Part shown: one piece after another, positions 1 to 64,000 of the stretch
How positions within the stretch are numbered: position 1 is the first letter of the stretch
How the letters are laid out: each line of letters begins with the position of its first letter
Assembly (NCBI GenBank): GCA_014879565.1
Contig: JACSRW010000038.1
Span: 1,759 to 65,758, forward strand
Reading direction: 5' to 3'
Length of the DNA: 64,000 nt
DNA from: Chitinophagaceae bacterium
GTDB lineage: Bacteria > Bacteroidota > Bacteroidia > Chitinophagales > Chitinophagaceae
Position numbers and translations under genes: made by a program
Notes under the pieces: generated by a model
What the model was told of the DNA's origin: nothing
Seen by the model: the letters and a program-made list of their open reading frames with translations, nothing else
The model's database searches: none

Positions 1-180
1 CTCAAACTGGTGGTGAATCCCATTATGTATGCCTACCTCAGCAAGGGCTGGCCCTGGAGCACCCGGATGGCAAAATGGAAACGCAAATTCGGCCAGAAAA
101 CAAGACTGGCAGAAGATACCAGCTACCATCTCACGGAATACAAATTCTTTGACCGGAATGACGAAGAGATCAAAATGTAA
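1..180 (+). CDS. 3' end of a probable Rne/Rng-family ribonuclease (partial)
   Basis: Frame 1 reads LKLVVNPIMYAYLSKGWPWSTRMAKWKRKF...YHLTEYKFFDRNDEEIKM*, resembling the C-terminus of Bacteroidota RNase E/G; only 59 aa are visible. Confidence 0.6.
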   Translation, partial: LKLVVNPIMYAYLSKGWPWSTRMAKWKRKFGQKTRLAEDTSYHLTEYKFFDRNDEEIKM

Positions 181-197
181 TAAGCTTGTGAATACAT

Positions 198-232
198 AAA
201 AAAATAACCCCGGAATCCGGGGTTATTTTTTT
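198..232. terminator. Bidirectional intrinsic terminator
   Basis: 16-bp inverted repeat AAAAAAATAACCCCGG-aat-CCGGGGTTATTTTTTT between convergent genes. Confidence 0.9.
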
Positions 233-254
233 ACAGTATCGCTTAAGAGAAATA

Positions 255-1616
255 TTAATAACCGGCGTTCTGAACGATCACACCACCGGAAGCATCCACA
301 TCCCGCTGGGGAATGGGGAATACCAGTTTATTGTCGTTATAGGCAAAACCATCGGAGCTTTGCTTCAGGCGTTTGATATCATGAATGGCATGACCTTCAT
401 GCGCCAGTTCCAGTTTGCGTTCTGCCAGTACCTGAGGCAGGTTTACCAGTCCCAGGGGACCGAGACCGGCGCGGGAACGGATCAGGTTCACATCACTCAG
501 GGGGCTGGCGCCGATGCTGGTGCCGGCTCTTACATTGCCTTCGGCCCGGGTCAGGTACATTTCTGCCAGGCGGATAACCGGCAGGATTTTATACTGCTGC
601 TGCCATTTGCCACTGCGGGTAATGCTGGAACCATCCACATAAAACAGGGCCAGGCGGTCATCACCGGCGCTGTACTGGTTCAGGTGGCTGTCTTCAATGG
701 AAACATCCCCGTCGCGGCCGCCGTATTCCGGAACGGACCAGAACAGGTGCATATTGTTGGCTCCGTCCTGGGCATTTACCTGGATCGCAAACAGGTACTC
801 GGAGGAATTGGAGCTATTATTAAAAGCCTGGGCATAACTGGTCGCGAGGCTTTTGCCGTTGGCGGTGGCCACGGTGATCGCGCGGTTAGCGGCATCCCTT
901 GCTTCCGGATATTTTTCCATCTGGAGATATACGCGGGAAAGCATAGCCGCTGCGGCGGGCTTGCTGGCGAATACACCATTGCTGTTCGGCAGCAGGGATT
1001 CGGCTTCATTCAGATCGGTGAGAATCTGGGCGTATACCTGCTCCACTGTATTACGCGCAACGAATGAGTTCGCGTCAATACCCCGGGTGGGGGTAAGGAT
1101 CAGGGGAACACCGGGATTGCTGGTAACGGAACCGGCGCTGTACGGTTTGGCATACAGTTTTACCAGTTCAAAATACATGGACGCGCGGATAAAGAGCGCC
1201 TCGCCTTTCACCCGGTTCTGATCAGCCGTATTGACCACGGAAGTGGCAGACAGGATATTATTGGCGATATTAATTGTATTATACGCCCCCAGCCAGGTAT
1301 CCCTTACATAGCTGTTGGTGGTCAGCATGGCCTTCATCCAGATTTCGCGGGGCTGATTGAAAGTACCTTCCCAGCGAAGTTCCCCGTTGGCACCCAGCAG
1401 TTCGGAGAAGAGGAAGATATTTCCTCCGTAAAGATCCCCGTCACTGAGCGCGTCATAAGCTCCGTTCAATACTTTTTTAACATTGGCGTCAGAGCTCAGC
1501 GCCACTTCCTCTGCCACACTTTGCTGCGGCAGCAGGTCCAGTTTTTTGTCGCAGGAAGAGAAAAGCACTCCCAGCGCGATACAAATCGGAATATATTTTT
1601 TCATACTTGATTTCAT
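255..1616 (-). CDS. SusD/RagB family nutrient-uptake outer-membrane lipoprotein
   Basis: Lipobox FSSC, GEALFIRA..YFELVKLY, RLAEMYLTRAE and ERKLELAHEG motifs; directly downstream of susC. Confidence 0.95.
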   Translation of the reverse strand: MKSSMKKYIPICIALGVLFSSCDKKLDLLPQQSVAEEVALSSDANVKKVLNGAYDALSDGDLYGGNIFLFSELLGANGELRWEGTFNQPREIWMKAMLTTNSYVRDTWLGAYNTINIANNILSATSVVNTADQNRVKGEALFIRASMYFELVKLYAKPYSAGSVTSNPGVPLILTPTRGIDANSFVARNTVEQVYAQILTDLNEAESLLPNSNGVFASKPAAAAMLSRVYLQMEKYPEARDAANRAITVATANGKSLATSYAQAFNNSSNSSEYLFAIQVNAQDGANNMHLFWSVPEYGGRDGDVSIEDSHLNQYSAGDDRLALFYVDGSSITRSGKWQQQYKILPVIRLAEMYLTRAEGNVRAGTSIGASPLSDVNLIRSRAGLGPLGLVNLPQVLAERKLELAHEGHAIHDIKRLKQSSDGFAYNDNKLVFPIPQRDVDASGGVIVQNAGY

Positions 1617-1624
1617 TTTGTTGA

Positions 1625-4600
1625 TTAGAAGCCGAGGTTAATACCAAATGTCAGGGACTTGATTTGCGGAGCCGCGTAGAAGTCAGAACCCTGGTTGCGG
1701 TTACCGGCACGGTAGTCGGTATTCACTTCCGGATCCCATCCTTTGTACTTGGTAAAGGTGGCCAGGTTCACCCCGGTCAGGTATACACGGGCAGAACGGA
1801 TCTTCAGTTTGCTCAGCAGTTTGCTGTCGAGGTTATAGGCCAGGGTCAGGTTCTTCAGCCTTACATAGGAACCATTCTCCACATAACGGCTGGAAGCGCC
1901 GATCCCATTGCCATACCCGAGACGGAGCTGGGGCACATTGGTGATATCGCCGGGATTTTGCCAGCGATCCAGCTGGTCTTTGGTCTGGTTATCGAACCAG
2001 TCAAAGCTGGCAGACATAAAGCCACCGGCCCCGTTCATGATCTGGTTACCAAACACACCCTGGAAGAGTACCGACAGTTCAATTCCTTTATAGTTAAAGG
2101 TATTGTTCAGTCCGCCGATCCAGTCGGGGTTGGGATCACCAACCACGAAGTTGGCTGCATCATTATAATCGTTGGTGGTTGTTTTTCCGTCGGCAAGGTA
2201 ATAGAGGGCGTCTCCGTTATCGGGATCCGCGCCGGCAAATTTGGGACCATAGAACACCCCGATGGCTTCGCCAACGATCAGGGAGTTCAGGTAACGGCCG
2301 TCATTACCCGGGATCAGGGTCTGATCACCGTCAAGTTTGGTTACCTTGTTTCTGTTCTTAGCAATGTTAAAGCTGGAATTCCATTTGAAATCACGGCTGT
2401 TCACGTTTACGGAGTTCAGGACAAATTCAAACCCTTTATTCTGCATGGAACCGATATTCACCGTTTGGGTGGTGAAACCGGATGTACCGGGAACGGGAAC
2501 ATTGTAAATCAGGTCGCGGGTATTGCGTACGTAGTAGTCAATTTCACCCGTCAGGCGGTTGCTGAAGAAGCCGAAGTCAATACCGATATCGGTTTGTTCG
2601 GATTTCTCCCATTTCAGCGCGGGGTTAGCCAGCTGTGTCGGGATCAGACCGGAGGCGTTATTGTATTTGGAGGCACCCCAGAGACCCAGCTGAGCGAAGT
2701 CGCCAAAGCCGGCATCATTTCCGGTAAGACCAAAGCTTCCGCGCAGTTTCAGGAAACTGAGCCAGTTTACATTGCTGAGGAAGTTTTCTTCCGTGAGAAT
2801 CCATCCTGCAGAAGCAGCCGGGAAGAACCCGTATTTATTGTCTTTACCAAAGCGGGAAGAACCATCCATACGGCCGCTGAGCGAGAACAGGTATTTGTTC
2901 ATCAGCTTGTAGTTGGCCCGGGCAAAATAAGAAAGGATAGCCGATTCAGATGTGGAGGTAGAACCACCGGTGATACGGCCGGCGCTGGCCAGTTTCTTCA
3001 GGGCGTTCACGGGGAAATCTTCACCGGACACAAAAGAAAGGTCAGTCTGGAAACTCTGGAAAGACATACCGGCTGTCGCGTCAATATCATGATTGCCGAA
3101 TGCTTTTGTGAAGTTCAGGTAGTTGTTGGTATTGTAGTTAAAGCGGCGGAACCAGGTGGCTTCCCCATAACCATTGGTAGACTGACCAATGATGGTGCGG
3201 TTACCATAGAAGCGGTCGTCGCTCTGGCTTTGAATATCCACCCCGAATTCAGATTTGAATACCAGGTTGCGGTTGAATTTATAATTGAAGTAGAGGCCGC
3301 CGATATTACGGAATACGGTGGACTGGTAACGGGAATCCTCTGTTTCAATCAGGGGGTTGTAATAGGTGGTAGTGGGACGGTCATACAGGTTGCCGTTCTG
3401 ATCCCGTACAGGTGTGATGGGCGCCAGGGCTACAATCTGCATGGGGGTATAAAACTCATTGTCATCCGCTACACGATTGGCCAGGGTGCGGGCCACGCTG
3501 ATATTAAAGCCGAGTTTCACCCGGTTGCTGGCTTCATGATCCAGGTTGAATCGGCTGGAAAGACGCTGGAAATTGTTCAGGAAGAGAATACCCTCCTGGT
3601 CATTGAAACCCCCGCTGATAAAGAACCGGGTTTTGTCGGTACCACCGGAAGCGCTTACATCCACCAGTTTGGTTGTGGCATCCTGGTTAAAGGCGAGTTT
3701 TTCCCAGTTGGTATTGGTTTCAAGGTTACGCCAGTTGGAATAACCGGAATAACGGGTCAGCCTGTTTTCAGCAAACTGCAGCCAGGAACCGGCATACTGG
3801 GCCGGATCCAGCGGATCAATCCCTTCAATATTATCACTGTTAATAGCCGCTTCACGCAAAAGGTCAACATATTCTTTGGCATCCAGGAAACCGCGGTAAC
3901 CTGTGGGTTTGTTGGTACCATACTGGAAGTTTACATTCAGCTGGGTTTTACCGGCCCGGCCTTTTTTGGTGGTGATCAGCACCACCCCGTTGGCAGCACG
4001 GGAACCATAGATGGCCGCAGCGGAAGCATCTTTAAGGATATCGAAGGTTTCAATATCATTGAAGTTGATATCAGCCAGGGAGTTACCGGAGTTGGGGTCG
4101 CCATTGATCGGCACGCCGTCAACCACATACAAGGGCGCATTGGAAGCACTCAGTGAACCGGCTCCACGGATACGCACTTTAATCCCTTCTCCCACTTTAC
4201 CGTTCTGGGATTCCACAAATACCCCTGCGGCACGGCCCTGAAGGGCCTGGTTAAAGTTGGCAACGGGTGTATTGGCCACTTCAGAACCTTTAACACGGGC
4301 AATATTACCGGTCAGATCCTTTTTAATCTTGGTACCATAACCCACTACGATCACTTCATCCATACTCTGGGAATCGCCGGCTTTCAGGGAAACGGCAATG
4401 GGGCCTCCGGTGATGGTCATTTCCACGGATTCAAAACCGATGGCCGAAAACACCAGGACTTTAACGCTTTCATTTACGGTGAGGGTGAAAGTACCATCTG
4501 CCGCTGTGGCGGTACCGGTACGGGAGTTCTTTGCAGTGACAGACACGTTTGACAGCGGAGCGCCGCTGGCATCAGTAACCCTTCCGGTCACCTGTTTGGT

Positions 4601-4666
4601 CTGCGCAATAACATGCTGGGCTAAAAAAAGAAAAAATCCCAGCACGAGCAGTCTAAATTTACTCAT
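1625..4666 (-). CDS. SusC/RagA family TonB-dependent transporter
   Basis: 1013 aa; N-terminal CarboxypepD_reg-like domain, plug motif LKDASAAAIYGSRAANGVVLITTKKG, C-terminal Phe. Confidence 0.97.
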   Translation of the reverse strand: MSKFRLLVLGFFLFLAQHVIAQTKQVTGRVTDASGAPLSNVSVTAKNSRTGTATAADGTFTLTVNESVKVLVFSAIGFESVEMTITGGPIAVSLKAGDSQSMDEVIVVGYGTKIKKDLTGNIARVKGSEVANTPVANFNQALQGRAAGVFVESQNGKVGEGIKVRIRGAGSLSASNAPLYVVDGVPINGDPNSGNSLADINFNDIETFDILKDASAAAIYGSRAANGVVLITTKKGRAGKTQLNVNFQYGTNKPTGYRGFLDAKEYVDLLREAAINSDNIEGIDPLDPAQYAGSWLQFAENRLTRYSGYSNWRNLETNTNWEKLAFNQDATTKLVDVSASGGTDKTRFFISGGFNDQEGILFLNNFQRLSSRFNLDHEASNRVKLGFNISVARTLANRVADDNEFYTPMQIVALAPITPVRDQNGNLYDRPTTTYYNPLIETEDSRYQSTVFRNIGGLYFNYKFNRNLVFKSEFGVDIQSQSDDRFYGNRTIIGQSTNGYGEATWFRRFNYNTNNYLNFTKAFGNHDIDATAGMSFQSFQTDLSFVSGEDFPVNALKKLASAGRITGGSTSTSESAILSYFARANYKLMNKYLFSLSGRMDGSSRFGKDNKYGFFPAASAGWILTEENFLSNVNWLSFLKLRGSFGLTGNDAGFGDFAQLGLWGASKYNNASGLIPTQLANPALKWEKSEQTDIGIDFGFFSNRLTGEIDYYVRNTRDLIYNVPVPGTSGFTTQTVNIGSMQNKGFEFVLNSVNVNSRDFKWNSSFNIAKNRNKVTKLDGDQTLIPGNDGRYLNSLIVGEAIGVFYGPKFAGADPDNGDALYYLADGKTTTNDYNDAANFVVGDPNPDWIGGLNNTFNYKGIELSVLFQGVFGNQIMNGAGGFMSASFDWFDNQTKDQLDRWQNPGDITNVPQLRLGYGNGIGASSRYVENGSYVRLKNLTLAYNLDSKLLSKLKIRSARVYLTGVNLATFTKYKGWDPEVNTDYRAGNRNQGSDFYAAPQIKSLTFGINLGF

Positions 4667-4730
4667 GTGTGTTGGTTTTTAAAAAATTAGAAGGGATAAA
4701 TATATGTTAACCTTGCCTTAACAAAACAAG

Positions 4731-4758
4731 AAAACCATGCATTTGGCTGCATGGTTTT
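4731..4758 (-). terminator. Intrinsic terminator of the zinc metallopeptidase gene
   Basis: 11-bp inverted repeat AAAACCATGCA/TGCATGGTTTT followed by a T-rich run on the minus strand. Confidence 0.8.
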
Positions 4759-4786
4759 TCAAAATTGAGCGAAATCAATTTTTCAC

Positions 4787-5482
4787 TTAGCTTCTATCCC
4801 TGCTATTCATAAAAATCATAATGTATTGAATCAGCTGGACAACAGCGGCCAGTGCGGCAACGACATAAGTGGTTGCAGCCCATTTCAGGGCGTCTTTGGC
4901 TTTGGGAAATTCGGTGCTGTTGGTAATATTGGTTCTCTCCAGCCAGGCCAGGGCTCTTTTGCTGGCATCAAATTCTACGGGCAGGGTGATCAGGGTAAAC
5001 AGTACGGTAACCCCCATAATAATGATACCAATAAGTAATACCGTCGGGTTACGGGTACTGGCCAGCACTATCATACCCGCCAGGAGGATCCAGTTGACCA
5101 GCATCGAACTCAGTTGTACGGCCGGCACCATTTTACTACGGAACATCAGCGGTCCGTATTGGGTGGCATGCTGTACCGCGTGCCCGCATTCATGGGCCGC
5201 TACCGCAGCAGCCGATACGCTGGTACCATTATACACATCCGGACTGAGGTTCACCGTACGGTTTACCGGGTTGTAGTGGTCGGAAAGAAACCCTTCAACA
5301 GATATGACTTTTACATCATATATTCCATTTTCCCGGAGCATTTTCTCCGCAATTTCGCGACCGGTCAGCCCGCTGGAAAGCCCCGTTTTGCTGTATTTCG
5401 TGAACTTGCTTTTCAGGATCGCTGAGACCAGGAAACTGATGCCCAGGAAAAGGAGGGAAACAAAAAAAATCTCGTTTGTCAT
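4787..5482 (-). CDS. Membrane zinc metallopeptidase (YugP/Zn_peptidase_2 family)
   Basis: LSDHYNP, AAHECGHAVQH (HExxH), TLPVEFDAS and AATTYV motifs. Confidence 0.92.
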   Translation of the reverse strand: MTNEIFFVSLLFLGISFLVSAILKSKFTKYSKTGLSSGLTGREIAEKMLRENGIYDVKVISVEGFLSDHYNPVNRTVNLSPDVYNGTSVSAAAVAAHECGHAVQHATQYGPLMFRSKMVPAVQLSSMLVNWILLAGMIVLASTRNPTVLLIGIIIMGVTVLFTLITLPVEFDASKRALAWLERTNITNSTEFPKAKDALKWAATTYVVAALAAVVQLIQYIMIFMNSRDRS

Positions 5483-5740
5483 GTCTCTTCAGGTATTTAA
5501 TTTACTGAACAATACAACAAATTTATGGCCATTTGGATCAGCAGCAACCAAATCCGTCTTTTTGTCATTCCACCGCTACTTTGTTTACAGTTTTTTAACA
5601 GATAAAGAAAATTAAGGCATTCCGATTGAAATTTTAAGTATTTGATTATCAAATATTTGCAAACAAAGAAAGATTGATTTTCAACGGTTTTATACAACCC
5701 AAAACCGGGCTGTTTTTTATACACAAGCCGAAAAATTTAT

Positions 5741-5770
5741 TTTGAAATGTGGGGCATAATTGTAATTTAG
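5741..5770 (+). promoter_or_regulatory. Bacteroidota housekeeping-sigma promoter (candidate sRNA A)
   Basis: TTTG (5741-5744), 18-nt spacer, TAATTTAG (5763-5770, one mismatch to TAnnTTTG). Confidence 0.6.
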
Positions 5771-5772
5771 CA

Positions 5773-5827
5773 ACAGAATTTAATGGGTTAGTAAGTAAGA
5801 GGGCTGGTCGAAAGACCGGCCCTTTTT
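5773..5827 (+). ncRNA. Candidate small RNA A (about 55 nt)
   Basis: Promoter, about 27-nt unstructured segment, then GGGCTGGTC-GAAA-GACCGGCCC hairpin plus TTTTT; the 5' end is inferred. Confidence 0.5.
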
Positions 5828-5960
5828 ACTTTTCATGATCCGTCCGTTTCCGGCACTCCATTTTCTTTTCTTTTACTGCTTTCTATCCCACTTTACTTGT
5901 TTTACTTCTTCTTCTTTTTATTAAAAAGGGCTGCTTTGGCAAAACGATTAATTTTATCGC

Positions 5961-7334
5961 ATGAGCAAAGCAAAAACAAGTTTTTTCTGTCAGCATTGCG
6001 GACATGAAAGTGTGAAATGGGCGGGCCAGTGTCCTTCCTGCGGACAGTGGAACAGTTTTGTGGAAGAGATTATTCACAAGGATACCGGCAAACAGGATAA
6101 CAGCTGGAAGGAATATCACCCGGAAAAACGAAATACAAAAAGTATTGCCCTGCATGCAATCAAAACTCAGGAAGAAAAAAGAGTCAGCACACCCGATGCG
6201 GAACTAAACCGTGTACTGGGTGGCGGCATTGTTCCGGGAAGTCTTGTACTGGTTGCCGGTGAACCCGGTATTGGTAAGTCCACCTTATTTCTGCAGAATG
6301 CGCTATGGCTTAAAGGCGTGAAAACACTTTATATCAGCGGGGAGGAAAGTGAACAGCAGCTGAAAATGCGGGCCGACCGGCTGGGATTGCAGAATGAGGA
6401 TTTTTATCTCTTAACCGAAACCTCAACACAAACCATTTTCCAGGAGATAAAAAAACTGCGGCCGCAACTGGTCATTGTGGATTCGGTACAAACGCTGCAA
6501 ACGGCGCATATTGAATCTTCCCCGGGCAGTGTATCACAGATACGGGAATGTACGGCCGAATTCCAGCGATTTGCCAAGGAAACCAATACCCCGGTATTTC
6601 TGATCGGGCATATCACCAAGGACGGGAGTATTGCCGGACCAAAAATTCTGGAACACATGGTGGACACCGTTCTTCAGTTTGAAGGTGACCGGCATTATGC
6701 CTACCGGATTTTGCGCACCTTGAAAAACCGTTTTGGCAGCACTTCAGAACTGGGCATTTATGAAATGACCGACAGCGGTATGCGGGGCGTGATGAATCCC
6801 AGTGAAATTCTCATCACCCAGAAAGAAGAAAATCTCAGTGGTATAGCTATTGCCGCCACCATTGAAGGCATGCGGCCCCTGCTGATTGAAGTGCAGGCGC
6901 TCGTTACCCAGTCTGTTTACGGTACACCGCAACGTACGGTAAGCGGGTTTGATCTCCGTCGCCTGCAGCTGCTGCTGGCCGTGCTGGAAAAAAGAGGCGG
7001 CTTTCATTTTGGCATGAAAGATGTATTTCTCAATATCGCCGGGGGCTTCAAAGCCGAAGATCCATCCATTGATCTGGCGGTGATTTGTGCCCTGCTCTCC
7101 TCGTATGAAGACTCACCGCTTCCGCAGCGCATTTGTTTTGCCGGAGAAGTCGGACTCAGTGGTGAGATCAGGGCCGTAAACCGGATTGAACAGCGGATCG
7201 CGGAAGCAGAAAAAATGGGATTTGAAAAAATCATTGTGTCCCGTTACAGCCAGAAGAGCCTGAACCGGCCTGCTGCAGGTATTGAAGTGGTGAGTATGGC
7301 CCGTGTGGAAGAGCTGTACCGTTATTTATTCTGA
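5961..7334 (+). CDS. radA: DNA repair protein RadA/Sms
   Basis: CQHC..CPSC zinc finger, GEPGIGKST Walker A, KNRFG motif, Lon-like C-terminus. Confidence 0.98.
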   Translation: MSKAKTSFFCQHCGHESVKWAGQCPSCGQWNSFVEEIIHKDTGKQDNSWKEYHPEKRNTKSIALHAIKTQEEKRVSTPDAELNRVLGGGIVPGSLVLVAGEPGIGKSTLFLQNALWLKGVKTLYISGEESEQQLKMRADRLGLQNEDFYLLTETSTQTIFQEIKKLRPQLVIVDSVQTLQTAHIESSPGSVSQIRECTAEFQRFAKETNTPVFLIGHITKDGSIAGPKILEHMVDTVLQFEGDRHYAYRILRTLKNRFGSTSELGIYEMTDSGMRGVMNPSEILITQKEENLSGIAIAATIEGMRPLLIEVQALVTQSVYGTPQRTVSGFDLRRLQLLLAVLEKRGGFHFGMKDVFLNIAGGFKAEDPSIDLAVICALLSSYEDSPLPQRICFAGEVGLSGEIRAVNRIEQRIAEAEKMGFEKIIVSRYSQKSLNRPAAGIEVVSMARVEELYRYLF

Positions 7335-7371
7335 TACTTCCCTTAGTTTTATAGCCGCAAACCTTATCACT

Positions 7372-8070
7372 ATGTCATTCTTCCACGAGCTGAAGGAGGC
7401 CTTCCTTCACCTGCTCTATCCGCATACCTGTGCCGGTTGCGGAGAGGAGCTTTCTTCCCCGGAAACCGCTTTATGCCTTCGTTGTCTGCATGAATTACCG
7501 GAAACCGGTTTTGCCCCGCTGGCTGATAATCCCGCGGAAAAATTATTCAGGGGACGGCTTCCGTTGTACAGTGCGAGCGCCCAGTATTATTTTACCCGCG
7601 AATCCTTAATTCAAAAACTGATGCACCGGTTTAAATACCAGGGACGGCGCGACCTGGGTTACCAGCTGGGCCGGATCATGGGTAAACAACTGCAGGCATC
7701 GGGCCGCTTCCCAGTTGACGGTCTTATTCCCCTGCCGCTCTTTCCGCAGAAAGAAAAAATGAGGGGATATAACCAGGCCCTCGTATTATGTGAAGGAATG
7801 GCCGTTGCTATGCAGGTACCTGTGTTAGGCGATGCCGTTATCCGCCCGGAGCATACCGAAACACAAACCAGGAAAGGAAGGGTGGAACGCTGGATCAATA
7901 TGGAAGGAAAATTCCTGCTGCAGCAGGTGTCCTCCCTGGAGAACAAACATGTGCTGCTGGTGGATGATGTGGTCACTACCGGGGCTACCCTGGAATCCTG
8001 CGGTAATGAACTCCTGAAAATTCCCGGTCTGCAGCTGAGTCTCGCCACCCTGTGTATTGCCACCCGGTAA
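7372..8070 (+). CDS. comF: ComF family protein (zinc ribbon plus phosphoribosyltransferase)
   Basis: CAGC..CLRC, RGYNQ and LLVDDVVTTGATL motifs; start set at MSFF. Confidence 0.9.
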   Translation: MSFFHELKEAFLHLLYPHTCAGCGEELSSPETALCLRCLHELPETGFAPLADNPAEKLFRGRLPLYSASAQYYFTRESLIQKLMHRFKYQGRRDLGYQLGRIMGKQLQASGRFPVDGLIPLPLFPQKEKMRGYNQALVLCEGMAVAMQVPVLGDAVIRPEHTETQTRKGRVERWINMEGKFLLQQVSSLENKHVLLVDDVVTTGATLESCGNELLKIPGLQLSLATLCIATR

Positions 8071-8101
8071 TTTTCAGCTTTAACCTTTATTTTTGGTTCA
8101 C

Positions 8102-9484
8102 ATGAAATGGTCCGGTTTCTTTATTCCCTTCCTGTTCCTGCTGTTATCCTGCGGAAAGGAACCTTTTATCCGATCCGCGGATGCGCGGCTATCGGTCAGC
8201 GCCGATACCTTAAAGTATGATACAGTATTTGTCAGCGCCGGTTCTGTTTACCAGCGGCTGGTTATAAAGAATGAAAACGACCGGCAATTACGGATCAGTT
8301 CAATTGATCTTTCGGGCGGTACCGGTTCCGTTTTTAAAATGAATGTGGACGGCGTGGCCGGATCCGGCTTCTCAGATATTGTTATCCGGGCCAATGACAG
8401 CCTGTATGTATTTGTTCAGGTAAATGTGGACCCCTCCGCATCAGGCCTGCCCTTTGTGCTGCGCGACAGTATAAGTATCCGTTATAATGGCAATGAGAAA
8501 AAAGTGCAGCTGGAAGCCTGGGGACAAAACGCCCGGTTTTTACGCAATCATATACTGAGCACCGATGAAACCTGGAATAATGACCTGCCTTATGTGATTC
8601 TCGGATCGCTGCAGGTACCGGCCGGCAAAACCCTGACTATTAACAAGGGCAGCCGGATATATATGCATGCCGATGCTCCCCTGGTGATCAATGGCCGCTT
8701 ACGGGTATTGGGGGAAAAGGATACGGCAGACCGGGTGTATTTCCAGGGAGACCGGCTGGATGAGCCTTATAAAAATTATCCTGCATCCTGGCCGGGGATT
8801 TATTTTCTGGATGAGGCAACAGATAATCTCCTGCAATATGCCGTTATCCGCAATGCCTACCAGGCCATCGGTTTGCAGGGACCTTCCGGAAACAGTCAGC
8901 CCAAGCTGCTATTATATGAATCTGTAATTGACAATGCCTGGGATGCGGGTATCATTGCGCTGAACAGCAGCATCACTGCACGAAACTGCCTGATCAGTAA
9001 CTGCGGAAAAAATATTCTCCTGGCTGAAGGGGGACAGTACCAGTTCACCCACTGCACTGTGGTGAGTTATGCCAACCGCTTTGTGGAGCATAAAGAACCC
9101 GTACTCTCCCTTTCCAATGCAGCCGGCAGCGGCAGTGCAGCCCTTGATGCAGTATTCCGGAACTGTATTTTCTGGGGGGATAACGGCCTTGTGAATGATG
9201 AAGTGCAGGTAGAACGGAGCGGCAGTGCGCCGTTTAATGTATTGTTTGATTACAGTCTCTGGAAAGTACAGAACAATCCGACCGGGGTGACCATCAACCA
9301 GGTCATTAATAACCAGCCCCCGCTTTTTGACAGTGTCAATACCATTCAGTCCGTTTACAATTTCCGGCTCAAAGAGGGGTCTCCGGCACTGAACAAGGGC
9401 ACCGTTACCTCCGTAAGCACCGACCTGGACGGAAGGCCCCGCCCGGCAGGTTTGCCCGATTTGGGCTGTTTTGAAAAACAATAG
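8102..9484 (+). CDS. Lipoprotein with right-handed beta-helix and choice-of-anchor-Q-like C-terminus
   Basis: Lipobox LLSC, beta-helix-like repeats, FRLKEGSPA..DLDG..R..PDLGCFE tail. Confidence 0.7.
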   Translation: MKWSGFFIPFLFLLLSCGKEPFIRSADARLSVSADTLKYDTVFVSAGSVYQRLVIKNENDRQLRISSIDLSGGTGSVFKMNVDGVAGSGFSDIVIRANDSLYVFVQVNVDPSASGLPFVLRDSISIRYNGNEKKVQLEAWGQNARFLRNHILSTDETWNNDLPYVILGSLQVPAGKTLTINKGSRIYMHADAPLVINGRLRVLGEKDTADRVYFQGDRLDEPYKNYPASWPGIYFLDEATDNLLQYAVIRNAYQAIGLQGPSGNSQPKLLLYESVIDNAWDAGIIALNSSITARNCLISNCGKNILLAEGGQYQFTHCTVVSYANRFVEHKEPVLSLSNAAGSGSAALDAVFRNCIFWGDNGLVNDEVQVERSGSAPFNVLFDYSLWKVQNNPTGVTINQVINNQPPLFDSVNTIQSVYNFRLKEGSPALNKGTVTSVSTDLDGRPRPAGLPDLGCFEKQ

Positions 9485-9552
9485 GCCTGAATTTTGCCGG
9501 GAAACAAACCGCTACCCGTTAATTTTGCTATCAGGCTATAAACATACTGACC

Positions 9553-10071
9553 ATGAAAACATTATTGCTCAGCTTTCTGCTATCAACCCTGCTTACTACC
9601 GGTTCTGTGTACGATTTTACCGTACCCGGTCTGGAAGGAAAAGATATCCGGTTTGCCGATTTTAAAGGCAAAAAGATCCTGGTGGTAAACACCGCCTCCA
9701 AATGCGGACTTACCCCGCAATATGAAGGGCTGGAAAAACTCTACCAGCAATACAAAGGCAAACTGGTCATCATTGGTTTTCCTGCCAATAATTTTGCCGG
9801 TCAGGAACCCGGCAGCAATGAAGAGATCGGCGAGTTTTGTAAAAAGAACTACGGGGTCAGTTTTCCGATGGCGGAAAAAATATCTGTAAAAGGAGAGGAC
9901 ACCCATGCGCTTTACAAATACCTGAAAGCGCAGGCCGCTGCCAAAGGGATGGCCGATCCGGTAACCTGGAACTTCGGCAAATTCCTGATCAATGAAAAAG
10001 GAGAACTGATAGCCACCTTCTCCCCCCGTACCGCGCCGATGAGCGAGGAAATCCTGAAATACCTCAACTAA
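9553..10071 (+). CDS. Glutathione peroxidase (Cys type, exported)
   Basis: VNTASKCGLTPQY, FPANNF and WNFGKFL motifs; signal peptide. Confidence 0.95.
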   Translation: MKTLLLSFLLSTLLTTGSVYDFTVPGLEGKDIRFADFKGKKILVVNTASKCGLTPQYEGLEKLYQQYKGKLVIIGFPANNFAGQEPGSNEEIGEFCKKNYGVSFPMAEKISVKGEDTHALYKYLKAQAAAKGMADPVTWNFGKFLINEKGELIATFSPRTAPMSEEILKYLN

Positions 10072-10088
10072 AAATTTTTTATCCCGGA

Positions 10089-10123
10089 GGACTACCTGCC
10101 CGACGGGCAGGTAGTCCTTTTTT
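10089..10123 (+). terminator. Terminator whose stem is a REP-like palindrome
   Basis: GGACTACCTGCCCG-A-CGGGCAGGTAGTCC followed by TTTTTT. Confidence 0.8.
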
Positions 10124-10152
10124 ATTGCCAATTAGGGTTATTTTCGCAGCCC

Positions 10153-11352
10153 ATGTCATTCGCGGATATCATCGGTCAGCAGGCGGTAAAAAAACAATTG
10201 GTTGAACTGGTACAGCATAACCGGCTCAGTCATGCCCTGTTATTTCTGGGAAAAGAAGGCTGTGGCGCTCTGCCCCTGGCGCTGGCTTTTGCGCAGTATG
10301 TGGTATGTGAGAAAGCCAATCCCCGGCCGGCAGCAGCCGGTCCTTCCCTTTTCGGAGAAGAGATCCCTGCAGAAAAAATTGCGGCGGCTGATGCCTGCGG
10401 GGTTTGTCCGGCCTGCCTGAAGGCACAGCAACTGGTGCATCCCGATATTCATTACTCCTATCCCACCGTTACCAAAAAACCCGGCGAGAAACCCATTGCT
10501 ACGGATTTTATTACAGAGTGGCGGGAATTTATAAAACGGAATCCGTACGGCAATCTCTTTGACTGGATTGAGATGATCAAGGAAAAAGAAAACAGCCAGG
10601 GTAAGATTACCGCGCGGGAATGTGACGAGATCATCAAAAAACTCAGCCTGAAAAGTTTTGAAAGTGAATACAAGGTACTCGTGATGTGGATGCCGGAGGA
10701 GATGGACAAAGAGGGAAACAAATTGCTGAAAATAATTGAAGAACCACCGGCCAATACCCTGTTTATCCTCGTTACGGAAAATGAAGAGCTGGTTTTGCCC
10801 ACCATTGTCAGTCGTTGCCAGCTGATTAAAGTTCCCGCCCTGGATACCGCTGAAATAGCCGAAGCGCTGCAAACAAGAAATCATACCGATGCCGCTATTG
10901 CCCGGCAGGTAGCCGGATTAAGTGAGGGCAATTACCGCGAAGCCCTGCAATTGGTGCAGCATGCGGATGAAGATTGGCTGGTACAGGTTAGGGAATGGCT
11001 CAACGCCCTGATGAAAGGGGGGCCAAAGGCGGAAGTAGGCTGGGTGGAGGAAATGAGCAGGATGGGCCGGGAAAAACAGAAACAGTTTCTCCGGTATTTT
11101 ATCCACCTGATCCAGCAGGCCATCCATTACAGGCTGCTGGGAGAACAGGCCCTTATCGGGGATAAAGAAAAGGAGTTTGCCGTAAAACTGAACAAATACA
11201 CCGGGATTGAACAGCAGCAGGCCATCAGTGAAGAATTGGATAAAGCCAGTTATTTTATTGAGCGGAATGCCCATGGGAAAATCCTCTTCCACGCCCTGAC
11301 CCTTAAACTAAAGCACATTATTCAGGATAAGATTGTATTTTTGATGAATTGA
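10153..11352 (+). CDS. holB: DNA polymerase III subunit delta'
   Basis: HALLFLG, CGVCPAC, HPDIH, NKLLKIIEEPP and LPTIVSRCQ motifs. Confidence 0.93.
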   Translation: MSFADIIGQQAVKKQLVELVQHNRLSHALLFLGKEGCGALPLALAFAQYVVCEKANPRPAAAGPSLFGEEIPAEKIAAADACGVCPACLKAQQLVHPDIHYSYPTVTKKPGEKPIATDFITEWREFIKRNPYGNLFDWIEMIKEKENSQGKITARECDEIIKKLSLKSFESEYKVLVMWMPEEMDKEGNKLLKIIEEPPANTLFILVTENEELVLPTIVSRCQLIKVPALDTAEIAEALQTRNHTDAAIARQVAGLSEGNYREALQLVQHADEDWLVQVREWLNALMKGGPKAEVGWVEEMSRMGREKQKQFLRYFIHLIQQAIHYRLLGEQALIGDKEKEFAVKLNKYTGIEQQQAISEELDKASYFIERNAHGKILFHALTLKLKHIIQDKIVFLMN

Positions 11353-11552
11353 TATCGGAAAGAGGTGACCGAACCGGGAGAAATGGACATAAGTCCTTGA
11401 ATTTCAAATTGTATTTATTTTCTTCTTCAATATAGTTCGCCGGGTAGTGTAACCCGCTTTTTTTGAAATAACTATATCTGACAGTTTGTAATTCAGTACG
11501 GCCCCGTCTTCGTGTTTTTCCCCGTCCGTTTTCATAACCAGACAGTTAAACT

Positions 11553-12959
11553 ATGGGATGTACAGGTTGCAGCACAGCTAACGGCACCAAACCAAACGGG
11601 TGTAAAAGCAACGGCGGATGCAGTTCCGGCGGATGCAACCGTATGAATGCCTATGACTGGCTGCAGAATCTCCCCATTTCGGATTATGACAGTGCCTGCC
11701 GCGTGATTGAAGTCAGCTTCAGCCAGGGCACCCGCAAAGATTTTTTCCGCAATCCCAATCTCCAGCCTTTTGAGAAAGGAGACCTGATTGCCGTTGAAGG
11801 TGTCAGCGGATTTGATCTCGGGGAAGTCTCCCTTACCGGAGAGATTGTACGCCTCCAGATGAAAAAACGGGGTGTAAAGGAAGACAATCCCGAGATGAAA
11901 AAAGTGTTGCGGAAAGCAACGGACAGAGATATTGAAATCTGGAAACAGAATAAAGCCCGTGAACCGGAGGCCGTGATCCGCAGCCGGGCCATTGCCAAGC
12001 AACTTAAACTGGATATGAAGATCAGCCAGGTTGAGATGCAGGCGGATGGCCGGAAAGCCACTTTCTTCTATATCGCTGACGGCCGGGTGGATTTCCGCGA
12101 ACTGATAAAAGTATACGCCTCAGAATTCCGGGTAAAAGTGGAAATGCGTCAGATCGGCGCCCGCCAGGAAGCCGGTAAAGTCGGCGGAATCGGCAGTTGC
12201 GGCCGCGAGCTTTGCTGCAGTACCTGGCTCACTGATTTTAAATCAGTCAATACCGCAGCGGCCCGTTACCAGAATCTTTCGATTAATCAAACCAAACTCA
12301 GCGGACAGTGCGGACGGCTTAAATGCTGTCTGAACTATGAGCTGGATACCTACCTGGATGCCCTCCAGCATTTCCCGGAGCATTGTGATACCCTGCAGGT
12401 AGCCAAAGGCAATGCCTTCCTTATTAAAAAGGATATTTTCAAAAACCTGATGTGGTACACCCTGCCGGACAGTACCAAACAATATCCGCTCTCAATTGAT
12501 CGTGTTATAAAAATCAAAACCCTCAACAGACAGGGGGTTATACCCGATGAACTGGAGCCGGTGGAAGTAACCAGTTCAAAACCCAAGGAAGCCGAACCGG
12601 AAGCGGTAGAACTGGTGGGCCAGATCAGTCTGCGTACCCTGGAAAAGGCGGAGAAGAAAAAGAAACAGCAACGCCAGCAACAGCAGCGTCAGCAAAGAAG
12701 TCCGCAACAGGGACAAAAAGGGCAGCAGCAGGGCCAGCAGCAGCAAGGCCAACAGGCGCAGAGAGGAGGACCCCAAAGACCGGGCAATGCTCCGCAACAA
12801 AGAAGCGGTCAAGCCGGCCAGGGACAAAAAGGGCAGCAGCAACGCAGCGGTCAGTCAGGCCAGGGTAACCGGAATCCCCAGCAGCGTCCCGGACAGGGAG
12901 GCAGAGGCCCGCAAAGACCCAATCCTCCTAAAGAGCAGGGCAAAGAAAATCAGCAGTAA
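11553..12959 (+). CDS. ricT: PSP1/RicT (YaaT) family protein with Gln/Gly-rich C-terminal tail
   Basis: FYIADGRVDFRELIK, GGIGSCGRELCC and GQCGRLKCCLNYE motifs; follows holB. Confidence 0.92.
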   Translation: MGCTGCSTANGTKPNGCKSNGGCSSGGCNRMNAYDWLQNLPISDYDSACRVIEVSFSQGTRKDFFRNPNLQPFEKGDLIAVEGVSGFDLGEVSLTGEIVRLQMKKRGVKEDNPEMKKVLRKATDRDIEIWKQNKAREPEAVIRSRAIAKQLKLDMKISQVEMQADGRKATFFYIADGRVDFRELIKVYASEFRVKVEMRQIGARQEAGKVGGIGSCGRELCCSTWLTDFKSVNTAAARYQNLSINQTKLSGQCGRLKCCLNYELDTYLDALQHFPEHCDTLQVAKGNAFLIKKDIFKNLMWYTLPDSTKQYPLSIDRVIKIKTLNRQGVIPDELEPVEVTSSKPKEAEPEAVELVGQISLRTLEKAEKKKKQQRQQQQRQQRSPQQGQKGQQQGQQQQGQQAQRGGPQRPGNAPQQRSGQAGQGQKGQQQRSGQSGQGNRNPQQRPGQGGRGPQRPNPPKEQGKENQQ

Positions 12960-12970
12960 TTATTTCCGCA

Positions 12971-15889
12971 TCAACCAGCTCCCAGGGCGCGGTACAAAGC
13001 ATCCTGAATTTTTCCGCGTATCTGTAATTGAGAAAGTTTATTATTATTCCGCGTCGGGGTTACCCGGTTGGAAAGGAATATATAAACCAGTTCATACCGC
13101 GGATCTACCCATACACAGGTGCCGGTAAAACCGGTATGGCCGTAGGTGTCGGGGGAGGCAAGCAATGAGGGGTAGGGATCTTTCCGAATCGGGTTATCCT
13201 TTTCCGGTTTGTCAAAACCCAGTCCGCGCCGGCTGATCTTACTGTTATACGCGGTGAACAGGCGGATGGTTTCGGGCCGGAGATAACGAACCCCGTTAAA
13301 GCGGCCACCGTTCAGCAGCATCTGGTATAAAAGGGAAAGATCGTAGGCGCTGGAAAAAAGACCCGCGTGGCCCGCCACTCCCCCAAAAAAGGAGGCCCCT
13401 TCATCGTGTACATCTCCCTGAATTTTCTGCTGCCGGAAATAGGCATCTGTTTCGGTGGGAACAATGGCCGCAACCGGAAAACTCTTTCCGGGAGTAAAGC
13501 CAGTTGTAAACATCCCCATGGGCGCATAAAAGGTTTTGCGGACAAACTGATCCAGGTTCAATCCGCTGAGTTGTTCCACAATTTCTCCCAGGAAAATGAA
13601 GTCATTATCACTGTAAACATATTTCTCTGCCGGTCCCAGCGGACTGCTGAGGATACGCTGCCGGATACTGTCGCGCCAGTCATCCCGCAGGTACATTTTA
13701 TCCGCAACCCGGACGCTGAATCCCTTTTCCGGCCTGGTCGCATAGTAGCCGGGTTTTGGTTGCCCGTTTGCGTCCACCGTCTCTTTATAAAAAGCGATAA
13801 AGGGTACCAGACCCGCTTCATGCAGCAGGATGTCGCGGATTTTCAGTTTTTCTTTATTACTCCCCTTTACCCAGGGCAAATAATCTCCCAGGGTTCCGTC
13901 CAGCTTCAGTTTTCCCTGCTCATATAATTTCATAACAGCTACGGTGGTGGCAGAGACTTTGGTAACAGATGCCAGGTCATATATACTTTCTGCCCTCACC
14001 CTGGAAGAAGCCGGATCCGGCTCAAAATTCCCGAAAGCTTTATGATAAAGAATTTCTCCCTTATGAGCGGCCAGTACCACACAACCAGGAAAAGCCTGCT
14101 GCGCAAGGGCATCATTGACTATACTGTCAACCGATGCCAGGGCCAGGCGAACAGACTCACCGGTCAGGACTTTTTTTTTAGTAACAATACCGTCACCGAT
14201 ACGGAAACGGCAAACGGACACCGGCAGTACTCCCTGGGCGGGAATTTTCCCCTGCAGTAAATCAGCTGCGGTTAATTGAGTAATCGCATCATCCTGGTAA
14301 CAGGCCACCAGCGACCAGGCATCACAGAAATTTTTATTTGCCAGTACATTCCCGAAGGTGAACGTAATTGTCTTTATAAAATTGAGTTCTTTGTATAAAT
14401 GAAGCGCCGGCGCGGATATGCCGAAATTATCCATGGGTTTGTTGGAATAATTATGAACCCCCACAATGATCGCATCATATTTTCCGTCTTTTGGCAGGGC
14501 CGCGAGAATGGAATCGGCTTTGGCCGGACTATCCTTATAGGAAAACAAAAACACATCCGCTCCCATTTCCTGTTGCAGTCTTTTTCCGAAGGGTGGCAGT
14601 TCCCGCGCTCCGATTCCCACATAGGCGATTTTCTTTTGCTTCTCCGTCAGGGGCACCTGGGCATAATCATCACGGGAGGCTTTGCTGCCCGCATTACTCA
14701 GCAGGGTAATTCCTTTTTCGGCCACTTCCCGGCTGATGGCCGCGGTTTTGGCATTGAGATCGCGGAGCAGGTTATCCATACTGACCGGCTGGTAACGGTT
14801 CAGTCCCAGTTCGTATTTGGCGGCCAGTACTTTTCTGACCTTACTGTAAATCTCATCCCAGGTCAGCCGGTTCTCCGTTATGGCTTTTTTAATCGCTTCA
14901 ATGGATCCCTGAACGGATTCGGGGAGACAGAGCATATCGTTGCCCGCGATGATGGCTTCCACGGCGATGGTCCCCCCCGGAAAATATTTGGCCACACCTT
15001 TCATTTCCAGGGCATCGGTAAATGTGAGCCCGTTATAATGCAGGTTGTTGCGCAGCAGGTCGGTAACATTGTTCCGGGAAATGGATGTGGCTTTGTTTGC
15101 GGTATTGTCAATTGAAGGAATATAAAGATGGGCGATCATCACACTGCCCACACCGCTTTCGAAGATGGCTTTGAAAGGCACCAGTTCCATGGAGTCCAGT
15201 TGTTCCCGGCTCTTATTAATAACGGGCAAATCGTGATGAGAGTCCACATCCACATCGCCGTGACCGGGAAAATGCTTGGCACAGGCCATGATGCCCGCGT
15301 CCTGCATCCCCTTCATAATGGCCACGCCAAAAGCCGCCACTTTATTTTTGTCTTCCCCGAAGGAACGAAAACCGATTACCGGGTTATTGGGATTGTTATT
15401 GATATCCACCACAGGCGCATAATTAACATGCACCCCGATTCTTTTGCATTGTTCTCCGATCGCACGGCCCATCCGGTACACGAGGTTTTCCTCTTTTACT
15501 GCTCCGGTGGTAAGCTGGTAGGGGAAGCGATCCACACTGTCGAGCCGCATACCCAGCCCCCATTCCCCGTCAATAGTAACCATCAGCGGTGTTTGGGCAA
15601 TTTCCTGGTAGTAATTGGTAAGCTTAGCCTGGCGAACGGGCCCGCCCTGGAAGAAGCAGAGGGCGCCTACATTGTACTTTCTGATATCCTCTGCCACTTT
15701 GGCCACATGTTCCGGCCCCAGATTGGAGTGGGCGCGGATCACCATCAGCTGGGCAATACGCTGGTCATCGGTCAGGGAATTGAATACGCTGTCCACCCAT
15801 TTTGCCTGCGCATTCCGGTTATTCGGCTGGGCAGCGGCAAAAAAAGGAGCAAGCAGAAATAAAGGCAGGATCGTCTTAAGCAGGCGCAT
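12971..15889 (-). CDS. GH3 beta-N-acetylglucosaminidase fused to a serine hydrolase (beta-lactamase-like) domain
   Basis: KHFPGHGD..DSH GH3 motif; LASVTK (SxxK), YSD and GHTGFTGT motifs. Confidence 0.93.
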   Translation of the reverse strand: MRLLKTILPLFLLAPFFAAAQPNNRNAQAKWVDSVFNSLTDDQRIAQLMVIRAHSNLGPEHVAKVAEDIRKYNVGALCFFQGGPVRQAKLTNYYQEIAQTPLMVTIDGEWGLGMRLDSVDRFPYQLTTGAVKEENLVYRMGRAIGEQCKRIGVHVNYAPVVDINNNPNNPVIGFRSFGEDKNKVAAFGVAIMKGMQDAGIMACAKHFPGHGDVDVDSHHDLPVINKSREQLDSMELVPFKAIFESGVGSVMIAHLYIPSIDNTANKATSISRNNVTDLLRNNLHYNGLTFTDALEMKGVAKYFPGGTIAVEAIIAGNDMLCLPESVQGSIEAIKKAITENRLTWDEIYSKVRKVLAAKYELGLNRYQPVSMDNLLRDLNAKTAAISREVAEKGITLLSNAGSKASRDDYAQVPLTEKQKKIAYVGIGARELPPFGKRLQQEMGADVFLFSYKDSPAKADSILAALPKDGKYDAIIVGVHNYSNKPMDNFGISAPALHLYKELNFIKTITFTFGNVLANKNFCDAWSLVACYQDDAITQLTAADLLQGKIPAQGVLPVSVCRFRIGDGIVTKKKVLTGESVRLALASVDSIVNDALAQQAFPGCVVLAAHKGEILYHKAFGNFEPDPASSRVRAESIYDLASVTKVSATTVAVMKLYEQGKLKLDGTLGDYLPWVKGSNKEKLKIRDILLHEAGLVPFIAFYKETVDANGQPKPGYYATRPEKGFSVRVADKMYLRDDWRDSIRQRILSSPLGPAEKYVYSDNDFIFLGEIVEQLSGLNLDQFVRKTFYAPMGMFTTGFTPGKSFPVAAIVPTETDAYFRQQKIQGDVHDEGASFFGGVAGHAGLFSSAYDLSLLYQMLLNGGRFNGVRYLRPETIRLFTAYNSKISRRGLGFDKPEKDNPIRKDPYPSLLASPDTYGHTGFTGTCVWVDPRYELVYIFLSNRVTPTRNNNKLSQLQIRGKIQDALYRALGAG

Positions 15890-16006
15890 GTGTTGATTTG
15901 TTAGTATGAGGGAATTCGGTTTTTAAAATTAGTTGTTTTAGGGCAAAGCGACAGGCCGGCGGTCTTAAAAATGAAATGGTTATTTTTGCCGGCTAAACCG
16001 GATTTT

Positions 16007-17836
16007 GTGCCAGATAAGATTACCCTGTTACCGGATAATATTGCCAACCAGATAGCGGCGGGAGAAGTGATCCAGCGGCCGGCCAGTGCCGTGAAGGAAT
16101 TGCTGGAAAACGCCGTGGATGCCGGGGCTACCGAGATCCGGCTGATCATCAGCGATGCGGGCAAGGCCCTGGTACAGGTAATTGATAACGGCAGCGGCAT
16201 GAGTGAAACCGATGCCCGGATGTGTTTTGAGCGGCATGCTACCTCCAAAATCCGGCAGATTGAAGATCTTTTTCATATCCGTACCATGGGTTTCCGCGGA
16301 GAAGCGCTGGCTTCCATAGCCGCCGTGGCCCAGGTGGAATTAAAAACCAAAAGGGCGGAAGACAGTACCGGTACCTTTATTGAAGTGGACAACAGTATGG
16401 TGAGGCGGCAGGAGCCGGTAGCCATACCCGATGGCACCAGTATTGCCATGAAGAATTTATTCTTCAATGTACCCGCCCGCCGGAATTTCCTGAAAAGCAA
16501 TGCCGCTGAAATGCGGCATATCCTGGATGAGTTTACCCGGGTGGCCATGTCTTTCCCGGAAATTCATTTCAGCCTCACGGCCAATAATCAGCAACTTTTT
16601 CATCTTGAGGCCGGCAGTCTGAAACAGCGGATCGTGCAATTGCTCGGCAGCAACTATAACGCGAAACTCGTTACCGTAAAGGAAGAAACCGATTATCTGA
16701 ATATTTACGGCTTTGTGGGCAAGCCGGATACCGCCAAGAAAACAAGGGGGGATCAGTACTTCTTTGTCAATAACCGTTTTATCCGCAGCGCCTACCTCAA
16801 CCATGCGGTGATGAACGCCTATCAGCAGATGATACCGGCGGAAAGTTACCCGATGTATGTACTCTTTATTGACCTTGATCCGGCCGTAGTGGATGTGAAT
16901 GTGCATCCCACCAAACAGGAAATCAAGTTTGAGGATGAGAAAATCATTTATGCTTTTGTGCAGGCGGCGGTAAAACACGCGCTGGCCCAGTTCAGCGTCA
17001 CCCCTACGCTTGATTTTAACCTGGATGCTTCCATTCAGCACCTGCCTTCCATTCAACAGCCTTTTACGGATGAGAAAAAAACCGCGGTGGCAGCAGGTTC
17101 TATTTTCCGGGGATTTACACAAAAAAACCAGGCACATTTGATTGAGCCGGGTGAAGGAAGTCGGGAGTTTGGAGACGGGAGTCTGGTGACGGGAGTCGGG
17201 AGACGGGAGTTTAACGCACCAATTGCTTCACAACCCTCCTCCCCCGGCACAGCATCCTCTCCATTCAGCGCCGAAACTGAGATCAGCCAGCTGCTGAATA
17301 CCTATATCTGTCTGCCCTGGCAAAACGGTTTTCTGCTGCTGCACCAGCAATCGGCGCATGAGCGGGTGCTGTACGAACAAATGCAGGCGGCCAGCAAGGA
17401 ACGTCCGGTGGCCACCCAAAGAAGCATGTTTCCCTCCACTATGGAACTTACTCCGGCCGATGCGGCCATCATGGAAGAAATCATGGAGGATTTAAAATAC
17501 CTGGGATACATCATTGAACCATTCGGTCAGCATACCTATGTGATCCAGGGCACCCCCGCGGATGTGGAGGCGGGCAATGATAAACATATCATTGATATTT
17601 TATTGGAGCAATACAAACATTTCAGTCCGGAAGTAAAATTTTCCCGCCGTGAAAAACTGATCCGTTCGCTGGCCCGCCAGCAATCTATCAAGGCCGGCAC
17701 CCGTCTTACAGAAAGAGAAATGCGGCAACTGGTGCAGGATTTATTTGCCTGTGCCGCGCCCAATATTACCCCCGACGGGAATCCCACATTCCTGGAGTTT
17801 AAGAAGGAGCAACTGGAGCGGATGTTTGGGAGGTAG
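16007..17836 (+). CDS. mutL: DNA mismatch repair protein MutL
   Basis: NQIAAGEVIQRP, TMGFRGEAL and DVNVHPTK motifs; GTG start chosen downstream of a TATTTTTG promoter element. Confidence 0.98.
   Translation: MPDKITLLPDNIANQIAAGEVIQRPASAVKELLENAVDAGATEIRLIISDAGKALVQVIDNGSGMSETDARMCFERHATSKIRQIEDLFHIRTMGFRGEALASIAAVAQVELKTKRAEDSTGTFIEVDNSMVRRQEPVAIPDGTSIAMKNLFFNVPARRNFLKSNAAEMRHILDEFTRVAMSFPEIHFSLTANNQQLFHLEAGSLKQRIVQLLGSNYNAKLVTVKEETDYLNIYGFVGKPDTAKKTRGDQYFFVNNRFIRSAYLNHAVMNAYQQMIPAESYPMYVLFIDLDPAVVDVNVHPTKQEIKFEDEKIIYAFVQAAVKHALAQFSVTPTLDFNLDASIQHLPSIQQPFTDEKKTAVAAGSIFRGFTQKNQAHLIEPGEGSREFGDGSLVTGVGRREFNAPIASQPSSPGTASSPFSAETEISQLLNTYICLPWQNGFLLLHQQSAHERVLYEQMQAASKERPVATQRSMFPSTMELTPADAAIMEEIMEDLKYLGYIIEPFGQHTYVIQGTPADVEAGNDKHIIDILLEQYKHFSPEVKFSRREKLIRSLARQQSIKAGTRLTEREMRQLVQDLFACAAPNITPDGNPTFLEFKKEQLERMFGR
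17161..17209 (+). repeat. Seven heptamers (WCGGGAG-like) inside the mutL linker
   Basis: TCGGGAG TTTGGAG ACGGGAG TCTGGTG ACGGGAG TCGGGAG ACGGGAG. Confidence 0.85.
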
Positions 17837-17866
17837 TTGAAAAGTTAACAGGTTAGCAAGGGGTTG

Positions 17867-19261
17867 TCAGTATTTTTCGCGGAGGCCGGTTAAAAATTTT
17901 TCAATTGCTTTTCGCACGTCTGTGGCGGAAGACCGGTGATTGTTGACGAGAGTGGAGAAAAGCAGCAGTTTCCCTTTTTTTGTATACAGAAAACCGCTGA
18001 AAGCCACTACCCCGGAGAGGGTGCCTGTTTTCCCAAAAATAAATCCCGCGTCTTTTTTATAATAAGCACTGATAGTGCCTTCCCCGCCGGTGGGAAAAAT
18101 GGCTTTGATCCGTTCCATTCCGAATTCCTTCTCCATTTTATGCAGGATCATGACAAAGTCCTGCGGGGTAAACAGATTATACCGGCTGAGCCCGGAACCA
18201 TCCGCCCAGCGGGGCGCCTGTGGCAGGTCTTTAAAGTCAGTTTTTAAAATTGTATCTATGATGGCCGCATCATTCATAAAACCCAGCTTCTCATTACTCA
18301 CCATCAGCAGGGATTGTTCCGCAAAAAAATTATCTGAGCGGTGCATCAATGGTTTGAGCAGGGAATCGGTGGGCCGGGAGCAAATTTTCCGGAGATCTTT
18401 TGTCTGCAGTCCGGGCAGCACGCTGGCCTGGGGATTGAATTTTTCTCCCAGCAACTCCGACAGATAAAGCGGCAAAAAGGCATCAGGATTCTGTACCGGA
18501 ATCTCCTGGCCGGTAAATGCTGCCCGGGCATCATACATTACCAGCGTATTCATATCCGGAAGTCTTTTGATACGGAAATTCGTTGGCAGGTCTGCTTTTT
18601 TCCTGGATATGATATCCCGTCCCGAACCCGTTTCATCCCAGAGGGGAATCCTGTACATATCATCCTGCAGGTCGGGGCGGATGATCAGCGAATCGCGGGA
18701 ATCAAAAGCGACCGTGAATACGTTTCCGAACAGGGGCATCAGGGATCGTTCGGCCATGTAGTATTCGTTATAATCATTCCAGGACCAGCCGCTGCCGAAT
18801 TTCTCAAAATTGTCCTTCCCTGTATAGGCCAGGCGTATTTTTCCCTGGTTGTTACGGAGAAAATCCAGTACAGGTTGCTGTGCAAAATCTTTATGCAAAA
18901 AACCGGGATCACCGGCGGGAAAGATATCTGTTACCCCGTTTGCTGTCTGGTAACGCAGGCCCACCAGACTGTCACCCAGGTATTTCATGGCCGCGTAACA
19001 GGTCGCAATCTTTGTATTACTGGCCGGGACAAAATATTTATCCCCCTGGTAGTTATAGAGGTATTTGCCGGAAGCCGGGTCATAGATGCTGATGCCCACA
19101 TGGGCCGTTTGCAGAGCGGGAGCTTGCAGTACCCGGGCTTTGGCCGACCGCGCGATTCGCTGCTGAACGGAGCAGGAGCTGAGGAGAGTGGCAAAAATGA
19201 AAAGTGAAAAATAAAAATGCGTGCTGCAGAAGCGGTTTAACGAATGGGGTGTAGTACGCAT
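17867..19261 (-). CDS. dacB: D-Ala-D-Ala carboxypeptidase/endopeptidase (peptidase S13, PBP4)
   Basis: PASNTK (SxxK), SDN, DGSGLSRYN and KTGTL motifs. Confidence 0.92.
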   Translation of the reverse strand: MRTTPHSLNRFCSTHFYFSLFIFATLLSSCSVQQRIARSAKARVLQAPALQTAHVGISIYDPASGKYLYNYQGDKYFVPASNTKIATCYAAMKYLGDSLVGLRYQTANGVTDIFPAGDPGFLHKDFAQQPVLDFLRNNQGKIRLAYTGKDNFEKFGSGWSWNDYNEYYMAERSLMPLFGNVFTVAFDSRDSLIIRPDLQDDMYRIPLWDETGSGRDIISRKKADLPTNFRIKRLPDMNTLVMYDARAAFTGQEIPVQNPDAFLPLYLSELLGEKFNPQASVLPGLQTKDLRKICSRPTDSLLKPLMHRSDNFFAEQSLLMVSNEKLGFMNDAAIIDTILKTDFKDLPQAPRWADGSGLSRYNLFTPQDFVMILHKMEKEFGMERIKAIFPTGGEGTISAYYKKDAGFIFGKTGTLSGVVAFSGFLYTKKGKLLLFSTLVNNHRSSATDVRKAIEKFLTGLREKY

Positions 19262-19293
19262 TTTGACTTTTAAATTTTGACTTTAACTTTTAC
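19261..19293. repeat. T-rich heptamer tract
   Basis: TTTTGAC TTTTAAA TTTTGAC TTTAAC TTTTAC. Confidence 0.55.
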
Positions 19294-19303
19294 TGTTCCG
19301 GTC

Positions 19304-20350
19304 TTACAAAACCACTACCTGTCTTTTTTCAGCACTCAGCAGCGCCGCATCCAGGATACGCATATTCCGGATACCGTCGGCGGCCGGAACGGGATTGGGG
19401 CCCTGGCCGGTGAGGGCTTTGTATACATCATCATAATAGCCCATATAGTTCCCGGGTTCCGATGTGGTTTCTTTTCTGACGATTTCCCCGTTTATATCAG
19501 TATGCAGTAAGCCATCCGGGCTTGTGGGGGCGGGGCACCAGTTGTCAAAGGATGGAACCGTTCCTGCCTGCAGGGCGATCTCCTGCTGGTCGGACCGTTG
19601 TTGCAGGAAACTGCCCTTCATGCCATGTATCACATAGGCATATATGGATTCCCGCGCAATACAGGTGGCTTTAAGCCGTACCCGTTTTCCGGGATAATAA
19701 AAGAGGATTTCAAAGTAATCATTGGCCTGCACATCGGGCCGCATCCGCCAGTTGTCGGCAAATACCGCTTCGGGAAAACCAAATAGCTGAATAGCCTGGT
19801 CAACGAGGTGGGGAGAAAGGTCGTATATAATACCGGCGCCCGGCAGGTTTCCTTCTTTATGGGCCTTTCCGCCAAAGGCAGGCCGGTAGCGGTCGTAGCG
19901 GATCTCGGCTTCCCTGATATCGCCCAGTAATCCTTTATCCAGCACTTCTTTCACAGCGCGGAAATCGCCGTCATAGCGGCGGTTCTGGTAGACACTGATG
20001 AACAGTCCTTTTTTCTCAGCCAGGGCGGTAATCTCTTCTGCCTGAGCCGCCGTAACGGCAAAGGGTTTTTCAATAACCAGATTTTTGCCGGCATGCAGCG
20101 TCAGCAGGGCCTGTTCATAGTGCAGATGTGTGGGGGTGTTTACCACAATCAGTTCCAGGTCCGGGTCTGCACAGAGTTCCTCCACGCTGCGGTACAGCTT
20201 CGCATCCGGATACCGTTCTTTTGAATCCTGGTTATGTCTTTCCACAATGGCGGTCAGTTCGTACCCCGGATGGGCCTGCAGAAAAGGGGTGTGGAATAAC
20301 TTCCCGGACATGCCGTAAGAACAGATACCGGTTTTAAAAATTTTTGCCAT
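19304..20350 (-). CDS. Gfo/Idh/MocA family oxidoreductase
   Basis: GICSYGMSG, IEKP, YQNRRYD and GIIYDLSPH motifs. Confidence 0.93.
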   Translation of the reverse strand: MAKIFKTGICSYGMSGKLFHTPFLQAHPGYELTAIVERHNQDSKERYPDAKLYRSVEELCADPDLELIVVNTPTHLHYEQALLTLHAGKNLVIEKPFAVTAAQAEEITALAEKKGLFISVYQNRRYDGDFRAVKEVLDKGLLGDIREAEIRYDRYRPAFGGKAHKEGNLPGAGIIYDLSPHLVDQAIQLFGFPEAVFADNWRMRPDVQANDYFEILFYYPGKRVRLKATCIARESIYAYVIHGMKGSFLQQRSDQQEIALQAGTVPSFDNWCPAPTSPDGLLHTDINGEIVRKETTSEPGNYMGYYDDVYKALTGQGPNPVPAADGIRNMRILDAALLSAEKRQVVVL

Positions 20351-20392
20351 TATATCCCATTTAACTGGTCAATAAGAGTAGTTCCGGGTCGT

Positions 20393-20441
20393 CTCCCCAC
20401 TCCTGCCTCCCGTCTCCTGTCTCCGTACTCCCGCCTCCTAA
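20393..20441. repeat. Heptamer tract (CTCCCGT-like, 7 units)
   Basis: CTCCCCA CTCCTGC CTCCCGT CTCCTGT CTCCGTA CTCCCGC CTCCTAA. Confidence 0.85.
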
Positions 20442-21574
20442 CTTCTCTCCTGTGCCCTTAACCATCTTTCCGGTATCTCATTGCTGCTGGCCAATAAATA
20501 ATCCTTATAGCTGCAGGCGATGAATTTTTTATCGGGCAGCTGCATCCACCAGCGGCCTGTTTTTTTGCTTTGCAGAAAGATGGTATCTACTTCGGCGAAT
20601 GCCATATGGTATTCGTTGAAGGAGTCTTTTTCATCCAGGTTTGCTTCCTTTCGGCCGCGGCTCCGGCCATCGAGCAGGTACCAGAGCATGTGGCTGATCT
20701 GGCGGGCGGTCATTTCATCGCGGTCGTGGTTGGGATTGTACCCATAGATACCCACGGTGTTTACATTCGGGCTCATCCCTGCATATTGCATCAGTACGCA
20801 GGCTTCCTCGCCGTTCAGTCCGTTGGGCGAGACGGTACCGGCCGGCGCAAAGGAATGGGCAAGGGCGGTAATATCAAAACTGAAGAGATGGCTGTTCCGG
20901 ATCACGGGTTCCATCTCGTCTATATTTTCCTTTACGCTACCGACCCGGTAACAGTCGAACCGGAGTTTGTCAAGCGTTTCAAGCATTTTGGGATGAACGA
21001 AATAGCTCTGGAAAGCGATATGGTTATAATGCCGGAGAAAATTGGGTTCCCCGGTAAGCATTTCCATCAGGAAATTTTCATGGCGGAAGGGGGCGTCCAT
21101 ATTCAGGTCAACCAGGGCATCCACGCAACTGGCTTCGATGCTTCTTTTTCCGCCTGCATAAGCGTAGTACTGCGGCAGGGTGAGATCATGCGAGCCGCCC
21201 AGGATCACCACTGTCTTTCCTTCCCCGATCAGGGCTTCGGTGACTGTTTTGAGTGCGGCCCAGGTATCGGTAAACTGCGCGCCGGTCCGGATATTCCCCA
21301 GGTCAGCTATCCGGATATCCTGGTGCCAGTAATAGAGGCTGTAAAAATGACGGCGGATAATATCCGGTCCGTTGGTCTGACCGGGCAGCCGGCCGCTTCC
21401 TCTTTGTTCGCCGCAGCCGATCAATACCAATTGTACTTCGTCCAGGTCGGGAAATTCATCGGTCCATACCGATATCACTTTTCCCATCTGTCCTTCCTTA
21501 TAGCCTTCATCATGCGAGATTTCAGCCAGGCTGACAGGGGTTAAAAAGTCGGAGATGCTGAGGGGGTCTGACAT
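20438..21574 (-). CDS. Arginase/formimidoylglutamase-fold protein
   Basis: DLGN and LGGSHDLT motifs with Bacteroidota-type C-terminal extension; metal-binding motifs are degenerate. Confidence 0.85.
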   Translation of the reverse strand: MSDPLSISDFLTPVSLAEISHDEGYKEGQMGKVISVWTDEFPDLDEVQLVLIGCGEQRGSGRLPGQTNGPDIIRRHFYSLYYWHQDIRIADLGNIRTGAQFTDTWAALKTVTEALIGEGKTVVILGGSHDLTLPQYYAYAGGKRSIEASCVDALVDLNMDAPFRHENFLMEMLTGEPNFLRHYNHIAFQSYFVHPKMLETLDKLRFDCYRVGSVKENIDEMEPVIRNSHLFSFDITALAHSFAPAGTVSPNGLNGEEACVLMQYAGMSPNVNTVGIYGYNPNHDRDEMTARQISHMLWYLLDGRSRGRKEANLDEKDSFNEYHMAFAEVDTIFLQSKKTGRWWMQLPDKKFIACSYKDYLLASSNEIPERWLRAQERS

Positions 21575-21587
21575 AGATGCAAGTTAG

Positions 21588-21629
21588 GGGAAAGTGGGGA
21601 ATGGAAAGTGGGGAATGGAGAGTGGGGAG
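21588..21629. repeat. Purine-rich heptamer tract upstream of the four-helix-bundle gene
   Basis: GGGAAAG TGGGGAA TGGAAAG TGGGGAA TGGAGAG TGGGGAG. Confidence 0.8.
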
Positions 21630-21710
21630 TGATACAAACTTTTTTGAGCAGGGAGAGTGGGGTGAAAAAAAAGTGTATGAAGGATTTGTTTATGTTTCAA
21701 AAAAAATTCT

Positions 21711-22067
21711 ATGCTAAAATCGGCACATAAAACACTTGATGTATACAAGCTTTCATTAGCACTGGTAAAGATGATCTATGAGACTACCCGAAGGTTTCCA
21801 AAAGAGGAACAGTATTTACTGGTTATCCAACTACGCAGAGCAGCCATTTCAGTTTGCAGTAACATTGCGGAGGGTTCCTCAAGAATTTCAGGCAATGAGA
21901 AAAAGCGGTTTTATGAAATCGCCCGTTCCTCCGTTGCAGAAATTGATACGCAAATTGAAATTGCCATCAATCTGAATTTTCTGGACTTCCGGGAAATAAA
22001 ACCTTTGGAAGAAAATATTGAATCAATATTCAGAATGCTGTCAAAAATGATCAGAAATCTAAGTTAA
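21711..22067 (+). CDS. Four-helix-bundle protein (23S rRNA IVS/Avd-like family)
   Basis: LDVYK..FPKEEQY.L..QLRRAAISVCSNIAEG..RFYEIARSSVAEIDTQ; lower GC than neighbours. Confidence 0.92.
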   Translation: MLKSAHKTLDVYKLSLALVKMIYETTRRFPKEEQYLLVIQLRRAAISVCSNIAEGSSRISGNEKKRFYEIARSSVAEIDTQIEIAINLNFLDFREIKPLEENIESIFRMLSKMIRNLS

Positions 22068-22179
22068 GCACTGTTGTGCCGGGCAGCCATTCTCTTTTCT
22101 TTCCTCCTTTTCCATGCCCCAATCCTCACTTTACCTTTCCCGGCTTCTCCTTCCCTGCTCTATTCCGTATATTTGCCCC

Positions 22180-23208
22180 ATGGAACAACTGCTGCACCAG
22201 ATTGAAGTTTATAAGAAGGAAATGAGCGCTTTTAGTGCCTCAGATGCCAAAGAAGTGGAGGAATTCCGTATCAAATGGCTGGGGACCAAAGGAGTGGTAA
22301 AGACTATTATGGGGGAAATGAAGAATGTAGCCCCGGAAAGGAAAAAAGAAGCCGGCCAGTTGCTGAATGAATTCAAACAATTTGCCGAACTCAGGTATGA
22401 TGAACTGAAAGCGTCCGCTTCCGGCAGTACCCAGACCGGATTCAGTATGGATATCAGTCTGCCGGGCGATCCCCTGCCACTCGGTTCCCGTCACCCGGTT
22501 ACGCTGATGCGGAACCGGATTGTTTCCATTTTCCAGCGCCTGGGATTTGCTGTAGCGGAGGGCCCGGAAATAGAAGATGACTGGCATAATTTCGGCGCCC
22601 TGAACCTGCCCCCCCATCACCCGGCCCGGGACATGCAGGATACTTTTTACATACAGCAGAACCCAGATTGGGTGCTGCGTACGCATACATCCAGCGTGCA
22701 GATCCGCGAAATGGAAAAGGGAAAACTGCCTATCCGCATGCTGATGCCGGGCAGGGTTTACCGCAATGAAACCGTGAGCGCCCGCAGCCATTGCTTTTTC
22801 CACCAGGTGGAAGGATTATATATTGATGAAAATGTATCATTCGCAGATCTCAAACAGACCCTTTACTTTTTTGTGAAGGAAATGTATGGGAAGGATGTAA
22901 AAGTCCGGTTCCGGCCTTCTTATTTTCCGTTTACAGAACCCAGTGCCGAAATGGATGTAACATGCTTTATCTGCGGGGGAAGTGGTTGTAATATCTGCAA
23001 AAAAACAGGCTGGGTGGAAATACTCGGTTGCGGAATGGTTCATCCCAATGTACTTTCCAATTGCGGAATTGATCCTAATAAATATACAGGCTTTGCCTTT
23101 GGTATGGGCATTGAAAGACCCGCCATGCTGAAATACGGTGTGAATGATCTTCGACTGTTCAGTGAGAATGATGTGCGGTTTTTGAAACAGTTTACTTCAG
23201 CTATCTGA
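22180..23208 (+). CDS. pheS: Phenylalanine--tRNA ligase alpha subunit
   Basis: HPARDMQDTF, LRTHTS, FHQVEG, RFRPSYFPFTEPS and GFAFGMGIER motifs. Confidence 0.98.
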   Translation: MEQLLHQIEVYKKEMSAFSASDAKEVEEFRIKWLGTKGVVKTIMGEMKNVAPERKKEAGQLLNEFKQFAELRYDELKASASGSTQTGFSMDISLPGDPLPLGSRHPVTLMRNRIVSIFQRLGFAVAEGPEIEDDWHNFGALNLPPHHPARDMQDTFYIQQNPDWVLRTHTSSVQIREMEKGKLPIRMLMPGRVYRNETVSARSHCFFHQVEGLYIDENVSFADLKQTLYFFVKEMYGKDVKVRFRPSYFPFTEPSAEMDVTCFICGGSGCNICKKTGWVEILGCGMVHPNVLSNCGIDPNKYTGFAFGMGIERPAMLKYGVNDLRLFSENDVRFLKQFTSAI

Positions 23209-23259
23209 AGGTTGAAGGATTGAGAAGCTTCTATCTAAACGATATTTGCTTAGGAGGCC

Positions 23260-23305
23260 CCACTCACCACTCACTACCTGCCTGCCGGCAGGCAAGCTCA
23301 CCACT
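23260..23305. repeat. CACCACT heptamers interrupted by the REP-like palindrome TGCCTGCCGGCAGGCA (23279-23294)
   Basis: Read directly from the sequence. Confidence 0.8.
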
Positions 23306-24186
23306 TACCTGAACAGCAACTTCACCCCTGCTTCGCCCGTGGTATAATCAAAATCCTGCACTCCCCGGCGGAGGCCGAAAAGCAGGTGCATCTTTTTCAT
23401 TTTCCATTCAAAGAGGGTGCGGATCAGCACGGGTTTGTCGCCCTGTTTTTCGAGGTAACCGAGATAACCGGACAGATCGGTGCGCAGCCGGAATGTTTTT
23501 TTGTCCCAGTCAAACCCGGCGCCGAAGAGGAAGGCGTCATCCTGCCTGAATTCATCCGACTGGATCTGCCAGACCAGGAAACCCGCCATAGCGGTCAGCC
23601 GGAGGGTTTTTTCCTTATTCAGTGTTTTTCCTCCGTTGACTGCGAAATGATACCCGGGTCCGTCACTGTAACGGGCAGCCCCGTAAGCCGTTCCCGAAGG
23701 AAAACGGTAACCTACCTGGAGGATCAGGTCTATTGCCGGTGACCATTTTTTCAACAGCCGGAAATTCGTGAGCAGGGAGAGATCACCCGCGGCTTTTTTT
23801 TCATTGAAGTACTCGTAATAAACATGCCGTTTTTCTTTCACCGCGGTACTCATGGTAAAACGCTCATAGGGAATCCAGGAGAGTTCCACATCCACCAGGT
23901 CTTTGGCAATGCCCAGGTGCCCGGAAACCGCCAGGTTCTGTGTATTGTCTCCCGGTGAAAAATGAAAGGCACCGGTTACCCGCAGGTAATTGCTGTTGTC
24001 TATTTTTCCGTTTCCCAGTCCGGGTACCGGCAGTGAATTGGGCCCCTGGAAAGCCGGGAGGGTGATCATATAACGGGACCAGTGGCTGACTCCGTCCCAG
24101 CCAACGACCTGCTCCCATCGTTCGCGGGTTTGGGCAGAGAGACTACAGGAAATAAGCAGAAAAGCGGCAGGCAGTAAGAATCGCAT
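23305..24186 (-). CDS. Hypothetical exported protein, probable outer-membrane beta-barrel
   Basis: Signal peptide, alternating aromatic strands, C-terminal GVKLLF; no family recognised. Confidence 0.6.
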   Translation of the reverse strand: MRFLLPAAFLLISCSLSAQTRERWEQVVGWDGVSHWSRYMITLPAFQGPNSLPVPGLGNGKIDNSNYLRVTGAFHFSPGDNTQNLAVSGHLGIAKDLVDVELSWIPYERFTMSTAVKEKRHVYYEYFNEKKAAGDLSLLTNFRLLKKWSPAIDLILQVGYRFPSGTAYGAARYSDGPGYHFAVNGGKTLNKEKTLRLTAMAGFLVWQIQSDEFRQDDAFLFGAGFDWDKKTFRLRTDLSGYLGYLEKQGDKPVLIRTLFEWKMKKMHLLFGLRRGVQDFDYTTGEAGVKLLFR

Positions 24187-24265
24187 AAACCAGTATTGGG
24201 ATAAAAATAGGATTTAAAACAGAAACGACAGTCCTGTTCACGTCCGCTTCTTATCTTTATCGGCA

Positions 24266-25120
24266 ATGGCCACTTTCATCAATAGTATTTGTGTCTGCGG
24301 GGCGGGTACCATGGGCAGCGGTATTGCACAAAGCGCCGCGCAGGCCGGCTTTGCCACGATTCTCTATGAGCTGAATTCCGCTGTACTGGAAAAAGCAAGG
24401 GCCGGTATCGTGCAGAACCTGCAGCGGCTGGCGGAAAAAGGTAAAATCAGCCACGAAGAAGCAGGAGCCATTCAAAACAGGATTCGCTTTACGGATGATA
24501 TCCAGACCTGCCAGGCCGATATTTTTATTGAAGCCATTGTGGAAAAAACGGAAGCCAAGACGAGCCTTTTCAACCAGCTGGCAGAACTGAATCACAGCGA
24601 TACCATTTTCGCCACGAATACATCCTCCCTGCCGGTAACTGCCATTGCCAAAACGGTTCAGCAACCGGGCCGCGTGATCGGAATGCATTTTTTTAACCCG
24701 GCCACGCTGATGAAACTGGTAGAGGTAGTGGAAACTCCCTTTACCCGGTCTGCTGTTACGGAAACGGTGATGGAACTGGCCCGGCAAATGGGTAAGGTAC
24801 CGGTGCTCTGCCGGGATGCGCCGGGTTTTATTGTCAACCGTGTGGCCCGGCCCTACTATATTGAATCACTCCGGCTGCTGGAAAATAACCAGACGAGCCC
24901 GGAACAACTTGACCGTTTGCTGGAAGCAACCGGGTTCCGTATGGGGCCTTTCCGGCTGATGGACCTGATCGGGAATGATATCAATTATGCTGTCAGCACT
25001 TCTGTGTATGAACAACTGCAGCATCCTGAAAGACTGAAGCCTTCTTATATCCAGGCAGCCAAAGTACAGGAAGGGAAACTCGGTAAAAAAACCGGTGAGG
25101 GATATTACCAATACGAATAA
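24266..25120 (+). CDS. 3-hydroxyacyl/3-hydroxybutyryl-CoA dehydrogenase
   Basis: GAGTMGSG, ATNTSS, GMHFFNP, PGFIVNR and MGPF motifs. Confidence 0.95.
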   Translation: MATFINSICVCGAGTMGSGIAQSAAQAGFATILYELNSAVLEKARAGIVQNLQRLAEKGKISHEEAGAIQNRIRFTDDIQTCQADIFIEAIVEKTEAKTSLFNQLAELNHSDTIFATNTSSLPVTAIAKTVQQPGRVIGMHFFNPATLMKLVEVVETPFTRSAVTETVMELARQMGKVPVLCRDAPGFIVNRVARPYYIESLRLLENNQTSPEQLDRLLEATGFRMGPFRLMDLIGNDINYAVSTSVYEQLQHPERLKPSYIQAAKVQEGKLGKKTGEGYYQYE

Positions 25121-25172
25121 CAACAAGCGCTATCTTCGCACATTGTTTTTTTCATCTTATTAATCTTTCAAT

Positions 25173-26180
25173 TTGTCATCTACAATCCTTGTTACCGGCG
25201 GCACGGGTTTTCTCGGTTCCTATATACTGAAGGAACTGGTGGAAAAAGGGTACAAGGTCAGGGCCCTGTACCGGAATAAAAAGGCACTTCCGTGGATACC
25301 CGATGCTATTACCCACGCTGTGGAATGGGTGGAAGGAGATATACTGGATGTGGTGTCGCTGGAAGATGCGATGGGAGGTATAGATGCCGTGATCCATTCG
25401 GCGGCAGTTGTTTCCTTTGCCCCGGAAGACAGAGCAAGTATGTACCAGATGAATGTGGAAGGCACGGCCAATGTGGTGAATATGGCCCTGGAGAAAGAGG
25501 TAAAACGGATGGTGCATATCAGTTCCGTAGCCGCACTGGGACGCAACCTGGCCGGCGGGATGGTAAACGAAGACAAAAAATGGGAAGACTCCAAAGTAAA
25601 TACACATTATGCCCGGAGTAAATTTAAAGCCGAACTGCAGGTATGGCGGGGTATCAGTGAGGGATTGGATGCAGTTATCCTGAATCCGTCTACCATTCTT
25701 GGTTATGGCGACTGGCACCAGAGCAGCTGCGCCATCTTCCGCCAGGTGTATACAGGTTTCCGCTGGTATACTGATGGCGTAAATGGTTTTGTGGATGTGG
25801 AAGATGTGGCCAGAGCAGCGGTCATTCTCCTGGAAAGCGGAATCAGTGAACAGCGTTTTATTGTCAATGCAGACAACTGGTCGTTCCGGCAATTACAGGA
25901 AACAATTGCAGCAGGTTTCGGCAAAAAAGGACCAGATAAGGAAGCCGGCCCTTTTATGCTGGGACTGGCCTGGCGCCTGGAAAAAATTAAAACTTTCTTC
26001 ACCGGCCGTAAAGGCCTGCTCAGCCGCGAAAGCGCCCGGGTGGCCAGAAGCCGCACCCTGTTTTCCGGCGAAAAACTGCTGCAGGCATTACCGGGTTTTT
26101 CCTTCACCCCCCTTGAACAGACCATCAAAAAAGCCTGTGAAAAATATATTGGCACAGTTCATGCCGGTAAGAAGCCATAA
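25173..26180 (+). CDS. NAD-dependent epimerase/dehydratase
   Basis: TGGTGFLG, HSAA and YARSK motifs; TTG start. Confidence 0.9.
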   Translation: MSSTILVTGGTGFLGSYILKELVEKGYKVRALYRNKKALPWIPDAITHAVEWVEGDILDVVSLEDAMGGIDAVIHSAAVVSFAPEDRASMYQMNVEGTANVVNMALEKEVKRMVHISSVAALGRNLAGGMVNEDKKWEDSKVNTHYARSKFKAELQVWRGISEGLDAVILNPSTILGYGDWHQSSCAIFRQVYTGFRWYTDGVNGFVDVEDVARAAVILLESGISEQRFIVNADNWSFRQLQETIAAGFGKKGPDKEAGPFMLGLAWRLEKIKTFFTGRKGLLSRESARVARSRTLFSGEKLLQALPGFSFTPLEQTIKKACEKYIGTVHAGKKP

Positions 26181-26190
26181 TCAGTCCGCT

Positions 26191-27267
26191 ATGGAATTAC
26201 GCCGCCTTTCCCTGTTTGTTTTCTTTTCCTTTTTGTCTTTAGGACTGTCTGCACAATTTGTCATCAGCGGACAAATACTGGACTCAGCCACCCGGGAGCC
26301 GTTGACCAAGGCTTCTGTATTTTGTCAGAACACCACCCTGGGTACCCTTACCGGAAAGGACGGCTCATTTTCCCTGACGCTTAAATCGGGCGGGTATGAT
26401 CTTATCTTCAGTTATACCGGCTACCATACCCAGACCATCCGGGTGAATGAACAGCAGCAACTGGAAGTATTGCTTTCCAAAAAGGAAAACAATATGGAGG
26501 AGGTGGTCTTGCGGAGCAGTTTTGAAGTGGCCGACGGCTGGGAGAAATACGGAGATTTTTTTCTGAAACAGTTTATCGGCAGTACTCCCAATGCCCGGCA
26601 GTGTGAACTGTTAAACCCGGATGTACTGAAGTTTTATTTCTACAAACGTACCAACCGGCTCAAAGTTATGGCCACTGATGCCCTGCTCGTCAATAACCAG
26701 GCCCTGGGTTACCAGTTGCGTTACCAGCTGGATTCATTTGTATATCACTACAACAGTTCCCTGAGTTCGTACCGGGGTTATTGCCTTTTTATGGAGATGG
26801 AGGGGGGTGACAGCCTGCAGGTTGGCTGGGAGGATGCCCGCCGGGAAGCCTACAAAGGATCAAGGCTGCATTTCATGCACAGTTATTATGACAGTACATT
26901 AAGCCAGGAAGGATGGATCGTATCTCTGCTGGACAGCGCGGACAATAAAAAATTCAATGCCCTGCCCGATCCCTATGATACGCTGTATTACCTGGGTAAA
27001 GACGACAGTACGCGGCTGATTGAAATCTGGTTTCCCCGGAAAATCAGTGTAACCTACAAGGGCCGGAGCCCGGAGCCTGAATACCTGAAGGCGATGAACC
27101 TGCCGAAATCTGTACCGTATCCTGTATCGTATGTGGAATTAAGGGATGCTGTTGCGATCCGGGAGAATGGTTATTTCTTTGAGCAGGCCGACTGGATCAA
27201 CCAGGGTTACTGGAGCTGGAAAAACCTGGCGGATCTGCTGCCGTATGATTATGTACCGGAAGAATAA
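26191..27267 (+). CDS. Exported protein with CarboxypepD_reg-like N-terminal domain
   Basis: Signal peptide from MELRR, GQILDSAT.EPL..A and GSFSL motifs; the real start is downstream of the track start. Confidence 0.8.
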   Translation: MELRRLSLFVFFSFLSLGLSAQFVISGQILDSATREPLTKASVFCQNTTLGTLTGKDGSFSLTLKSGGYDLIFSYTGYHTQTIRVNEQQQLEVLLSKKENNMEEVVLRSSFEVADGWEKYGDFFLKQFIGSTPNARQCELLNPDVLKFYFYKRTNRLKVMATDALLVNNQALGYQLRYQLDSFVYHYNSSLSSYRGYCLFMEMEGGDSLQVGWEDARREAYKGSRLHFMHSYYDSTLSQEGWIVSLLDSADNKKFNALPDPYDTLYYLGKDDSTRLIEIWFPRKISVTYKGRSPEPEYLKAMNLPKSVPYPVSYVELRDAVAIRENGYFFEQADWINQGYWSWKNLADLLPYDYVPEE

Positions 27268-27269
27268 TA

Positions 27270-28229
27270 TCAGCTGGTTTTTTCTCCTTTCCCCATTACT
27301 TTTTCCCAGAGCTGGGGAATTCTTTTCACCCAGACCAGTTCTCTTCTTTTTTCCCGGGCATCCTGTACCGGTGTGCCAAAATAGGTTGTATCACCCGCGA
27401 TGGTGGATGCCACACCGCTTTGCGCGAGAACAACCGCATTCTTACCAATAGTGAGTGTTTTGCTGACCCCCACCTGCCCCCAGAGAATTACATTATCCTC
27501 AATGTATACGGCCCCTGCAATAGCCACCTGCGCGGCAAACAGACAGTTTTTTCCCACCACGGTATCGTGCCCGATATGTACAAGGTTATCCAGTTTAGTG
27601 CCGGCACCAATAACGGTATCATGGGTTACCCCCCTGTCAATGGTGCAGTTGGCGCCGATCTCTACAGCATTTTCCAGGATCACCCGTCCACAGCTTTCCA
27701 TCCGTTTATAATGAACAGCCCGGTTGGTTTTTTTATTGTAGTAAAAAGCATCGCTCCCGATCACTGAGCCGGCCTGTATCACTACATCATCACCGATTAC
27801 ACAATGATCCAGGATACTGACATTCGGATGGATCACACAGTTTTTACCGATGTGTACCCGGTTGCCCACAAAAGCCCCGGGCATAATCACGGAGCCTTCT
27901 CCGATCACTGCGGTATCGCTGATCATTTTCGGTGAGGGATTAAATGGCCGGTAATGGCGCACAATCTTCAGATAGGCTTCAAAAGGTTCGTCCACGACCA
28001 GCAGCGCTTTGCCTTCCGGTACATCCGTCCTGGCATTGATGATAATAAAACTGGCCGCCGAGCGGATGCAGGTATCATAGTACTTCGGATGATCCACGAA
28101 GACGAGGTCACCGGTTTCCACCTTATGAATTTCATTGATACCCGTGGCAAGTCCTTCGCTGTTACCTGTTAACTCCGCTCCTATCAGTGCAGCGATAGTT
28201 GTTACCGGTACCGGTTGTTCAAAGCGCAT
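27270..28229 (-). CDS. lpxD: UDP-3-O-acylglucosamine N-acyltransferase (LpxD-like)
   Basis: Hexapeptide repeats, EIGANCTIDRG and DNLVHIGHD motifs. Confidence 0.88.
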   Translation of the reverse strand: MRFEQPVPVTTIAALIGAELTGNSEGLATGINEIHKVETGDLVFVDHPKYYDTCIRSAASFIIINARTDVPEGKALLVVDEPFEAYLKIVRHYRPFNPSPKMISDTAVIGEGSVIMPGAFVGNRVHIGKNCVIHPNVSILDHCVIGDDVVIQAGSVIGSDAFYYNKKTNRAVHYKRMESCGRVILENAVEIGANCTIDRGVTHDTVIGAGTKLDNLVHIGHDTVVGKNCLFAAQVAIAGAVYIEDNVILWGQVGVSKTLTIGKNAVVLAQSGVASTIAGDTTYFGTPVQDAREKRRELVWVKRIPQLWEKVMGKGEKTS

Positions 28230-28411
28230 AATAAAAATTTACGCAAAGGTAGGAAGTAAAGACTGGCAGCTTATCATGCTCCCTGCTGTAAAGAATTCTG
28301 ATAAACGTTAGCAGATGATGTTGCTGAAGAATTGCAGGAATGCGCACTGAATACAATCCGGTTTATCCACAGCATTATTTAAAATGTTAATAAAATATTT
28401 TGGAAATATTT

Positions 28412-28441
28412 TTTGGTTCAACAAAATTATTTTTAATATTG
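28412..28441 (+). promoter_or_regulatory. Bacteroidota promoter (candidate sRNA B)
   Basis: TTTG (28412-28415), 18-nt spacer, TAATATTG (28434-28441); same geometry as the promoter at 5741. Confidence 0.6.
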
Positions 28442-28442
28442 C

Positions 28443-28519
28443 ACAGGGAATTTACGTTCCCTGTACTTACTAACCCATCCATATATTATCCCTTCGTTTT
28501 CAACGGAGGGATTTTTTTT
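28443..28519 (+). ncRNA. Candidate small RNA B (about 77 nt)
   Basis: Hairpin ACAGGGAA/TTCCCTGT, 23-nt linker, terminator ATCCCTTCGTT-TTC-AACGGAGGGAT plus T run. Confidence 0.55.
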
Positions 28520-28611
28520 GAGGATCCGGCAATGAGCCGGACCGTGCCGCGGATGTCTTTCTTTCCCTTGTTAAATAAGAATACCTTTACGCGAATAAAA
28601 AAACATAACCG

Positions 28612-29487
28612 ATGCTGAAATCAATGACCGGGTTCGGAAGAGCAGAAAGAACAGTGGGTGATAAAACCTTTCTCGTGGATATCAAATCCCTCAACGGAAA
28701 ACAGTTTGAACTGCAACTGAAGATTCCCGCGTTTCTGAAACCATTTGAATTTGATATCCGGCGGCTGCTGGCGGATAAACTGGGTCGTGGTTCGGTGGAT
28801 TGTATGATCAGCCTGAAGGATACCGGATCTGCGAAACCGGTCAGCATCAATACCGATCTGGCCCGGGCCTATTACCAGCCGCTGGCGGAATTATCGGCCA
28901 GCCTGGGACTGGATACTTCAAATATTCTGAGCACCCTGGTTAAACTGCCGGAAGTGATCACGCCCAGCAGCGATACCCTTACCGATACAGAGTGGCAGCA
29001 GTTTCAGGCGGTGCTGGAAGCGGCGGCGGCCAGCCTTACCGCACACCGGCTGGATGAAGGTCGCTCGCTTGAAGAAGACCTGCAGCTTCGTATCCGCAAT
29101 ATCCTGCAATTGCAGGCAGAGGTGATTCAGCTGGAACCCCTCCGTCAGCAGAAGATCCGGGAAGGAATTACCCGGTTGCTGGAAGAAAATGTGGGACGCG
29201 AGAATTATGACGGCAACCGCCTGGAACAGGAACTGATTTATTATATCGAAAAGATAGATATCAGCGAAGAGCAGGTGCGGCTCAAAAACCATTGCGATTA
29301 TTTCCTCAGTGTGCTGGCAGAAGCGGAAGAATCCAAGGGGAAAAAACTGTCTTTTATCCTGCAGGAGATCGGCCGGGAGATCAATACCACCGGCTCCAAG
29401 GCCTACGATGCCTCCATTCAGAAATGTGTGGTGCTGATGAAGGATGAACTGGAAAAAGCCAAGGAACAGGTACTGAATGTACTCTGA
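28612..29487 (+). CDS. yicC: YicC/YloC family endoribonuclease
   Basis: SMTGFGRA, KSLNGK, DISEE.VRL, GKKL.FILQEIGREINT.GSK motifs. Confidence 0.95.
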   Translation: MLKSMTGFGRAERTVGDKTFLVDIKSLNGKQFELQLKIPAFLKPFEFDIRRLLADKLGRGSVDCMISLKDTGSAKPVSINTDLARAYYQPLAELSASLGLDTSNILSTLVKLPEVITPSSDTLTDTEWQQFQAVLEAAAASLTAHRLDEGRSLEEDLQLRIRNILQLQAEVIQLEPLRQQKIREGITRLLEENVGRENYDGNRLEQELIYYIEKIDISEEQVRLKNHCDYFLSVLAEAEESKGKKLSFILQEIGREINTTGSKAYDASIQKCVVLMKDELEKAKEQVLNVL

Positions 29488-29523
29488 AATCCCGCTTTGT
29501 TTACTTTTGTGAAAACACGGTAC

Positions 29524-30006
29524 GTGAAACAATACAAGTCCTTTCTCCGGCTTATTCCCTTTTTGTTACTGGCTTTCCCGGCCTGTGAACCTGTGGCCCT
29601 CTATGAAAAGTCGGTAGTGATCCCGGGGCATAACTGGAAAAGCAGTTTCCGCCCGGAATTCAGTTTTACCATCAGTGATACCAGCCGCCCCTACCAGTTG
29701 TATTTTATCATCCGGCACAGTGACCGGTACCGCTTCAATAATATTTTTGTGAACCTTTATGCCAAAGGGCCCGGCCAGGATACGGCACAGGCTGTACGGT
29801 ATGATATCCGCCTGGGGACCGACGATAAAGGATGGCTGGGCGCGGGTATGGATGATATTTATGAACACCGTGAACTGCTCACTCCCCGCGGGCAGGAATT
29901 TTTCTTCAAAAAACCGGGACTGTACCGGTTCACCCTGGAACAGATTATGCGCGAAGATCCGCTGGAGGAAGTTTATAATACCGGCCTGCGGATCGAAAAG
30001 AAATAA
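29524..30006 (+). CDS. gldH: Gliding motility lipoprotein GldH
   Basis: Lipobox FPAC, IRHSDRY.FNNIF, G.WLG.G and EQIMR motifs; GTG start inferred. Confidence 0.88.
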   Translation: MKQYKSFLRLIPFLLLAFPACEPVALYEKSVVIPGHNWKSSFRPEFSFTISDTSRPYQLYFIIRHSDRYRFNNIFVNLYAKGPGQDTAQAVRYDIRLGTDDKGWLGAGMDDIYEHRELLTPRGQEFFFKKPGLYRFTLEQIMREDPLEEVYNTGLRIEKK

Positions 30007-30014
30007 CTATACCC

Positions 30015-31004
30015 ATGGAGGAAGCCAACCGAAAAGGACTGAAACGCACATCTGTCATTTACTTTACCCTGCTGTTTTATATCATCGCGGCCCTGGTCTG
30101 GTGGTTTGTTTCCCTGGAAAAACAAAGCAGCGTCATTGCCCGTCAGCAATATGAAAACCTGGCCGGGCGCGCGGGAACCCTGAGCGCTGCTGAATATGCA
30201 GAAAAAAAGCAGGCCATTGCCAAAGCGGAAAAAAGAAATTCGGGTAAATATATTGCCGAAGGCATCACGTTCCTGATCCTGATTATTATCGGCGCCATCT
30301 TTGTATACCGCTCTATCCGCAAACAGTTCAAACTGCAGCAGCAGCAAACCAACTTTATGATGGCCGTCACCCATGAACTGAAAACCCCCATTGCCGTGGC
30401 GCGGCTGAACCTGGAAACCTTGCAGAAATACAGTCTTGAACCCGAGAAGCAGAAAAAGCTGATCCGGAATACCCTGGATGAAACCAACCGCCTCAATCTG
30501 CTGACGAATAATATCCTGGTATCGGCTCAGCTGGAAGCCAACCGGTATCATTCCGATATGGAAGAACTGGATTTGTCCAATCTGCTGAGTGACTGTATCC
30601 GGGATTTCCGGAAGCGGTTTCCTGACAGGATATTTGAAGAATATGTAGCCGAGGAAGCCGATGTAAAAGGCGATCCCCTGCTGCTGCAGATGCTGATCAA
30701 TAATCTCCTGGAAAACGCTATCAAGTATTCTCCGCGGGAAGCCAAAATCAGCGCCCGTCTCCGGAAATTCCAGGACAGTATCCGGCTGGAAATTATTGAT
30801 GAGGGGCCCGGTATTCCGGAGGAAGAGAAATCCCGTATTTTTTCGAAATTCTACCGGATCGGAAATGAATCCACGCGGAAAGCCCAGGGAACCGGGCTCG
30901 GGCTGTACCTTTGCCGTAAGATTGCCCGGGATCACAATGCGGACATTACCGTGACAAACAATGAACCCGCGGGCAGTAATTTTGCCGTTATTTTTAAGAC
31001 ATGA
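30015..31004 (+). CDS. Sensor histidine kinase
   Basis: Two TM segments, THELKTP H-box, NLLENAIKYS, DEGPGI and GTGLGL motifs. Confidence 0.95.
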   Translation: MEEANRKGLKRTSVIYFTLLFYIIAALVWWFVSLEKQSSVIARQQYENLAGRAGTLSAAEYAEKKQAIAKAEKRNSGKYIAEGITFLILIIIGAIFVYRSIRKQFKLQQQQTNFMMAVTHELKTPIAVARLNLETLQKYSLEPEKQKKLIRNTLDETNRLNLLTNNILVSAQLEANRYHSDMEELDLSNLLSDCIRDFRKRFPDRIFEEYVAEEADVKGDPLLLQMLINNLLENAIKYSPREAKISARLRKFQDSIRLEIIDEGPGIPEEEKSRIFSKFYRIGNESTRKAQGTGLGLYLCRKIARDHNADITVTNNEPAGSNFAVIFKT

Positions 31005-31714
31005 GCGGAGAAAATAAAACATCCATCCTGCTGGTGGAAGATGAAGAAAACCTGCACGAGGCCCTTAAACTGAACCTTGAACTGGAAGGCTATGAAGTAA
31101 CGTCTGCTTTTGACGGCGCGGCTGCCCTCAAAGCTGTCAGCAATGAATACTTTGATCTCATCATCCTCGATGTGATGCTTCCTGAAATGGATGGCATCAA
31201 TGTAACCGAAACCATCCGTCTCAGTAATAATGAAGTACCCATCCTGATCCTGAGCGCCCGCAACAGCAGTGCGGACCGGGTACTGGGGCTCAAAAAAGGC
31301 GCGGATGATTATCTCACCAAGCCCTTTAACCTCGAAGAACTGCTGCTCCGTGTACACAAGCTGATCAACAAGAATAAAAAACTCCAGGATAAAACCACCC
31401 TGGGTGACACGTATAGTTTTGGCAGCAACCAAATTGATTTCCGGGCCCAGGAGGCTACCGGTTTCAACGGAGAGAAAATCCAGCTGAGTAAAAAAGAAAC
31501 CATGCTGCTGAAGCTCCTGATTGAAAACAAAAATGAAGTGGTGCCCCGGGAAAAAATCCTTCAATCTGTATGGGGTTATAATGTGTACCCCACAACCCGC
31601 ACCATTGATAATTTCATCCTGAACTTCCGTAAATATTTCGAAGAAGACAGCCGTAATCCCCGTTACTTTCATTCTGTAAGGGGTGTTGGCTACAAGTACG
31701 CGGAATCAGAATAA
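31001..31714 (+). CDS. OmpR-family response regulator
   Basis: Receiver domain (VEDE, LDVMLP, KPF) plus winged helix (RTIDNFI, RGVGY); overlaps the kinase stop. Confidence 0.96.
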   Translation: MSGENKTSILLVEDEENLHEALKLNLELEGYEVTSAFDGAAALKAVSNEYFDLIILDVMLPEMDGINVTETIRLSNNEVPILILSARNSSADRVLGLKKGADDYLTKPFNLEELLLRVHKLINKNKKLQDKTTLGDTYSFGSNQIDFRAQEATGFNGEKIQLSKKETMLLKLLIENKNEVVPREKILQSVWGYNVYPTTRTIDNFILNFRKYFEEDSRNPRYFHSVRGVGYKYAESE

Positions 31715-33460
31715 ACGATCCAGCAAAGCAAGCAGCTCCTCCGCCTCCTGTTGCACTAATACCGGATCAGCTTCGGGCCGGGTACCGGCATAGAGATTGT
31801 TTTCACAGGCAATCAGTAATTTCTCCAGGCGCTCCCGTACATTTTTTGCTGCCCCTTTTTCTTCCAATTGCCTTAACAAATCTTCTTTTCGTCGGGTCTT
31901 CGGAGGACTTTGCAGTGTATTATCCGCCCAGTTCCAGATACCCTGTTGCAGCAAGCGGTAATAGGTTCCGTCACCGGCAGCAACAGCCAGGGCTGCTTCC
32001 GTTAAAAATGAAGCGGCTTCTTTTTTGACCGGGGGCGCTTCTGTTATTTTCTCCGGCACCGGTGGTTTCCTGAGAAACCAGTACAGCAATACAAGCAGCA
32101 CAGCCAGCAGAACCAGTATCAGAGCTATCCGGCTGATTTTCCTGCTGAGCACATTCGCATTCATTTTTATTTCTTCCGCTTTTTCCCGGCTGATACTTTC
32201 CCTTCCTGCGGTGAGCTGCAGGGGCCGGGAGCTGATAGTACGGAAGCGGTTACTGTCTGTATCAAAAAAAGAAAAAACCACAGCGGGAACGGTATAGGTA
32301 CCCGGGGCTGTGACCACAAAGCCATAACGGAATTCGCGGGTACCCGCGAGCGGATAACTGTCTGGATCCAGTTCATCTTTTACCTGGGGTGGAAAACCTT
32401 CGGTTCCTGCCGGCCATTGCAGTTCGGGCGCTTCCAGTTGTATGAAGTTTCCTTTCCCGCTGATCCGCAGCTTTAAAACACCCTCTTCGTTGCGGGCGAG
32501 GTGATTTTTTTCCAGTGTTGTTTCGATGGCAAAATGTCCGGTCGCTCCGTTAAAGGCAGCAGGTTTTTGCGCAGCAGGCCATTCCAGCACCTGTATATCC
32601 ACCGGGGCTGTTTGTATTTCATTTTCCCCCACGGTTATACCCGGAGCGGCTGCGGTATTTTCTTCGCTGCCGAAAAGGCCTTCGGTAATCTCCTGTGCTG
32701 CCTGGTGATCCTGTGTGGTACGGGAAAATTCCACCCGGTTGCGGATCACCATCGGGTCAATGGTAAACCGGCCGGCCCGGAGCGGGAACAACTGCAGTTT
32801 CCGGATGATATGGACATCATATTCTTTTCCCTGCCAGGTTTCTTTCTGGCGAAGGCGGTCTTTCAGTCCGGCCATATCAAAAACCGTAAATCCGTAAAAT
32901 CCGGGATTCTTTACAATATCAGAACGGGATTCAAGACGGGAGTAAAGTTTGAAGGTGGCCAGAATCGGTTCGCCGGTATAACAGGTACGTTTATTAACCT
33001 CCAGCCGTACAAATAAACCTTCCCGGATCTTCGCCTGTATATCTTCCCCCGGTGCCAGGTAATAGGTGCTTGAAGAAGCGGTTTCTTTTCTGGTCTGCTT
33101 ACCTGCCGGTGTTATGACCCTGATCACGGCCGCGGCGCTCTGCAGGGTATGATAACCGGTACGCAGACTGGCTCCCGGTATGGTAAACGTACCGGGGCCG
33201 GCTGCCTGCAAAGTATACACATAATTACGGGAGACCGTTTGCTTTCCTCCGGTATATACGGTAGGTCCTTCCACCAGGCGAAAGGGATGGAAGTCGGGGG
33301 GCGTGATTTCATGTGCCGCCGTGCCTTCCACATAATACTGAATCCGGAAGGGTTCTCCGGCTGTAACGGGAGCTGAAGGCGCGATGGTGCGGAACAGCAC
33401 CTGGGCCGGTACGGCCAATGGCAGCAGCAAAAGGAGAAATATGGAAAGAGAACGAAACAT
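31706..33460 (-). CDS. BatD family protein
   Basis: GEPFRIQY, YTGEPI..TFKLY, AFNGATGHF and FSFFD motifs; C-terminal TM segment. Confidence 0.8.
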   Translation of the reverse strand: MFRSLSIFLLLLLPLAVPAQVLFRTIAPSAPVTAGEPFRIQYYVEGTAAHEITPPDFHPFRLVEGPTVYTGGKQTVSRNYVYTLQAAGPGTFTIPGASLRTGYHTLQSAAAVIRVITPAGKQTRKETASSSTYYLAPGEDIQAKIREGLFVRLEVNKRTCYTGEPILATFKLYSRLESRSDIVKNPGFYGFTVFDMAGLKDRLRQKETWQGKEYDVHIIRKLQLFPLRAGRFTIDPMVIRNRVEFSRTTQDHQAAQEITEGLFGSEENTAAAPGITVGENEIQTAPVDIQVLEWPAAQKPAAFNGATGHFAIETTLEKNHLARNEEGVLKLRISGKGNFIQLEAPELQWPAGTEGFPPQVKDELDPDSYPLAGTREFRYGFVVTAPGTYTVPAVVFSFFDTDSNRFRTISSRPLQLTAGRESISREKAEEIKMNANVLSRKISRIALILVLLAVLLVLLYWFLRKPPVPEKITEAPPVKKEAASFLTEAALAVAAGDGTYYRLLQQGIWNWADNTLQSPPKTRRKEDLLRQLEEKGAAKNVRERLEKLLIACENNLYAGTRPEADPVLVQQEAEELLALLDRLF

Positions 33461-33525
33461 CCGGGCGCCTAAAATAAAGACCCTTCTTCAAATAAAAACG
33501 AAAAAGGGGCAGACGGCAGGAAGGA

Positions 33526-34245
33526 TTACAAATCGCCCTGTTGCGGGCGGATGGTGATGTCTTCCACGCAGGCCTGCGGAGAAAGCCGGGAGGTTGCCCA
33601 TACCATTTTTGCAATATCCGATGCCTCCATGATACGGCCCTGGCTGTTATCAAAATCACCCCAGGAATCGGTCAGCACCGCACCGGGATGAACGGCCGTA
33701 ACATTAATGCCATAAGGTTTTAATTCCTCCCGCAGATTACGGCTGAATCCGTTGAGGGCAAATTTGCTGATGCTGTAGGCCCCGCCGTTGGGATAAGCCT
33801 GCAGTCCCGCGATGGAGCAGATCGTGAAGATATGTCCGCTTCTCCGCTGTATCATTGGCGGAAGCAGTTTGCGGGTCAGATGATAGGCACTGAAAAGATT
33901 GATGGCCAGCTGGCTTTCAAGTAATCCATCCGGTTCACTGTGTACTGCGCCCGGCTGATAGGCACCGGCATTGTTCACCAGTATATCCGGTACTGTCTGG
34001 CCGAGACACCAGTTGCCGAAAGCCATAACGGAATCTTTGTTTGTCAGATCGGCGGGAAAAGCTTTTATCAGCGCTTCCGGGTAACGGGTTTGTAGTTCTT
34101 CCATCGTTTTATACAAGGCAAACTCATTTCTTGCACACAAATAAAGTGCCGCGCCTTCCGCAGCAAAGGTTGCTGCAATCGCCTTGCCAATACCCCTGGA
34201 AGCGCCCGTGATAACTACCTGCCGCGGTCTTTGTTCCTTTTCCAT
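33526..34245 (-). CDS. Short-chain dehydrogenase/reductase
   Basis: TGASRGIG, NNAG and YSISK motifs. Confidence 0.95.
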   Translation of the reverse strand: MEKEQRPRQVVITGASRGIGKAIAATFAAEGAALYLCARNEFALYKTMEELQTRYPEALIKAFPADLTNKDSVMAFGNWCLGQTVPDILVNNAGAYQPGAVHSEPDGLLESQLAINLFSAYHLTRKLLPPMIQRRSGHIFTICSIAGLQAYPNGGAYSISKFALNGFSRNLREELKPYGINVTAVHPGAVLTDSWGDFDNSQGRIMEASDIAKMVWATSRLSPQACVEDITIRPQQGDL

Positions 34246-34282
34246 CGCTTTGTTATTTGTTGTGTAAATTGCAAACTTATCT

Positions 34283-35023
34283 ATGAATACGGAAATTAAT
34301 TCCAGAACGGGAAAGCCCTACACCCATCTCTTTTTTGACCTGGACCATACCCTTTGGGATTTTGAAGCCAACAGCCGGCTTACCCTGGAACAACTCTATG
34401 TCGATCTTTCACTGGAAAACAGAGGTGTGAATGATTTTGACCGCTTTCACCAGCAATACCTGCTGCACAATGATAAACTCTGGGACCGTTACCGGAACGG
34501 TTATATCCGGGTAGACGAACTGCGCTGGAAAAGAATGTGGCTCACGTTACTGGACTTTAAAATAGCTGATGAGCCCCTGGCAAGAGAAATGGGTCTGCGC
34601 TTTCTGGACCTGCTGCCCACCCGCAAACTTTTGTTCCCCTATACTTTTGAGATCCTGGACTACCTGAGACAGAAAGGGTACCAGCTGCACCTGATCACGA
34701 ACGGTTTTGAAAAGACCCAGTTCAGCAAGCTGGAAAACTCAGGGCTTACTCCCTATTTCACGCATGTCATTACTTCTGAAGGAAGCAACAGCCTGAAACC
34801 ACACAAGGAAATTTTTGATTTTGCCTTCCGGCTTTCCGGCGCCAGTCCGGAAGAAAGTATCATGATCGGCGATACCCTGGAAGTGGATATACTCGGCGGG
34901 ATGAATGCGGGTATTGACCAGGTACATGTGAATCACCTGACCAAAGAAAGGGAAGCTGTCAGCGGCGGCCGATATCCCACCTATACCGTTTTTTCGCTGA
35001 AGGAACTGGAAGCGCTTTTCTGA
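34283..35023 (+). CDS. yjjG: YjjG-family HAD nucleotidase
   Basis: FDLDHTLWDF, ITNGF, KP and MIGD motifs. Confidence 0.9.
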   Translation: MNTEINSRTGKPYTHLFFDLDHTLWDFEANSRLTLEQLYVDLSLENRGVNDFDRFHQQYLLHNDKLWDRYRNGYIRVDELRWKRMWLTLLDFKIADEPLAREMGLRFLDLLPTRKLLFPYTFEILDYLRQKGYQLHLITNGFEKTQFSKLENSGLTPYFTHVITSEGSNSLKPHKEIFDFAFRLSGASPEESIMIGDTLEVDILGGMNAGIDQVHVNHLTKEREAVSGGRYPTYTVFSLKELEALF

Positions 35024-35026
35024 GCA

Positions 35027-35686
35027 TTACCAGCTGGCTATGACCGTCACCCCGCCTTTGGGCTTATCACCCAGTTTTACATGAATCTTTGCATCCGGAG
35101 GAAGCAGGAGGTCAACGCGTGAACCGAGTTTAATAAATCCCATCTCATCGGTCTGTTTCACCTGCATACCCGGCTGAAGATAATTCACAATTCGTTTGGC
35201 CAAAGCGCCGGCGATCTGTTTTACCAGTAATTCTTTACCGTTATTAGCCCGGTACACCACTGTATGCCTTTCGTTTTCGGTGGAAGATTTCGGATGCCAG
35301 GCCACCAGGTATTTTCCTTTGTGGTACTGGCTGTACATCACTTCTCCGCTGACCGGGTTGCGGTTCACGTGCACATTCAGGGGACTCATGAAAATAGAAA
35401 CCTGGATCCGCCGGCCGGTAAAATATTCGTCGGCCTGCACTTCCTCAATCACCACCACTTTGCCATCGGCCGGGGCTACAATCGCGTTTTCCTGAACAGT
35501 CATCTGCCGCGCGGGTATCCTGAAAAAAGACACAAGGAAGACTAACAATCCTAAAGTAAGTATAAACAGCAGCAGGCTGACAACCGGCAGGGATACACTG
35601 ATCGTATAAAAAGACACCAGGTTAATCACCGCAAAAACGGTGGTGGCGATGGCGATGGTTTTGTAGCCTTCTTTATGAATAATCAT
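35027..35686 (-). CDS. psd: Phosphatidylserine decarboxylase proenzyme
   Basis: APADG, IFMSPLNVHVNR and KLGSRVD cleavage motif. Confidence 0.95.
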   Translation of the reverse strand: MIIHKEGYKTIAIATTVFAVINLVSFYTISVSLPVVSLLLFILTLGLLVFLVSFFRIPARQMTVQENAIVAPADGKVVVIEEVQADEYFTGRRIQVSIFMSPLNVHVNRNPVSGEVMYSQYHKGKYLVAWHPKSSTENERHTVVYRANNGKELLVKQIAGALAKRIVNYLQPGMQVKQTDEMGFIKLGSRVDLLLPPDAKIHVKLGDKPKGGVTVIASW

Positions 35687-35719
35687 TTTTCGTGAATTGA
35701 AATGTAAAGGTAATGATTA

Positions 35720-35809
35720 GTTGAGGGGTTGAGGGGTTGAGAGGTTGAGAGGCCCGCCTGCCGGCGAGGCAGGTTGAGGGGCCCGCCTGCCGGCGAGGCA
35801 GGTTGAGGG
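35720..35809. repeat. GTTGAGRG octamers with two identical 29-bp units, each carrying a CCTGCC-N5-GGCAGG palindrome
   Basis: Four octamers, then GCCCGCCTGCCGGCGAGGCAGGTTGAGGG twice (35752-35780, 35781-35809). Confidence 0.9.
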
Positions 35810-35811
35810 GT

Positions 35812-36702
35812 TTAGGTGCAAAGGGTTAAAAAGACCCAGATAAAGGGGGTGGCGATAAGCAGTGAGTCAAAACGGTCGAGAAAACCGCCGTGTCCCGGCA
35901 TGATCGCGCCGCTGTCTTTTACCCCGGCCAGCCTTTTGAGTTTGGATTCCAGCAGGTCACCCATTGTGCCCGTTACGGAGGCGAGCAGGGCGATGGAGCC
36001 GGCCAGTATATAACCTGCCTGACCCATTGACCGCCCATAGAAGAAGGGAAAAAGCAAGGCTACCACCAACACGGCGAGGAGGATGCCCCCGATCGTACCC
36101 TCCCAGGTTTTTTTGGGAGATACGCTGGAAAGCGGCGTCCTGCCGATCAGCGACCCAACGATATACGCCATGGTATCATTGATCCAGATAGAAGCAATGA
36201 CCAGGACCGGCAGGATATAGCCTTCCCCGAAAACAAAAACCGTATCACTAAAATAGATTTCGGACATATTACTATAGAGTCCCATCATCATACCCCAGCT
36301 CAGTGAAATATAGAAGAGTCCGAGCAGGGCCATTCCGAATGCATTCAGGTGTGCGGGTCCCTGGCGGAACAGACCGGTCACCGCGAGTATAAATCCCGCT
36401 GCGGAAACCGGCATGGAAAAATTATCCCGCAGCAGGTAGTTGCCGATAGTGTACCTATCCCCGCAAAACCAGAGCAGGATCCCATACCCCATCAGCATAA
36501 AACCATAACGGGTATAGGTATGAAAGCGGGTTGAAAATATTTTTTCTGTCAGCCGGAAGTATTCCCACCAGCATCCGAAATGGATGACGGAAAATAAAAG
36601 AAAAAAACTCCAGTGGTTCCAGAGCAAACCGGTCAGCATGACAGCCACAAATACCAGGGCGGTCAGTGAACGGGTCCGGAATGTCTGCCAGTTGAATGCC
36701 AT
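35812..36702 (-). CDS. cdsA: Phosphatidate cytidylyltransferase
   Basis: NDTMAY, SPKKTWEG, GDLLES.LKR..GVKDSG and GHGGFLDRFDS motifs. Confidence 0.95.
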   Translation of the reverse strand: MAFNWQTFRTRSLTALVFVAVMLTGLLWNHWSFFLLFSVIHFGCWWEYFRLTEKIFSTRFHTYTRYGFMLMGYGILLWFCGDRYTIGNYLLRDNFSMPVSAAGFILAVTGLFRQGPAHLNAFGMALLGLFYISLSWGMMMGLYSNMSEIYFSDTVFVFGEGYILPVLVIASIWINDTMAYIVGSLIGRTPLSSVSPKKTWEGTIGGILLAVLVVALLFPFFYGRSMGQAGYILAGSIALLASVTGTMGDLLESKLKRLAGVKDSGAIMPGHGGFLDRFDSLLIATPFIWVFLTLCT

Positions 36703-36711
36703 AAAGCAAAT

Positions 36712-37668
36712 TTATCCTGAAATCCGGTCCTCTGCCGGATTTTCATCTGTTGTATATATATCCTGATACCGGGTACAGGAGTGCCGGATCATCCAGTTGA
36801 CGGAGAGGGCCACCAGGATAAAACTGAAGGCGGCTGAAAGCGCAATAGATGACATCTCCACCATATTCTCTTCATTAAGCAGGGCCGGGTTGATATAGGC
36901 GGCTGTGATCAGCAGGGCGTCATATACAAAGTGGGCGGCCATGGCTGTCCACAGACTGCCGCTGTACCAGTATGTCATACCCAGCAGGATACCCAGCACA
37001 AAGCGGGGAAGAAATCCATAGAACTGCATATGAAAGGCTGAAAACAAAAAGGCGCTCACTAAAATGCCGGCCAGCGGATTTTTGAATAAGCGGATCAGCA
37101 AACGCTGGGCCACCCCGCGAAAAAGCAGTTCCTCTCCTACTGCCGCGAGCAGGGCGATACAAACCAGGTTCAGTACCAGATCGGCCGGCGTGCGTCGTGA
37201 AAGAAAGCCCATCACCGTGCTGTTGGCGGCGGCTTCTTTTTGTTTCATCCAGCTCTCCATGCCTCCCGGAAAACGAATCCCCCTGTTCAGTTCACCCAGC
37301 CACTGCACAAAAGGAATGGCCAGAATAATGACCAGTATACCGATGATCCAGTATGAGGGAATATGCGGGGGGCGCAAACCAAGATATTCCCGGCTGTTCC
37401 GGCTGAATAACCAGGCACAGAGCAGGGAGGGAATCAGAAAGAGACCGAAGAATTGAAATACCTGTAAGCCGCGCAGATATGTAATCACCCCCGGTTTATT
37501 AAAATCCAGTTTGGAAAAATCCATAAGTTCTTCCGGCCTGATACCCGTGATGGCAGTGAGTACCAGGGTGCCGGCCAGCGAGCCGATAAAAAAAACACCG
37601 AGTAATGCGATACTGATAAGTACAAGTAACTGGTTGCCCGCGGGCTTATGCTGTAAAAGTCCCTTCAT
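36712..37668 (-). CDS. CPBP (Abi/CAAX) family intramembrane metalloprotease
   Basis: EELLFRG, FSAFH and AHFVYD motifs; multiple TM segments. Confidence 0.9.
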   Translation of the reverse strand: MKGLLQHKPAGNQLLVLISIALLGVFFIGSLAGTLVLTAITGIRPEELMDFSKLDFNKPGVITYLRGLQVFQFFGLFLIPSLLCAWLFSRNSREYLGLRPPHIPSYWIIGILVIILAIPFVQWLGELNRGIRFPGGMESWMKQKEAAANSTVMGFLSRRTPADLVLNLVCIALLAAVGEELLFRGVAQRLLIRLFKNPLAGILVSAFLFSAFHMQFYGFLPRFVLGILLGMTYWYSGSLWTAMAAHFVYDALLITAAYINPALLNEENMVEMSSIALSAAFSFILVALSVNWMIRHSCTRYQDIYTTDENPAEDRISG

Positions 37669-37752
37669 GCTACTAGTCTGGCGTTAAGATTGTATTTTTG
37701 CAGGCTCCCGTCACCGGCCCTGAGGGGCAAAAATAGGACAAAAGAACCCTGA

Positions 37753-38793
37753 ATGGTAAAAATTGGCAACATACAACTTCCTGAATTTCCGCTGCTTCTG
37801 GCTCCAATGGAGGATGTCAGTGATCCCCCTTTCCGGGCGGTATGCAAAGACAACGGGGCCGACCTGATGTATACGGAATTTATTTCTTCGGAAGGCCTGA
37901 TCAGGGATGCCATCAAGAGCCGCAAGAAACTGGATTTTTTTGAGTACGAACGGCCCATCGGCATACAGATTTTTGGCGGAGATGAAGACAGCCTGGCTAT
38001 GGCTGCCAAAATCGTGGACGTGACGCAACCCGATTTACTGGATATCAATTTCGGGTGCCCGGTGAAAAAAGTGGCGCTGAAAGGCGCCGGCGCAGGAGTA
38101 CTGAAAGATGTGGACCTGATGGTAAGACTCACGGCGGCTGTGGTAAAATCCACTTCCCTGCCGGTAACCGTTAAGACCCGGCTGGGCTGGGATGAACAAA
38201 CAAAGAATATTGAAGAAGTGGCCGAAAGGCTGCAGGATACGGGAATCAAAGCCCTGGCTATTCATGGCCGTACGCGGATGCAGATGTACAAGGGTACGGC
38301 TGACTGGACCCTGATCGGAAAGGTGAAGAATAACCCGCGGATTAAAATTCCCATTTTCGGCAACGGGGATATTGATTCTCCTGAAAAAGCGCTGGAATAT
38401 AAAAACCGGTATGGGGTGGACGGCATTATGATCGGCCGGGCCGCCATCGGTTATCCCTGGATCTTTAATGAGATCAAACATTTTATGCAAACCGGAGAAC
38501 ACCTGCCCCCGCCCGGTATTGAGGCGCGGGTGGAAGTATGCCGCAAACATCTCCGCAAATCGGTGGAATGGAAAAATCCGGTGGTGGGGGTGAATGAAAT
38601 GCGGCGGCATTATACCAATTACCTGAAAGGATTGCCCAATATCAAGGAGTACCGCGGCAAACTGGTTACCCTGAAAAATGTGGAGGAGATTGAAGAAGTG
38701 CTGAATGAAATTGAACGGGTGTACAAGGGATACTCTTTTGAAAAATCACCGATACAGCTGGTGGATTATCATCAGAAATGCCCCGTTAACTGA
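37753..38793 (+). CDS. dusB: tRNA-dihydrouridine synthase B
   Basis: LAPME, DINFGCPVKK, TVKTRLGW, HGRTR and IGRAA motifs. Confidence 0.95.
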   Translation: MVKIGNIQLPEFPLLLAPMEDVSDPPFRAVCKDNGADLMYTEFISSEGLIRDAIKSRKKLDFFEYERPIGIQIFGGDEDSLAMAAKIVDVTQPDLLDINFGCPVKKVALKGAGAGVLKDVDLMVRLTAAVVKSTSLPVTVKTRLGWDEQTKNIEEVAERLQDTGIKALAIHGRTRMQMYKGTADWTLIGKVKNNPRIKIPIFGNGDIDSPEKALEYKNRYGVDGIMIGRAAIGYPWIFNEIKHFMQTGEHLPPPGIEARVEVCRKHLRKSVEWKNPVVGVNEMRRHYTNYLKGLPNIKEYRGKLVTLKNVEEIEEVLNEIERVYKGYSFEKSPIQLVDYHQKCPVN

Positions 38794-38866
38794 GTCGGTA
38801 GTCGGGAGTCGGGAGCCCGTAGTTAGTAGTCACATTATTGGGGAAAGAGTACTAACTACTAACTGC
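38793..38866. repeat. Heptamer tracts in inverted arrangement between convergent genes
   Basis: AGTCGGT AGTCGGG AGTCGGG AGCCCGT AGTTAGT; AGTTAGTAGT (38821-38830) is complementary to ACTACTAACT (38857-38866). Confidence 0.75.
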
Positions 38867-39495
38867 TATCTTAAAATCTCTTTCGTCAGGTCTGCTTCGG
38901 TTGGCAGAACAGATGGTTCGAAATATCCGATTAGTTCCCCGTTTTCGCTGATCAGGTACTTGGTGAAGTTCCAGCGCGGGGCTTTGTTGTTCCAGCCGTT
39001 TAAAGCGGCATCGCTGAGCCAGTGAAATACCGGGTGCTGACCAGCCGTTTTACTCACCACAGATTTTTTTACCAGCGGAAAACTGATGCCGTAATTCTTT
39101 TTGCAGAAGGCCGCTATCTCTTCATCCGATCCTTTTTCCTGTTCCTTAAAATCATTGGCCGGAAAGGCGATGATCTCCAGTTTGTCCCTGTATTTTTCAT
39201 AGAGTGTCTGCAGGTCTTCATATTGCCGGGTATACCCGCAATTGCTGGCTGTATTTACAATCAATACCTTTTTGCCTTGCAGGCCTCCAAAAGAAAACTG
39301 GCCTCCGTTATTCAGGGTGGCGCTGAGGGAGTAAAAAGAAAGCTTTGGGGTTGCGCGTTTGCTGTCTGGCGTATGCCGGCCGGCAAGGTGGTCCTGATAG
39401 TCTTGTGTATAACGCTTGCTGTTCATGCCGGTCAGCCGGGTGAACCGGATAAAGAGCGGGTAGATAAGCCGGAGTATTTTTTGCTTTATTGTCAT
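38866..39495 (-). CDS. Glutathione peroxidase (second copy)
   Basis: VNTASNCGYT.QY, FPANDF and WNFTKYL motifs. Confidence 0.93.
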   Translation of the reverse strand: MTIKQKILRLIYPLFIRFTRLTGMNSKRYTQDYQDHLAGRHTPDSKRATPKLSFYSLSATLNNGGQFSFGGLQGKKVLIVNTASNCGYTRQYEDLQTLYEKYRDKLEIIAFPANDFKEQEKGSDEEIAAFCKKNYGISFPLVKKSVVSKTAGQHPVFHWLSDAALNGWNNKAPRWNFTKYLISENGELIGYFEPSVLPTEADLTKEILR

Positions 39496-39542
39496 AATTG
39501 TTTTTTTTACGGGAAGGCGGAAAAAAATAGCTGAGAAATTTA

Positions 39543-39574
39543 TTCCCGTCTTCCCGCATTCCCGTCTACCCGTT
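39543..39574. repeat. Octamer tract TTCCCGTC-like (4 units)
   Basis: TTCCCGTC TTCCCGCA TTCCCGTC TACCCGTT. Confidence 0.65.
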
Positions 39575-39582
39575 TAAACCTT

Positions 39583-40956
39583 TTAACGAAGTAAAAATTT
39601 AAGCAGCTTCAGTTTGCCTTTCAGCGGCGGATATTTCAGGGCCGGGTCAAACCAGGCGGGGGTACGCATGACGGCTTTATAATGGGTGAAGCAGTCAAAA
39701 CTGTTTTTGCCATGATAAGCCCCCATCCCGCTTTGTCCCACTCCCCCGAAGGGCAGGTGATGGTTGGTAAACTGCAGGGCGGTATTATTTACCGCAGCGG
39801 TACCGAAAGAGAGCGCTTCCAGCCATTCCCTTTCTGTTTTCCGGCTGGCGGTGAACACATAAAAAGCCAGCGGATTGGGATTGCGGCGGATCAGGGCCAG
39901 CGCTTCTTCCCGGTTGTGGAATGTAAAGACCGGGAGCAGGGGACCAAATATCTCTTCCCGCATCAGGGCTGAATCCGGATCGGCTTCTTCCAGAATGGAA
40001 GGGGCGATATAGAGCTGGCTGCGGTCATGTTGTCCGCCGTACACAATTTTTCCCTGGGAGAGATAAGAAATCAGGCGATCAAAGTTTTTCTCATTGATGA
40101 TTTTATTATAGCCATAGGCCTCCGCGGGGTTTTCGCCGTAGAAAGCCAGGATCTGTTCTTTGATCAGTTGCAGTAACCTGTCTTTAACGGTTGCATGCAC
40201 CAGCAGGTAATCGGGTGACACACACATTTGTCCCGCGTTGGAAAACTTACCCAGTACAATCCGCCGGGCAGCCACTTTCAGGTTCGCATCGGCTTCCACT
40301 ACACAGGGGTCTTTACCGCCAAGTTCAAGCGTGAGCGGAGTCAGCTCATCAGCCGCCGCTTTGGCTATGGCCCGTCCCACAGCGGTACTGCCGGTATAAA
40401 AAATATGATCAAAGCGGAAAGCCTTCATGATTGCCGGCACCACCGTAATGCCGTCGCCCTGTACCACCTGCACCAGGCCGGGCGGAAAGGTTTCCGTCAG
40501 TATTTTTTCAATCAGGGCGGCTGTGGCCGGCGCGTGTTCGCTGGGTTTTACCAGTACGGTATTCCCGGCGGCAATCGCGCCCACCAGCGGAATCAGCAAC
40601 AGTTGCAGGGGAAAATTCCAGGGACCAATAATCAATACCACTCCTTTCGGGGAAGGCAACAGGAAACTGGATGAGGGCAGGTTGACCAGGTTTGTACGCC
40701 GGCCCACGGGTTGCATCCAGCCATTGAGGTGACGCAGGGTATGGTTGATTTCCTGCATCAGCAGCCCGTTTTCGGTAAACCAGGCCTCTTCCGGAATTTT
40801 TTTCAGATCGGTGTACAGCGCCTCATAAATTTCCTTTTCGTAACGCCGGAGGGAGGAACGGAAGGCCTTTAACTGTGCTATCCGGAAGGCGGCCGGCCGG
40901 GTGGCGCCGCTGTCAAAAAAATGGCGGAGATCCTGCAGCCGGGTAATATGGGTCAT
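39583..40956 (-). CDS. Aldehyde dehydrogenase (ALDH3-like)
   Basis: IGPWNFP, FYTGS, LELGGK, GQMCVSPDY, EEIFGP and PFGGVG motifs. Confidence 0.95.
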   Translation of the reverse strand: MTHITRLQDLRHFFDSGATRPAAFRIAQLKAFRSSLRRYEKEIYEALYTDLKKIPEEAWFTENGLLMQEINHTLRHLNGWMQPVGRRTNLVNLPSSSFLLPSPKGVVLIIGPWNFPLQLLLIPLVGAIAAGNTVLVKPSEHAPATAALIEKILTETFPPGLVQVVQGDGITVVPAIMKAFRFDHIFYTGSTAVGRAIAKAAADELTPLTLELGGKDPCVVEADANLKVAARRIVLGKFSNAGQMCVSPDYLLVHATVKDRLLQLIKEQILAFYGENPAEAYGYNKIINEKNFDRLISYLSQGKIVYGGQHDRSQLYIAPSILEEADPDSALMREEIFGPLLPVFTFHNREEALALIRRNPNPLAFYVFTASRKTEREWLEALSFGTAAVNNTALQFTNHHLPFGGVGQSGMGAYHGKNSFDCFTHYKAVMRTPAWFDPALKYPPLKGKLKLLKFLLR

Positions 40957-41006
40957 TAAAACTAATTTTATACCAAGATAACCCAAAACAGCACAGGCTG
41001 GTTCTC

Positions 41007-41444
41007 ATGACAGACGAATACTTTATGATGCAGGCCCTGAAGGAAGCACGGCGCGCCTTTGAAGAAGAAGAGATCCCTATCGGGGCGGTAGTGGTAATCG
41101 AAAAGCGGATTATAGCCCGGGGCCATAATATGACCGAAAGGCTGCAGGACCCTACCGCTCATGCGGAAATGATTGCCCTGACATCTGCCTTTAATGCTAT
41201 GGGCAGCAAATACCTGCCCGAAGCTACCCTCTATGTTACGGTAGAGCCTTGCCTGATGTGTGCCGGTGCCCTGTACTGGAGCAAGATCGGCCGGGTGGTA
41301 TATGGCGCGGATGACGAAAAGAATGGCTATAAAAGAACGGCGGGGGATAACCGGGCCCTGCACCCCAAAACGGAACTGGTAAAAGGAGTACTGCAGGATG
41401 AATGTGCGGCGCTGATGAAAGAATTCTTCCGGCAGAAACGCTGA
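41007..41444 (+). CDS. tadA: tRNA adenosine deaminase family protein
   Basis: HAE and EPCLMC motifs. Confidence 0.88.
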   Translation: MTDEYFMMQALKEARRAFEEEEIPIGAVVVIEKRIIARGHNMTERLQDPTAHAEMIALTSAFNAMGSKYLPEATLYVTVEPCLMCAGALYWSKIGRVVYGADDEKNGYKRTAGDNRALHPKTELVKGVLQDECAALMKEFFRQKR

Positions 41445-41556
41445 TCTTTCCGAAAGCGGGAACAAATACGGCCGGACCGGTTCTGTTAAACTTACAGCCC
41501 GTAATTTTGTTGTCTGAACAAAAACATTCTATAACCTCTCACAAAAAAATTTTATT

Positions 41557-42162
41557 ATGGCATTTACCTTAGCACCCCTTCCTTATGCACATGATGCACT
41601 GGAACCGCATATTGACACGCTGACCATGCAGATACACCATGGCAAACACCACCAGGCCTATGTAGACAACCTGAATAAAGCCGTGGCCGGTACTCCCAAT
41701 GAGCACAAGAGCCTGGAAGAACTGGTGGCAGTGGCCGGCAGTATTTCTCCCGCTGTGCGCAATAATGGCGGCGGACACTGGAACCATCATTTTTTCTGGG
41801 AAAGCCTGGCCCCGAATGCAGGTGGCGCTCCTGCCGGCGAACTGGCTGAAGCTATCAATGCGGCTTTTGGCTCCTTTGATGCTTTTAAAGAAAAATTTGC
41901 CACCGCCGGTATGACCCGCTTTGGCAGCGGCTGGGCCTGGCTGATTGTTAAAGACGGTAAACTGGAAGTGAGTTCCACTCCCAACCAGGACAATCCCCTG
42001 ATGGATGTGGCTGAAGTAAAAGGCACCCCGCTGCTGGGTGTGGATGTATGGGAACATGCCTATTATCTGAAGTACCAGAACCGCCGGGCGGATTACCTGG
42101 CTGCTTTCTGGAATGTGATCAGCTGGAATAAAGTGGCTGAACGATACGCGGCTGCTAAGTAG
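41557..42162 (+). CDS. sodA: Fe/Mn superoxide dismutase (Mn-type signature)
   Basis: [15 protein letters not shown] and DVWEHAYY motifs. Confidence 0.95.
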
Positions 42163-42175
42163 TTTTTGGCGGGAA

Positions 42176-42212
42176 GACAGGAGACGGGAGACAGGAGACG
42201 GAAGTTAGTAGT
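42176..42212. repeat. Heptamer tract GACRGGA
   Basis: GACAGGA GACGGGA GACAGGA GACGGAA GTTAGTAGT. Confidence 0.75.
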
Positions 42213-42279
42213 AGGAAAAGGGATTGGATATTTCCCTGAACAGGTTTCCGGTTTGCTGTTTACCGTCTTCCCGCTTTTT

Positions 42280-42912
42280 TTAAAAATCCTGGCGCAGATT
42301 ATTGAGTTTATTGACGGCTTCAATGCGGTTGTTGACGTGCAGTTTGGTATATATGTTCTTCAGATGCCGGGTTACCGTATGTGCGCTGAGGTTTACCTTC
42401 GCGGCCACTTCCTTTACTACCATCCCGGTGGAAATCAGTTGGAGGATTTCATTCTCCCGGTCCGATAGTTCAGACAACCGCGGCTGCGCCTGTTTTTCCC
42501 GGAAAGCGGAAATCACTTTGCGGGCGATATAGCGGCTCATGGGAGCGCCCCCCTCACAGAGCTCTTGCAGGGAAGCAATGATCTCTGTGGCGAGTGAATC
42601 TTTCAGGATATATCCGCTGGCCCCGTTGCGGAGGGCATTGAATACGGTTTCATTATCATCATAGAATGAACAAACCATACAAAGAATATCCGGCGCGTTT
42701 TTTTTAATCTCGCGGATCAGCTCCACGCCACTCATTCCCGGCAGTTTGATATCCACTATGGCCAGACAGGGCGGATGGGAAAGAATATGCGGATAGGCGG
42801 CTTCCGCGGAAGCATAACTGTGAAGTACCCTGAATTCCTCTGAAGAATTTATAAAACTTACCAGCCCTTCGCGATAGCTGACATCATCTTCTATAACTGA
42901 AACCGTTACCAC
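42280..42912 (-). CDS. NarL/LuxR-family response regulator (no adjacent kinase)
   Basis: IEDD, DIKLP, GYILK receiver; LSDRE.EIL..KNIYTKLHV HTH; GTG start inferred. Confidence 0.92.
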   Translation of the reverse strand: MVTVSVIEDDVSYREGLVSFINSSEEFRVLHSYASAEAAYPHILSHPPCLAIVDIKLPGMSGVELIREIKKNAPDILCMVCSFYDDNETVFNALRNGASGYILKDSLATEIIASLQELCEGGAPMSRYIARKVISAFREKQAQPRLSELSDRENEILQLISTGMVVKEVAAKVNLSAHTVTRHLKNIYTKLHVNNRIEAVNKLNNLRQDF

Positions 42913-42979
42913 TACACTTAGATTGAGGTACAAGATACTGAATAAAAGACGGATGATTACGTATAAACTACTAAAGCTT

Positions 42980-43237
42980 TCAGGGCACGGGATCATACCC
43001 GCTTCCGCCCCAGGGATGACAGCGGCTGATCCGGCGCAGGGATAACCAAAACCCCTTGAAAAGACCGTGTTTTTTCAGCGCTTCGGCCGCATAATGGGAG
43101 CAGGTGGGCGTAAAGCGGCATTTCGGACCCAGCCAGGGAGAGATCACCCACTGATAGATTTTTATCAGGGCGATAAAGGGAAGGCTGAGCAGCCGTCCCA
43201 CCCATTGCAGGATTTCCTTACCCATTGGCGGATTCAT
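42980..43237 (-). CDS. yidD: Membrane protein insertion efficiency factor
   Basis: [10 protein letters not shown] and [14 protein letters not shown] motifs. Confidence 0.95.
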
Positions 43238-43613
43238 TTAAAAAGGAAATAATCTGTCCGGTCAGCGGGTAAAGGGTTTCGTAATCCGGCAGTTTTTTAT
43301 CGGTGTACAGCAGGAACACATCCAGCCCCGTCCCCTTGTTCTGCAGTTGCTCCCGCAGGGGATTCTTCTGCAGCCGCCAGCATTCCCGCAGCAATCGTTT
43401 TACCCGGTTCCGGTCGGTGGCATGGGGAAAAAGACGGGAACTAACGGTGACGCCTAACCGTAATCCGGCTGTTTCTGAAGACCGGTACAGTACACGTACC
43501 GGGCCGCGGGTGAGGCGTTTGCCTTCCCGGAACAGGACCTCAATAGCTTTCCGGCTCTTCAGTCTTTCCTTTTGCTTTAATGTAAATCGGCTGCTCACAA
43601 TAAAAAGGGCCAT
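43218..43613 (-). CDS. rnpA: Ribonuclease P protein component
   Basis: ERLKSRK.I..LF and [12 protein letters not shown] motifs; synteny. Confidence 0.92.
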
Positions 43614-43641
43614 ACCAGCGGTACAGCCCTGTAAAATTATT

Positions 43642-43665
43642 AAAACCGGCCCGGAAGGGCGGTTT
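43642..43665 (-). terminator. Hairpin terminator between rpmH and rnpA
   Basis: AAACCG-GCCC-GGAA-GGGC-GGTTT with T run on the minus strand. Confidence 0.6.
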
Positions 43666-43674
43666 GTTCCTGCA

Positions 43675-43830
43675 TTACTTCAGCTTGCGCTCATCAGAAA
43701 CCGTCAGTTTCTTACGGCCTTTGGCACGGCGGCTGGCCAGAACTTTACGGCCATTGGCGGTTTGCATGCGTTTACGGAAACCGTGAACGGTTTTACGGCG
43801 TTTGCGATGAGGCTGGAATGTACGTTTCAT
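43675..43830 (-). CDS. rpmH: 50S ribosomal protein L34 (absent from the ORF track)
   Basis: Hand translation [51 protein letters not shown]. Confidence 0.98.
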
Positions 43831-44033
43831 TTTTATTTCCTTTTTTCACGTTTGCCTTCCTTACAGGTAAAGAAGGGTTTGAAATGCGGACCGGGAGAAC
43901 GGTCCAGGTTTCAGTCCTGCAGCAGGTCACCACACCCACTGTTTTGTGAAAGGAGTGCAAAGGTAAGGGTTGGCAGGGAGAAAAGGAAAAGCAAAGCACA
44001 AAATTCGTCAGTCAGTTTATACCCCGCTGATAA

Positions 44034-44873
44034 TCACTTGCCTGGAATTTCCAGGTCTAGGTGTTCGGATTGTACCGGCCGGCCGAAAAAGAGGGTGGCA
44101 TGGCTGTCAAAATCGGCCGTGGAGTCTGTAGTGAAAAAGCGGTTATGCCCGCCCCGGCTGCAGCGGCTTTCTATCTCCGGGTGGCGCCCCAGGTATTCAG
44201 CCAGGCTATCCGCCACTATCTCGCCCTGGGAAAGCAGTTTGACTCCCACCGGGAGGTACTCTTCAATTTTCTCCCGGAGCAGGGGGTAATGGGTGCAGGC
44301 CAGCAGGATCACATCAATATCCGGCCCCTTTTCAAATACATTCTCCAGGTTCTTACGAATGAAATAATCGGCGCCTTTCCCTTTGTATTCATTGTTCTCC
44401 ACCAGGGGTACCCACATCGGACAGGCCTCCTGTACCACTTTCAGCCCGGGATAAAATTTTTCAATTTCAATGGGATAGGAACCGGAAGCCACCGTGCCAT
44501 TAGTGGCCAGTACCCCCACCATGCCCGTTTCAGAATATTTGCCAATGATTTCGGTGGTGGGTCTGATCACCCCCAGCACCCTTTTATCCGGGGCAATGGC
44601 CGGCAGATCATGTTGCTGAATAGTGCGCAGGGCTTTGGCAGAGGCCGTATTGCAGGCCAGGATCACCAGCGGACAACCCTGGTCAAAAAACCACTTTACA
44701 CATTGCAGGGTGTAATGATAGACGGTTTCAAAAGAGCGGTTACCGTATGGAGATCGGGCGCTGTCGCCCAGGTAGAGATAATCATATTCCGGCAATTTCT
44801 CCACGATGGAACGCAGGACGGTCAGGCCGCCATAGCCGGAATCAAATATGCCGATGGGACCGGTGGTTGACAT
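44034..44873 (-). CDS. murI: Glutamate racemase
   Basis: FDSGYGGL, ACNTAS and ACTHYP motifs. Confidence 0.97.
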   Translation of the reverse strand: MSTTGPIGIFDSGYGGLTVLRSIVEKLPEYDYLYLGDSARSPYGNRSFETVYHYTLQCVKWFFDQGCPLVILACNTASAKALRTIQQHDLPAIAPDKRVLGVIRPTTEIIGKYSETGMVGVLATNGTVASGSYPIEIEKFYPGLKVVQEACPMWVPLVENNEYKGKGADYFIRKNLENVFEKGPDIDVILLACTHYPLLREKIEEYLPVGVKLLSQGEIVADSLAEYLGRHPEIESRCSRGGHNRFFTTDSTADFDSHATLFFGRPVQSEHLDLEIPGK

Positions 44874-44892
44874 GGGTCAAATGTAGGAAGAA

Positions 44893-44972
44893 GTTGAGAG
44901 GTTGAGGAGTTGAGGGGTTGAGGGGTTGAGGGGTTGAGAGGTTGAGAGGTTGAGGGGTTGAGAGGTTGAGCG
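44893..44972. repeat. Ten GTTGAGNN octamers
   Basis: GTTGAGAG/GTTGAGGG units in tandem. Confidence 0.95.
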
Positions 44973-44991
44973 GGAGATTCTTAGAATAGTT

Positions 44992-45075
44992 GCCCACTCC
45001 CTACTCCCCACTCACCACTCCCCACTCACCACTCCCCACTCACCACTCCCTACTGCCCATTGCCTACTGCCTGTT
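44992..45075. repeat. Twelve CCCCACT/CACCACT-type heptamers
   Basis: Read directly from the sequence. Confidence 0.95.
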
Positions 45076-45078
45076 CAC

Positions 45079-45113
45079 AAAAAAAGGGGCTGTATTTTCA
45101 TACAAACCCCTTT
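45079..45113 (-). terminator. Terminator of the skp operon
   Basis: AAAAAAAGGGG.TGTAT-TTTC-ATACA.ACCCCTTT. Confidence 0.75.
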
Positions 45114-45132
45114 CTCATAAAATACTCCGTAA

Positions 45133-45669
45133 TTATTTCGCGCCGGGGGCCGGGTTGGCCGGGGGCAGCTTGAGTTTGAGTTTGGCGGCAACCGCGGCCA
45201 GCATATCATCACCATCGGGCGCAACCAGGAAGGCTTCCTTGCTCATGACATGGGTATAGCCTTTTTCCTTGGCCACGAGTTTGATGGCATCGTAGGCTTT
45301 GCGGTAAAGAGGGGCCAGCAGTTCATTCTGTTTGGCTTCCATGGCCTGATTGGAGATCTGCTGCCAGTTCTGGATCTGGTAGATATAGCCGGGCAGTTTT
45401 TTTGCGATCTCATCGCGTACAGCCTTGGGGGTTTTGGTGGAATCCCGGTAAAGGCTGTCGTCCCACTGGTAGCGCTGCACCAGGGAAGCGTATTCCGGGT
45501 TCAGGGTATCTACCTGGTATTGCTGCAGAATAGAATCAATCTTGTCCACATCCGGGAAGAGACTCACTACATCATCAATCTTGATGTAACCGATTTTTGT
45601 TTGGGCATTGGCGGAACCGGAGAATGCGAGCAGACCCGTGATCGCAATGGCAGTCAGAAGTTTTTTCAT
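45133..45669 (-). CDS. skp: OmpH/Skp chaperone
   Basis: Signal peptide, KIGYI, coiled coil, VAKEKGY motif. Confidence 0.9.
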   Translation of the reverse strand: MKKLLTAIAITGLLAFSGSANAQTKIGYIKIDDVVSLFPDVDKIDSILQQYQVDTLNPEYASLVQRYQWDDSLYRDSTKTPKAVRDEIAKKLPGYIYQIQNWQQISNQAMEAKQNELLAPLYRKAYDAIKLVAKEKGYTHVMSKEAFLVAPDGDDMLAAVAAKLKLKLPPANPAPGAK

Positions 45670-45739
45670 CTCGTTTTTTTGTTTTCTTTATATGATACTC
45701 AAGTGCGGGCGTTTGGTTGCGCCTGCCGCTTCTTTAACA

Positions 45740-46249
45740 TTATTTTACCCCCAGGTCCTTGAGCACATCTTCGCTCTTGTCCAGTTTGGGGTCGGCAAAT
45801 ATAACGGTAATTCCTTCACTTTTATCCAGTACAAAATCATAGCCCCGGCTCACGGCCATTTTCTGTACGGCATTGTATACTTTGTCCTGAACGGGTTTGA
45901 TCAGTTCCTGTCTTTTTTTGAACAGATCCCCTTCAAAACCAAAGCGTTTGCGCTGCAGATCGCGAAGGTCTTTTTCCTTGTTAAAGAGCTGGTCTTCCCT
46001 TTTTTTCCGGAGTTCTTCGGTCAGCATTACCTGTTCGGCCTCGTATTCCTTGTACATCCGGTCCAGTTCGGCTTGTTTGGCATCAATATCTTTCTGCCAG
46101 CCGGCCGCGATATCATCAAGCTGCTTCTGGGCCTCCTTGTATTCAGGCATTTTATCCAGGATATAGCGGGTATCTATGATGGCGTATTTCTGGGCAAATC
46201 CGGCCAGGCCGAAACCCAGCATACAGGCGAGAAGAAGTACCTTTTTCAT
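45740..46249 (-). CDS. skp: OmpH/Skp chaperone
   Basis: KYAIIDT.YIL..MPEY and GYDFVLDK motifs. Confidence 0.93.
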   Translation of the reverse strand: MKKVLLLACMLGFGLAGFAQKYAIIDTRYILDKMPEYKEAQKQLDDIAAGWQKDIDAKQAELDRMYKEYEAEQVMLTEELRKKREDQLFNKEKDLRDLQRKRFGFEGDLFKKRQELIKPVQDKVYNAVQKMAVSRGYDFVLDKSEGITVIFADPKLDKSEDVLKDLGVK

Positions 46250-46275
46250 TTTATGGCATTTGAGGTTAACAACTA

Positions 46276-49017
46276 TTATTCCGGTTCGAAGCCGAGCATA
46301 AAGGTAAAGCGGGAAGCGCCCTTCAGTCCGGATTGTCCGGGCTGGATCCGGTCAAGCCCTATCCCGTAGTCAAACCCGAGCAGCCCAAACATCGGCAGGA
46401 AGAAACGCATCCCCACTCCCATACTGCGGCGCAGGCGGAAAGGGTTATAGTCTTTGTAATTATACCAGCCATTGGCTGCTTCAAAGAAGGTCAGCGCATA
46501 GATGGTACTGCTGGGATTGGTCACCAGCGGGAAACGCATTTCGAGCTGGTATTTATTGAAGATCGTAAAGAACTTGCTCGCGTTCTGCTGGTCAGGGTTA
46601 ATTGTAGGATCAGAATTCTCGTACACCGGGTAACCGCGGTGCGCGATGATATCATAGCCCAGCAGACCGAAGTTATTGGTCAGGCCCGCATCGCCCACCT
46701 GGAATCGTTCGAAGGGCGAAAACTCCAGCTTGTTATTATACCGGCCCATGAACCCATACTTGGCGGCCAGTTTCAGCACAAACTGCCGGTTCTTTTCCGC
46801 GCCAAGGGGTTTACCAATCGGCACATACCACTCGGCATTAAAGCGCCATTTATGGTATTCCGGACGTTTATAGGGATCTGCTGAATTAACGATATCGGGA
46901 TTAAACAGGGAGTACGGCGGTGTAAACTGCACACTGGCCAGTAAGTTGGAACCACTGGTCGGGAAGATCGGGTTGAATACGGAAGAACGTTGCAGACCGA
47001 TCTTGAAGCTCAGGTTATCTGAAACACCCGTGGGACTGGCCCCCTGGAAGATACCGTAGTTACGACGGGCGTAGCGGGTATAGTTCAGGGTATAGACCAG
47101 GGTGAAAAAGTCATCCGGCCATTTGAGCTGTTTACCCAGTGATACCGTTACCCCGGTTGTTTTGAGGTACACCGTATCTGATTTGGCGCGGTCAATCGTT
47201 CCGGTATAGGGATTGTAGGCACTGGAGAATTTACTGTTATTAAAGCCCAGTGTCAGTGAATTTCTTTTCTTGCCGCCCAGCCAGGGTTCAGTGAAGGAAG
47301 CGCTGTAAGAACGGTAGGCCCGTCCGTTTGACTGGATACGCAGACTGAGTTTCTGTCCGTCACCGGTGGGCAGGGGATCCCAGGCCGATTTCTTCCAGAT
47401 ATTACGTACGGAGAAATTATTGAAGGTTACCCCCAGTGTACCGGTCAGACCGATACCCCCTCCCCAACCGGCGGAAAGTTCCAGCTGGTCGGAGGATTTT
47501 TCTTCGAGTTTCCAGTTGATGTCCACGGTACCGTCATCGGGATTGGGTACCACACCGGGATTAATGGTTTCCTGGTTGAAGTACTGAAGGTTGGCCAGTT
47601 CACGCTGGGAACGGATTAAATCGGAACGGCTGAACAGTTCACCGGGCACGGTGCGCAGTTCGCGGCGGATTACATAATCCTTGGTCTTATCGTTACCGGC
47701 GATGGTTACATTCTTGATCCGGGCCTGCGGACCTTCCATAATGCGGATCTCGTAGTCAATGGTATCGTTGTATACGGCTGTCTCAACCGGTTCGGCGCGG
47801 AAGAAGAGGTACCCGTCATCCATATAGAGACCGCTGATATCGCCGCCTTCCTGGGCCGCTTCCTTACCGAGGCGTTTGTTCAGGATGGAAACATTGTAAA
47901 TATCGCCCTTGCTGATACCGAGAATCACGCTGAGCAGGGAGTCGGAATATTTGGCATTGCCTTTCCAGGTGATATTGCCGAAATAATAACGGCGGCCTTC
48001 ATTGATTTTCAGGTCCACGTTCATATTCCCCCCCGGGGTGATATACTGGGTATCGGCCGCGATCTGCGCGTCGCGGTACCCCATGGAGTTGTAATAATCC
48101 AGGATTTTCTCGCGGTCTTCCTCGTATTTTTTACTGTCGAATTTGGCAGAGCTGAAAAGTTTGAAACGGAAGAAGGGATCGAGCAGGGCCTTGGTTTTGC
48201 TCACGGAGAGAAAGCCCCAGTCGCGCATATACTGATTGAAAGAGAAGGGCCTGTTTTCCCCGAAAGGACTGACGGATTTGTCGGGGTAAAAAGTGAAACG
48301 TGACATTTCCTTGGTGCCTTTCATTTGTTTTTTGAGGCGCAGGTCGTCCACATTTTCATTGCCGTAAAAACCGATATCCCCGATCCGCACTTTGCTTCCT
48401 TTGTCCACGTAGATATGGAGGATATTGGAGTTCACATAACTGGTATCGGGCAGTTCCTCGATCCGCACTTTGACATTGCGGAAACCTTTTTCAGCAAAAT
48501 GTTTGGTAATTTTTTCGGAGAGGTCGCGCCGGATATTTTCCGTGATGATGGTTTGTTTGGTGAGGGTTACTTTCCCGAGGATATCCTCTTCTTCGGTTTT
48601 GCGGACCCCGAAGAATTTATAATTGCCCAGGCGGGGCCGTTCGGTCACGGCGATTTCAATCCAGACCTTGTCTTCCACAATACGGGTGACCAGGATCTGT
48701 ACATTGGAAAAAAGTTTTTGTCTCCAGAGGTTGGTGATGGCTTTACCGAACACTTCGGCGCCGGGGTGAATGAACTTGTCGCCGGGCTGGAGGTTGGCAA
48801 TAGAATAAACGATCGAGGTATCGAGATAGCGGATACCGGTGATATTCACTGCGGCGATGGTATATTCTTTGGCAATCCGGGCATTGGTCCACTCGAGCAG
48901 TTTGGGATCCACGGATGTCGGGCTGGTGGTATCGGGTGTTTCCTGTGCCAGCAGGGAGGCGGCGGAAATCAGCGCGCTCAATAAGGTCAGTCCCAGTCTT
49001 CGTATAATTCGTTGCAT
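46276..49017 (-). CDS. bamA: Outer-membrane protein assembly factor BamA
   Basis: POTRA repeats, GNDKTKDYVIRREL and PMFGLLGFDY motifs; uppS-bamA-skp synteny. Confidence 0.96.
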   Translation of the reverse strand: MQRIIRRLGLTLLSALISAASLLAQETPDTTSPTSVDPKLLEWTNARIAKEYTIAAVNITGIRYLDTSIVYSIANLQPGDKFIHPGAEVFGKAITNLWRQKLFSNVQILVTRIVEDKVWIEIAVTERPRLGNYKFFGVRKTEEEDILGKVTLTKQTIITENIRRDLSEKITKHFAEKGFRNVKVRIEELPDTSYVNSNILHIYVDKGSKVRIGDIGFYGNENVDDLRLKKQMKGTKEMSRFTFYPDKSVSPFGENRPFSFNQYMRDWGFLSVSKTKALLDPFFRFKLFSSAKFDSKKYEEDREKILDYYNSMGYRDAQIAADTQYITPGGNMNVDLKINEGRRYYFGNITWKGNAKYSDSLLSVILGISKGDIYNVSILNKRLGKEAAQEGGDISGLYMDDGYLFFRAEPVETAVYNDTIDYEIRIMEGPQARIKNVTIAGNDKTKDYVIRRELRTVPGELFSRSDLIRSQRELANLQYFNQETINPGVVPNPDDGTVDINWKLEEKSSDQLELSAGWGGGIGLTGTLGVTFNNFSVRNIWKKSAWDPLPTGDGQKLSLRIQSNGRAYRSYSASFTEPWLGGKKRNSLTLGFNNSKFSSAYNPYTGTIDRAKSDTVYLKTTGVTVSLGKQLKWPDDFFTLVYTLNYTRYARRNYGIFQGASPTGVSDNLSFKIGLQRSSVFNPIFPTSGSNLLASVQFTPPYSLFNPDIVNSADPYKRPEYHKWRFNAEWYVPIGKPLGAEKNRQFVLKLAAKYGFMGRYNNKLEFSPFERFQVGDAGLTNNFGLLGYDIIAHRGYPVYENSDPTINPDQQNASKFFTIFNKYQLEMRFPLVTNPSSTIYALTFFEAANGWYNYKDYNPFRLRRSMGVGMRFFLPMFGLLGFDYGIGLDRIQPGQSGLKGASRFTFMLGFEPE

Positions 49018-49157
49018 GTGCTTTTGTTCTGGTCGTCTGTTCCCGTGAATACGGGCTAAATTGTTTGTTTTCTGCGATTTATAAAAATACCGCCCAATGA
49101 TCCGGCGGCAAATTAACGGTAAATAATGAAAGTCTTTGTTAAAAGACCCTCCCTGTC

Positions 49158-49913
49158 TCAGCCATTGACAGGTAACAGTTGTTCGCTGGTTTTTCCGAAG
49201 CGGCGTTCCCGTTGCTGAAAGTCCAGGATGGCTTCATACAGGTTTTCCTTCCGGAAATCGGGCCAGCGTACATTGGTAAAATACAGTTCCGCATAAGCGA
49301 GCTGGTACAAAAGAAAATTGCTGATCCGGTATTCCCCGCTGGTACGGATCATCAGTTCCGGGTCGGGAAACTCGCTGGTGCAGAGATAATGCTGCAGGGT
49401 ATCCTGGTCAATGGCTTCCACGGTCAGTTTGCCCTGTTTTACGGCATGGGCGATATTCTTCACGGCATTGAGCAGTTCCCAGCGGCCGCTGTAGCTGAGG
49501 GCCATCACGAGATTGAGTCCTGTATTATTTTTTGTGATCTCCAGCGCCTCATTCAGTTCGTTGCGGGCATAATCCGGCAGCATACTCATATCCCCGATCA
49601 CATGGAGGCGGATATTGTTTTTATTGAGGCTTTCCACTTCCTTGCGAATGGTGCTTACCAGGAGCTCCATCAGTCCCACCACTTCGTATTCAGGGCGGTC
49701 CCAGTTTTCGGTGGAAAAAGCATAGAGGGTCAGGTATTCAATGCCCAGTTCTGCACAGCCTTCCACGATATCGCGCACGCTTTCCACGCCATGGTAGTGG
49801 CCGAAAAGGCGGTCTTCCCCCTTTTCGCGGGCCCAGCGGCCGTTGCCATCCATAATGATGGCGATATGGCGCGGAAGGCGGCTTTTATCTATTTTTTCGT
49901 GCAAGGCGGACAT
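49158..49913 (-). CDS. uppS: Undecaprenyl diphosphate synthase
   Basis: IIMDGNGRWA, FSTENW and IRTSGE.RISNFLL motifs. Confidence 0.97.
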   Translation of the reverse strand: MSALHEKIDKSRLPRHIAIIMDGNGRWAREKGEDRLFGHYHGVESVRDIVEGCAELGIEYLTLYAFSTENWDRPEYEVVGLMELLVSTIRKEVESLNKNNIRLHVIGDMSMLPDYARNELNEALEITKNNTGLNLVMALSYSGRWELLNAVKNIAHAVKQGKLTVEAIDQDTLQHYLCTSEFPDPELMIRTSGEYRISNFLLYQLAYAELYFTNVRWPDFRKENLYEAILDFQQRERRFGKTSEQLLPVNG

Positions 49914-49990
49914 AAAAAACCCCCGGTTAAGGGGGCACAAAGGTAATTTCAATTTTCGGTATTCCTATGTTTTTTTAGGGCGCCCCGTTA

Positions 49991-50842
49991 TCAGTTGGAT
50001 GTGGGGCAGCGGTAGCTCTGGAGATTGAAACTCACATGGAACATAGCCGTTACAAACTGGTCTTTTTGTTTGCTGTAACCCCGCTGCAGGCCGTCTTTGG
50101 GGGTTTGGGGACCCAGTTCCCAGGAACGGTCGGACAGAAGCCGGGCAAGAGAGGGGCTGCCATCGGGATTATCCGGGAAAAAGGCCGGGTTGGGATAGGT
50201 TTTGCTGACATCATCCAGGTAATCGGTGTTGGTGAACCGGTGCAGGATTTCGAACCCGATATTGATTCTTGAATTAAGGGCATATTTCACGCCACCGCCG
50301 AAGGGAATGCTGAAGGCCATGGAGCCATATTGTTTCCGGTCGGGGTATTGGGAAAGGCCCTGGCCTTCTGTACCCAGCGGGCGGAGAAATATTTTTTCTC
50401 CCCGGAAATAGGCATAGGGATCATAGCTGAACACGCCCACTCCCAGGGTGATATAGGGCGTAAAACTGAAGCCGGGTTCACCCGGCATAAAACGGAAAAA
50501 GTTGAAATCACCCTGCAGACTGAGTTCCCAAACCCGGCTGTTGAAGCTCAGGTTACGCTGCTGCATCACTTCATTTTGGGTATTGTAAATATCTGAATAG
50601 CCGAGCTGGGCGAAGGAAGCTCCTACCCTGGCGGCGATATAATTCCCGAGATTTTTACGGAAAAAAATGGTGGCGGCCATTTTGGGGCGGTTGAGCCGGG
50701 CCCGGGTATTCAGGTCGCCGAAATAATGGCCAGCGCCGGCGCCAAATCCGAATTCACCTTCCTGCACCACCGCATCCTGGCCTTTTACAACGGAAAGGGA
50801 CAAAGAAAGCGCCAGCAGGAATACAGGTATGTTCTTTTTCAT
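49991..50842 (-). CDS. DUF6089/PorG-like outer-membrane beta-barrel protein
   Basis: G.G.YFGDL, FTNTDYLDDVS motifs; position upstream of uppS-bamA-skp as known for porG. Confidence 0.75.
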   Translation of the reverse strand: MKKNIPVFLLALSLSLSVVKGQDAVVQEGEFGFGAGAGHYFGDLNTRARLNRPKMAATIFFRKNLGNYIAARVGASFAQLGYSDIYNTQNEVMQQRNLSFNSRVWELSLQGDFNFFRFMPGEPGFSFTPYITLGVGVFSYDPYAYFRGEKIFLRPLGTEGQGLSQYPDRKQYGSMAFSIPFGGGVKYALNSRINIGFEILHRFTNTDYLDDVSKTYPNPAFFPDNPDGSPSLARLLSDRSWELGPQTPKDGLQRGYSKQKDQFVTAMFHVSFNLQSYRCPTSN

Positions 50843-50908
50843 AAATAAAGTTGGACGGGATTAACAGGAACGATAAAAGTAGCTATTTTCTTATAAACGG
50901 TTTCTTAA

Positions 50909-51787
50909 TTAATTCCTTTTATCGAGTCCCCAGGTGAGTTTATTGCGCAGGGTTTGCAGGAAATTATTTTCGCTGAGCCGGACCAGGTTAATCCCGAAAT
51001 TTTCTTTTTTCACGGCGAGGGTCACGTTTTTATGTACGATTTCGCGGCGGGAGTCGAGCGCACAGATAATCTTTTCGGTGCGGCTTTCCACTTCAAAGGA
51101 AATGATATTGGTATCGGGCACCACGATGGGCCTTACGTTCAGGTTATGGGGCGCTACCGGGGTGATCACAAAACTGCCGCTGTCGGGAAATACAACGGGG
51201 CCGTTGCAGCTGAGCGAATACCCGGTGGAACCCGTAGGCGTAGCCACGATCAGGCCATCGGCCCAGTAACTGTTCAGGAATTCGCCGTTGAGGTAGGTAT
51301 GGATCTTGATCATGGAGGCCACATCCTGTTTGTGAATGGAAAACTCATTCAGCGCATAGGGCGTGTCTCCGAAAAGAGGCATATCTGCTTCCACATGGAT
51401 GAGGGTACGGTGATCATTGACATAAGTGCGGCGGGCAATGGCTTTTAAGGCGGCCTGCACTTCATTGCGGCCGATGCTGGCCAGGAAACCGAGGCGGCCG
51501 AAATTGATCCCCATGATGGAAATCTTTTTATCCCGCACCAGGGTCACGGTATCGAGCAGGGTGCCGTCGCCCCCGAGGCTGATAATGAATTCGATTTCCG
51601 TATTCAGATCGCTGAATTCCCCGAAGGTCCCGAATCCGTCGGGAATGCGTATATGATCGCGAATCTGTTCGTAAAAGGAATGGAAAATCACCGGAATGAT
51701 CTGCTGTTTTCCGAGTTCATCAAAAAACAGCTGCACATCTTCCCTGTTCTCTTCTTCAAAGACCCGGCTGTAAATGGCTGCCTTCAT
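50909..51787 (-). CDS. nadK: NAD kinase
   Basis: GGDGT, GIN.GRLGFL, NE, DG.IVATPTGSTGYSLS motifs. Confidence 0.97.
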   Translation of the reverse strand: MKAAIYSRVFEEENREDVQLFFDELGKQQIIPVIFHSFYEQIRDHIRIPDGFGTFGEFSDLNTEIEFIISLGGDGTLLDTVTLVRDKKISIMGINFGRLGFLASIGRNEVQAALKAIARRTYVNDHRTLIHVEADMPLFGDTPYALNEFSIHKQDVASMIKIHTYLNGEFLNSYWADGLIVATPTGSTGYSLSCNGPVVFPDSGSFVITPVAPHNLNVRPIVVPDTNIISFEVESRTEKIICALDSRREIVHKNVTLAVKKENFGINLVRLSENNFLQTLRNKLTWGLDKRN

Positions 51788-51789
51788 AA

Positions 51790-53238
51790 TCAGAAAATAT
51801 TCCGTCGGTGTAAATATAGCCCGTTTTGCCCTAACTGGTTGAAGCTGTATTCCAGGCGGATGATCACATCATAGAGGGTGAGGATATCAATTCCTACTCC
51901 CGCTGAATGCAGCCAGCGGTTGCTGAGTATATTTTCGCCCGGGCGCGGATTGTGCACATATCCGCTGTTGCCGAAAACTTTTCCGAATATCCGGATAGGC
52001 ACATAATTCGTGGTCACTCCTTTCATGGGCAGGCGGAAACCAAAACTCAGCAGTTCGCGGGTGAAGCTGGCATTGAGGTAACCACCGGCCACGCCATCCA
52101 CCACATAATATTCATACCCCTGCATAAACGTGGTGCCATAGCCGAGAAAACGTTTATTGTAATACGGTTGCCGGAAGGGCAGTTTGAGACCGGCATAGGC
52201 GGAGAGGCCGAGAAAACTGCGGGGACTGAGGGCCCAGCTGCGGAGGCCTTTCAGGTTGAGCTGCCAGAGATTATTTTCCGCGTTCAGTCCTTTTTTAGAC
52301 AGCTGTACCTGCGCGGCAAAACCCTGTGTGGGATAGGGAATATAATCCACATCGTAGTAGACCATATTGTAATAAATCTCCGGGAAGCGGATGCGTTTGC
52401 GGCCGGCTTCAAAATACTGGGGATTGAGTTTTACGATGGTATCACCCACTTCTTCGCTGGTAAAGCCGATCCCGAAACTGTGCCGGGCCCGGATGGCGCG
52501 GCGGTAGGTGAGTTCGGCAAATGCATTGTAAAAATTACGGAGGAACTGGTTGTTTTCTTTCAGGAAAACCTGTTTATCGTTGATGGTATTGTAATTCAGC
52601 TCCCGGTTTTTGCCCAGGGAAAAGCCGGTCTTCATTCCCCATTTCATGGCTTTGTCCACATAGAGCCGGTCGTAACTGAATGATACCTGGCGGGTATAAC
52701 CCGACATCAGCCAGAGCCGGACCTTGTCGTTATGACCGGTGGCATTGTTAAAATGAAATTTCACTCCGTAATTCACGCGGCTTAAACTGGCTTTTTGTTC
52801 CACCAGCCACTGGTTGAGGTTGCGGTCCACCGGTTTCAGGTAGGGCATAGGAAAAAGATACCAGCGCTCGCGTACCTGTACGGTTATATCCACCACATAG
52901 CCCCTGAATCCTTTAGCGGCCACCAGTACATGGTGAAAGAGGGTGCTGTTCATCAGCTGGCGCCGGGCGTCTTCAAATTTTTTCACCAGTTCCTGCAGGG
53001 AATAGCTGTCGCCGGTATGCAGGGGTATTTCGCGGAGAATGATGGATGCTTTTGTTTTTTTATTGCCGCTGATATGAATTTCACCTACAATATATCTGGC
53101 CTGGGGAGGCAGCAGGCTGGTATCGGCTGTTTCGGGAAAAAGGGAAGCTTCCTGCGCGCAGAGCCTGCCACAGAAAAGTAAAAGGATAAATGCGGGATAA
53201 TATGTAAAAATCTTCCTCACCAACTGATGCCCGGTCAT
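51790..53238 (-). CDS. Omp85/TamA-like protein (POTRA plus beta-barrel)
   Basis: ISGNKKTK..IILRE POTRA motif, RERWYLFP.P, barrel strands. Confidence 0.8.
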   Translation of the reverse strand: MTGHQLVRKIFTYYPAFILLLFCGRLCAQEASLFPETADTSLLPPQARYIVGEIHISGNKKTKASIILREIPLHTGDSYSLQELVKKFEDARRQLMNSTLFHHVLVAAKGFRGYVVDITVQVRERWYLFPMPYLKPVDRNLNQWLVEQKASLSRVNYGVKFHFNNATGHNDKVRLWLMSGYTRQVSFSYDRLYVDKAMKWGMKTGFSLGKNRELNYNTINDKQVFLKENNQFLRNFYNAFAELTYRRAIRARHSFGIGFTSEEVGDTIVKLNPQYFEAGRKRIRFPEIYYNMVYYDVDYIPYPTQGFAAQVQLSKKGLNAENNLWQLNLKGLRSWALSPRSFLGLSAYAGLKLPFRQPYYNKRFLGYGTTFMQGYEYYVVDGVAGGYLNASFTRELLSFGFRLPMKGVTTNYVPIRIFGKVFGNSGYVHNPRPGENILSNRWLHSAGVGIDILTLYDVIIRLEYSFNQLGQNGLYLHRRNIF

Positions 53239-53278
53239 ACGTTTCGTGACCAGCCTGTAAAATAAAGGTTTAAATGCT

Positions 53279-53941
53279 TTAAATTTTCAGGTAGTTCATC
53301 AGGTTGTCGTAATTGCTTCTCAACTCGTTCGTATACAGTTCTTCGCCGGAGAAATATTTTACATTGTATTCATAACGCTGGAGACTGGCGAGTACATCCG
53401 ACACTTCAGGTTTATTGATCCGGATGGTGACCTGCATAAGGCGGGTTTCCGGGTCGGTGCTGGTATTGAGCTGGGTGATCTGGGCGTCGTTGGTTTCCAC
53501 GATTTTGCTGATCTCGTTAAAGGAGTACTGGTGGCTGTCTATTTCCAGTACAATGAGGGCCCCGGGGTCGTTGAGGCTCATAAAACCGGAGGCCTGTTTG
53601 ATCAGGTCGGTGTAGACCAGGGTGCTTACCAGTTCGCCGTCTTCATTCACTACAGGCACCACACTGAGACCGTTATCGGCGGCCAGTTGCACGGCTTTGA
53701 GAAAATGTTCGTTTTCCTTTACAGAGGGATTGGCAAATGACTGGCTGAGGGCGCTGATTTCGTCGTTATCATTATCGGCCTGGAGCAGGTCTTCCTCGCT
53801 GATCAGCGCAGTGTACTTATCCCCTTCCACGATGGGCAGGTGGGTAACGTGGTTATCGTTCATCAGTTGCAGAGCCTGCCAGACTTTATCGGTCAGGCGC
53901 AGGCTGGGCAGAGACTGGGATTCGAGTTCTCCGGTTAACAT
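53279..53941 (-). CDS. CBS-domain protein
   Basis: Tandem CBS repeats plus ACT-like C-terminus. Confidence 0.85.
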   Translation of the reverse strand: MLTGELESQSLPSLRLTDKVWQALQLMNDNHVTHLPIVEGDKYTALISEEDLLQADNDNDEISALSQSFANPSVKENEHFLKAVQLAADNGLSVVPVVNEDGELVSTLVYTDLIKQASGFMSLNDPGALIVLEIDSHQYSFNEISKIVETNDAQITQLNTSTDPETRLMQVTIRINKPEVSDVLASLQRYEYNVKYFSGEELYTNELRSNYDNLMNYLKI

Positions 53942-54003
53942 GGATAGCGGCGTTTAAATGGTCTGCCGCAACAGGCGGCAGGGTTCCTGCAAGACAGCGC
54001 GGA

Positions 54004-54780
54004 TCAGGCAACTGTTGCAGGCTCGTTCAGTTTTTTTAAGAACTTATGCAGGATGGCATTGAACTCATCCGGCACTTCCATCATCGGGGCATGCCCGCAT
54101 TTGTCTACAAAATACAGTTCGCTGTTCGGGATCAGTTTATTGAATTCCCGGCCAACAAAGGGCGGGGTGATGGTATCGTTATTGCCCCAGACCAGCAGGG
54201 TTGGCTGTTTGATCTGGTTCAGTTCCTCGCCCAGGTTATTACGGATAGCGCTTTTGGCCAGGGCGATGATCTTGATGGCCTTCAGGCGGTTATTGGTGAT
54301 ACTGTACACTTCATCCACCAGTTCCTTGGTAGCCACTTTGGGATCGTAGAAGGTCAGTTCCGTTTTTTTGCGGATATATTCATAATCCCCGCGTTTGGGA
54401 TAGCTGTCGCCCATCCCGTTTTCAAAGAGGCCGGAGCTGCCGGTAAGGATCAGGGATTTTACCCGTTCGGGATGTTTGAGGGTATGCACCAGGGCCACAT
54501 GGCCGCCGAGTGAATTGCCCAGCAGGTGAACGGCGTTCAGGTCCATGGCCTCGAGAAACTTGTGAACGAATTTGGCCAGTCCGCCTACGGACGTGTGCAG
54601 GATATCCATCTCCAGCAGGGGCAGCATGGGTACCACCACCCGGTTATGCTGGCGGAAATATTCGATGAGGCTTTTGAAATTACTGAGGGCACCAAAAAGT
54701 CCATGCAACAGCACCAGCGGTTCTCCGTTGCCTTCATCAATGTACCTGAACTTTTCGTGCTCTTTGATCGTGTAATCCAT
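54004..54780 (-). CDS. Alpha/beta-fold hydrolase
   Basis: LLHG, GNSLGG, WG.NDTITP and CGHAPM motifs. Confidence 0.92.
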   Translation of the reverse strand: MDYTIKEHEKFRYIDEGNGEPLVLLHGLFGALSNFKSLIEYFRQHNRVVVPMLPLLEMDILHTSVGGLAKFVHKFLEAMDLNAVHLLGNSLGGHVALVHTLKHPERVKSLILTGSSGLFENGMGDSYPKRGDYEYIRKKTELTFYDPKVATKELVDEVYSITNNRLKAIKIIALAKSAIRNNLGEELNQIKQPTLLVWGNNDTITPPFVGREFNKLIPNSELYFVDKCGHAPMMEVPDEFNAILHKFLKKLNEPATVA

Positions 54781-54960
54781 GGGCAGTCAATCTAAGCTTT
54801 ATGCTGGTTGCTAAAATAGTCGTTTTGCGGTAAAATACAGGTGTTTGTGCTACAAATCGGCCCTGATTTGGGCAAATATAGGGAGCTGCCCCCTTTTAAA
54901 CCGCATCCGTTCCAATGTACACTTTATTCTTAATGATACGGCAATATAAAAACCGCTTTT

Positions 54961-55503
54961 TCAGCGGGCCGGCATTTCTTTTCCGAGCTGATCAAAGAAA
55001 AGGGCCAGTTCCGCAAACATATCCCGGAACCAGGGAATCAGCCGGGCCAGGTTGTCTATTACCAGCGGGCCGATGGGCGCCACTGTTTCGTACAGGACTG
55101 ATTGCCTGATTGTTTCCGGGGATAGCCAGTGCATTTTTGCCGCGTAAAAAAGCAGGATGCTATACAAGACTGTATACAGGGCCAGGTATAAAATAATGCC
55201 CCCGAGTTTATTCAACCATCCGAGCATGACCACTTCCACCGCCTCTTCCAGGGCATTGGCCCCCAGTTTAACCAGGATCACCACCCCGGCAAATACCAGG
55301 AGAAAGGCGATAAAGGGCAGCCATTGCGGGGCAATATTGGTCTGTTCGCCCAGGTAACCGGCCACCAGTACGGAGAGCTTCAGCGCGGCGGCGAGTCCGA
55401 TCACCAGGGCTACAAAGGAAAAAAGCGCCACGATCAGTCCGCGCCGGAAACCTTTCACAACCGCAACCAGGAGCAGCAGGGCATAGAGGATATCAATGAT
55501 CAT
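54961..55503 (-). CDS. CvpA family protein
   Basis: GFRRGLI, WLNKLGG motifs; TM helices. Confidence 0.88.
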   Translation of the reverse strand: MIIDILYALLLLVAVVKGFRRGLIVALFSFVALVIGLAAALKLSVLVAGYLGEQTNIAPQWLPFIAFLLVFAGVVILVKLGANALEEAVEVVMLGWLNKLGGIILYLALYTVLYSILLFYAAKMHWLSPETIRQSVLYETVAPIGPLVIDNLARLIPWFRDMFAELALFFDQLGKEMPAR

Positions 55504-55560
55504 GACCGGTAAACGGGAATCATACCCGCGGATTTTATCCTTCCTGTTAAAAAAGCGCTG

Positions 55561-56013
55561 TTAAGAGGCCAGTAATTCTTTGACCAGGGCGGAAATGGTT
55601 TTGCCGTCTGCTTTCCCGGCCAGTTGTTTGGTGGCCACACCCATTACTTTCCCCATATCCGCCGGGGAAGAAGCCCCGGTGCTGCGGATGATTTCCTGTA
55701 CGATGGCTTTTACTTCATCGGGGCTCATCTGTTTGGGCAGAAATTTTTCAATCACCGCGATTTCTTCGGCTTCTTTCTGTGCCAGTTCGGGCCGGTTTTG
55801 CTGCTGAAAGATTTCCAGGGAATCTTTTCTGGTTTTCACCAGTTTCTGGAGGAGTTTAATTTCATCCTCTTCTTTCAGTTCCCCGCTGCCGCCTTCGGCA
55901 GTTTTAGCCAGCAGGATGGCGGCTTTCACGGCCCGCAGGCTGCGCAGGGCGGCTTCGTCCTTTGCGCGCATGGCGGTTTTCAGCTCATCCATAATTTTTT
56001 GTTCGAGGCTCAT
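55561..56013 (-). CDS. GatB/YqeY domain protein
   Basis: LKTAMRAKD, RKDS..IF and DMGKVMG..DGK motifs. Confidence 0.93.
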   Translation of the reverse strand: MSLEQKIMDELKTAMRAKDEAALRSLRAVKAAILLAKTAEGGSGELKEEDEIKLLQKLVKTRKDSLEIFQQQNRPELAQKEAEEIAVIEKFLPKQMSPDEVKAIVQEIIRSTGASSPADMGKVMGVATKQLAGKADGKTISALVKELLAS

Positions 56014-56031
56014 AGTAATTTTTTTAAATGA

Positions 56032-56382
56032 TCAGGAGGCTTTGTTTTCCTTCAGTTGTTTTTCCCTGAATTTTTCATAAAAACCACGGGCGAAGGTTTT
56101 CATTTCCTCCACCTGGTCGGCATAGCGGGTGGCCCGGCCATAAGTATCGGCCATGGTCATCAGGGTCTGGTAAAAGAAATCGGCCATTTCGTCCACCATC
56201 ATGTCTTTGGTCCAGAGATCAATCCGCAGGGCCGCTTTTTCCGCGCTGTCCCAGAAGGCCAGCATCATGGCTTTGGCTTTTTGCTGCTGCTCGGCGCCGG
56301 TATCGGTGGCGGCCCAGTTGATCGCGGAGGGAATACGGCTTTCGTCGGTTTCCACCTCAATGGAAATGGTTGATTTGTGCAT
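56032..56382 (-). CDS. gldC: Gliding motility protein GldC
   Basis: WD....ALRIDLWTKDM.VDEM..F..QTL motif. Confidence 0.93.
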   Translation of the reverse strand: MHKSTISIEVETDESRIPSAINWAATDTGAEQQQKAKAMMLAFWDSAEKAALRIDLWTKDMMVDEMADFFYQTLMTMADTYGRATRYADQVEEMKTFARGFYEKFREKQLKENKAS

Positions 56383-56413
56383 AATCGGAATTGTGCGGCA
56401 AATGTAACAGAAA

Positions 56414-57538
56414 TCAGCGGATGCAGGATTCCAGCTCTTTCATAAACTGTGTTGCGGCGTTCTCCCAGCTGAAAGCGCGGGCTCTCGCTGTTCCTTTTGC
56501 AATCAGGCCGGCGCGGAGGGATTCGTCTTTATAGAGCCGCATCATTTTTTCTGCTATAGAAGCCGGATCGGAGGGGTTAGCCAGCAGGGCGGCTCCGGCG
56601 GCGATTTCTTCCATGGCCGAATGTTCAGAACATATTACGGGTACTCCGGCCTGCATGGCTTCGGCTACCGGTAAACCGAATCCTTCAAAGAAGGAAGGAT
56701 ATACCAGGGCATAAGCCGCGCCGGTAAGGGCGGCCAGTTCTGCTTCGGGCAGGTAACCGGTGAGGATAACATCGCTGCGGTATTTATAAGTAGCCAGGCT
56801 TTCGGTAAAGGATGCGTATTGCCAGGCGAGGCGGCCCGCGATGACGAGCCGCAGGGAAGATTGCTGTCTTTTTTTAAAGAGCGAAAAGGCTTTCAGCAGG
56901 CCCATCAGGTTTTTGCGCGGGTGGACAGAACCGGTATAGAGGAAATATTCCTTTCCGCCGGTATATTTCTCCTTTACCGTTTGTTTTGTTTCCCAGTCAA
57001 GCGGTCTGAATTCAGGGCGTATCCCATTATACAGAACCGTGGTTTTATCTGCAGCAAATGGAAAATGCCGGACTATATCTTTTCTGGAAAATTCAGATAC
57101 AGTGAGCACCCGGTCAGCTGTACGGATGAACTGCGGGATAAAGCGTTTGTAAAAAGCGCGCTGGGTGCGGTTGATGCCGGCGGGGTAATGGAGATAAGCC
57201 AGGTCGTGGAGTACGAGACATTGCGGAACGGGGCAGCGCAGGGAGGCGAAGCCGTCGCAGGATACAAAGAGATCCGCTTTGTATTTTTTCAGCAGCCAGG
57301 GAATACGGATATCGTACCAGAATTTCCAGAGCAGCGGGTGGCGGGCCGGGGGGCCGGCCACCACCGGTGTAATGTTTTTACTGTAGATAAAACGCGCACC
57401 GAGGGGCTGATCGGAAATAAAAATAAATTCATGACCGGGGTTATTCACGGTGATTCTCCGGAAGAGTTCGTGGATAAAATACCCGTACCCTTCAAGGTAA
57501 TCCTTTCGCAGGAAGCGTGTATTTACGGCAATACGCAT
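56414..57538 (-). CDS. Glycosyltransferase family 4
   Basis: MRIAVNTRFL start, HPRKNL and EGFGLPVAEAM motifs. Confidence 0.93.
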   Translation of the reverse strand: MRIAVNTRFLRKDYLEGYGYFIHELFRRITVNNPGHEFIFISDQPLGARFIYSKNITPVVAGPPARHPLLWKFWYDIRIPWLLKKYKADLFVSCDGFASLRCPVPQCLVLHDLAYLHYPAGINRTQRAFYKRFIPQFIRTADRVLTVSEFSRKDIVRHFPFAADKTTVLYNGIRPEFRPLDWETKQTVKEKYTGGKEYFLYTGSVHPRKNLMGLLKAFSLFKKRQQSSLRLVIAGRLAWQYASFTESLATYKYRSDVILTGYLPEAELAALTGAAYALVYPSFFEGFGLPVAEAMQAGVPVICSEHSAMEEIAAGAALLANPSDPASIAEKMMRLYKDESLRAGLIAKGTARARAFSWENAATQFMKELESCIR

Positions 57539-57777
57539 GCGGAGAGGCAAAGGTACAGGCTGGCGCAAACAAAAGCCGTAAAAAAACGAAGGACAAGAAC
57601 GTTCCGTACCCGAAGATCAGCGCGGGCAGGAGTATCTTTTTCCGCACGCAAAATTGCTGTGGATATTCATTATTTACTTTTTTCAAAACAGGGTGGATTC
57701 ACCATTGCGGCAGCTGCTGTCTGTTATTATTTTTACAACTGAGAGAAAGTATTGCGTAGTTACCAAAACTCCGACCT

Positions 57778-58971
57778 ATGAAACAGACGTTTACCCGTTG
57801 CCTGCTGTTTTTATTCTTTGCCATTATCACCAAAAACTCCGGCGCCCAGATACCCTGTCCCTATAATTTTGCCCCCGGCAGTACCGTATATGACACCACC
57901 ATCAATACACCTGCCGGTATCAATACCCTCCAGGTAAAAGTGCCGCAGGTGGATCCGCTGACGGGTATGGTAACCTGTCTGCGAGTTTGTGTTTCTATTA
58001 CCGGTGTGGTGGATTCGGTGAGTGTGGAAAATAATTCCGCTTCGCCGCAAACTGCCGATGTGTATTATATCCGTACCGACCAGATCTCGGGACCGGGTTT
58101 ATCTTCTCCGCTCACCAACAGTGTCAATCATCATTACGGGCCCTATAGTCTCGGGGCCACCAATGGCATCATGGGTTCGGGGCCTGATTTTATTGCCATC
58201 AGCCGCGATACGGTGCTCAACGCGGTGCAGGTTTGCCAGACGGTAACCAACCTGGATTCTTTATTTCAGTTTTACGGGCACGACAGCATTACGTACACCT
58301 ATAATATCATGGCTTTTACCAATGTAACCTGTACGGGCGGTAACTATAACAGTACGGTGGCCACATCGGCCATAGTGCGTTTCCGGTTTGAGTACTGCAC
58401 CTGTCCGGGTTATGTGCTGCCCTTGCAGCTGCGCAATTTTGAGGTGAGTAAAGTGGCGGAAAACAAGGCCCTGCTGAGCTGGCAGGGATTTGGCGGCGCG
58501 GAAGCTCCTTATTATTATATCCCCGAGATCAGCCGGAACGGAAAGGATTTCAGGGCCATTGGCCGGGTGGACCGGAATACCGGGGAGAATGATCAGTACC
58601 GTTTCAATTATGTAACCGGGCCCTCTGAGAGCGGAGATTTCTTCTTCCGTATCCGTCAGGTATATGCCAATGGTTACAGCCGGATGAGCGAAGTGCGGAA
58701 AATTACGTTAAAAAATTCCCTGCTGCCCCGGTTTATTATCAGTCCCAACCCTTCTACCGGGGTGGTTGGTATCAAATTTGATAATTATGAAGGCGGGAAA
58801 CTCAGACTGGAAATCTTCAATGGACAGGGACAGTCCGTTGTACGTAAAGATATGTTGCTGGCCGGTGCTTCGTACCAGCAGGTGGCGACCCTGCAAGGCG
58901 GTATATACTGGGTAAAGCTGACGGACCTCAGCAGTCAGTTATCGTCTGTAAGTCAGGTAGTCATCAAATGA
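57778..58971 (+). CDS. T9SS type-A cargo protein with choice-of-anchor-E-like N-terminal domain
   Basis: Signal peptide, LPLQLRNF linker, FRIRQV...YSR.S, ISPNPSTG...YWVKL..VVIK CTD. Confidence 0.85.
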   Translation: MKQTFTRCLLFLFFAIITKNSGAQIPCPYNFAPGSTVYDTTINTPAGINTLQVKVPQVDPLTGMVTCLRVCVSITGVVDSVSVENNSASPQTADVYYIRTDQISGPGLSSPLTNSVNHHYGPYSLGATNGIMGSGPDFIAISRDTVLNAVQVCQTVTNLDSLFQFYGHDSITYTYNIMAFTNVTCTGGNYNSTVATSAIVRFRFEYCTCPGYVLPLQLRNFEVSKVAENKALLSWQGFGGAEAPYYYIPEISRNGKDFRAIGRVDRNTGENDQYRFNYVTGPSESGDFFFRIRQVYANGYSRMSEVRKITLKNSLLPRFIISPNPSTGVVGIKFDNYEGGKLRLEIFNGQGQSVVRKDMLLAGASYQQVATLQGGIYWVKLTDLSSQLSSVSQVVIK

Positions 58972-59003
58972 CCTCTTAGGTGGAAGAGGATGGTGGCTTG
59001 TAA

Positions 59004-59030
59004 AAAGGGGCCTTGGTTCGGGGCCCCTTT
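59004..59030 (+). terminator. Intrinsic terminator
   Basis: AAAGGGGCC/GGCCCCTTT followed by ATTTTTT. Confidence 0.75.
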
Positions 59031-59055
59031 ATTTTTTGGTTGAGAGGTTGCTTTG

Positions 59056-59082
59056 CCCGCCGTAGCTTTTAGCGAAGGCGGG
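59056..59082. repeat. REP-like imperfect palindrome CCCGCC-GTAGCTTTTAGCGAA-GGCGGG in octamer context
   Basis: Flanked by GTTGAGAGGTTG and GAGGGGTT. Confidence 0.65.
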
Positions 59083-59145
59083 AGGGGTTTTTGGGTCTAA
59101 TTTCCTATTTTTGACGCCTACAACTGACTTCACGAATAATTTTCC

Positions 59146-59823
59146 ATGGAATATAATACCACCCGAAGCCACCTGACGATGCGTGAATATGGCCGTCATG
59201 TGCAGAAGATGATCGAACATGTGCAGACTATTGAGGATCCCGAGCGCCGTCAGGGCAATGCGCAGGCGGTAATTGAACTGATGGGTTTTCTGAATCCGCA
59301 TCTGAAAAATGTGGAGGATTTCCGGCATAAGCTCTGGGACCATCTTTTCCTGATTGCCGATTTTAACCTGGATGTAAAATCTCCTTACCCCATACCCACC
59401 CGGGAAACGCTGCGGGCCCGACCGCATCCCCTGCCCTATCCCAAACGTTATCCGAAGTTTTCGCATCTGGGTAAAAACCTGGAAGGCATTATTGACAAGG
59501 CGCTCGCAGAAGAAAATCCCGAAAAGCGGCTGGGTTTTGCCAATGCCATTGCCTATTACATGAAACTGGCCTATAATAACTGGCATAAGGAACTGGTACA
59601 TGATGATGCTATTCAGAGTGAGCTCAGCGGCATCACCCAGGGCCAGCTGACCTTTACGAATACCCCTTATGTAAAAGCCTACCGTATGCAGCAGGAAGGC
59701 AACCGGGAAAACCGGGGCAACTACGGCAAGCAGAACCGCGGAGGCAATTACGGCAAACAAAACCGCGGAGGAGGCAATTTTGGCAAGCGGAGCGGGGGGA
59801 ATTTTAAGAAGAAGCGGTTTTGA
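59146..59823 (+). CDS. DUF4290 domain protein with repetitive N/G/R/K tail
   Basis: MEYNT.R..L..REYGR..QKM, HKLWDHL motifs; upstream of murA. Confidence 0.9.
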   Translation: MEYNTTRSHLTMREYGRHVQKMIEHVQTIEDPERRQGNAQAVIELMGFLNPHLKNVEDFRHKLWDHLFLIADFNLDVKSPYPIPTRETLRARPHPLPYPKRYPKFSHLGKNLEGIIDKALAEENPEKRLGFANAIAYYMKLAYNNWHKELVHDDAIQSELSGITQGQLTFTNTPYVKAYRMQQEGNRENRGNYGKQNRGGNYGKQNRGGGNFGKRSGGNFKKKRF

Positions 59824-59825
59824 GT

Positions 59826-59873
59826 GATTTGCAAATGGGCAGATTTGCAGATGGGCAGATGGGCAGATTTGCA
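59826..59873. repeat. Six GATKKGCA-type octamers
   Basis: GATTTGCA AATGGGCA GATTTGCA GATGGGCA GATGGGCA GATTTGCA. Confidence 0.9.
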
Positions 59874-59901
59874 GATTTATACGAGAATTATTTAAGGAAT
59901 A

Positions 59902-61215
59902 ATGCATTCGTTTGTAGTACAGGGCGGGCGGCGTTTAGAAGGGGAGGTCGTTCCGCAGGGGGCGAAGAATGAAGCCTTGCAGATTATCAGCGCGGTGCTG
60001 CTGACACCGGAGAAGGTTACCATCAGCCATATTCCTGATATTATTGATGTCAATCTCCTGATCGAGTTACTCGGGGAGATGAATGTAAAGATTGAGCGTC
60101 CGCAGCGCGATACCTGTATTTTTCAGGCTGATGATGTGGATGTGGACTATCTGCACAGTGCGGCCTTTAAGCAGAAAAGCGGTCGTTTGCGGGGTTCGGT
60201 GATGCTGGCCGGTCCGATGCTGGCCCGTTTCCGCCGTGCGTTTATTCCCAAACCCGGCGGTGATAAGATCGGCCGGCGAAGACTGGATACCCATATCATC
60301 GGGTTTGAAAAACTAGGGGCTTCTTTTACTTACCATGAAGAAGACGGTTTTTTTCACCTGGAAGCCCCGCACCTGAAGGGCACGTATATTTTACTGGATG
60401 AACCTTCCGTAACCGGCACGGCCAATCTTATTATGGCCGCTTCCATGGCCGGCGGTACCACTACCCTGTACAATGCGGCCTGTGAGCCCTATATCCAGCA
60501 GTTATGCCGGATGCTGAACCGGATGGGTGCCCGTATAAGCGGTATAGGCAGTAATCTGCTGCGCATTGAGGGGGTAAGTTATCTCGGCGGCACGGAGCAC
60601 CGGATGCTGCCCGATATGATTGAAGTAGGCTCTTTTATTGGTCTTGCTGCCATGACGCAGGGGGCTATCACTATTAAAAACGCCGGGGTGGAGCATCTCG
60701 GGATTATCCCGGAGAAATTCCGGCAGCTGGGCATTCAGCTCGATATCCGCGGAGATGATATTCATATTCCTTCTCAGGAGAAATACGAAATACAGACTTT
60801 TCTGGATGGTTCGGTGATGACGATTTATGATCATCCCTGGCCGGGTTTTACCCCCGATCTGCTGAGTATTGTGCTGGTAACGGCGATACAGGCCAGCGGT
60901 TCGGTGCTGATACACCAGAAGATGTTTGAGAGCCGTTTGTTTTTTGTAGACAAGCTGATTGATATGGGCGCGCGTATTGTACTCTGTGATCCGCACCGCG
61001 CGGTGGTGATAGGCCTGGAAAGGGAGCAGTCGCTGCGTGGTATCACGATGAGTTCGCCTGATATCCGTGCCGGGGTGGCTTTGCTGATCGCGGCGCTGAG
61101 CGCAGAAGGGAAGAGTGTGATTCAGAATATTGAGCAGATTGACCGGGGCTACCAGGATATAGACGGGAGGCTGAGGAAGCTGGGAGCCGGGATAGAGAGA
61201 GTAGTTAGTAGTTAG
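59902..61215 (+). CDS. murA: UDP-N-acetylglucosamine 1-carboxyvinyltransferase
   Basis: GAKNEAL, PGGDKIGRR.LDTH (Asp variant), SVTGTAN, DIRAG and IDRGY motifs. Confidence 0.97.
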   Translation: MHSFVVQGGRRLEGEVVPQGAKNEALQIISAVLLTPEKVTISHIPDIIDVNLLIELLGEMNVKIERPQRDTCIFQADDVDVDYLHSAAFKQKSGRLRGSVMLAGPMLARFRRAFIPKPGGDKIGRRRLDTHIIGFEKLGASFTYHEEDGFFHLEAPHLKGTYILLDEPSVTGTANLIMAASMAGGTTTLYNAACEPYIQQLCRMLNRMGARISGIGSNLLRIEGVSYLGGTEHRMLPDMIEVGSFIGLAAMTQGAITIKNAGVEHLGIIPEKFRQLGIQLDIRGDDIHIPSQEKYEIQTFLDGSVMTIYDHPWPGFTPDLLSIVLVTAIQASGSVLIHQKMFESRLFFVDKLIDMGARIVLCDPHRAVVIGLEREQSLRGITMSSPDIRAGVALLIAALSAEGKSVIQNIEQIDRGYQDIDGRLRKLGAGIERVVSS

Positions 61216-61230
61216 GAGTTAGCAGTTAGG
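61203..61230. repeat. AGTTAGN heptamers overlapping the murA stop
   Basis: AGTTAGT AGTTAGG AGTTAGC AGTTAGG. Confidence 0.8.
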
Positions 61231-61234
61231 AGTC

Positions 61235-61520
61235 GCTTCGAAACAGATTAATAGTGATTTTCAGATTTAAGACTGGTCGGGCGCCTTTTTTCGCCCTGTT
61301 TATGTGCACTAACTGCTTTAACAAAGGCAAGGCGAAAAACAGCGCTTTCCGGCTTTGCGCAAAACACGCAGTAGGGTAGTCCCGCTCTGAGTCCTTCAGT
61401 CTTTCAGACTGCCCGGGCGGAAAATCGCAGCGGAAATCTTCCTTTTTCAGTCTGTACACTTCGATTTTCCTTGACCTTTTTGTTACTTTTTGTGTCAAGA
61501 CAAAAAGTAAAGTAGCATCC
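61235..61520. other. Multi-hairpin intergenic element (MITE-like or ncRNA, unassigned)
   Basis: TTTTTCGCC/GGCGAAAAA, CAGTCT/AGACTG and TTACTTTTTGT/ACAAAAAGTAA (61483-61510) stems; no credible ORF. Confidence 0.45.
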
Positions 61521-61534
61521 ATAAGTTAAAACTC

Positions 61535-62131
61535 ATGAATAGGAGTATTTATTTAACCTGTCCGGTTTTAGAAAATGACCGTGTACGCTTACGCCCTTTA
61601 GCGGAAGAGGATTTTCCGCATTTGCTGCCATTTTCGCTGGAAGAACCTACCCTCTGGCAATACAGTCTTTCCTCAGCTGCGGGGGAGGCCCAACTCAGGG
61701 AGTATATCGGAGCGGCGCTGGCCGGGCGGGCGGCGGGCCGGGAATTTCCCTTTATCATATATGACAAGGAGAAGGGGCAGTATGCAGGCTGCACCCGGTT
61801 TTATGATATCCAGGAAGCCTTTGGCAGTACCCAGCTTGGGTATACCTGGTATGGCGGGGCTTTTCAGCGTACGGGGCTGAACCGGCACTGTAAGTTTTTA
61901 CTGCTTCGTTATGTCTTTGAGGATTGGGGACTGGAGCGTTGCGAGTTCAGGGCCGATGCCCGGAATGCGCGGAGTATAGCAGCCATGAAGGCCATTGGCT
62001 GTGTGGAAGAAGGTATTTTACGAAATCACCTGCCCATACCGCAGGGTGGCCGGCGCGACAGTATTGTGCTCAGTATTCTTCGGGAGGAGTGGCCGGGGGT
62101 AAAAGAAAATCTGCTCAGTATTATCCACTGA
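61535..62131 (+). CDS. GNAT family N-acetyltransferase (RimJ/RimL-like)
   Basis: GYTWYG..FQRTGLN, N.RS..AM..IG..EEG.LR motifs. Confidence 0.92.
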   Translation: MNRSIYLTCPVLENDRVRLRPLAEEDFPHLLPFSLEEPTLWQYSLSSAAGEAQLREYIGAALAGRAAGREFPFIIYDKEKGQYAGCTRFYDIQEAFGSTQLGYTWYGGAFQRTGLNRHCKFLLLRYVFEDWGLERCEFRADARNARSIAAMKAIGCVEEGILRNHLPIPQGGRRDSIVLSILREEWPGVKENLLSIIH

Positions 62132-62489
62132 TGGCCGGCTATGGCAGATCTGCCATATTCTGTTAACTCAGACAAAATTGATACAAGTCAGTAGCTTCAC
62201 ATTCCAATTTTATTTACATTTAATCATTAAACCGCGTCCTGAAAATTGTGTGTATTCCCACCTTTTTAAGGCCGGTTGTATAAAGGATACCGGTATTACC
62301 ACTCAGCAGACAATCTTTTCGGTATCAATCAGTCAGAAAAAATAATTGTGACTGAGGTGCACGAAGTGCATCAGGTTAAGATCCTGATAGGGGAGAAAAA
62401 CACCTGTAATTCGCCGGGAAAAAAGCGATGGTTGCTGAGGAAATACCCTTTTACATTTTTTAGGGACGGATTAATTTTTCCCCTAAAAA

Positions 62490-63680
62490 ATGAAAACGGT
62501 GACGCTGCAGTTTCTTCTTCACCGGGGAAGGAATTGCATAGGGATACGGTTTGAAAAATCGGAGCCGCTGATTTCAGCCTTGCGGCGGGGTACGGATGCC
62601 CGCTGGAGCCGGACACACGGATGCTGGTACACGGATGCCTCGCCGGAGCAGCTGGAAAAGATAAGAAAGGTTTTTGCGGGGATAGCGGAACTGGAAGAAA
62701 AGGATTTACCTCAAAGCGGTTCCTGGCCATTGCAGCCCCCTCCGTCCGCTGATATCCGTTATTTACACCGGGAACCTGTGAAAAAAGCGGTTCCTCCCCC
62801 GCAAATACATCCGGTAAACCGGCATGTGTTGCCCGCGTTACGCCAGGAGCTGGTGCTGCGTGGTTACAGTCCTTCCACGGTAAAGACCTATACAAATGAA
62901 GTGAGCATTTACCTGGTGGCGCTGAAGCATTTTGCCGCTGATGCGTTTACGCCGCAGCGCATCCGGGATTACCTGCAATACTGTCTGGAGAAGCTTAAGT
63001 TATCGGAGAATACGCTGCACAGCCGGATCAACGCGCTGAAGTTTTATTATGAGAAGGTGCTGAAGCGGGAGAAATTTTTCTGGGATATTCCGCGGCCGCA
63101 GAAGCCTTTGCAGTTGCCCCGTTTGCTGAATGAGGAGGAGCTCGCGCGTTTGTTCAATGCGCTGGTGAACAAGAAGCACAAGGCCATGCTGTTCACCGCC
63201 TACAGTGCCGGTTTGCGGGTAAGTGAGGTGATCAGTCTGCAGTTGGCGGATATTGACAGCCGGCGGATGCAGATCCATGTACGGCATGCCAAGGGCAAGA
63301 AGGACCGCTTTGTGAATCTGAGTCCGGTATTGCTGGATATATTGCGGTCCTATCTCAGTCAGGTGAAACCGGCGCCGAAGGTTTATTTGTTTGAATCAGA
63401 GCAGACCGGGACGGCCTATCCCGCGCGGACGGCGCAGCAGATATTCACCAATGCCAAGCGTAAGGCGGGGATACAGAAGGATGTAGGGATACACAGTTTA
63501 CGGCACAGTTTTGCCACGCATTTATTAGACAAGGGCACGGACATCCGGTACATCAAGGATTTGCTGGGCCATTTCAATATTAAGACCACGGAGCGATACC
63601 TGCATGTAAGCAAGCGGCAGCTGGTAAATATTATCAGTCCTTTTGATGATTTATGGAAAAACTCCAACCTCGACTGGTAA
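62490..63680 (+). CDS. Tyrosine recombinase, integron-integrase-like (SAM-like N-domain, no IntI insertion)
   Basis: LRVSE, KGKKDR, HSLRHSFATH, LGH and TTERY catalytic set; LRGYSPST..TY SAM-like domain. Confidence 0.95.
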   Translation: MKTVTLQFLLHRGRNCIGIRFEKSEPLISALRRGTDARWSRTHGCWYTDASPEQLEKIRKVFAGIAELEEKDLPQSGSWPLQPPPSADIRYLHREPVKKAVPPPQIHPVNRHVLPALRQELVLRGYSPSTVKTYTNEVSIYLVALKHFAADAFTPQRIRDYLQYCLEKLKLSENTLHSRINALKFYYEKVLKREKFFWDIPRPQKPLQLPRLLNEEELARLFNALVNKKHKAMLFTAYSAGLRVSEVISLQLADIDSRRMQIHVRHAKGKKDRFVNLSPVLLDILRSYLSQVKPAPKVYLFESEQTGTAYPARTAQQIFTNAKRKAGIQKDVGIHSLRHSFATHLLDKGTDIRYIKDLLGHFNIKTTERYLHVSKRQLVNIISPFDDLWKNSNLDW

Positions 63681-63699
63681 ATGTCGGATCTGATTGTCC

Positions 63700-63813
63700 T
63701 AACGGCAATACAAAAACCATAACGCACAATTCAGTAATTTACAACAGCTTTACTTTTTTAACCGGCGCCTAATTGCGCAAATAAAAGCGTTGCCTGCAAG
63801 TTTATTGGGCAAC
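63700..63813 (+). other. Candidate att-like recombination site downstream of the integrase
   Basis: GC/codon-style break; GCGTTGCCTGCAA with GTT at 63789-63791; short imperfect inverted repeats on both sides. Confidence 0.4.
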
Positions 63814-63868
63814 CGTATTCTAATCAAAATTCCCAGACACCAATTTTTTCAAACCAAAACTACTTGAC

Positions 63869-64000
63869 ATGAAAAATTACCAATGCAAAAAATGTAAGAC
63901 GACAATTCAAAACAATTCTTCACCAAGCAGTTTTAATTGTCCAGGCGGTGGTATGCACTCATGGACAGACTTAGGTGAAGTTGGTGCAAACAATTATCAA
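63869..64000 (+). CDS. Small Cys/His-motif protein, probably repetitive (partial; absent from the ORF track)
   Basis: Hand translation MKNYQCKKCKTTIQNNSSPSSFNCPGGGMHSWTDLGEVGANNYQ, open at the window edge; AT-rich. Confidence 0.7.
   Translation, partial: MKNYQCKKCKTTIQNNSSPSSFNCPGGGMHSWTDLGEVGANNYQ

Follow-up and report, generated by a model that had tools for sequence, protein, structure and literature searches.

The stretch of DNA analysed here (the window, 64,000 nucleotides from a Chitinophagaceae bacterium) carries two small plus-strand units, A and B, which lie upstream of the genes radA and yicC, respectively. Each consists of a Bacteroidetes-type promoter resembling TTTG-N18-TAnnTTTG and an intrinsic terminator, with a 15-nt word between them. 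The Bacteroidetes -33/-7 promoter consensus is itself established knowledge.

Units A and B and their conservation

Unit A is predicted to yield an RNA of about 53 nt. Its promoter (5741-5770, plus strand), as read from the sequence, has a -33 TTTG at 5741-5744, an 18-nt spacer, and a -7 element, TAATTTAG, at 5763-5770. The promoter block TATTTTGAA-ATGTGGGGCATAATTGTAAYTTAG is kept in 20 species of the genus; TAcaTTTG, a perfect box, takes its place in a divergent clade. The 5' segment of the RNA, GAATTTAATGGGTTAGTAAGTAA (5776-5798), is unpaired in both MFE and ensemble folds, is nearly invariant in an alignment of 50 A loci from about 50 genera, and holds the "A-type word" at 5783-5797. The intrinsic terminator (5797-5827) has the core stem GGGCTGGTC/GACCGGCCC, a GAAA loop, and a T-run at 5823-5827. 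It is called by the terminator scan on the plus strand only, and the compensatory and G·U changes in its stem are likewise valid only on that strand. Directly 3' of A on the same strand lies radA (5961-7334), encoding the DNA repair protein RadA/Sms (an N-terminal zinc ribbon; Pfam AAA_25, KaiC-type ATPase, ChlI, and Lon_C), and A precedes radA in all 30 genera examined.

Unit B, with a predicted RNA of about 77 nt, has a promoter at 28412-28441 (plus strand; read from the sequence), in which a -33 TTTG (28412-28415) is separated by 18 nt from the -7 box TAATATTG (28434-28441), a box that is invariant in the genus and in divergent genera. In the MFE fold, the RNA begins with a hairpin, CAGGGAA-loop-TTCCCTG (28443-28463), whose stem base shows compensatory changes (CAGGG/CCCTG, TTGGG/CCCAG, and CCGGG/CCCGG, with a G·U pair in one species); one clade replaces it with an AAGGAT...ATCCTT stem that encloses the seed in its loop. 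A similar start of the two RNAs (ACAG..AATTTA) had been suggested, but it is not kept in B among relatives, and the AATTTA of B is the loop of this hairpin. The seed itself, GTACTTACTAACCCATCC (28463-28480), is unpaired in the folds and contains the "B-type word" at 28464-28478. It is nearly invariant family-wide in the alignment, and at least 120 contigs among the GTDB species genomes carry its exact 18-mer, nearly all of them titled Chitinophagaceae, Chitinophagales, or with a generic Bacteroidota label. The intrinsic terminator (28488-28519) is an 11-bp stem followed by eight T; it is called on the plus strand only, and its stem co-varies, with U·G pairs that are valid on that strand only. 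B is followed on the same strand by the gene for a YicC-family endoribonuclease (28612-29487; Pfam YicC-like_N and YicC-like_C) and is divergent from lpxD (27270-28229, minus strand; Pfam LpxD and Hexapep), each arrangement being found in 28 of 30 genera.

Of 150 Chitinophagaceae genera sampled with covariance models, 130 give a match to A and 137 give one to B; nine of the 13 genomes without B are also without A. Outside this family, 95 genomes give only three weak matches. The words are the best-kept part of each RNA and hardly vary, whereas the hairpins and terminators beside them evolve freely; the stretch between each terminator and its downstream gene shows no conservation. An invariant GAATTTA in A and a CC(A/T) flank in B fall outside the duplex described below and, thus, are unexplained by pairing. 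A search of the whole window against Rfam 15 gave no match at gathering thresholds; at the three loci searched with E values up to 10, only chance-level matches appeared, none centred on the words, the best scoring 24.5 bits against a cut-off of 50. No paper on this RNA pair was found. The idea that A and B are two real, independently conserved plus-strand small RNA genes is supported at the level of sequence.

Predicted pairing between the two words

The preliminary description had noted that ATGGGTTAGTAAGTA at 5783-5797 (plus strand) is the exact reverse complement of TACTTACTAACCCAT at 28464-28478, and this is correct. It had also argued that a match confined to two such linkers would hardly arise by chance, an argument that has to be toned down. 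The two sites are the sole ones in the window at up to two mismatches (0.07 expected from shuffles). However, about nine further inverted matches that are exact, distant, and 15 nt or longer occur in the window, so the raw A/B match alone is not significant; in first-order Markov windows, such matches average 3.1 and number at most 13. It is through context and conservation that the match is real. A high-copy repeat, which would have undermined the claim, was also looked for, and the 3.43-Mb genome contains only one further close copy of the 15-mer, with one mismatch, located after recA on contig C14.

In predicted folds, the complementary stretches are unpaired in both units, as proposed, with a per-base unpaired probability of about 0.8 to 0.99. 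Cofolding of A and B gives a ddG of -21.4 kcal/mol, compared with -7.5 +/- 2.4 for 300 shuffled linkers. A perfect 15-bp duplex between accessible regions of both RNAs amounts to the extended complementarity of a base-pairing sRNA and its sponge.

Complementarity is also retained as the words change. Across 28 distinct genus pairs, 98.1% of cells pair, a level reached by none of 500 shuffles, and two pairs have changed on both sides (8 of 500 shuffles), although these shuffle statistics are inflated by kinship among the genera. Slid registers pair in 24 to 41% of cells. The 25 changed cells include 15 G·U pairs and two that are Watson-Crick compensated; the double changes are G-C to U-A in genus G050 and A-U to G-C in genus G106. 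Other changes are uncompensated: pair a4 is A·A between A and B in G079 and G106, and mismatches occur in G064, G082, and G102. Complementarity is kept with compensatory change, as for an sRNA and its sponge, and the independent events are few because the words are so conserved. The independent compensatory events comprise the two A-B double changes and the recA cases given below, possibly all in one clade.

In silico, then, the words exist on the plus strand of both units and are conserved, accessible, complementary, and co-varying, and base pairing between the A and B RNAs is well supported on these grounds.

Copies of the words in the recA and small-ORF 3'UTRs

In about 20 of 31 genera, a copy of the A-type word also immediately precedes the recA terminator, at a distance of 0 to 3 nt; in about one third of genera the recA motif is absent. 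Among 23 relatives within the genus, the word is kept beside the terminator while the rest of the UTR has diverged. Where B changes, the recA copy can change with it. In G079, B has become TTACTAACaCATTTT and the recA UTR AAAATGtGTTAGTAA, a perfect 15-nt complement, and G106 has two matching changes in B and the recA 3'UTR. The part of the word that the recA sites conserve shifts between a1-a9 and a6-a15, which is how targets of an sRNA would be expected to behave. The recA 3'UTR is best described as a candidate mRNA target that co-varies with B. Both this co-changing recA copy of the word and the B-type copy described next are new in this analysis.

The B-type word has a counterpart of its own. 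It occurs about 10 nt before the terminator in the 3'UTR of a small unannotated gene, a 51-aa ORF, as seen in G000 and in 10 or more genera besides. The ORF is conserved, its C-terminal half is moderately hydrophobic, and it matched no Pfam family and carries no annotation. In a comparison with type I toxin-antitoxin systems, 10 to 14 nt of its 3'UTR are complementary to A. The earlier reading of a trans-acting sRNA and its sponge is partly supported: conservation, cofolding, and compensatory change speak in silico for base pairing, and either RNA may be the sRNA or the sponge. The two do not form a closed pair, since the words recur in the 3'UTRs of recA and the small gene.

A proposed small RNA-RNA network and its alternatives

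The explanation that we favour, with moderate confidence, is that A and B are separately transcribed plus-strand sRNAs that pair by their 15-nt words within a small RNA-RNA network including recA and the small ORF. The B word would pair with the recA mRNA at the A-type copy before its terminator, and the A word would match the B-type word in the 3'UTR of the small protein gene. In the likeliest working model, B would regulate the recA mRNA after transcription, at its 3' end, by changing how stable the message is or how that end is processed, and A, which has the layout of the recA tail (seed plus terminator), may compete for B as a decoy or sponge; put equivalently, A and B would titrate each other. 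Inference enters with the transcription of the units, the regulatory direction, an effect on recA, and a link, if any, to the neighbours radA and yicC. A far-reaching version, which we regard as rather unlikely, would be a family-wide, Hfq-independent RNA toggle, in which two complementary "hub" sRNAs are each mirrored by a 3'UTR copy at a terminator (recA; the 51-aa gene), and free B versus free A sets recA mRNA stability, tying recombination capacity (recA; A at radA) to sRNA turnover by the B-adjacent YicC.

Complementarity is formally the same as identity on opposite strands, and the 15-mer might instead be one DNA motif in two orientations: a double-stranded site for a single sequence-specific protein at four loci (upstream of radA, upstream of yicC, downstream of recA, and downstream of the small ORF), with the changes shared in G050, G079, and G106 marking a shift in specificity. 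The A and B sites fall roughly from +8 to +36 relative to conserved promoters, where an operator could lie. In these three variant genera, position 4 is T or A at all sites, and a relaxed G-to-W specificity fits this position slightly better because pairing gives A·A. Nevertheless, we consider such a protein site improbable. Orientation to transcription is fixed for each class, as is the spacing to the terminator (0 to 3 nt for the A-type, about 10 nt for the B-type), and sites at gene 3' ends just before terminators are not operator-like. In G067, G069, G087, and G092, changes at the end of the word keep G·U pairing and break motif identity (...GTAAGTG in A versus ...GTAAGCA in B read on the minus strand). 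Furthermore, the recA sites retain differing sub-windows of the word, and one clade presents the seed in an RNA stem-loop.

A small probability also attaches to the idea that the A-type word is primarily a minimal "start-stop" frame, ATG GGT TAG TAA (Met-Gly-stop-stop), by which ribosomes are loaded onto the leader of radA and the trailer of recA; B would then do no more than mask it in antisense. The recA copies in the genus preserve one core best, and it is exactly ATGGGTTAG; the start-X-stop pattern survives in variants (GTG AGT TAG, ATG TGT TAG, and GTG TTT TAG, and TAG to TAA); and the A/U-rich invariant GAATTTA upstream of the ATG is an element that pairing leaves unexplained. Yet the frame is lost with B complementarity kept in recA of G072 (GGGGATTAGTAAGTA) and G075 (GGGGTTAGTAAGTA) and in the A unit of G064 (AGG CGT TAG), and the idea leaves unexplained why a9-a15 is conserved, why a B-type word occurs in the 3'UTR of a further gene, and why there is co-variation with B.

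We consider it very improbable that A serves radA and B serves yicC as unrelated cis-acting leaders or attenuators, each word being retained for a separate reason and the complementarity lacking a function. The strict synteny of both units would suit such leaders, as would the frequency of exact 15-nt inverted matches in the window. Against this, the words stay complementary over about 130 genera, are lost together in nine genomes, and show paired changes at the same positions; extra copies lie in 3'UTRs unrelated to radA or yicC; and the stretch from terminator to downstream gene is unconserved.

Finally, the alternative that B is a paralogue of A encoded on the minus strand, where the word would be followed directly by the CAGGGAA..TTCCCTG hairpin as in A and the recA tail, is rejected as extremely unlikely, since that hairpin is not followed by a T-run on the minus strand, G·U pairs of the B hairpin and terminator become A/C mismatches there, no minus-strand promoter is conserved (the sequence to the right of the B terminator being unconserved), the plus-strand promoter is invariant and the terminator called on that strand only, and the plus-strand layout persists in the one clade without the B hairpin, so that both A and B lie on the plus strand.

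Taken as a pair of sRNAs, A and B resemble the enterobacterial sRNA/sponge pairs GcvB-SroC, ChiX-chbBC spacer, RyhB/RybB-3'ETS(leuZ), and AgvB/AsxR in having distant loci and extended complementarity in one partner's seed. As there, A mimics an mRNA site (the recA 3'UTR), and mutual titration would be expected. In contrast to those pairs, in which a conserved sRNA is matched with a fast-evolving sponge, A and B are both family-wide invariant "hubs", each word is mirrored in an mRNA 3'UTR beside a terminator, and the host phylum is without Hfq. Other sRNAs act on mRNA 3'UTRs (Spot 42/hilD and GadY/gadX), and type I antitoxin RNAs of Bacillus pair with the 3' ends of toxin mRNAs. As in these cases, the recA site lies after the stop codon and near the terminator, which suggests that the stability or processing of the mRNA, and not the start of its translation, is controlled. 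Unlike in these cases, the site here is trans-encoded and touches the terminator stem (0 to 3 nt), the gene is recA, and the site also exists as a free-standing small RNA. There is a further likeness to the 3'UTR-derived sRNAs CpxQ, SroC, and NarS: the recA tail (word plus terminator) has the architecture of free-standing A, and the tail of the small ORF (anti-word, then a terminator about 10 nt on) that of the 3' half of B, so both tails could be released as sRNA paralogues. We know of no case in which a stand-alone sRNA is paired with a 3'UTR copy for both complementary partners.

Neither Hfq (PF17209) nor ProQ was found in the genome, which is 99.5% complete, and the lack of Hfq argues against classing A and B as Hfq-dependent sRNAs. 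This absence, together with the presence of four RRM_1 proteins, is consistent with long, chaperone-independent duplexes. YicC-family endoribonucleases degrade sRNAs, as seen for E. coli YicC with RyhB and C. difficile CD25890 with SQ528 (PMC12255296; doi 10.64898/2026.05.21.726821; doi 10.64898/2026.03.25.714237). B, as a small stem-loop RNA, is of the kind that such enzymes prefer, the link observed here being that of the genes. Small Bacteroidetes RNAs with a stretch of about 15 nt matching distant genomic sites are also known as dCas12f-sigmaE guide RNAs, which direct RNA-guided transcription; their genes adjoin cas12f/sigmaE, a stem-loop scaffold has the guide as its 3' end, and the sites they target are upstream of the genes that are activated (PMC13472631). 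B was rejected as such a guide: its neighbours are lpxD and yicC (28 of 30 genera), its seed lies inside the RNA with a terminator after it, and its matches sit before terminators.

Post-transcriptional regulation in Bacteroidota, to our knowledge a phylum without Hfq, is poorly mapped. We know of no sRNA-sponge pair and no sRNA control of recA described in Bacteroidota, and a literature search for either found none. This work adds two new RNA families with covariance models, which we report as more than 130 genera each (model matches in 130 for A and 137 for B), describes an interaction over 15 nt, and points to recA as an mRNA partner with a site that changes in step with the sRNA. The proposed circuit can be tested directly in cultured Sediminibacterium, Chitinophaga, or Flavitalea. 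If the proposal is true, a message central to DNA repair would be acted on by an sRNA at its 3' end, and a phylum without Hfq would be seen to have two sRNAs that titrate each other.

Two putative transcription units with complementary words

A, a putative plus-strand small RNA of about 53 nt upstream of radA, and B, one of about 77 nt upstream of yicC, have the promoter-terminator layout that the preliminary description assigned to them. In unit A, a -33 element, TTTG (5741-5744), is followed after an 18-nt spacer by the -7 box TAATTTAG (5763-5770), an unpaired 5' segment, and a GC-rich terminator with a GAAA loop and a T-run (5797-5827). Unit B contains TTTG (28412-28415), an 18-nt spacer, the -7 box TAATATTG (28434-28441), a 5' hairpin, a linker of about 25 nt, and a terminator with an 11-bp stem and eight T (28488-28519). 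Both terminators are called on the plus strand and none on the minus strand. The A-type word, ATGGGTTAGTAAGTA at 5783-5797, is indeed the exact reverse complement of the B-type word (the B seed), TACTTACTAACCCAT at 28464-28478 within the linker of B.

Conserved blocks lie upstream of both promoters: TAAAATGTTAATAAAAT (28380-28396), invariant in the genus, before the -33 element of B, and AAGTTATNCACA (around 5715-5727) before that of A. These may be transcription factor sites, which would set the timing of A and B synthesis. A -7-like box, TAATTTTA (5949-5963), ends some 5 nt short of the radA ATG; transcription from it would yield a leaderless or almost leaderless radA mRNA, for which A would not serve as the leader.

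The argument that such a match is unlikely by chance has to be qualified. No other site in the window lies within two mismatches of the word (0.07 expected from shuffles), but there are about nine other distant exact inverted matches of at least 15 nt, a class that averages 3.1 and reaches 13 in first-order Markov windows. Thus, matches of this kind are not rare, and the A/B match alone is not meaningful. The others include 20407-20424/42175-42201, 15241/60133, 14241/40604, 8357/14006, and 25453/33318, and one of the window's other inverted matches involves heptamer-type repeats of CTCCCGTCTCC. Across the 3.43-Mb genome there is one further close copy (1 mismatch), together with two 2-mismatch matches at chance frequency. 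With just three close copies in the genome, the 15-mer is not a high-copy repeat.

In BLAST searches of 24 species of the genus, both units are recovered from all or nearly all, at 80-93% identity. Conservation in the genus alignments covers the promoter boxes and the 15-mers with a few bases beside them, and the hairpins change by compensation; the base of the B 5' stem, for example, occurs as CAGGG/CCCTG, TTGGG/CCCAG, and CCGGG/CCCGG. The same alignments bear on the suggestion that B might be read from the minus strand as a paralogue of A. Several positions in the A terminator (GGGTCAATC with GATTGGCCC), in the B terminator (CCCTTCG with CGGAGGG), and in the B hairpin of one species form G·U-type pairs if read from the plus strand; from the minus strand the same positions would be A/C mismatches. 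Sequence to the right of the B terminator is not conserved, and there is thus no conserved minus-strand promoter. Together with the plus-only terminator, these observations lead us to reject the minus-strand reading.

Distribution across the Chitinophagaceae

Rfam searches at gathering and permissive thresholds return nothing relevant at the A or B loci. Covariance models were built from the genus alignments (R1 for B, R2 for A) and applied to 150 genera of the family, with one genome per genus. B is present in 137 of the 150 genera and A in 130, and nine of the 13 genomes without B also lack A. Weak matches occur in only 3 of 95 genomes from 25 other families of the order; in silico, A and B appear restricted to the Chitinophagaceae. 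A full-text literature search found no paper describing either RNA. A and B are new RNA families, without an Rfam entry.

An exact 18-mer of B, GTACTTACTAACCCATCC, is present in at least 120 contigs of the GTDB species-genome collection. Among the matches listed, contig titles are almost all Chitinophagaceae, Chitinophagales, or generic Bacteroidota (one is titled Sphingomonadales), and the genera include Sediminibacterium, Chitinophaga, Puia, Flavitalea, Paraflavitalea, Agriterribacter, Ferruginibacter, Segetibacter, Hanamia, Flavipsychrobacter, and Danxiaibacter. Family-wide alignments reveal that this 18-mer and the single-stranded GAATTTAATGGGTTAGTAAGTAA of A are essentially invariant, and that the terminators are wholly different between genera; the 15-mers are near-invariant, and the flanking hairpins vary. 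In a divergent clade (loci L136, L138-L140, L142-L146, L148, L171, L172, L175, L176, L179, L180, and L183), B is without its usual 5' hairpin, and the seed instead occupies a loop of about 15 nt closed by a stem, AAGGAT...ATCCTT; A there begins GTGAATTTAATGGG after a perfect TACATTTG -7 box. Gene context is also kept. In 30 of 30 genera radA directly follows A on the same strand, and in 28 of 30 B directly precedes the gene for a YicC-family endoribonuclease, with lpxD divergent.

Copies of the words in mRNA tails

A third copy of the A-type word, ATGGGTTAaTAAGTA, lies 19 nt past the stop codon of the DNA-repair gene recA, directly before its terminator (contig C14 of the source genome, 8728-8742). 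Outside this motif, the recA 3'UTRs of 23 relatives in the genus have diverged, both in length and in sequence, and the terminators are unrelated; nearly all nevertheless carry (G/A)ATGGGTTAG... right before the terminator. In about 20 of 31 genera, the recA terminator is preceded by a stretch of at least 9-10 nt that is complementary to the B seed. With the positions of the word numbered a1-a15, the part that is kept varies, from a1-a9 in many species of the genus to a6-a15 in genomes G072, G075, and G059. These shifting sub-windows fit sRNA target sites as judged from the alignments, unlike a protein site or a fixed mini-ORF. In one recA 3'UTR (locus L053, genome G002) an inserted GC hairpin interrupts the word, ATGGG-CCTGCCTTCCGGCAGGCAG-GTTAATAAGTAA, and both halves are kept. 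Downstream of recA, many genomes have a perfect palindrome, ATGTTTAAACAT within TTCAATGTTTAAACATCGTATATTTG, abutting a TAnnTTTG -7 box (genus relatives L056, L058, and L062-L069; also L228-L230). It resembles an operator of the gene that follows, and is absent at that position in the source genome.

The B-type word likewise has an mRNA form. A conserved 51-aa ORF outside the window (contig C19, 21552-21400, minus strand), reached through secondary matches to the B model, reads MKNRYFVHHHESARIYRHYYKPSVNFLRLLKAVLSVILTGSSPAGNAYYRR, has its own promoter-like region, and follows the pattern MKN..HHE.A+IY..YYKPS.N..RL.K.VL.V..SGSSPA.. (homologues at loci L396-L401 and L269-L273). Pfam and homology searches gave this protein no family, named homologue, or annotation. 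In its 3'UTR, a B-type word stands about 10 nt ahead of the terminator (TTTTTACTAACCCCT in the source genome, GTTACTTACTAACCCCC in G172), with similar forms in G057, G132, G130, G119, G174, G081, G083, G086, and G053. Each word thus occurs both as a free-standing RNA unit and as an mRNA tail, with a class-specific spacing to the terminator of 0-3 nt for the A type and about 10 nt for the B type. Occasionally the A-type module has other hosts: in G114 a gene that we take to be bacilliredoxin-like, and in G084 a membrane-protein gene. When the source genome is scanned for further word-plus-terminator modules, just the four described here stand out against reversed-word controls. One of the three weak matches in other families of the order (genome G254, locus L404, 1525-1580) is an ACTAACCCATCC word: ACTAACCCATCCTTATAAAAAG and a terminator directly follow the stop codon of a gene that is presumably peroxiredoxin (AhpC)-like, as read from its C-terminus alone (..EVCPANWVSGKEGMKDTHDGVANYLAKH). 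This element may be distantly related to the B-type 3'UTR module, or may match it by chance.

One 5'UTR site is a weak lead as an mRNA target of A. On contig C1 (around 81957-81984, minus strand; locus L004, 1496-1525), a HisKA_3-type histidine kinase gene, which shares an operon with a LuxR-type response regulator gene, has ACTTACTAACCCAC, with 13 nt complementary to the A word, 4 nt before its ATG. The gene could be located in 10 of 30 genomes of the genus, relatives partly keep only ACTAACC[C/T/A]ACC, and 2-mismatch matches occur at chance frequency. Complementarity of the seeds to tRNA and tmRNA is at chance level; rRNA is not in this assembly.

Proposed pairing, its rivals, and a possible circuit

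Folded singly, A and B leave their words unpaired, as the preliminary description had proposed, and the A+B cofold has a ddG of -21.4 kcal/mol, compared with -7.5 +/- 2.4 for 300 shuffled linkers. In 43 genomes with both RNAs, 25 cells deviate from the canonical pair: 15 are G·U wobbles, produced throughout by A-to-G or C-to-U changes on the plus strands, 2 are Watson-Crick compensated, and 8 are mismatches. Over 28 distinct seed pairs, 98.1% of cells pair, a level reached by 0 of 500 shuffles, and two pairs are changed on both sides (8 of 500 shuffles), though relatedness of the genomes inflates these comparisons. Slid registers pair at just 24-41%.

The individual changes extend to recA. The B partner of a4 changes from C to A in three genera. 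In G050, A reads ATGtGTTAG, so that G-C becomes U-A. G079 and G106 have an adenine at a4 of A, hence an A·A mismatch with B, and in G106 a1 and its partner have changed to G-C. The G106 recA site, with G at a1 and T at a4, agrees with the CACAC of B, and in G079 B (TTACTAACaCATTTT) and the recA 3'UTR (AAAATGtGTTAGTAA) are perfectly complementary over 15 nt, new flanking A/T pairs included. The recA motif is missing from G050 and G082, and no variant B matching the variant recA site of G057 was found. Thus, every one of the three lineages with a changed B has at least one compensating A-type partner. Because the words are so strongly conserved, independent seed changes are few, and co-variation support for A-B pairing is real but thin.

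One rival, formally equivalent to complementarity, is a single DNA motif used in two orientations. It accounts slightly better for the T/A at position 4. Against it, orientation relative to transcription is fixed, terminator spacing is class-specific, the sites sit at 3' ends, the ends of the A and B words differ in wobble-type fashion, and the recA sub-windows shift. A Met-Gly-stop mini-ORF within the A-type word is compatible with many of its variants, but its frame is lost in copies that still pair (G072, G075, and G064), and it is rejected as the main constraint. That A and B are independent cis leaders is contradicted by their co-loss, their paired changes, and the word copies in 3'UTRs. 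Guide RNAs of dCas12f-sigmaE systems (PMC13472631) differ in locus and architecture and are rejected.

The conserved plus-strand promoter-terminator units, the invariant, accessible, complementary words, and the co-variation among A, B, and the recA tail are established in silico, and they suggest that A and B are expressed and pair with each other. Systems built from a base-pairing sRNA, its decoy, and a site in a 3'UTR are of a known kind; to our knowledge, such circuits are undescribed in the phylum Bacteroidota. B would pair with recA mRNA just upstream of the recA terminator, and A, whose seed-plus-terminator layout resembles the recA tail, would compete for B. Since all mRNA tail sites lie in 3'UTRs against terminators, an effect on 3'-end stability or processing is favored over one on translation. 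In the predicted duplex, the 5' hairpin of B abuts the end where the terminator stem of its partner starts, and one may speculate that this creates a stacked junction readable by a double-strand- or stem-loop-specific RNase.

YicC enzymes cut small stem-loop RNAs and are blocked by sRNA pairing (PMC12255296; doi 10.64898/2026.05.21.726821; doi 10.64898/2026.03.25.714237). The strict association of B with yicC, known here as gene linkage alone, is notable. The genome encodes four RRM proteins and neither Hfq nor ProQ, in keeping with long duplexes that are largely independent of chaperones. The preliminary proposal of an sRNA and its sponge is partly supported, as to pairing, by complementarity, accessibility, and co-variation. 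A and B are both invariant hubs, either of which may be the regulator or the sponge, and mutual titration is the neutral description of what the pair may do.

Follow-up and report, generated by a model that had tools for sequence, protein, structure and literature searches.

Integrons are the textbook system for the capture and shuffling of genes, among them genes for resistance and defence. As a result of crossover at G|TT, every cassette begins with sequence complementary to its own R'' box and not to the neighbouring site, and classical attC sites are 57-141 nt long. Treponema and some other groups have 'inverted' integrons, in which intI is co-oriented with the cassettes. Gene modules bounded by Xer-family recombination sites are also known, as the pdif modules of Acinetobacter plasmids and as IMEX. 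The integron integrase is defined and detected by the IntI-specific domain, which is considered 'necessary for integron-mediated recombination' (10.1101/2022.02.06.479319; PMC8138268), and reverse-oriented IntIs of Spirochaetota have been mentioned (10.1101/2022.02.06.479319). According to surveys, complete integrons are nearly absent from Bacteroidetes; one is listed for Salinibacter (PMC9024848). We found no literature on cassette arrays with insertion-less integrases in Bacteroidota, and subscription journals were mostly outside the coverage of this search.

The locus described here is very probably an integron-like platform for cassette capture, and it is a feature that works like an integron yet fails the defining IntI-domain test. 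The platform anatomy, the exact junctions, the complementarity of cassette start and end, the covariation of the stems and the strict position of the sites are observed. The window, that is the whole stretch of 64,000 nucleotides that was analysed, corresponds to positions 1759-65758 of contig C21 of genome G000, and 1,079 nt of the contig remain past its end. As in sedentary chromosomal integrons such as the Vibrio cholerae superintegron, an integrase and an attI are present and insertion is at G|TT. A preliminary description, made from the letters alone, had listed a complete tyrosine recombinase with a SAM-like domain and without the IntI-specific insertion, an AT-rich turn downstream with a GCGTTGCCTGCAA site and a short ORF, and the absence of tRNA, phage or conjugation genes next to core genes on the left. 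All of these points held, with the values given below.

The integrase gene (62490-63680, + strand) is intact and encodes a Xer/IntI-like tyrosine recombinase of 396 aa without the IntI-specific domain. Pfam matches were Phage_integrase (PF00589, 1e-34) for the catalytic part and SAM_4 (7e-13) for the core-binding part, and the full R-K-H-R-H-Y set is present, R243, K268, H335, R338, H361 and Y370 all being invariant among 41 homologs. In the alignment with VchIntIA (PDB 2A3V), residues 114-293 corresponded to IntI4 6-185 and residues 316-386 to IntI4 248-318, leaving 22 aa at the place of the 62-aa IntI-specific region of VchIntIA; this difference indicates that the domain is absent. In the comparison with NCBIfam models, the protein scored 180.4 against a cut-off of 265 for the integron-integrase model TIGR02249, where the two matched stretches skip the IntI-specific region, and 115.8 against 435 for NF011946. 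The scores for the Xer models were 197.7 bits against 220 for XerA_Arch (NF040815), 170.4 against 335 for XerC and 164.3 against 330 for XerD. The integrase thus reaches no NCBIfam family cut-off and lies between the XerA, TIGR02249 and XerC/XerD models. It fails the IntI-domain criterion for integrons (the domain around patch III), and also both Xer criteria, namely a curated family score and housekeeping presence throughout the lineage. Definitions of the IntegronFinder type, in which this domain serves as the discriminating profile, would exclude it.

The AlphaFold model of the integrase (mean pLDDT 78.6) consists of four parts. The first is a family-specific alpha/beta domain at the N-terminus (aa 1-71; 62490-62702, + strand; pLDDT ~90) with the topology beta-beta-alpha-beta-beta-alpha-beta, and it is followed by a disordered, Pro-rich linker (aa 72-110; 62703-62819, + strand) and then by the core-binding and catalytic domains. 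No Pfam family matched the N-terminal domain, even at E = 10. Among the homologs, H11 and W46 of this domain do not vary, W39 and C45 hardly at all, and the domain is confined to homologs from Bacteroidota. The closest folds to the whole model were XerA 5HXY, VchIntIA 2A3V and XerA 4A8E. The archaeal/bacterial XerA-type recombinases (4A8E, 5HXY; NF040815) give the best match of the core-binding and catalytic parts in both sequence and fold, and also carry no IntI insertion. Unlike XerA, the focal protein is below the family cut-off, has the extra N-terminal domain, is patchy in distribution and is accompanied by cassette arrays, not by a single dif. Unlike the integrases of integrons, it has no IntI domain, stays below the HMM cut-offs and carries the additional N-terminal domain of ~70 aa with its linker.

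A hairpin with 19-nt arms surrounds the start codon of the integrase (inverted repeat I3; 62447-62499, + strand), with a predicted RNA fold of -26.7 kcal/mol (z = -3.5). A role as translational brake on the integrase in this strain is conceivable but speculative, because the sequence is not conserved in G019 or in the other homologous loci compared.

Directly after the integrase, GC content drops from ~0.52 to ~0.36, the value for the genome being 0.50. Between the integrase stop codon and the crossover at G|TT lies an attI-like region (63681-63791, + strand). The crossover is located at 63789-63791, 109 nt past the stop codon, within the flagged GCGTTGCCTGCAA site (63787-63799). Across congeners, TAATTGCATAAATTTACGT|GTT is found ~105-110 nt past the integrase stop, and this layout is kept in G000, G019, G006, G015 and G022, with divergence starting right after GTT. 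The region also contains the palindrome ATTGTC-CTAAC-GGCAAT (63693-63709, + strand), which is near-identical in five congeners (ATTGTCCTAACGACAAT) and reads ATTGTC-CTAAC-GACAAT across them, shortly past the stop codon. We regard it as a candidate binding site for an accessory protein, its function being only inferred. In all loci examined the integrase and the cassettes have the same orientation, so that the platform fails the criterion of a divergent intI. The preliminary description took this orientation, together with the missing domain, to set the locus apart from classical integrons; the domain does so, but co-orientation is shared with the 'inverted' integrons and is not unique. The 23-nt sequence ATGGCAGATCTGCCATATT, which has one copy ahead of the integrase and another at C14:318, was considered as att-like direct repeats around the platform and was ruled out, since it occurs at ~8 loci in the genome.

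The cassette that follows (cassette 1; 63790-64000 in the window and on to C21 66770, + strand) is 1,223 nt long (L001 2801-4023). Its start box, together with the crossover GTT, reads GTTGCCTGCAAGTTT (inverted repeat I10; 63789-63803, + strand). The cassette end box, AAACCTGCAGGCAAC, lies 1,012 nt further, past the window end (L001 3827-3841) and just past the second of two AT-rich ORFs; it is the inverted complement of GTTGCCTGCAAGTTT at 14/15 nt (93%), and the pair brackets both ORFs. The first ORF starts at 63869 (63869-64000 in the window; complete at L001 2880-3104, + strand) and encodes a zinc-ribbon protein of 74 aa, which is complete in the contig and has a tandem-duplicated CxxC...C motif arising in an internal 117-nt duplication; matches to zinc-ribbon families were weak. 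The second encodes 231 aa resembling the UDG superfamily (L001 3118-3813). PADLOC, NCBIfam and Pfam gave nothing solid on the function of the cassette proteins. No cassette promoter was identified, and transcription by read-through from the integrase side is an inference.

The cassette is terminated by an attC-like hairpin of 195 nt, an imperfect palindrome (L001 3835-4029; C21 66582-66776) that reads ...GCAGGCAAC-ATT-GGGTTTGCTGCTATGCTGG ... CCAGCACAGCAGCAAGCCC-TGGCC-GTTGGCTGC. A covariance model of such ~195-nt sites, R1, finds one site in the focal genome, and an Rfam search of the hairpins gave no known RNA family. The focal assembly accordingly holds a single cassette with a single attC-like site, beyond which only 68 nt of contig remain. 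The terminal 68 nt of C21 match the beginning of C14, taken as its reverse complement, at 94% identity, which suggests that the two contig ends are the arms of a long imperfect palindrome and that C14 may be the chromosomal continuation. An exact-pattern scan of contigs for the segment after the hairpin gave no match, a BLAST search of this segment against the collected loci returned only the focal lineage, and the contigs that carry the C14 protein in other assemblies stop short, leaving the gap unbridged. The pair of 74-aa and 231-aa genes occurs elsewhere at 85-88% aa identity without R1-type sites, and a search via homologs of the 231-aa protein did not find the same cassette in a second array. 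There is therefore no evidence of movement between arrays for the focal cassette.

Contigs from two other public samples, SRR14787579 and SRR14787578, supply the corresponding empty site. Their nucleotide identity to the focal backbone is 97.2% through murA, GNAT, the integrase and attI, and their integrase is 99% identical in amino acids. Divergence from the focal genome sets in a few bases past the GTT of attI. The occupied site of the focal genome reads AAATAAAAGC|GTTGCCTGCAAG ... (1,223 nt) ... CCCTGGCC|GTTGGCTGCTATGCC, and the empty site in these contigs reads AAATAAAAGC|GTTGGCTGCTATGCC, attI being joined straight to what in the focal genome is the DNA beyond the hairpin. The indel is exactly one cassette, bounded on one side by the G|TT in attI and on the other by that in the R' box of the hairpin. 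Judged from the sequences, insertion or excision by attI x attC recombination would produce such a pair. The comparison is between contigs 97% alike in the backbone and not between isolates of the same strain, and their right flank is only 90% identical.

This pair bears on two other interpretations. Segments bracketed by inverted repeats beside a tyrosine recombinase are a common arrangement in Bacteroidota, and the 15-nt inverted repeats around the gene segment adjoining the integrase could accordingly be inversion sites of a phase-variable segment on which the neighbouring recombinase acts. We give this practically no credence, since the natural variants differ in whether they have the segment and not in its direction, and the boxes recur at every unit of long tandem arrays in one orientation throughout. 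Alternatively, the integrase could be part of an integrated mobile island (a prophage, ICE or IME), with the AT-rich DNA as cargo and the hairpin incidental. A foreign-looking AT-rich segment straight after the integrase would suit such an island, and so would the patchy presence of the integrase in the genus (13/24 other genomes at E <= 1e-40, sometimes in multiple copies) and its homologs on plasmids. Nevertheless, a search of 40000-64000 found no tRNA, no phage, conjugation or mobilisation genes were found at the locus, and the left neighbours of the integrase are ordinary genes (GT4, a T9SS-tail protein, DUF4290, murA and GNAT). Moreover, the indel takes the 1,223-nt cassette only and leaves the integrase in place, the integrases of G000 and G019 share one backbone site with different content downstream, and arrays downstream in congeners reach more than 60 units; an island is therefore very improbable.

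The platform of cassette capture recurs in related genomes. In G019 the backbone is the same (GT4, T9SS protein, DUF4290, murA, GNAT), with proteins 67-92% identical and the integrase 68-70% identical to the focal one, and all of the focal cassette genes are missing. G019 contains 8 sites, and every ORF lies inside its own GTTxxxx.../...xxxxAAC repeat, with conserved elements of ~195 nt between the ORFs. In G110, a full-length integrase homolog (49% identity) directly heads an array of more than 60 sites, and an independent metagenome contig carries an integrase 67% identical to the focal one with at least 12 co-oriented sites. All sites of three large arrays (G094, G110 and G092; 121/121) are on one strand, and the cassette ORFs are mainly on the array strand. 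Many short units without an ORF were also seen within the arrays. Only a truncated integrase remnant accompanies the G094 array, and no integrase was found within 10 kb of the G092 array. Numerous assemblies end ~20-220 nt past the integrase stop, and breaks of this kind would fit strain heterogeneity or repeats as their cause, which is an inference.

These arrays support most of what the preliminary description had predicted for the DNA downstream. AAC...GTT palindromic spacers between co-oriented ORFs were anticipated and are found in G019, G110 and the metagenome contig, and the expected variability of gene content is seen both between G000 and G019 and between the 97%-identical contigs that differ by one cassette at G|TT. 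None of the outcomes named in advance as refuting, that is a lack of repeated spacers, a prophage or ICE, or invariant content, occurred. The locus as the start of a cassette array is right for the genus and not demonstrably so for this strain, where only one cassette is assembled. The term 'sedentary' applies to G000 and G019 with their common murA-GNAT locus and does not extend to other congeners, in which the platform is at different loci, or to the distant integrase homologs on Bacteroidota plasmids.

The distribution of the sites was determined with the R1 model. A simple AAC-stem...stem-GTT scanner was dropped, being far less sensitive than R1 and barely above the null of reversed sequences. 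Of 100 other genomes in the genus, 72 had R1 sites, spread over several contigs each, and the small-genome members had none. Such abundance, together with arrays that have no intact integrase nearby and with the short units lacking an ORF, is what would be expected if the ~195-nt elements were self-spreading REP- or MITE-like repeats that accumulate beside an unrelated Xer-like gene. The position of the sites argues against it. Among 80 loci retrieved via the integrase family, each taken with flanks of up to 8 kb to either side, the 39 R1 hits were without exception downstream of the integrase (0 upstream), and 37/39 were co-oriented with it; neither this placement nor the single strand of the 121 sites is expected of such repeats, and the clean indel at the G|TT of attI is unexpected as well.

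A further test of the repeat hypothesis is given by the complementarity of each cassette start with its own end. For 110 cassettes from four arrays, start and own end were complementary at 8.6/12 positions, compared with 4.8/12 for mismatched cassette pairs and ~5/12 for the two flanks of one site. No cassette reached 12/12, and in examples inspected by eye the mismatch was at position 10-11, counted from the G of GTT. These statistics treat related and duplicated cassettes as independent. A transposing repeat would not give complementarity between own start and own end, and we attach hardly any belief to the REP/MITE reading.

As elements of cassette capture, the sites preserve structure over sequence. 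Eight elements share the stem fold despite differing stem sequences, and RNAalifold on the alignment of the 8 sites gave 16 consensus pairs, 10/16 of which showed compensatory double changes. At the 121 sites, 93.7% of the cells were paired, versus 79.4% after shuffling and 27-47% with slid partners, and double-change cells numbered 230 versus 104 expected. The 107 unique sites compared were 188-203 nt long and have a common order. The first half consists of R'' (nnnnAAC), a 3-nt spacer (A-T-n) and L'' (GGGTTTGGCGCA.A.TGGCGGC), ~110 nt of variable sequence form the centre, and the second half consists of L' (GCCGCCA.C.AGCGCCAAGCCC), a 5-nt spacer and R' (GTTnnnn). The R''/L''/L'/R' order, the AAC/GTT ends and the conservation of structure are as in integrons; unlike classical attC, the sites are 188-203 nt long and their R boxes extend to ~15 bp. 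Three irregularities are conserved, namely the T.G wobble formed at position 4 of the stem, the A.C mismatch that follows 12 bp, and the difference in spacer length (3 and 5 nt). Because of these, the two strands of the hairpin are structurally different, as in classical attC. The reacting strand cannot be deduced from sequence, and there are only indirect hints of bottom-strand attC recombination, which come from the stem covariation and from these three irregularities. A reaction of the sites in the form of folded single strands is inferred from association and covariation.

Taken as a mechanism, the integrase would recombine attI site-specifically with long folded attC-like hairpins, each hairpin of ~195 nt terminating one mobile gene cassette. 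The focal attI would then be occupied by a single 1,223-nt cassette consisting of the zinc-ribbon gene, the UDG-like gene and the hairpin, and the same platform in related species would have built arrays of 8 to more than 60 co-oriented cassettes. The integrase lacks a domain called essential for attC recombination, and its competence on the hairpins is therefore inferred from association only; that it is the responsible enzyme is likewise an inference, from association and covariation, with no recombination data. It is conceivable that the cassettes are real but are moved by a housekeeping Xer or by another enzyme, in the manner of dif modules, the adjacent integrase having some other job. 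Two further Xer-like paralogs are encoded on contig C2 of the focal genome, the adjacent integrase has no IntI domain, and some arrays have no intact integrase. We nevertheless consider this quite unlikely, because the sites are directly downstream of this integrase family in many independent loci, a conserved attI is at a fixed distance from the integrase stop, and hairpins of 195 nt take the place of 28-bp dif-like sites. The pdif modules and IMEX differ in the same respects: their 28-bp dif-like sites are served by the host XerC/XerD, with no dedicated adjacent integrase and no attI, and unlike the focal system they have neither long hairpins nor tandem co-oriented arrays. If the adjacent integrase is the enzyme, its N-terminal domain or the attI palindrome may make up for the missing IntI domain, which again is an inference.

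The likeness of the platform to integrons extends to the arrays, with co-oriented ORFs mostly of unknown function in tens of cassettes and with a chromosomal location common to related species at which the content varies. An integron-like platform without the IntI domain questions the need for that domain on folded attC. We lean, with considerable reserve, towards the wider view that Bacteroidota hold a large undescribed integron lineage with Xer-like integrases and hairpins of ~130-200 nt, without the IntI domain, whose part may be taken by the family-specific N-terminal domain or by the palindrome in attI. If true, the IntI domain is not mechanistically required and surveys have missed the cassette reservoir of a whole phylum; a large unexplored cassette pool would open in a phylum reported to be nearly free of integrons. 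The focal locus is a compact experimental test case that combines a single integrase, a single attI and a single cassette and has a naturally occurring empty site. In public annotations, members of the integrase family are called only 'tyrosine-type recombinase/integrase' or 'XerD', and some of the plasmid homologs are named 'site-specific tyrosine recombinase/integron integrase' by PGAP.

Immediately beyond the ~195-nt attC-like hairpin that closes the single cassette of the platform, the contig of the focal genome continues into a segment beginning GTTGGCTGCTATGCC (C21 66770-66837, shortly after the window ends), which has a counterpart at the start of another contig (C14 1-95). The reverse complement of the C14 start is 94% identical to this post-hairpin segment, and in all three independent assemblies, namely that of the focal genome and those of samples SRR14787578 and SRR14787579, the assembly breaks approximately 68-95 nt into it. 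At this segment there is probably a long imperfect palindrome, at least 2 x 95 nt in extent, adjoining attI. Related short tandem repeats are common to many contig ends of the focal genome (for example, the left end of C6 and the right ends of C9, C18, C19, C25 and C28), with GGTTGAGG-type repeats found at C14 430-560, and these contig-end repeats are likely to be the general cause of breaks in this assembly.

A palindromic motif, ATGGCAGATCTGCCATATT, is located just upstream of the integrase gene (window ~62141-62163; C21 63899), and a second copy lies at C14 318, approximately 220 nt inside that contig. Genome-wide, the motif was found at about eight loci, including these two; it is a low-copy repeat that is not specific to the platform, and no function is assigned to it. 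The integrase start codon itself is enclosed by a strong hairpin (window 62447-62499, z = -3.5), which is also present in the contigs with 97% backbone identity to the focal strain; its sequence is not conserved in G019 or other congeners.

The first cassette carries a gene for a 74-aa double zinc-ribbon protein and a 231-aa gene (L001 2880-3813), a pairing that is conserved across Bacteroidota, with more than 400 homologs (homologous loci include L062 382-1313 and L063 713-1408). Matches to the uracil-DNA-glycosylase superfamily were weak and limited to a few homologs. The L063 copy of the 231-aa gene has a Druantia DruA gene in its vicinity and follows a different tyrosine recombinase.

Among the cassette arrays of the same genus, the ~50-kb array of G094 (C1 ~650-706 kb, L046-L049) has as its sole integrase a truncated remnant (aa 1-191, 45% identity), which lies upstream, ~6 kb from the first site detected. 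The G092 array has no integrase within 10 kb. Short 'cassettes' without an ORF are numerous in G019 (L024) and in the G110 array on C6. Three such units of G019, ~215-230 nt long, are 91% identical (L024, on G019 contig C2, 11356-11572, 12513-12729 and 13617-13829), and those of G110 include two sizes, ~135 nt and ~237 nt, with about a dozen of each. Because some of the 130-nt units receive weak scores from the covariance model of the ~195-nt hairpins, a second class of shorter sites may be interleaved.

An integrase homolog of 37% identity with a downstream array is carried by the Chryseobacterium sp. SNU WT5 plasmid NZ_CP041688.1 (L061 8974-19014). Small co-oriented genes downstream of this homolog are spaced by four copies of a ~280-nt element, each containing a ~140-nt hairpin of the form AAC-stem...stem-GTT. 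The array is interrupted by insertions of an IS110 element and a group II intron.
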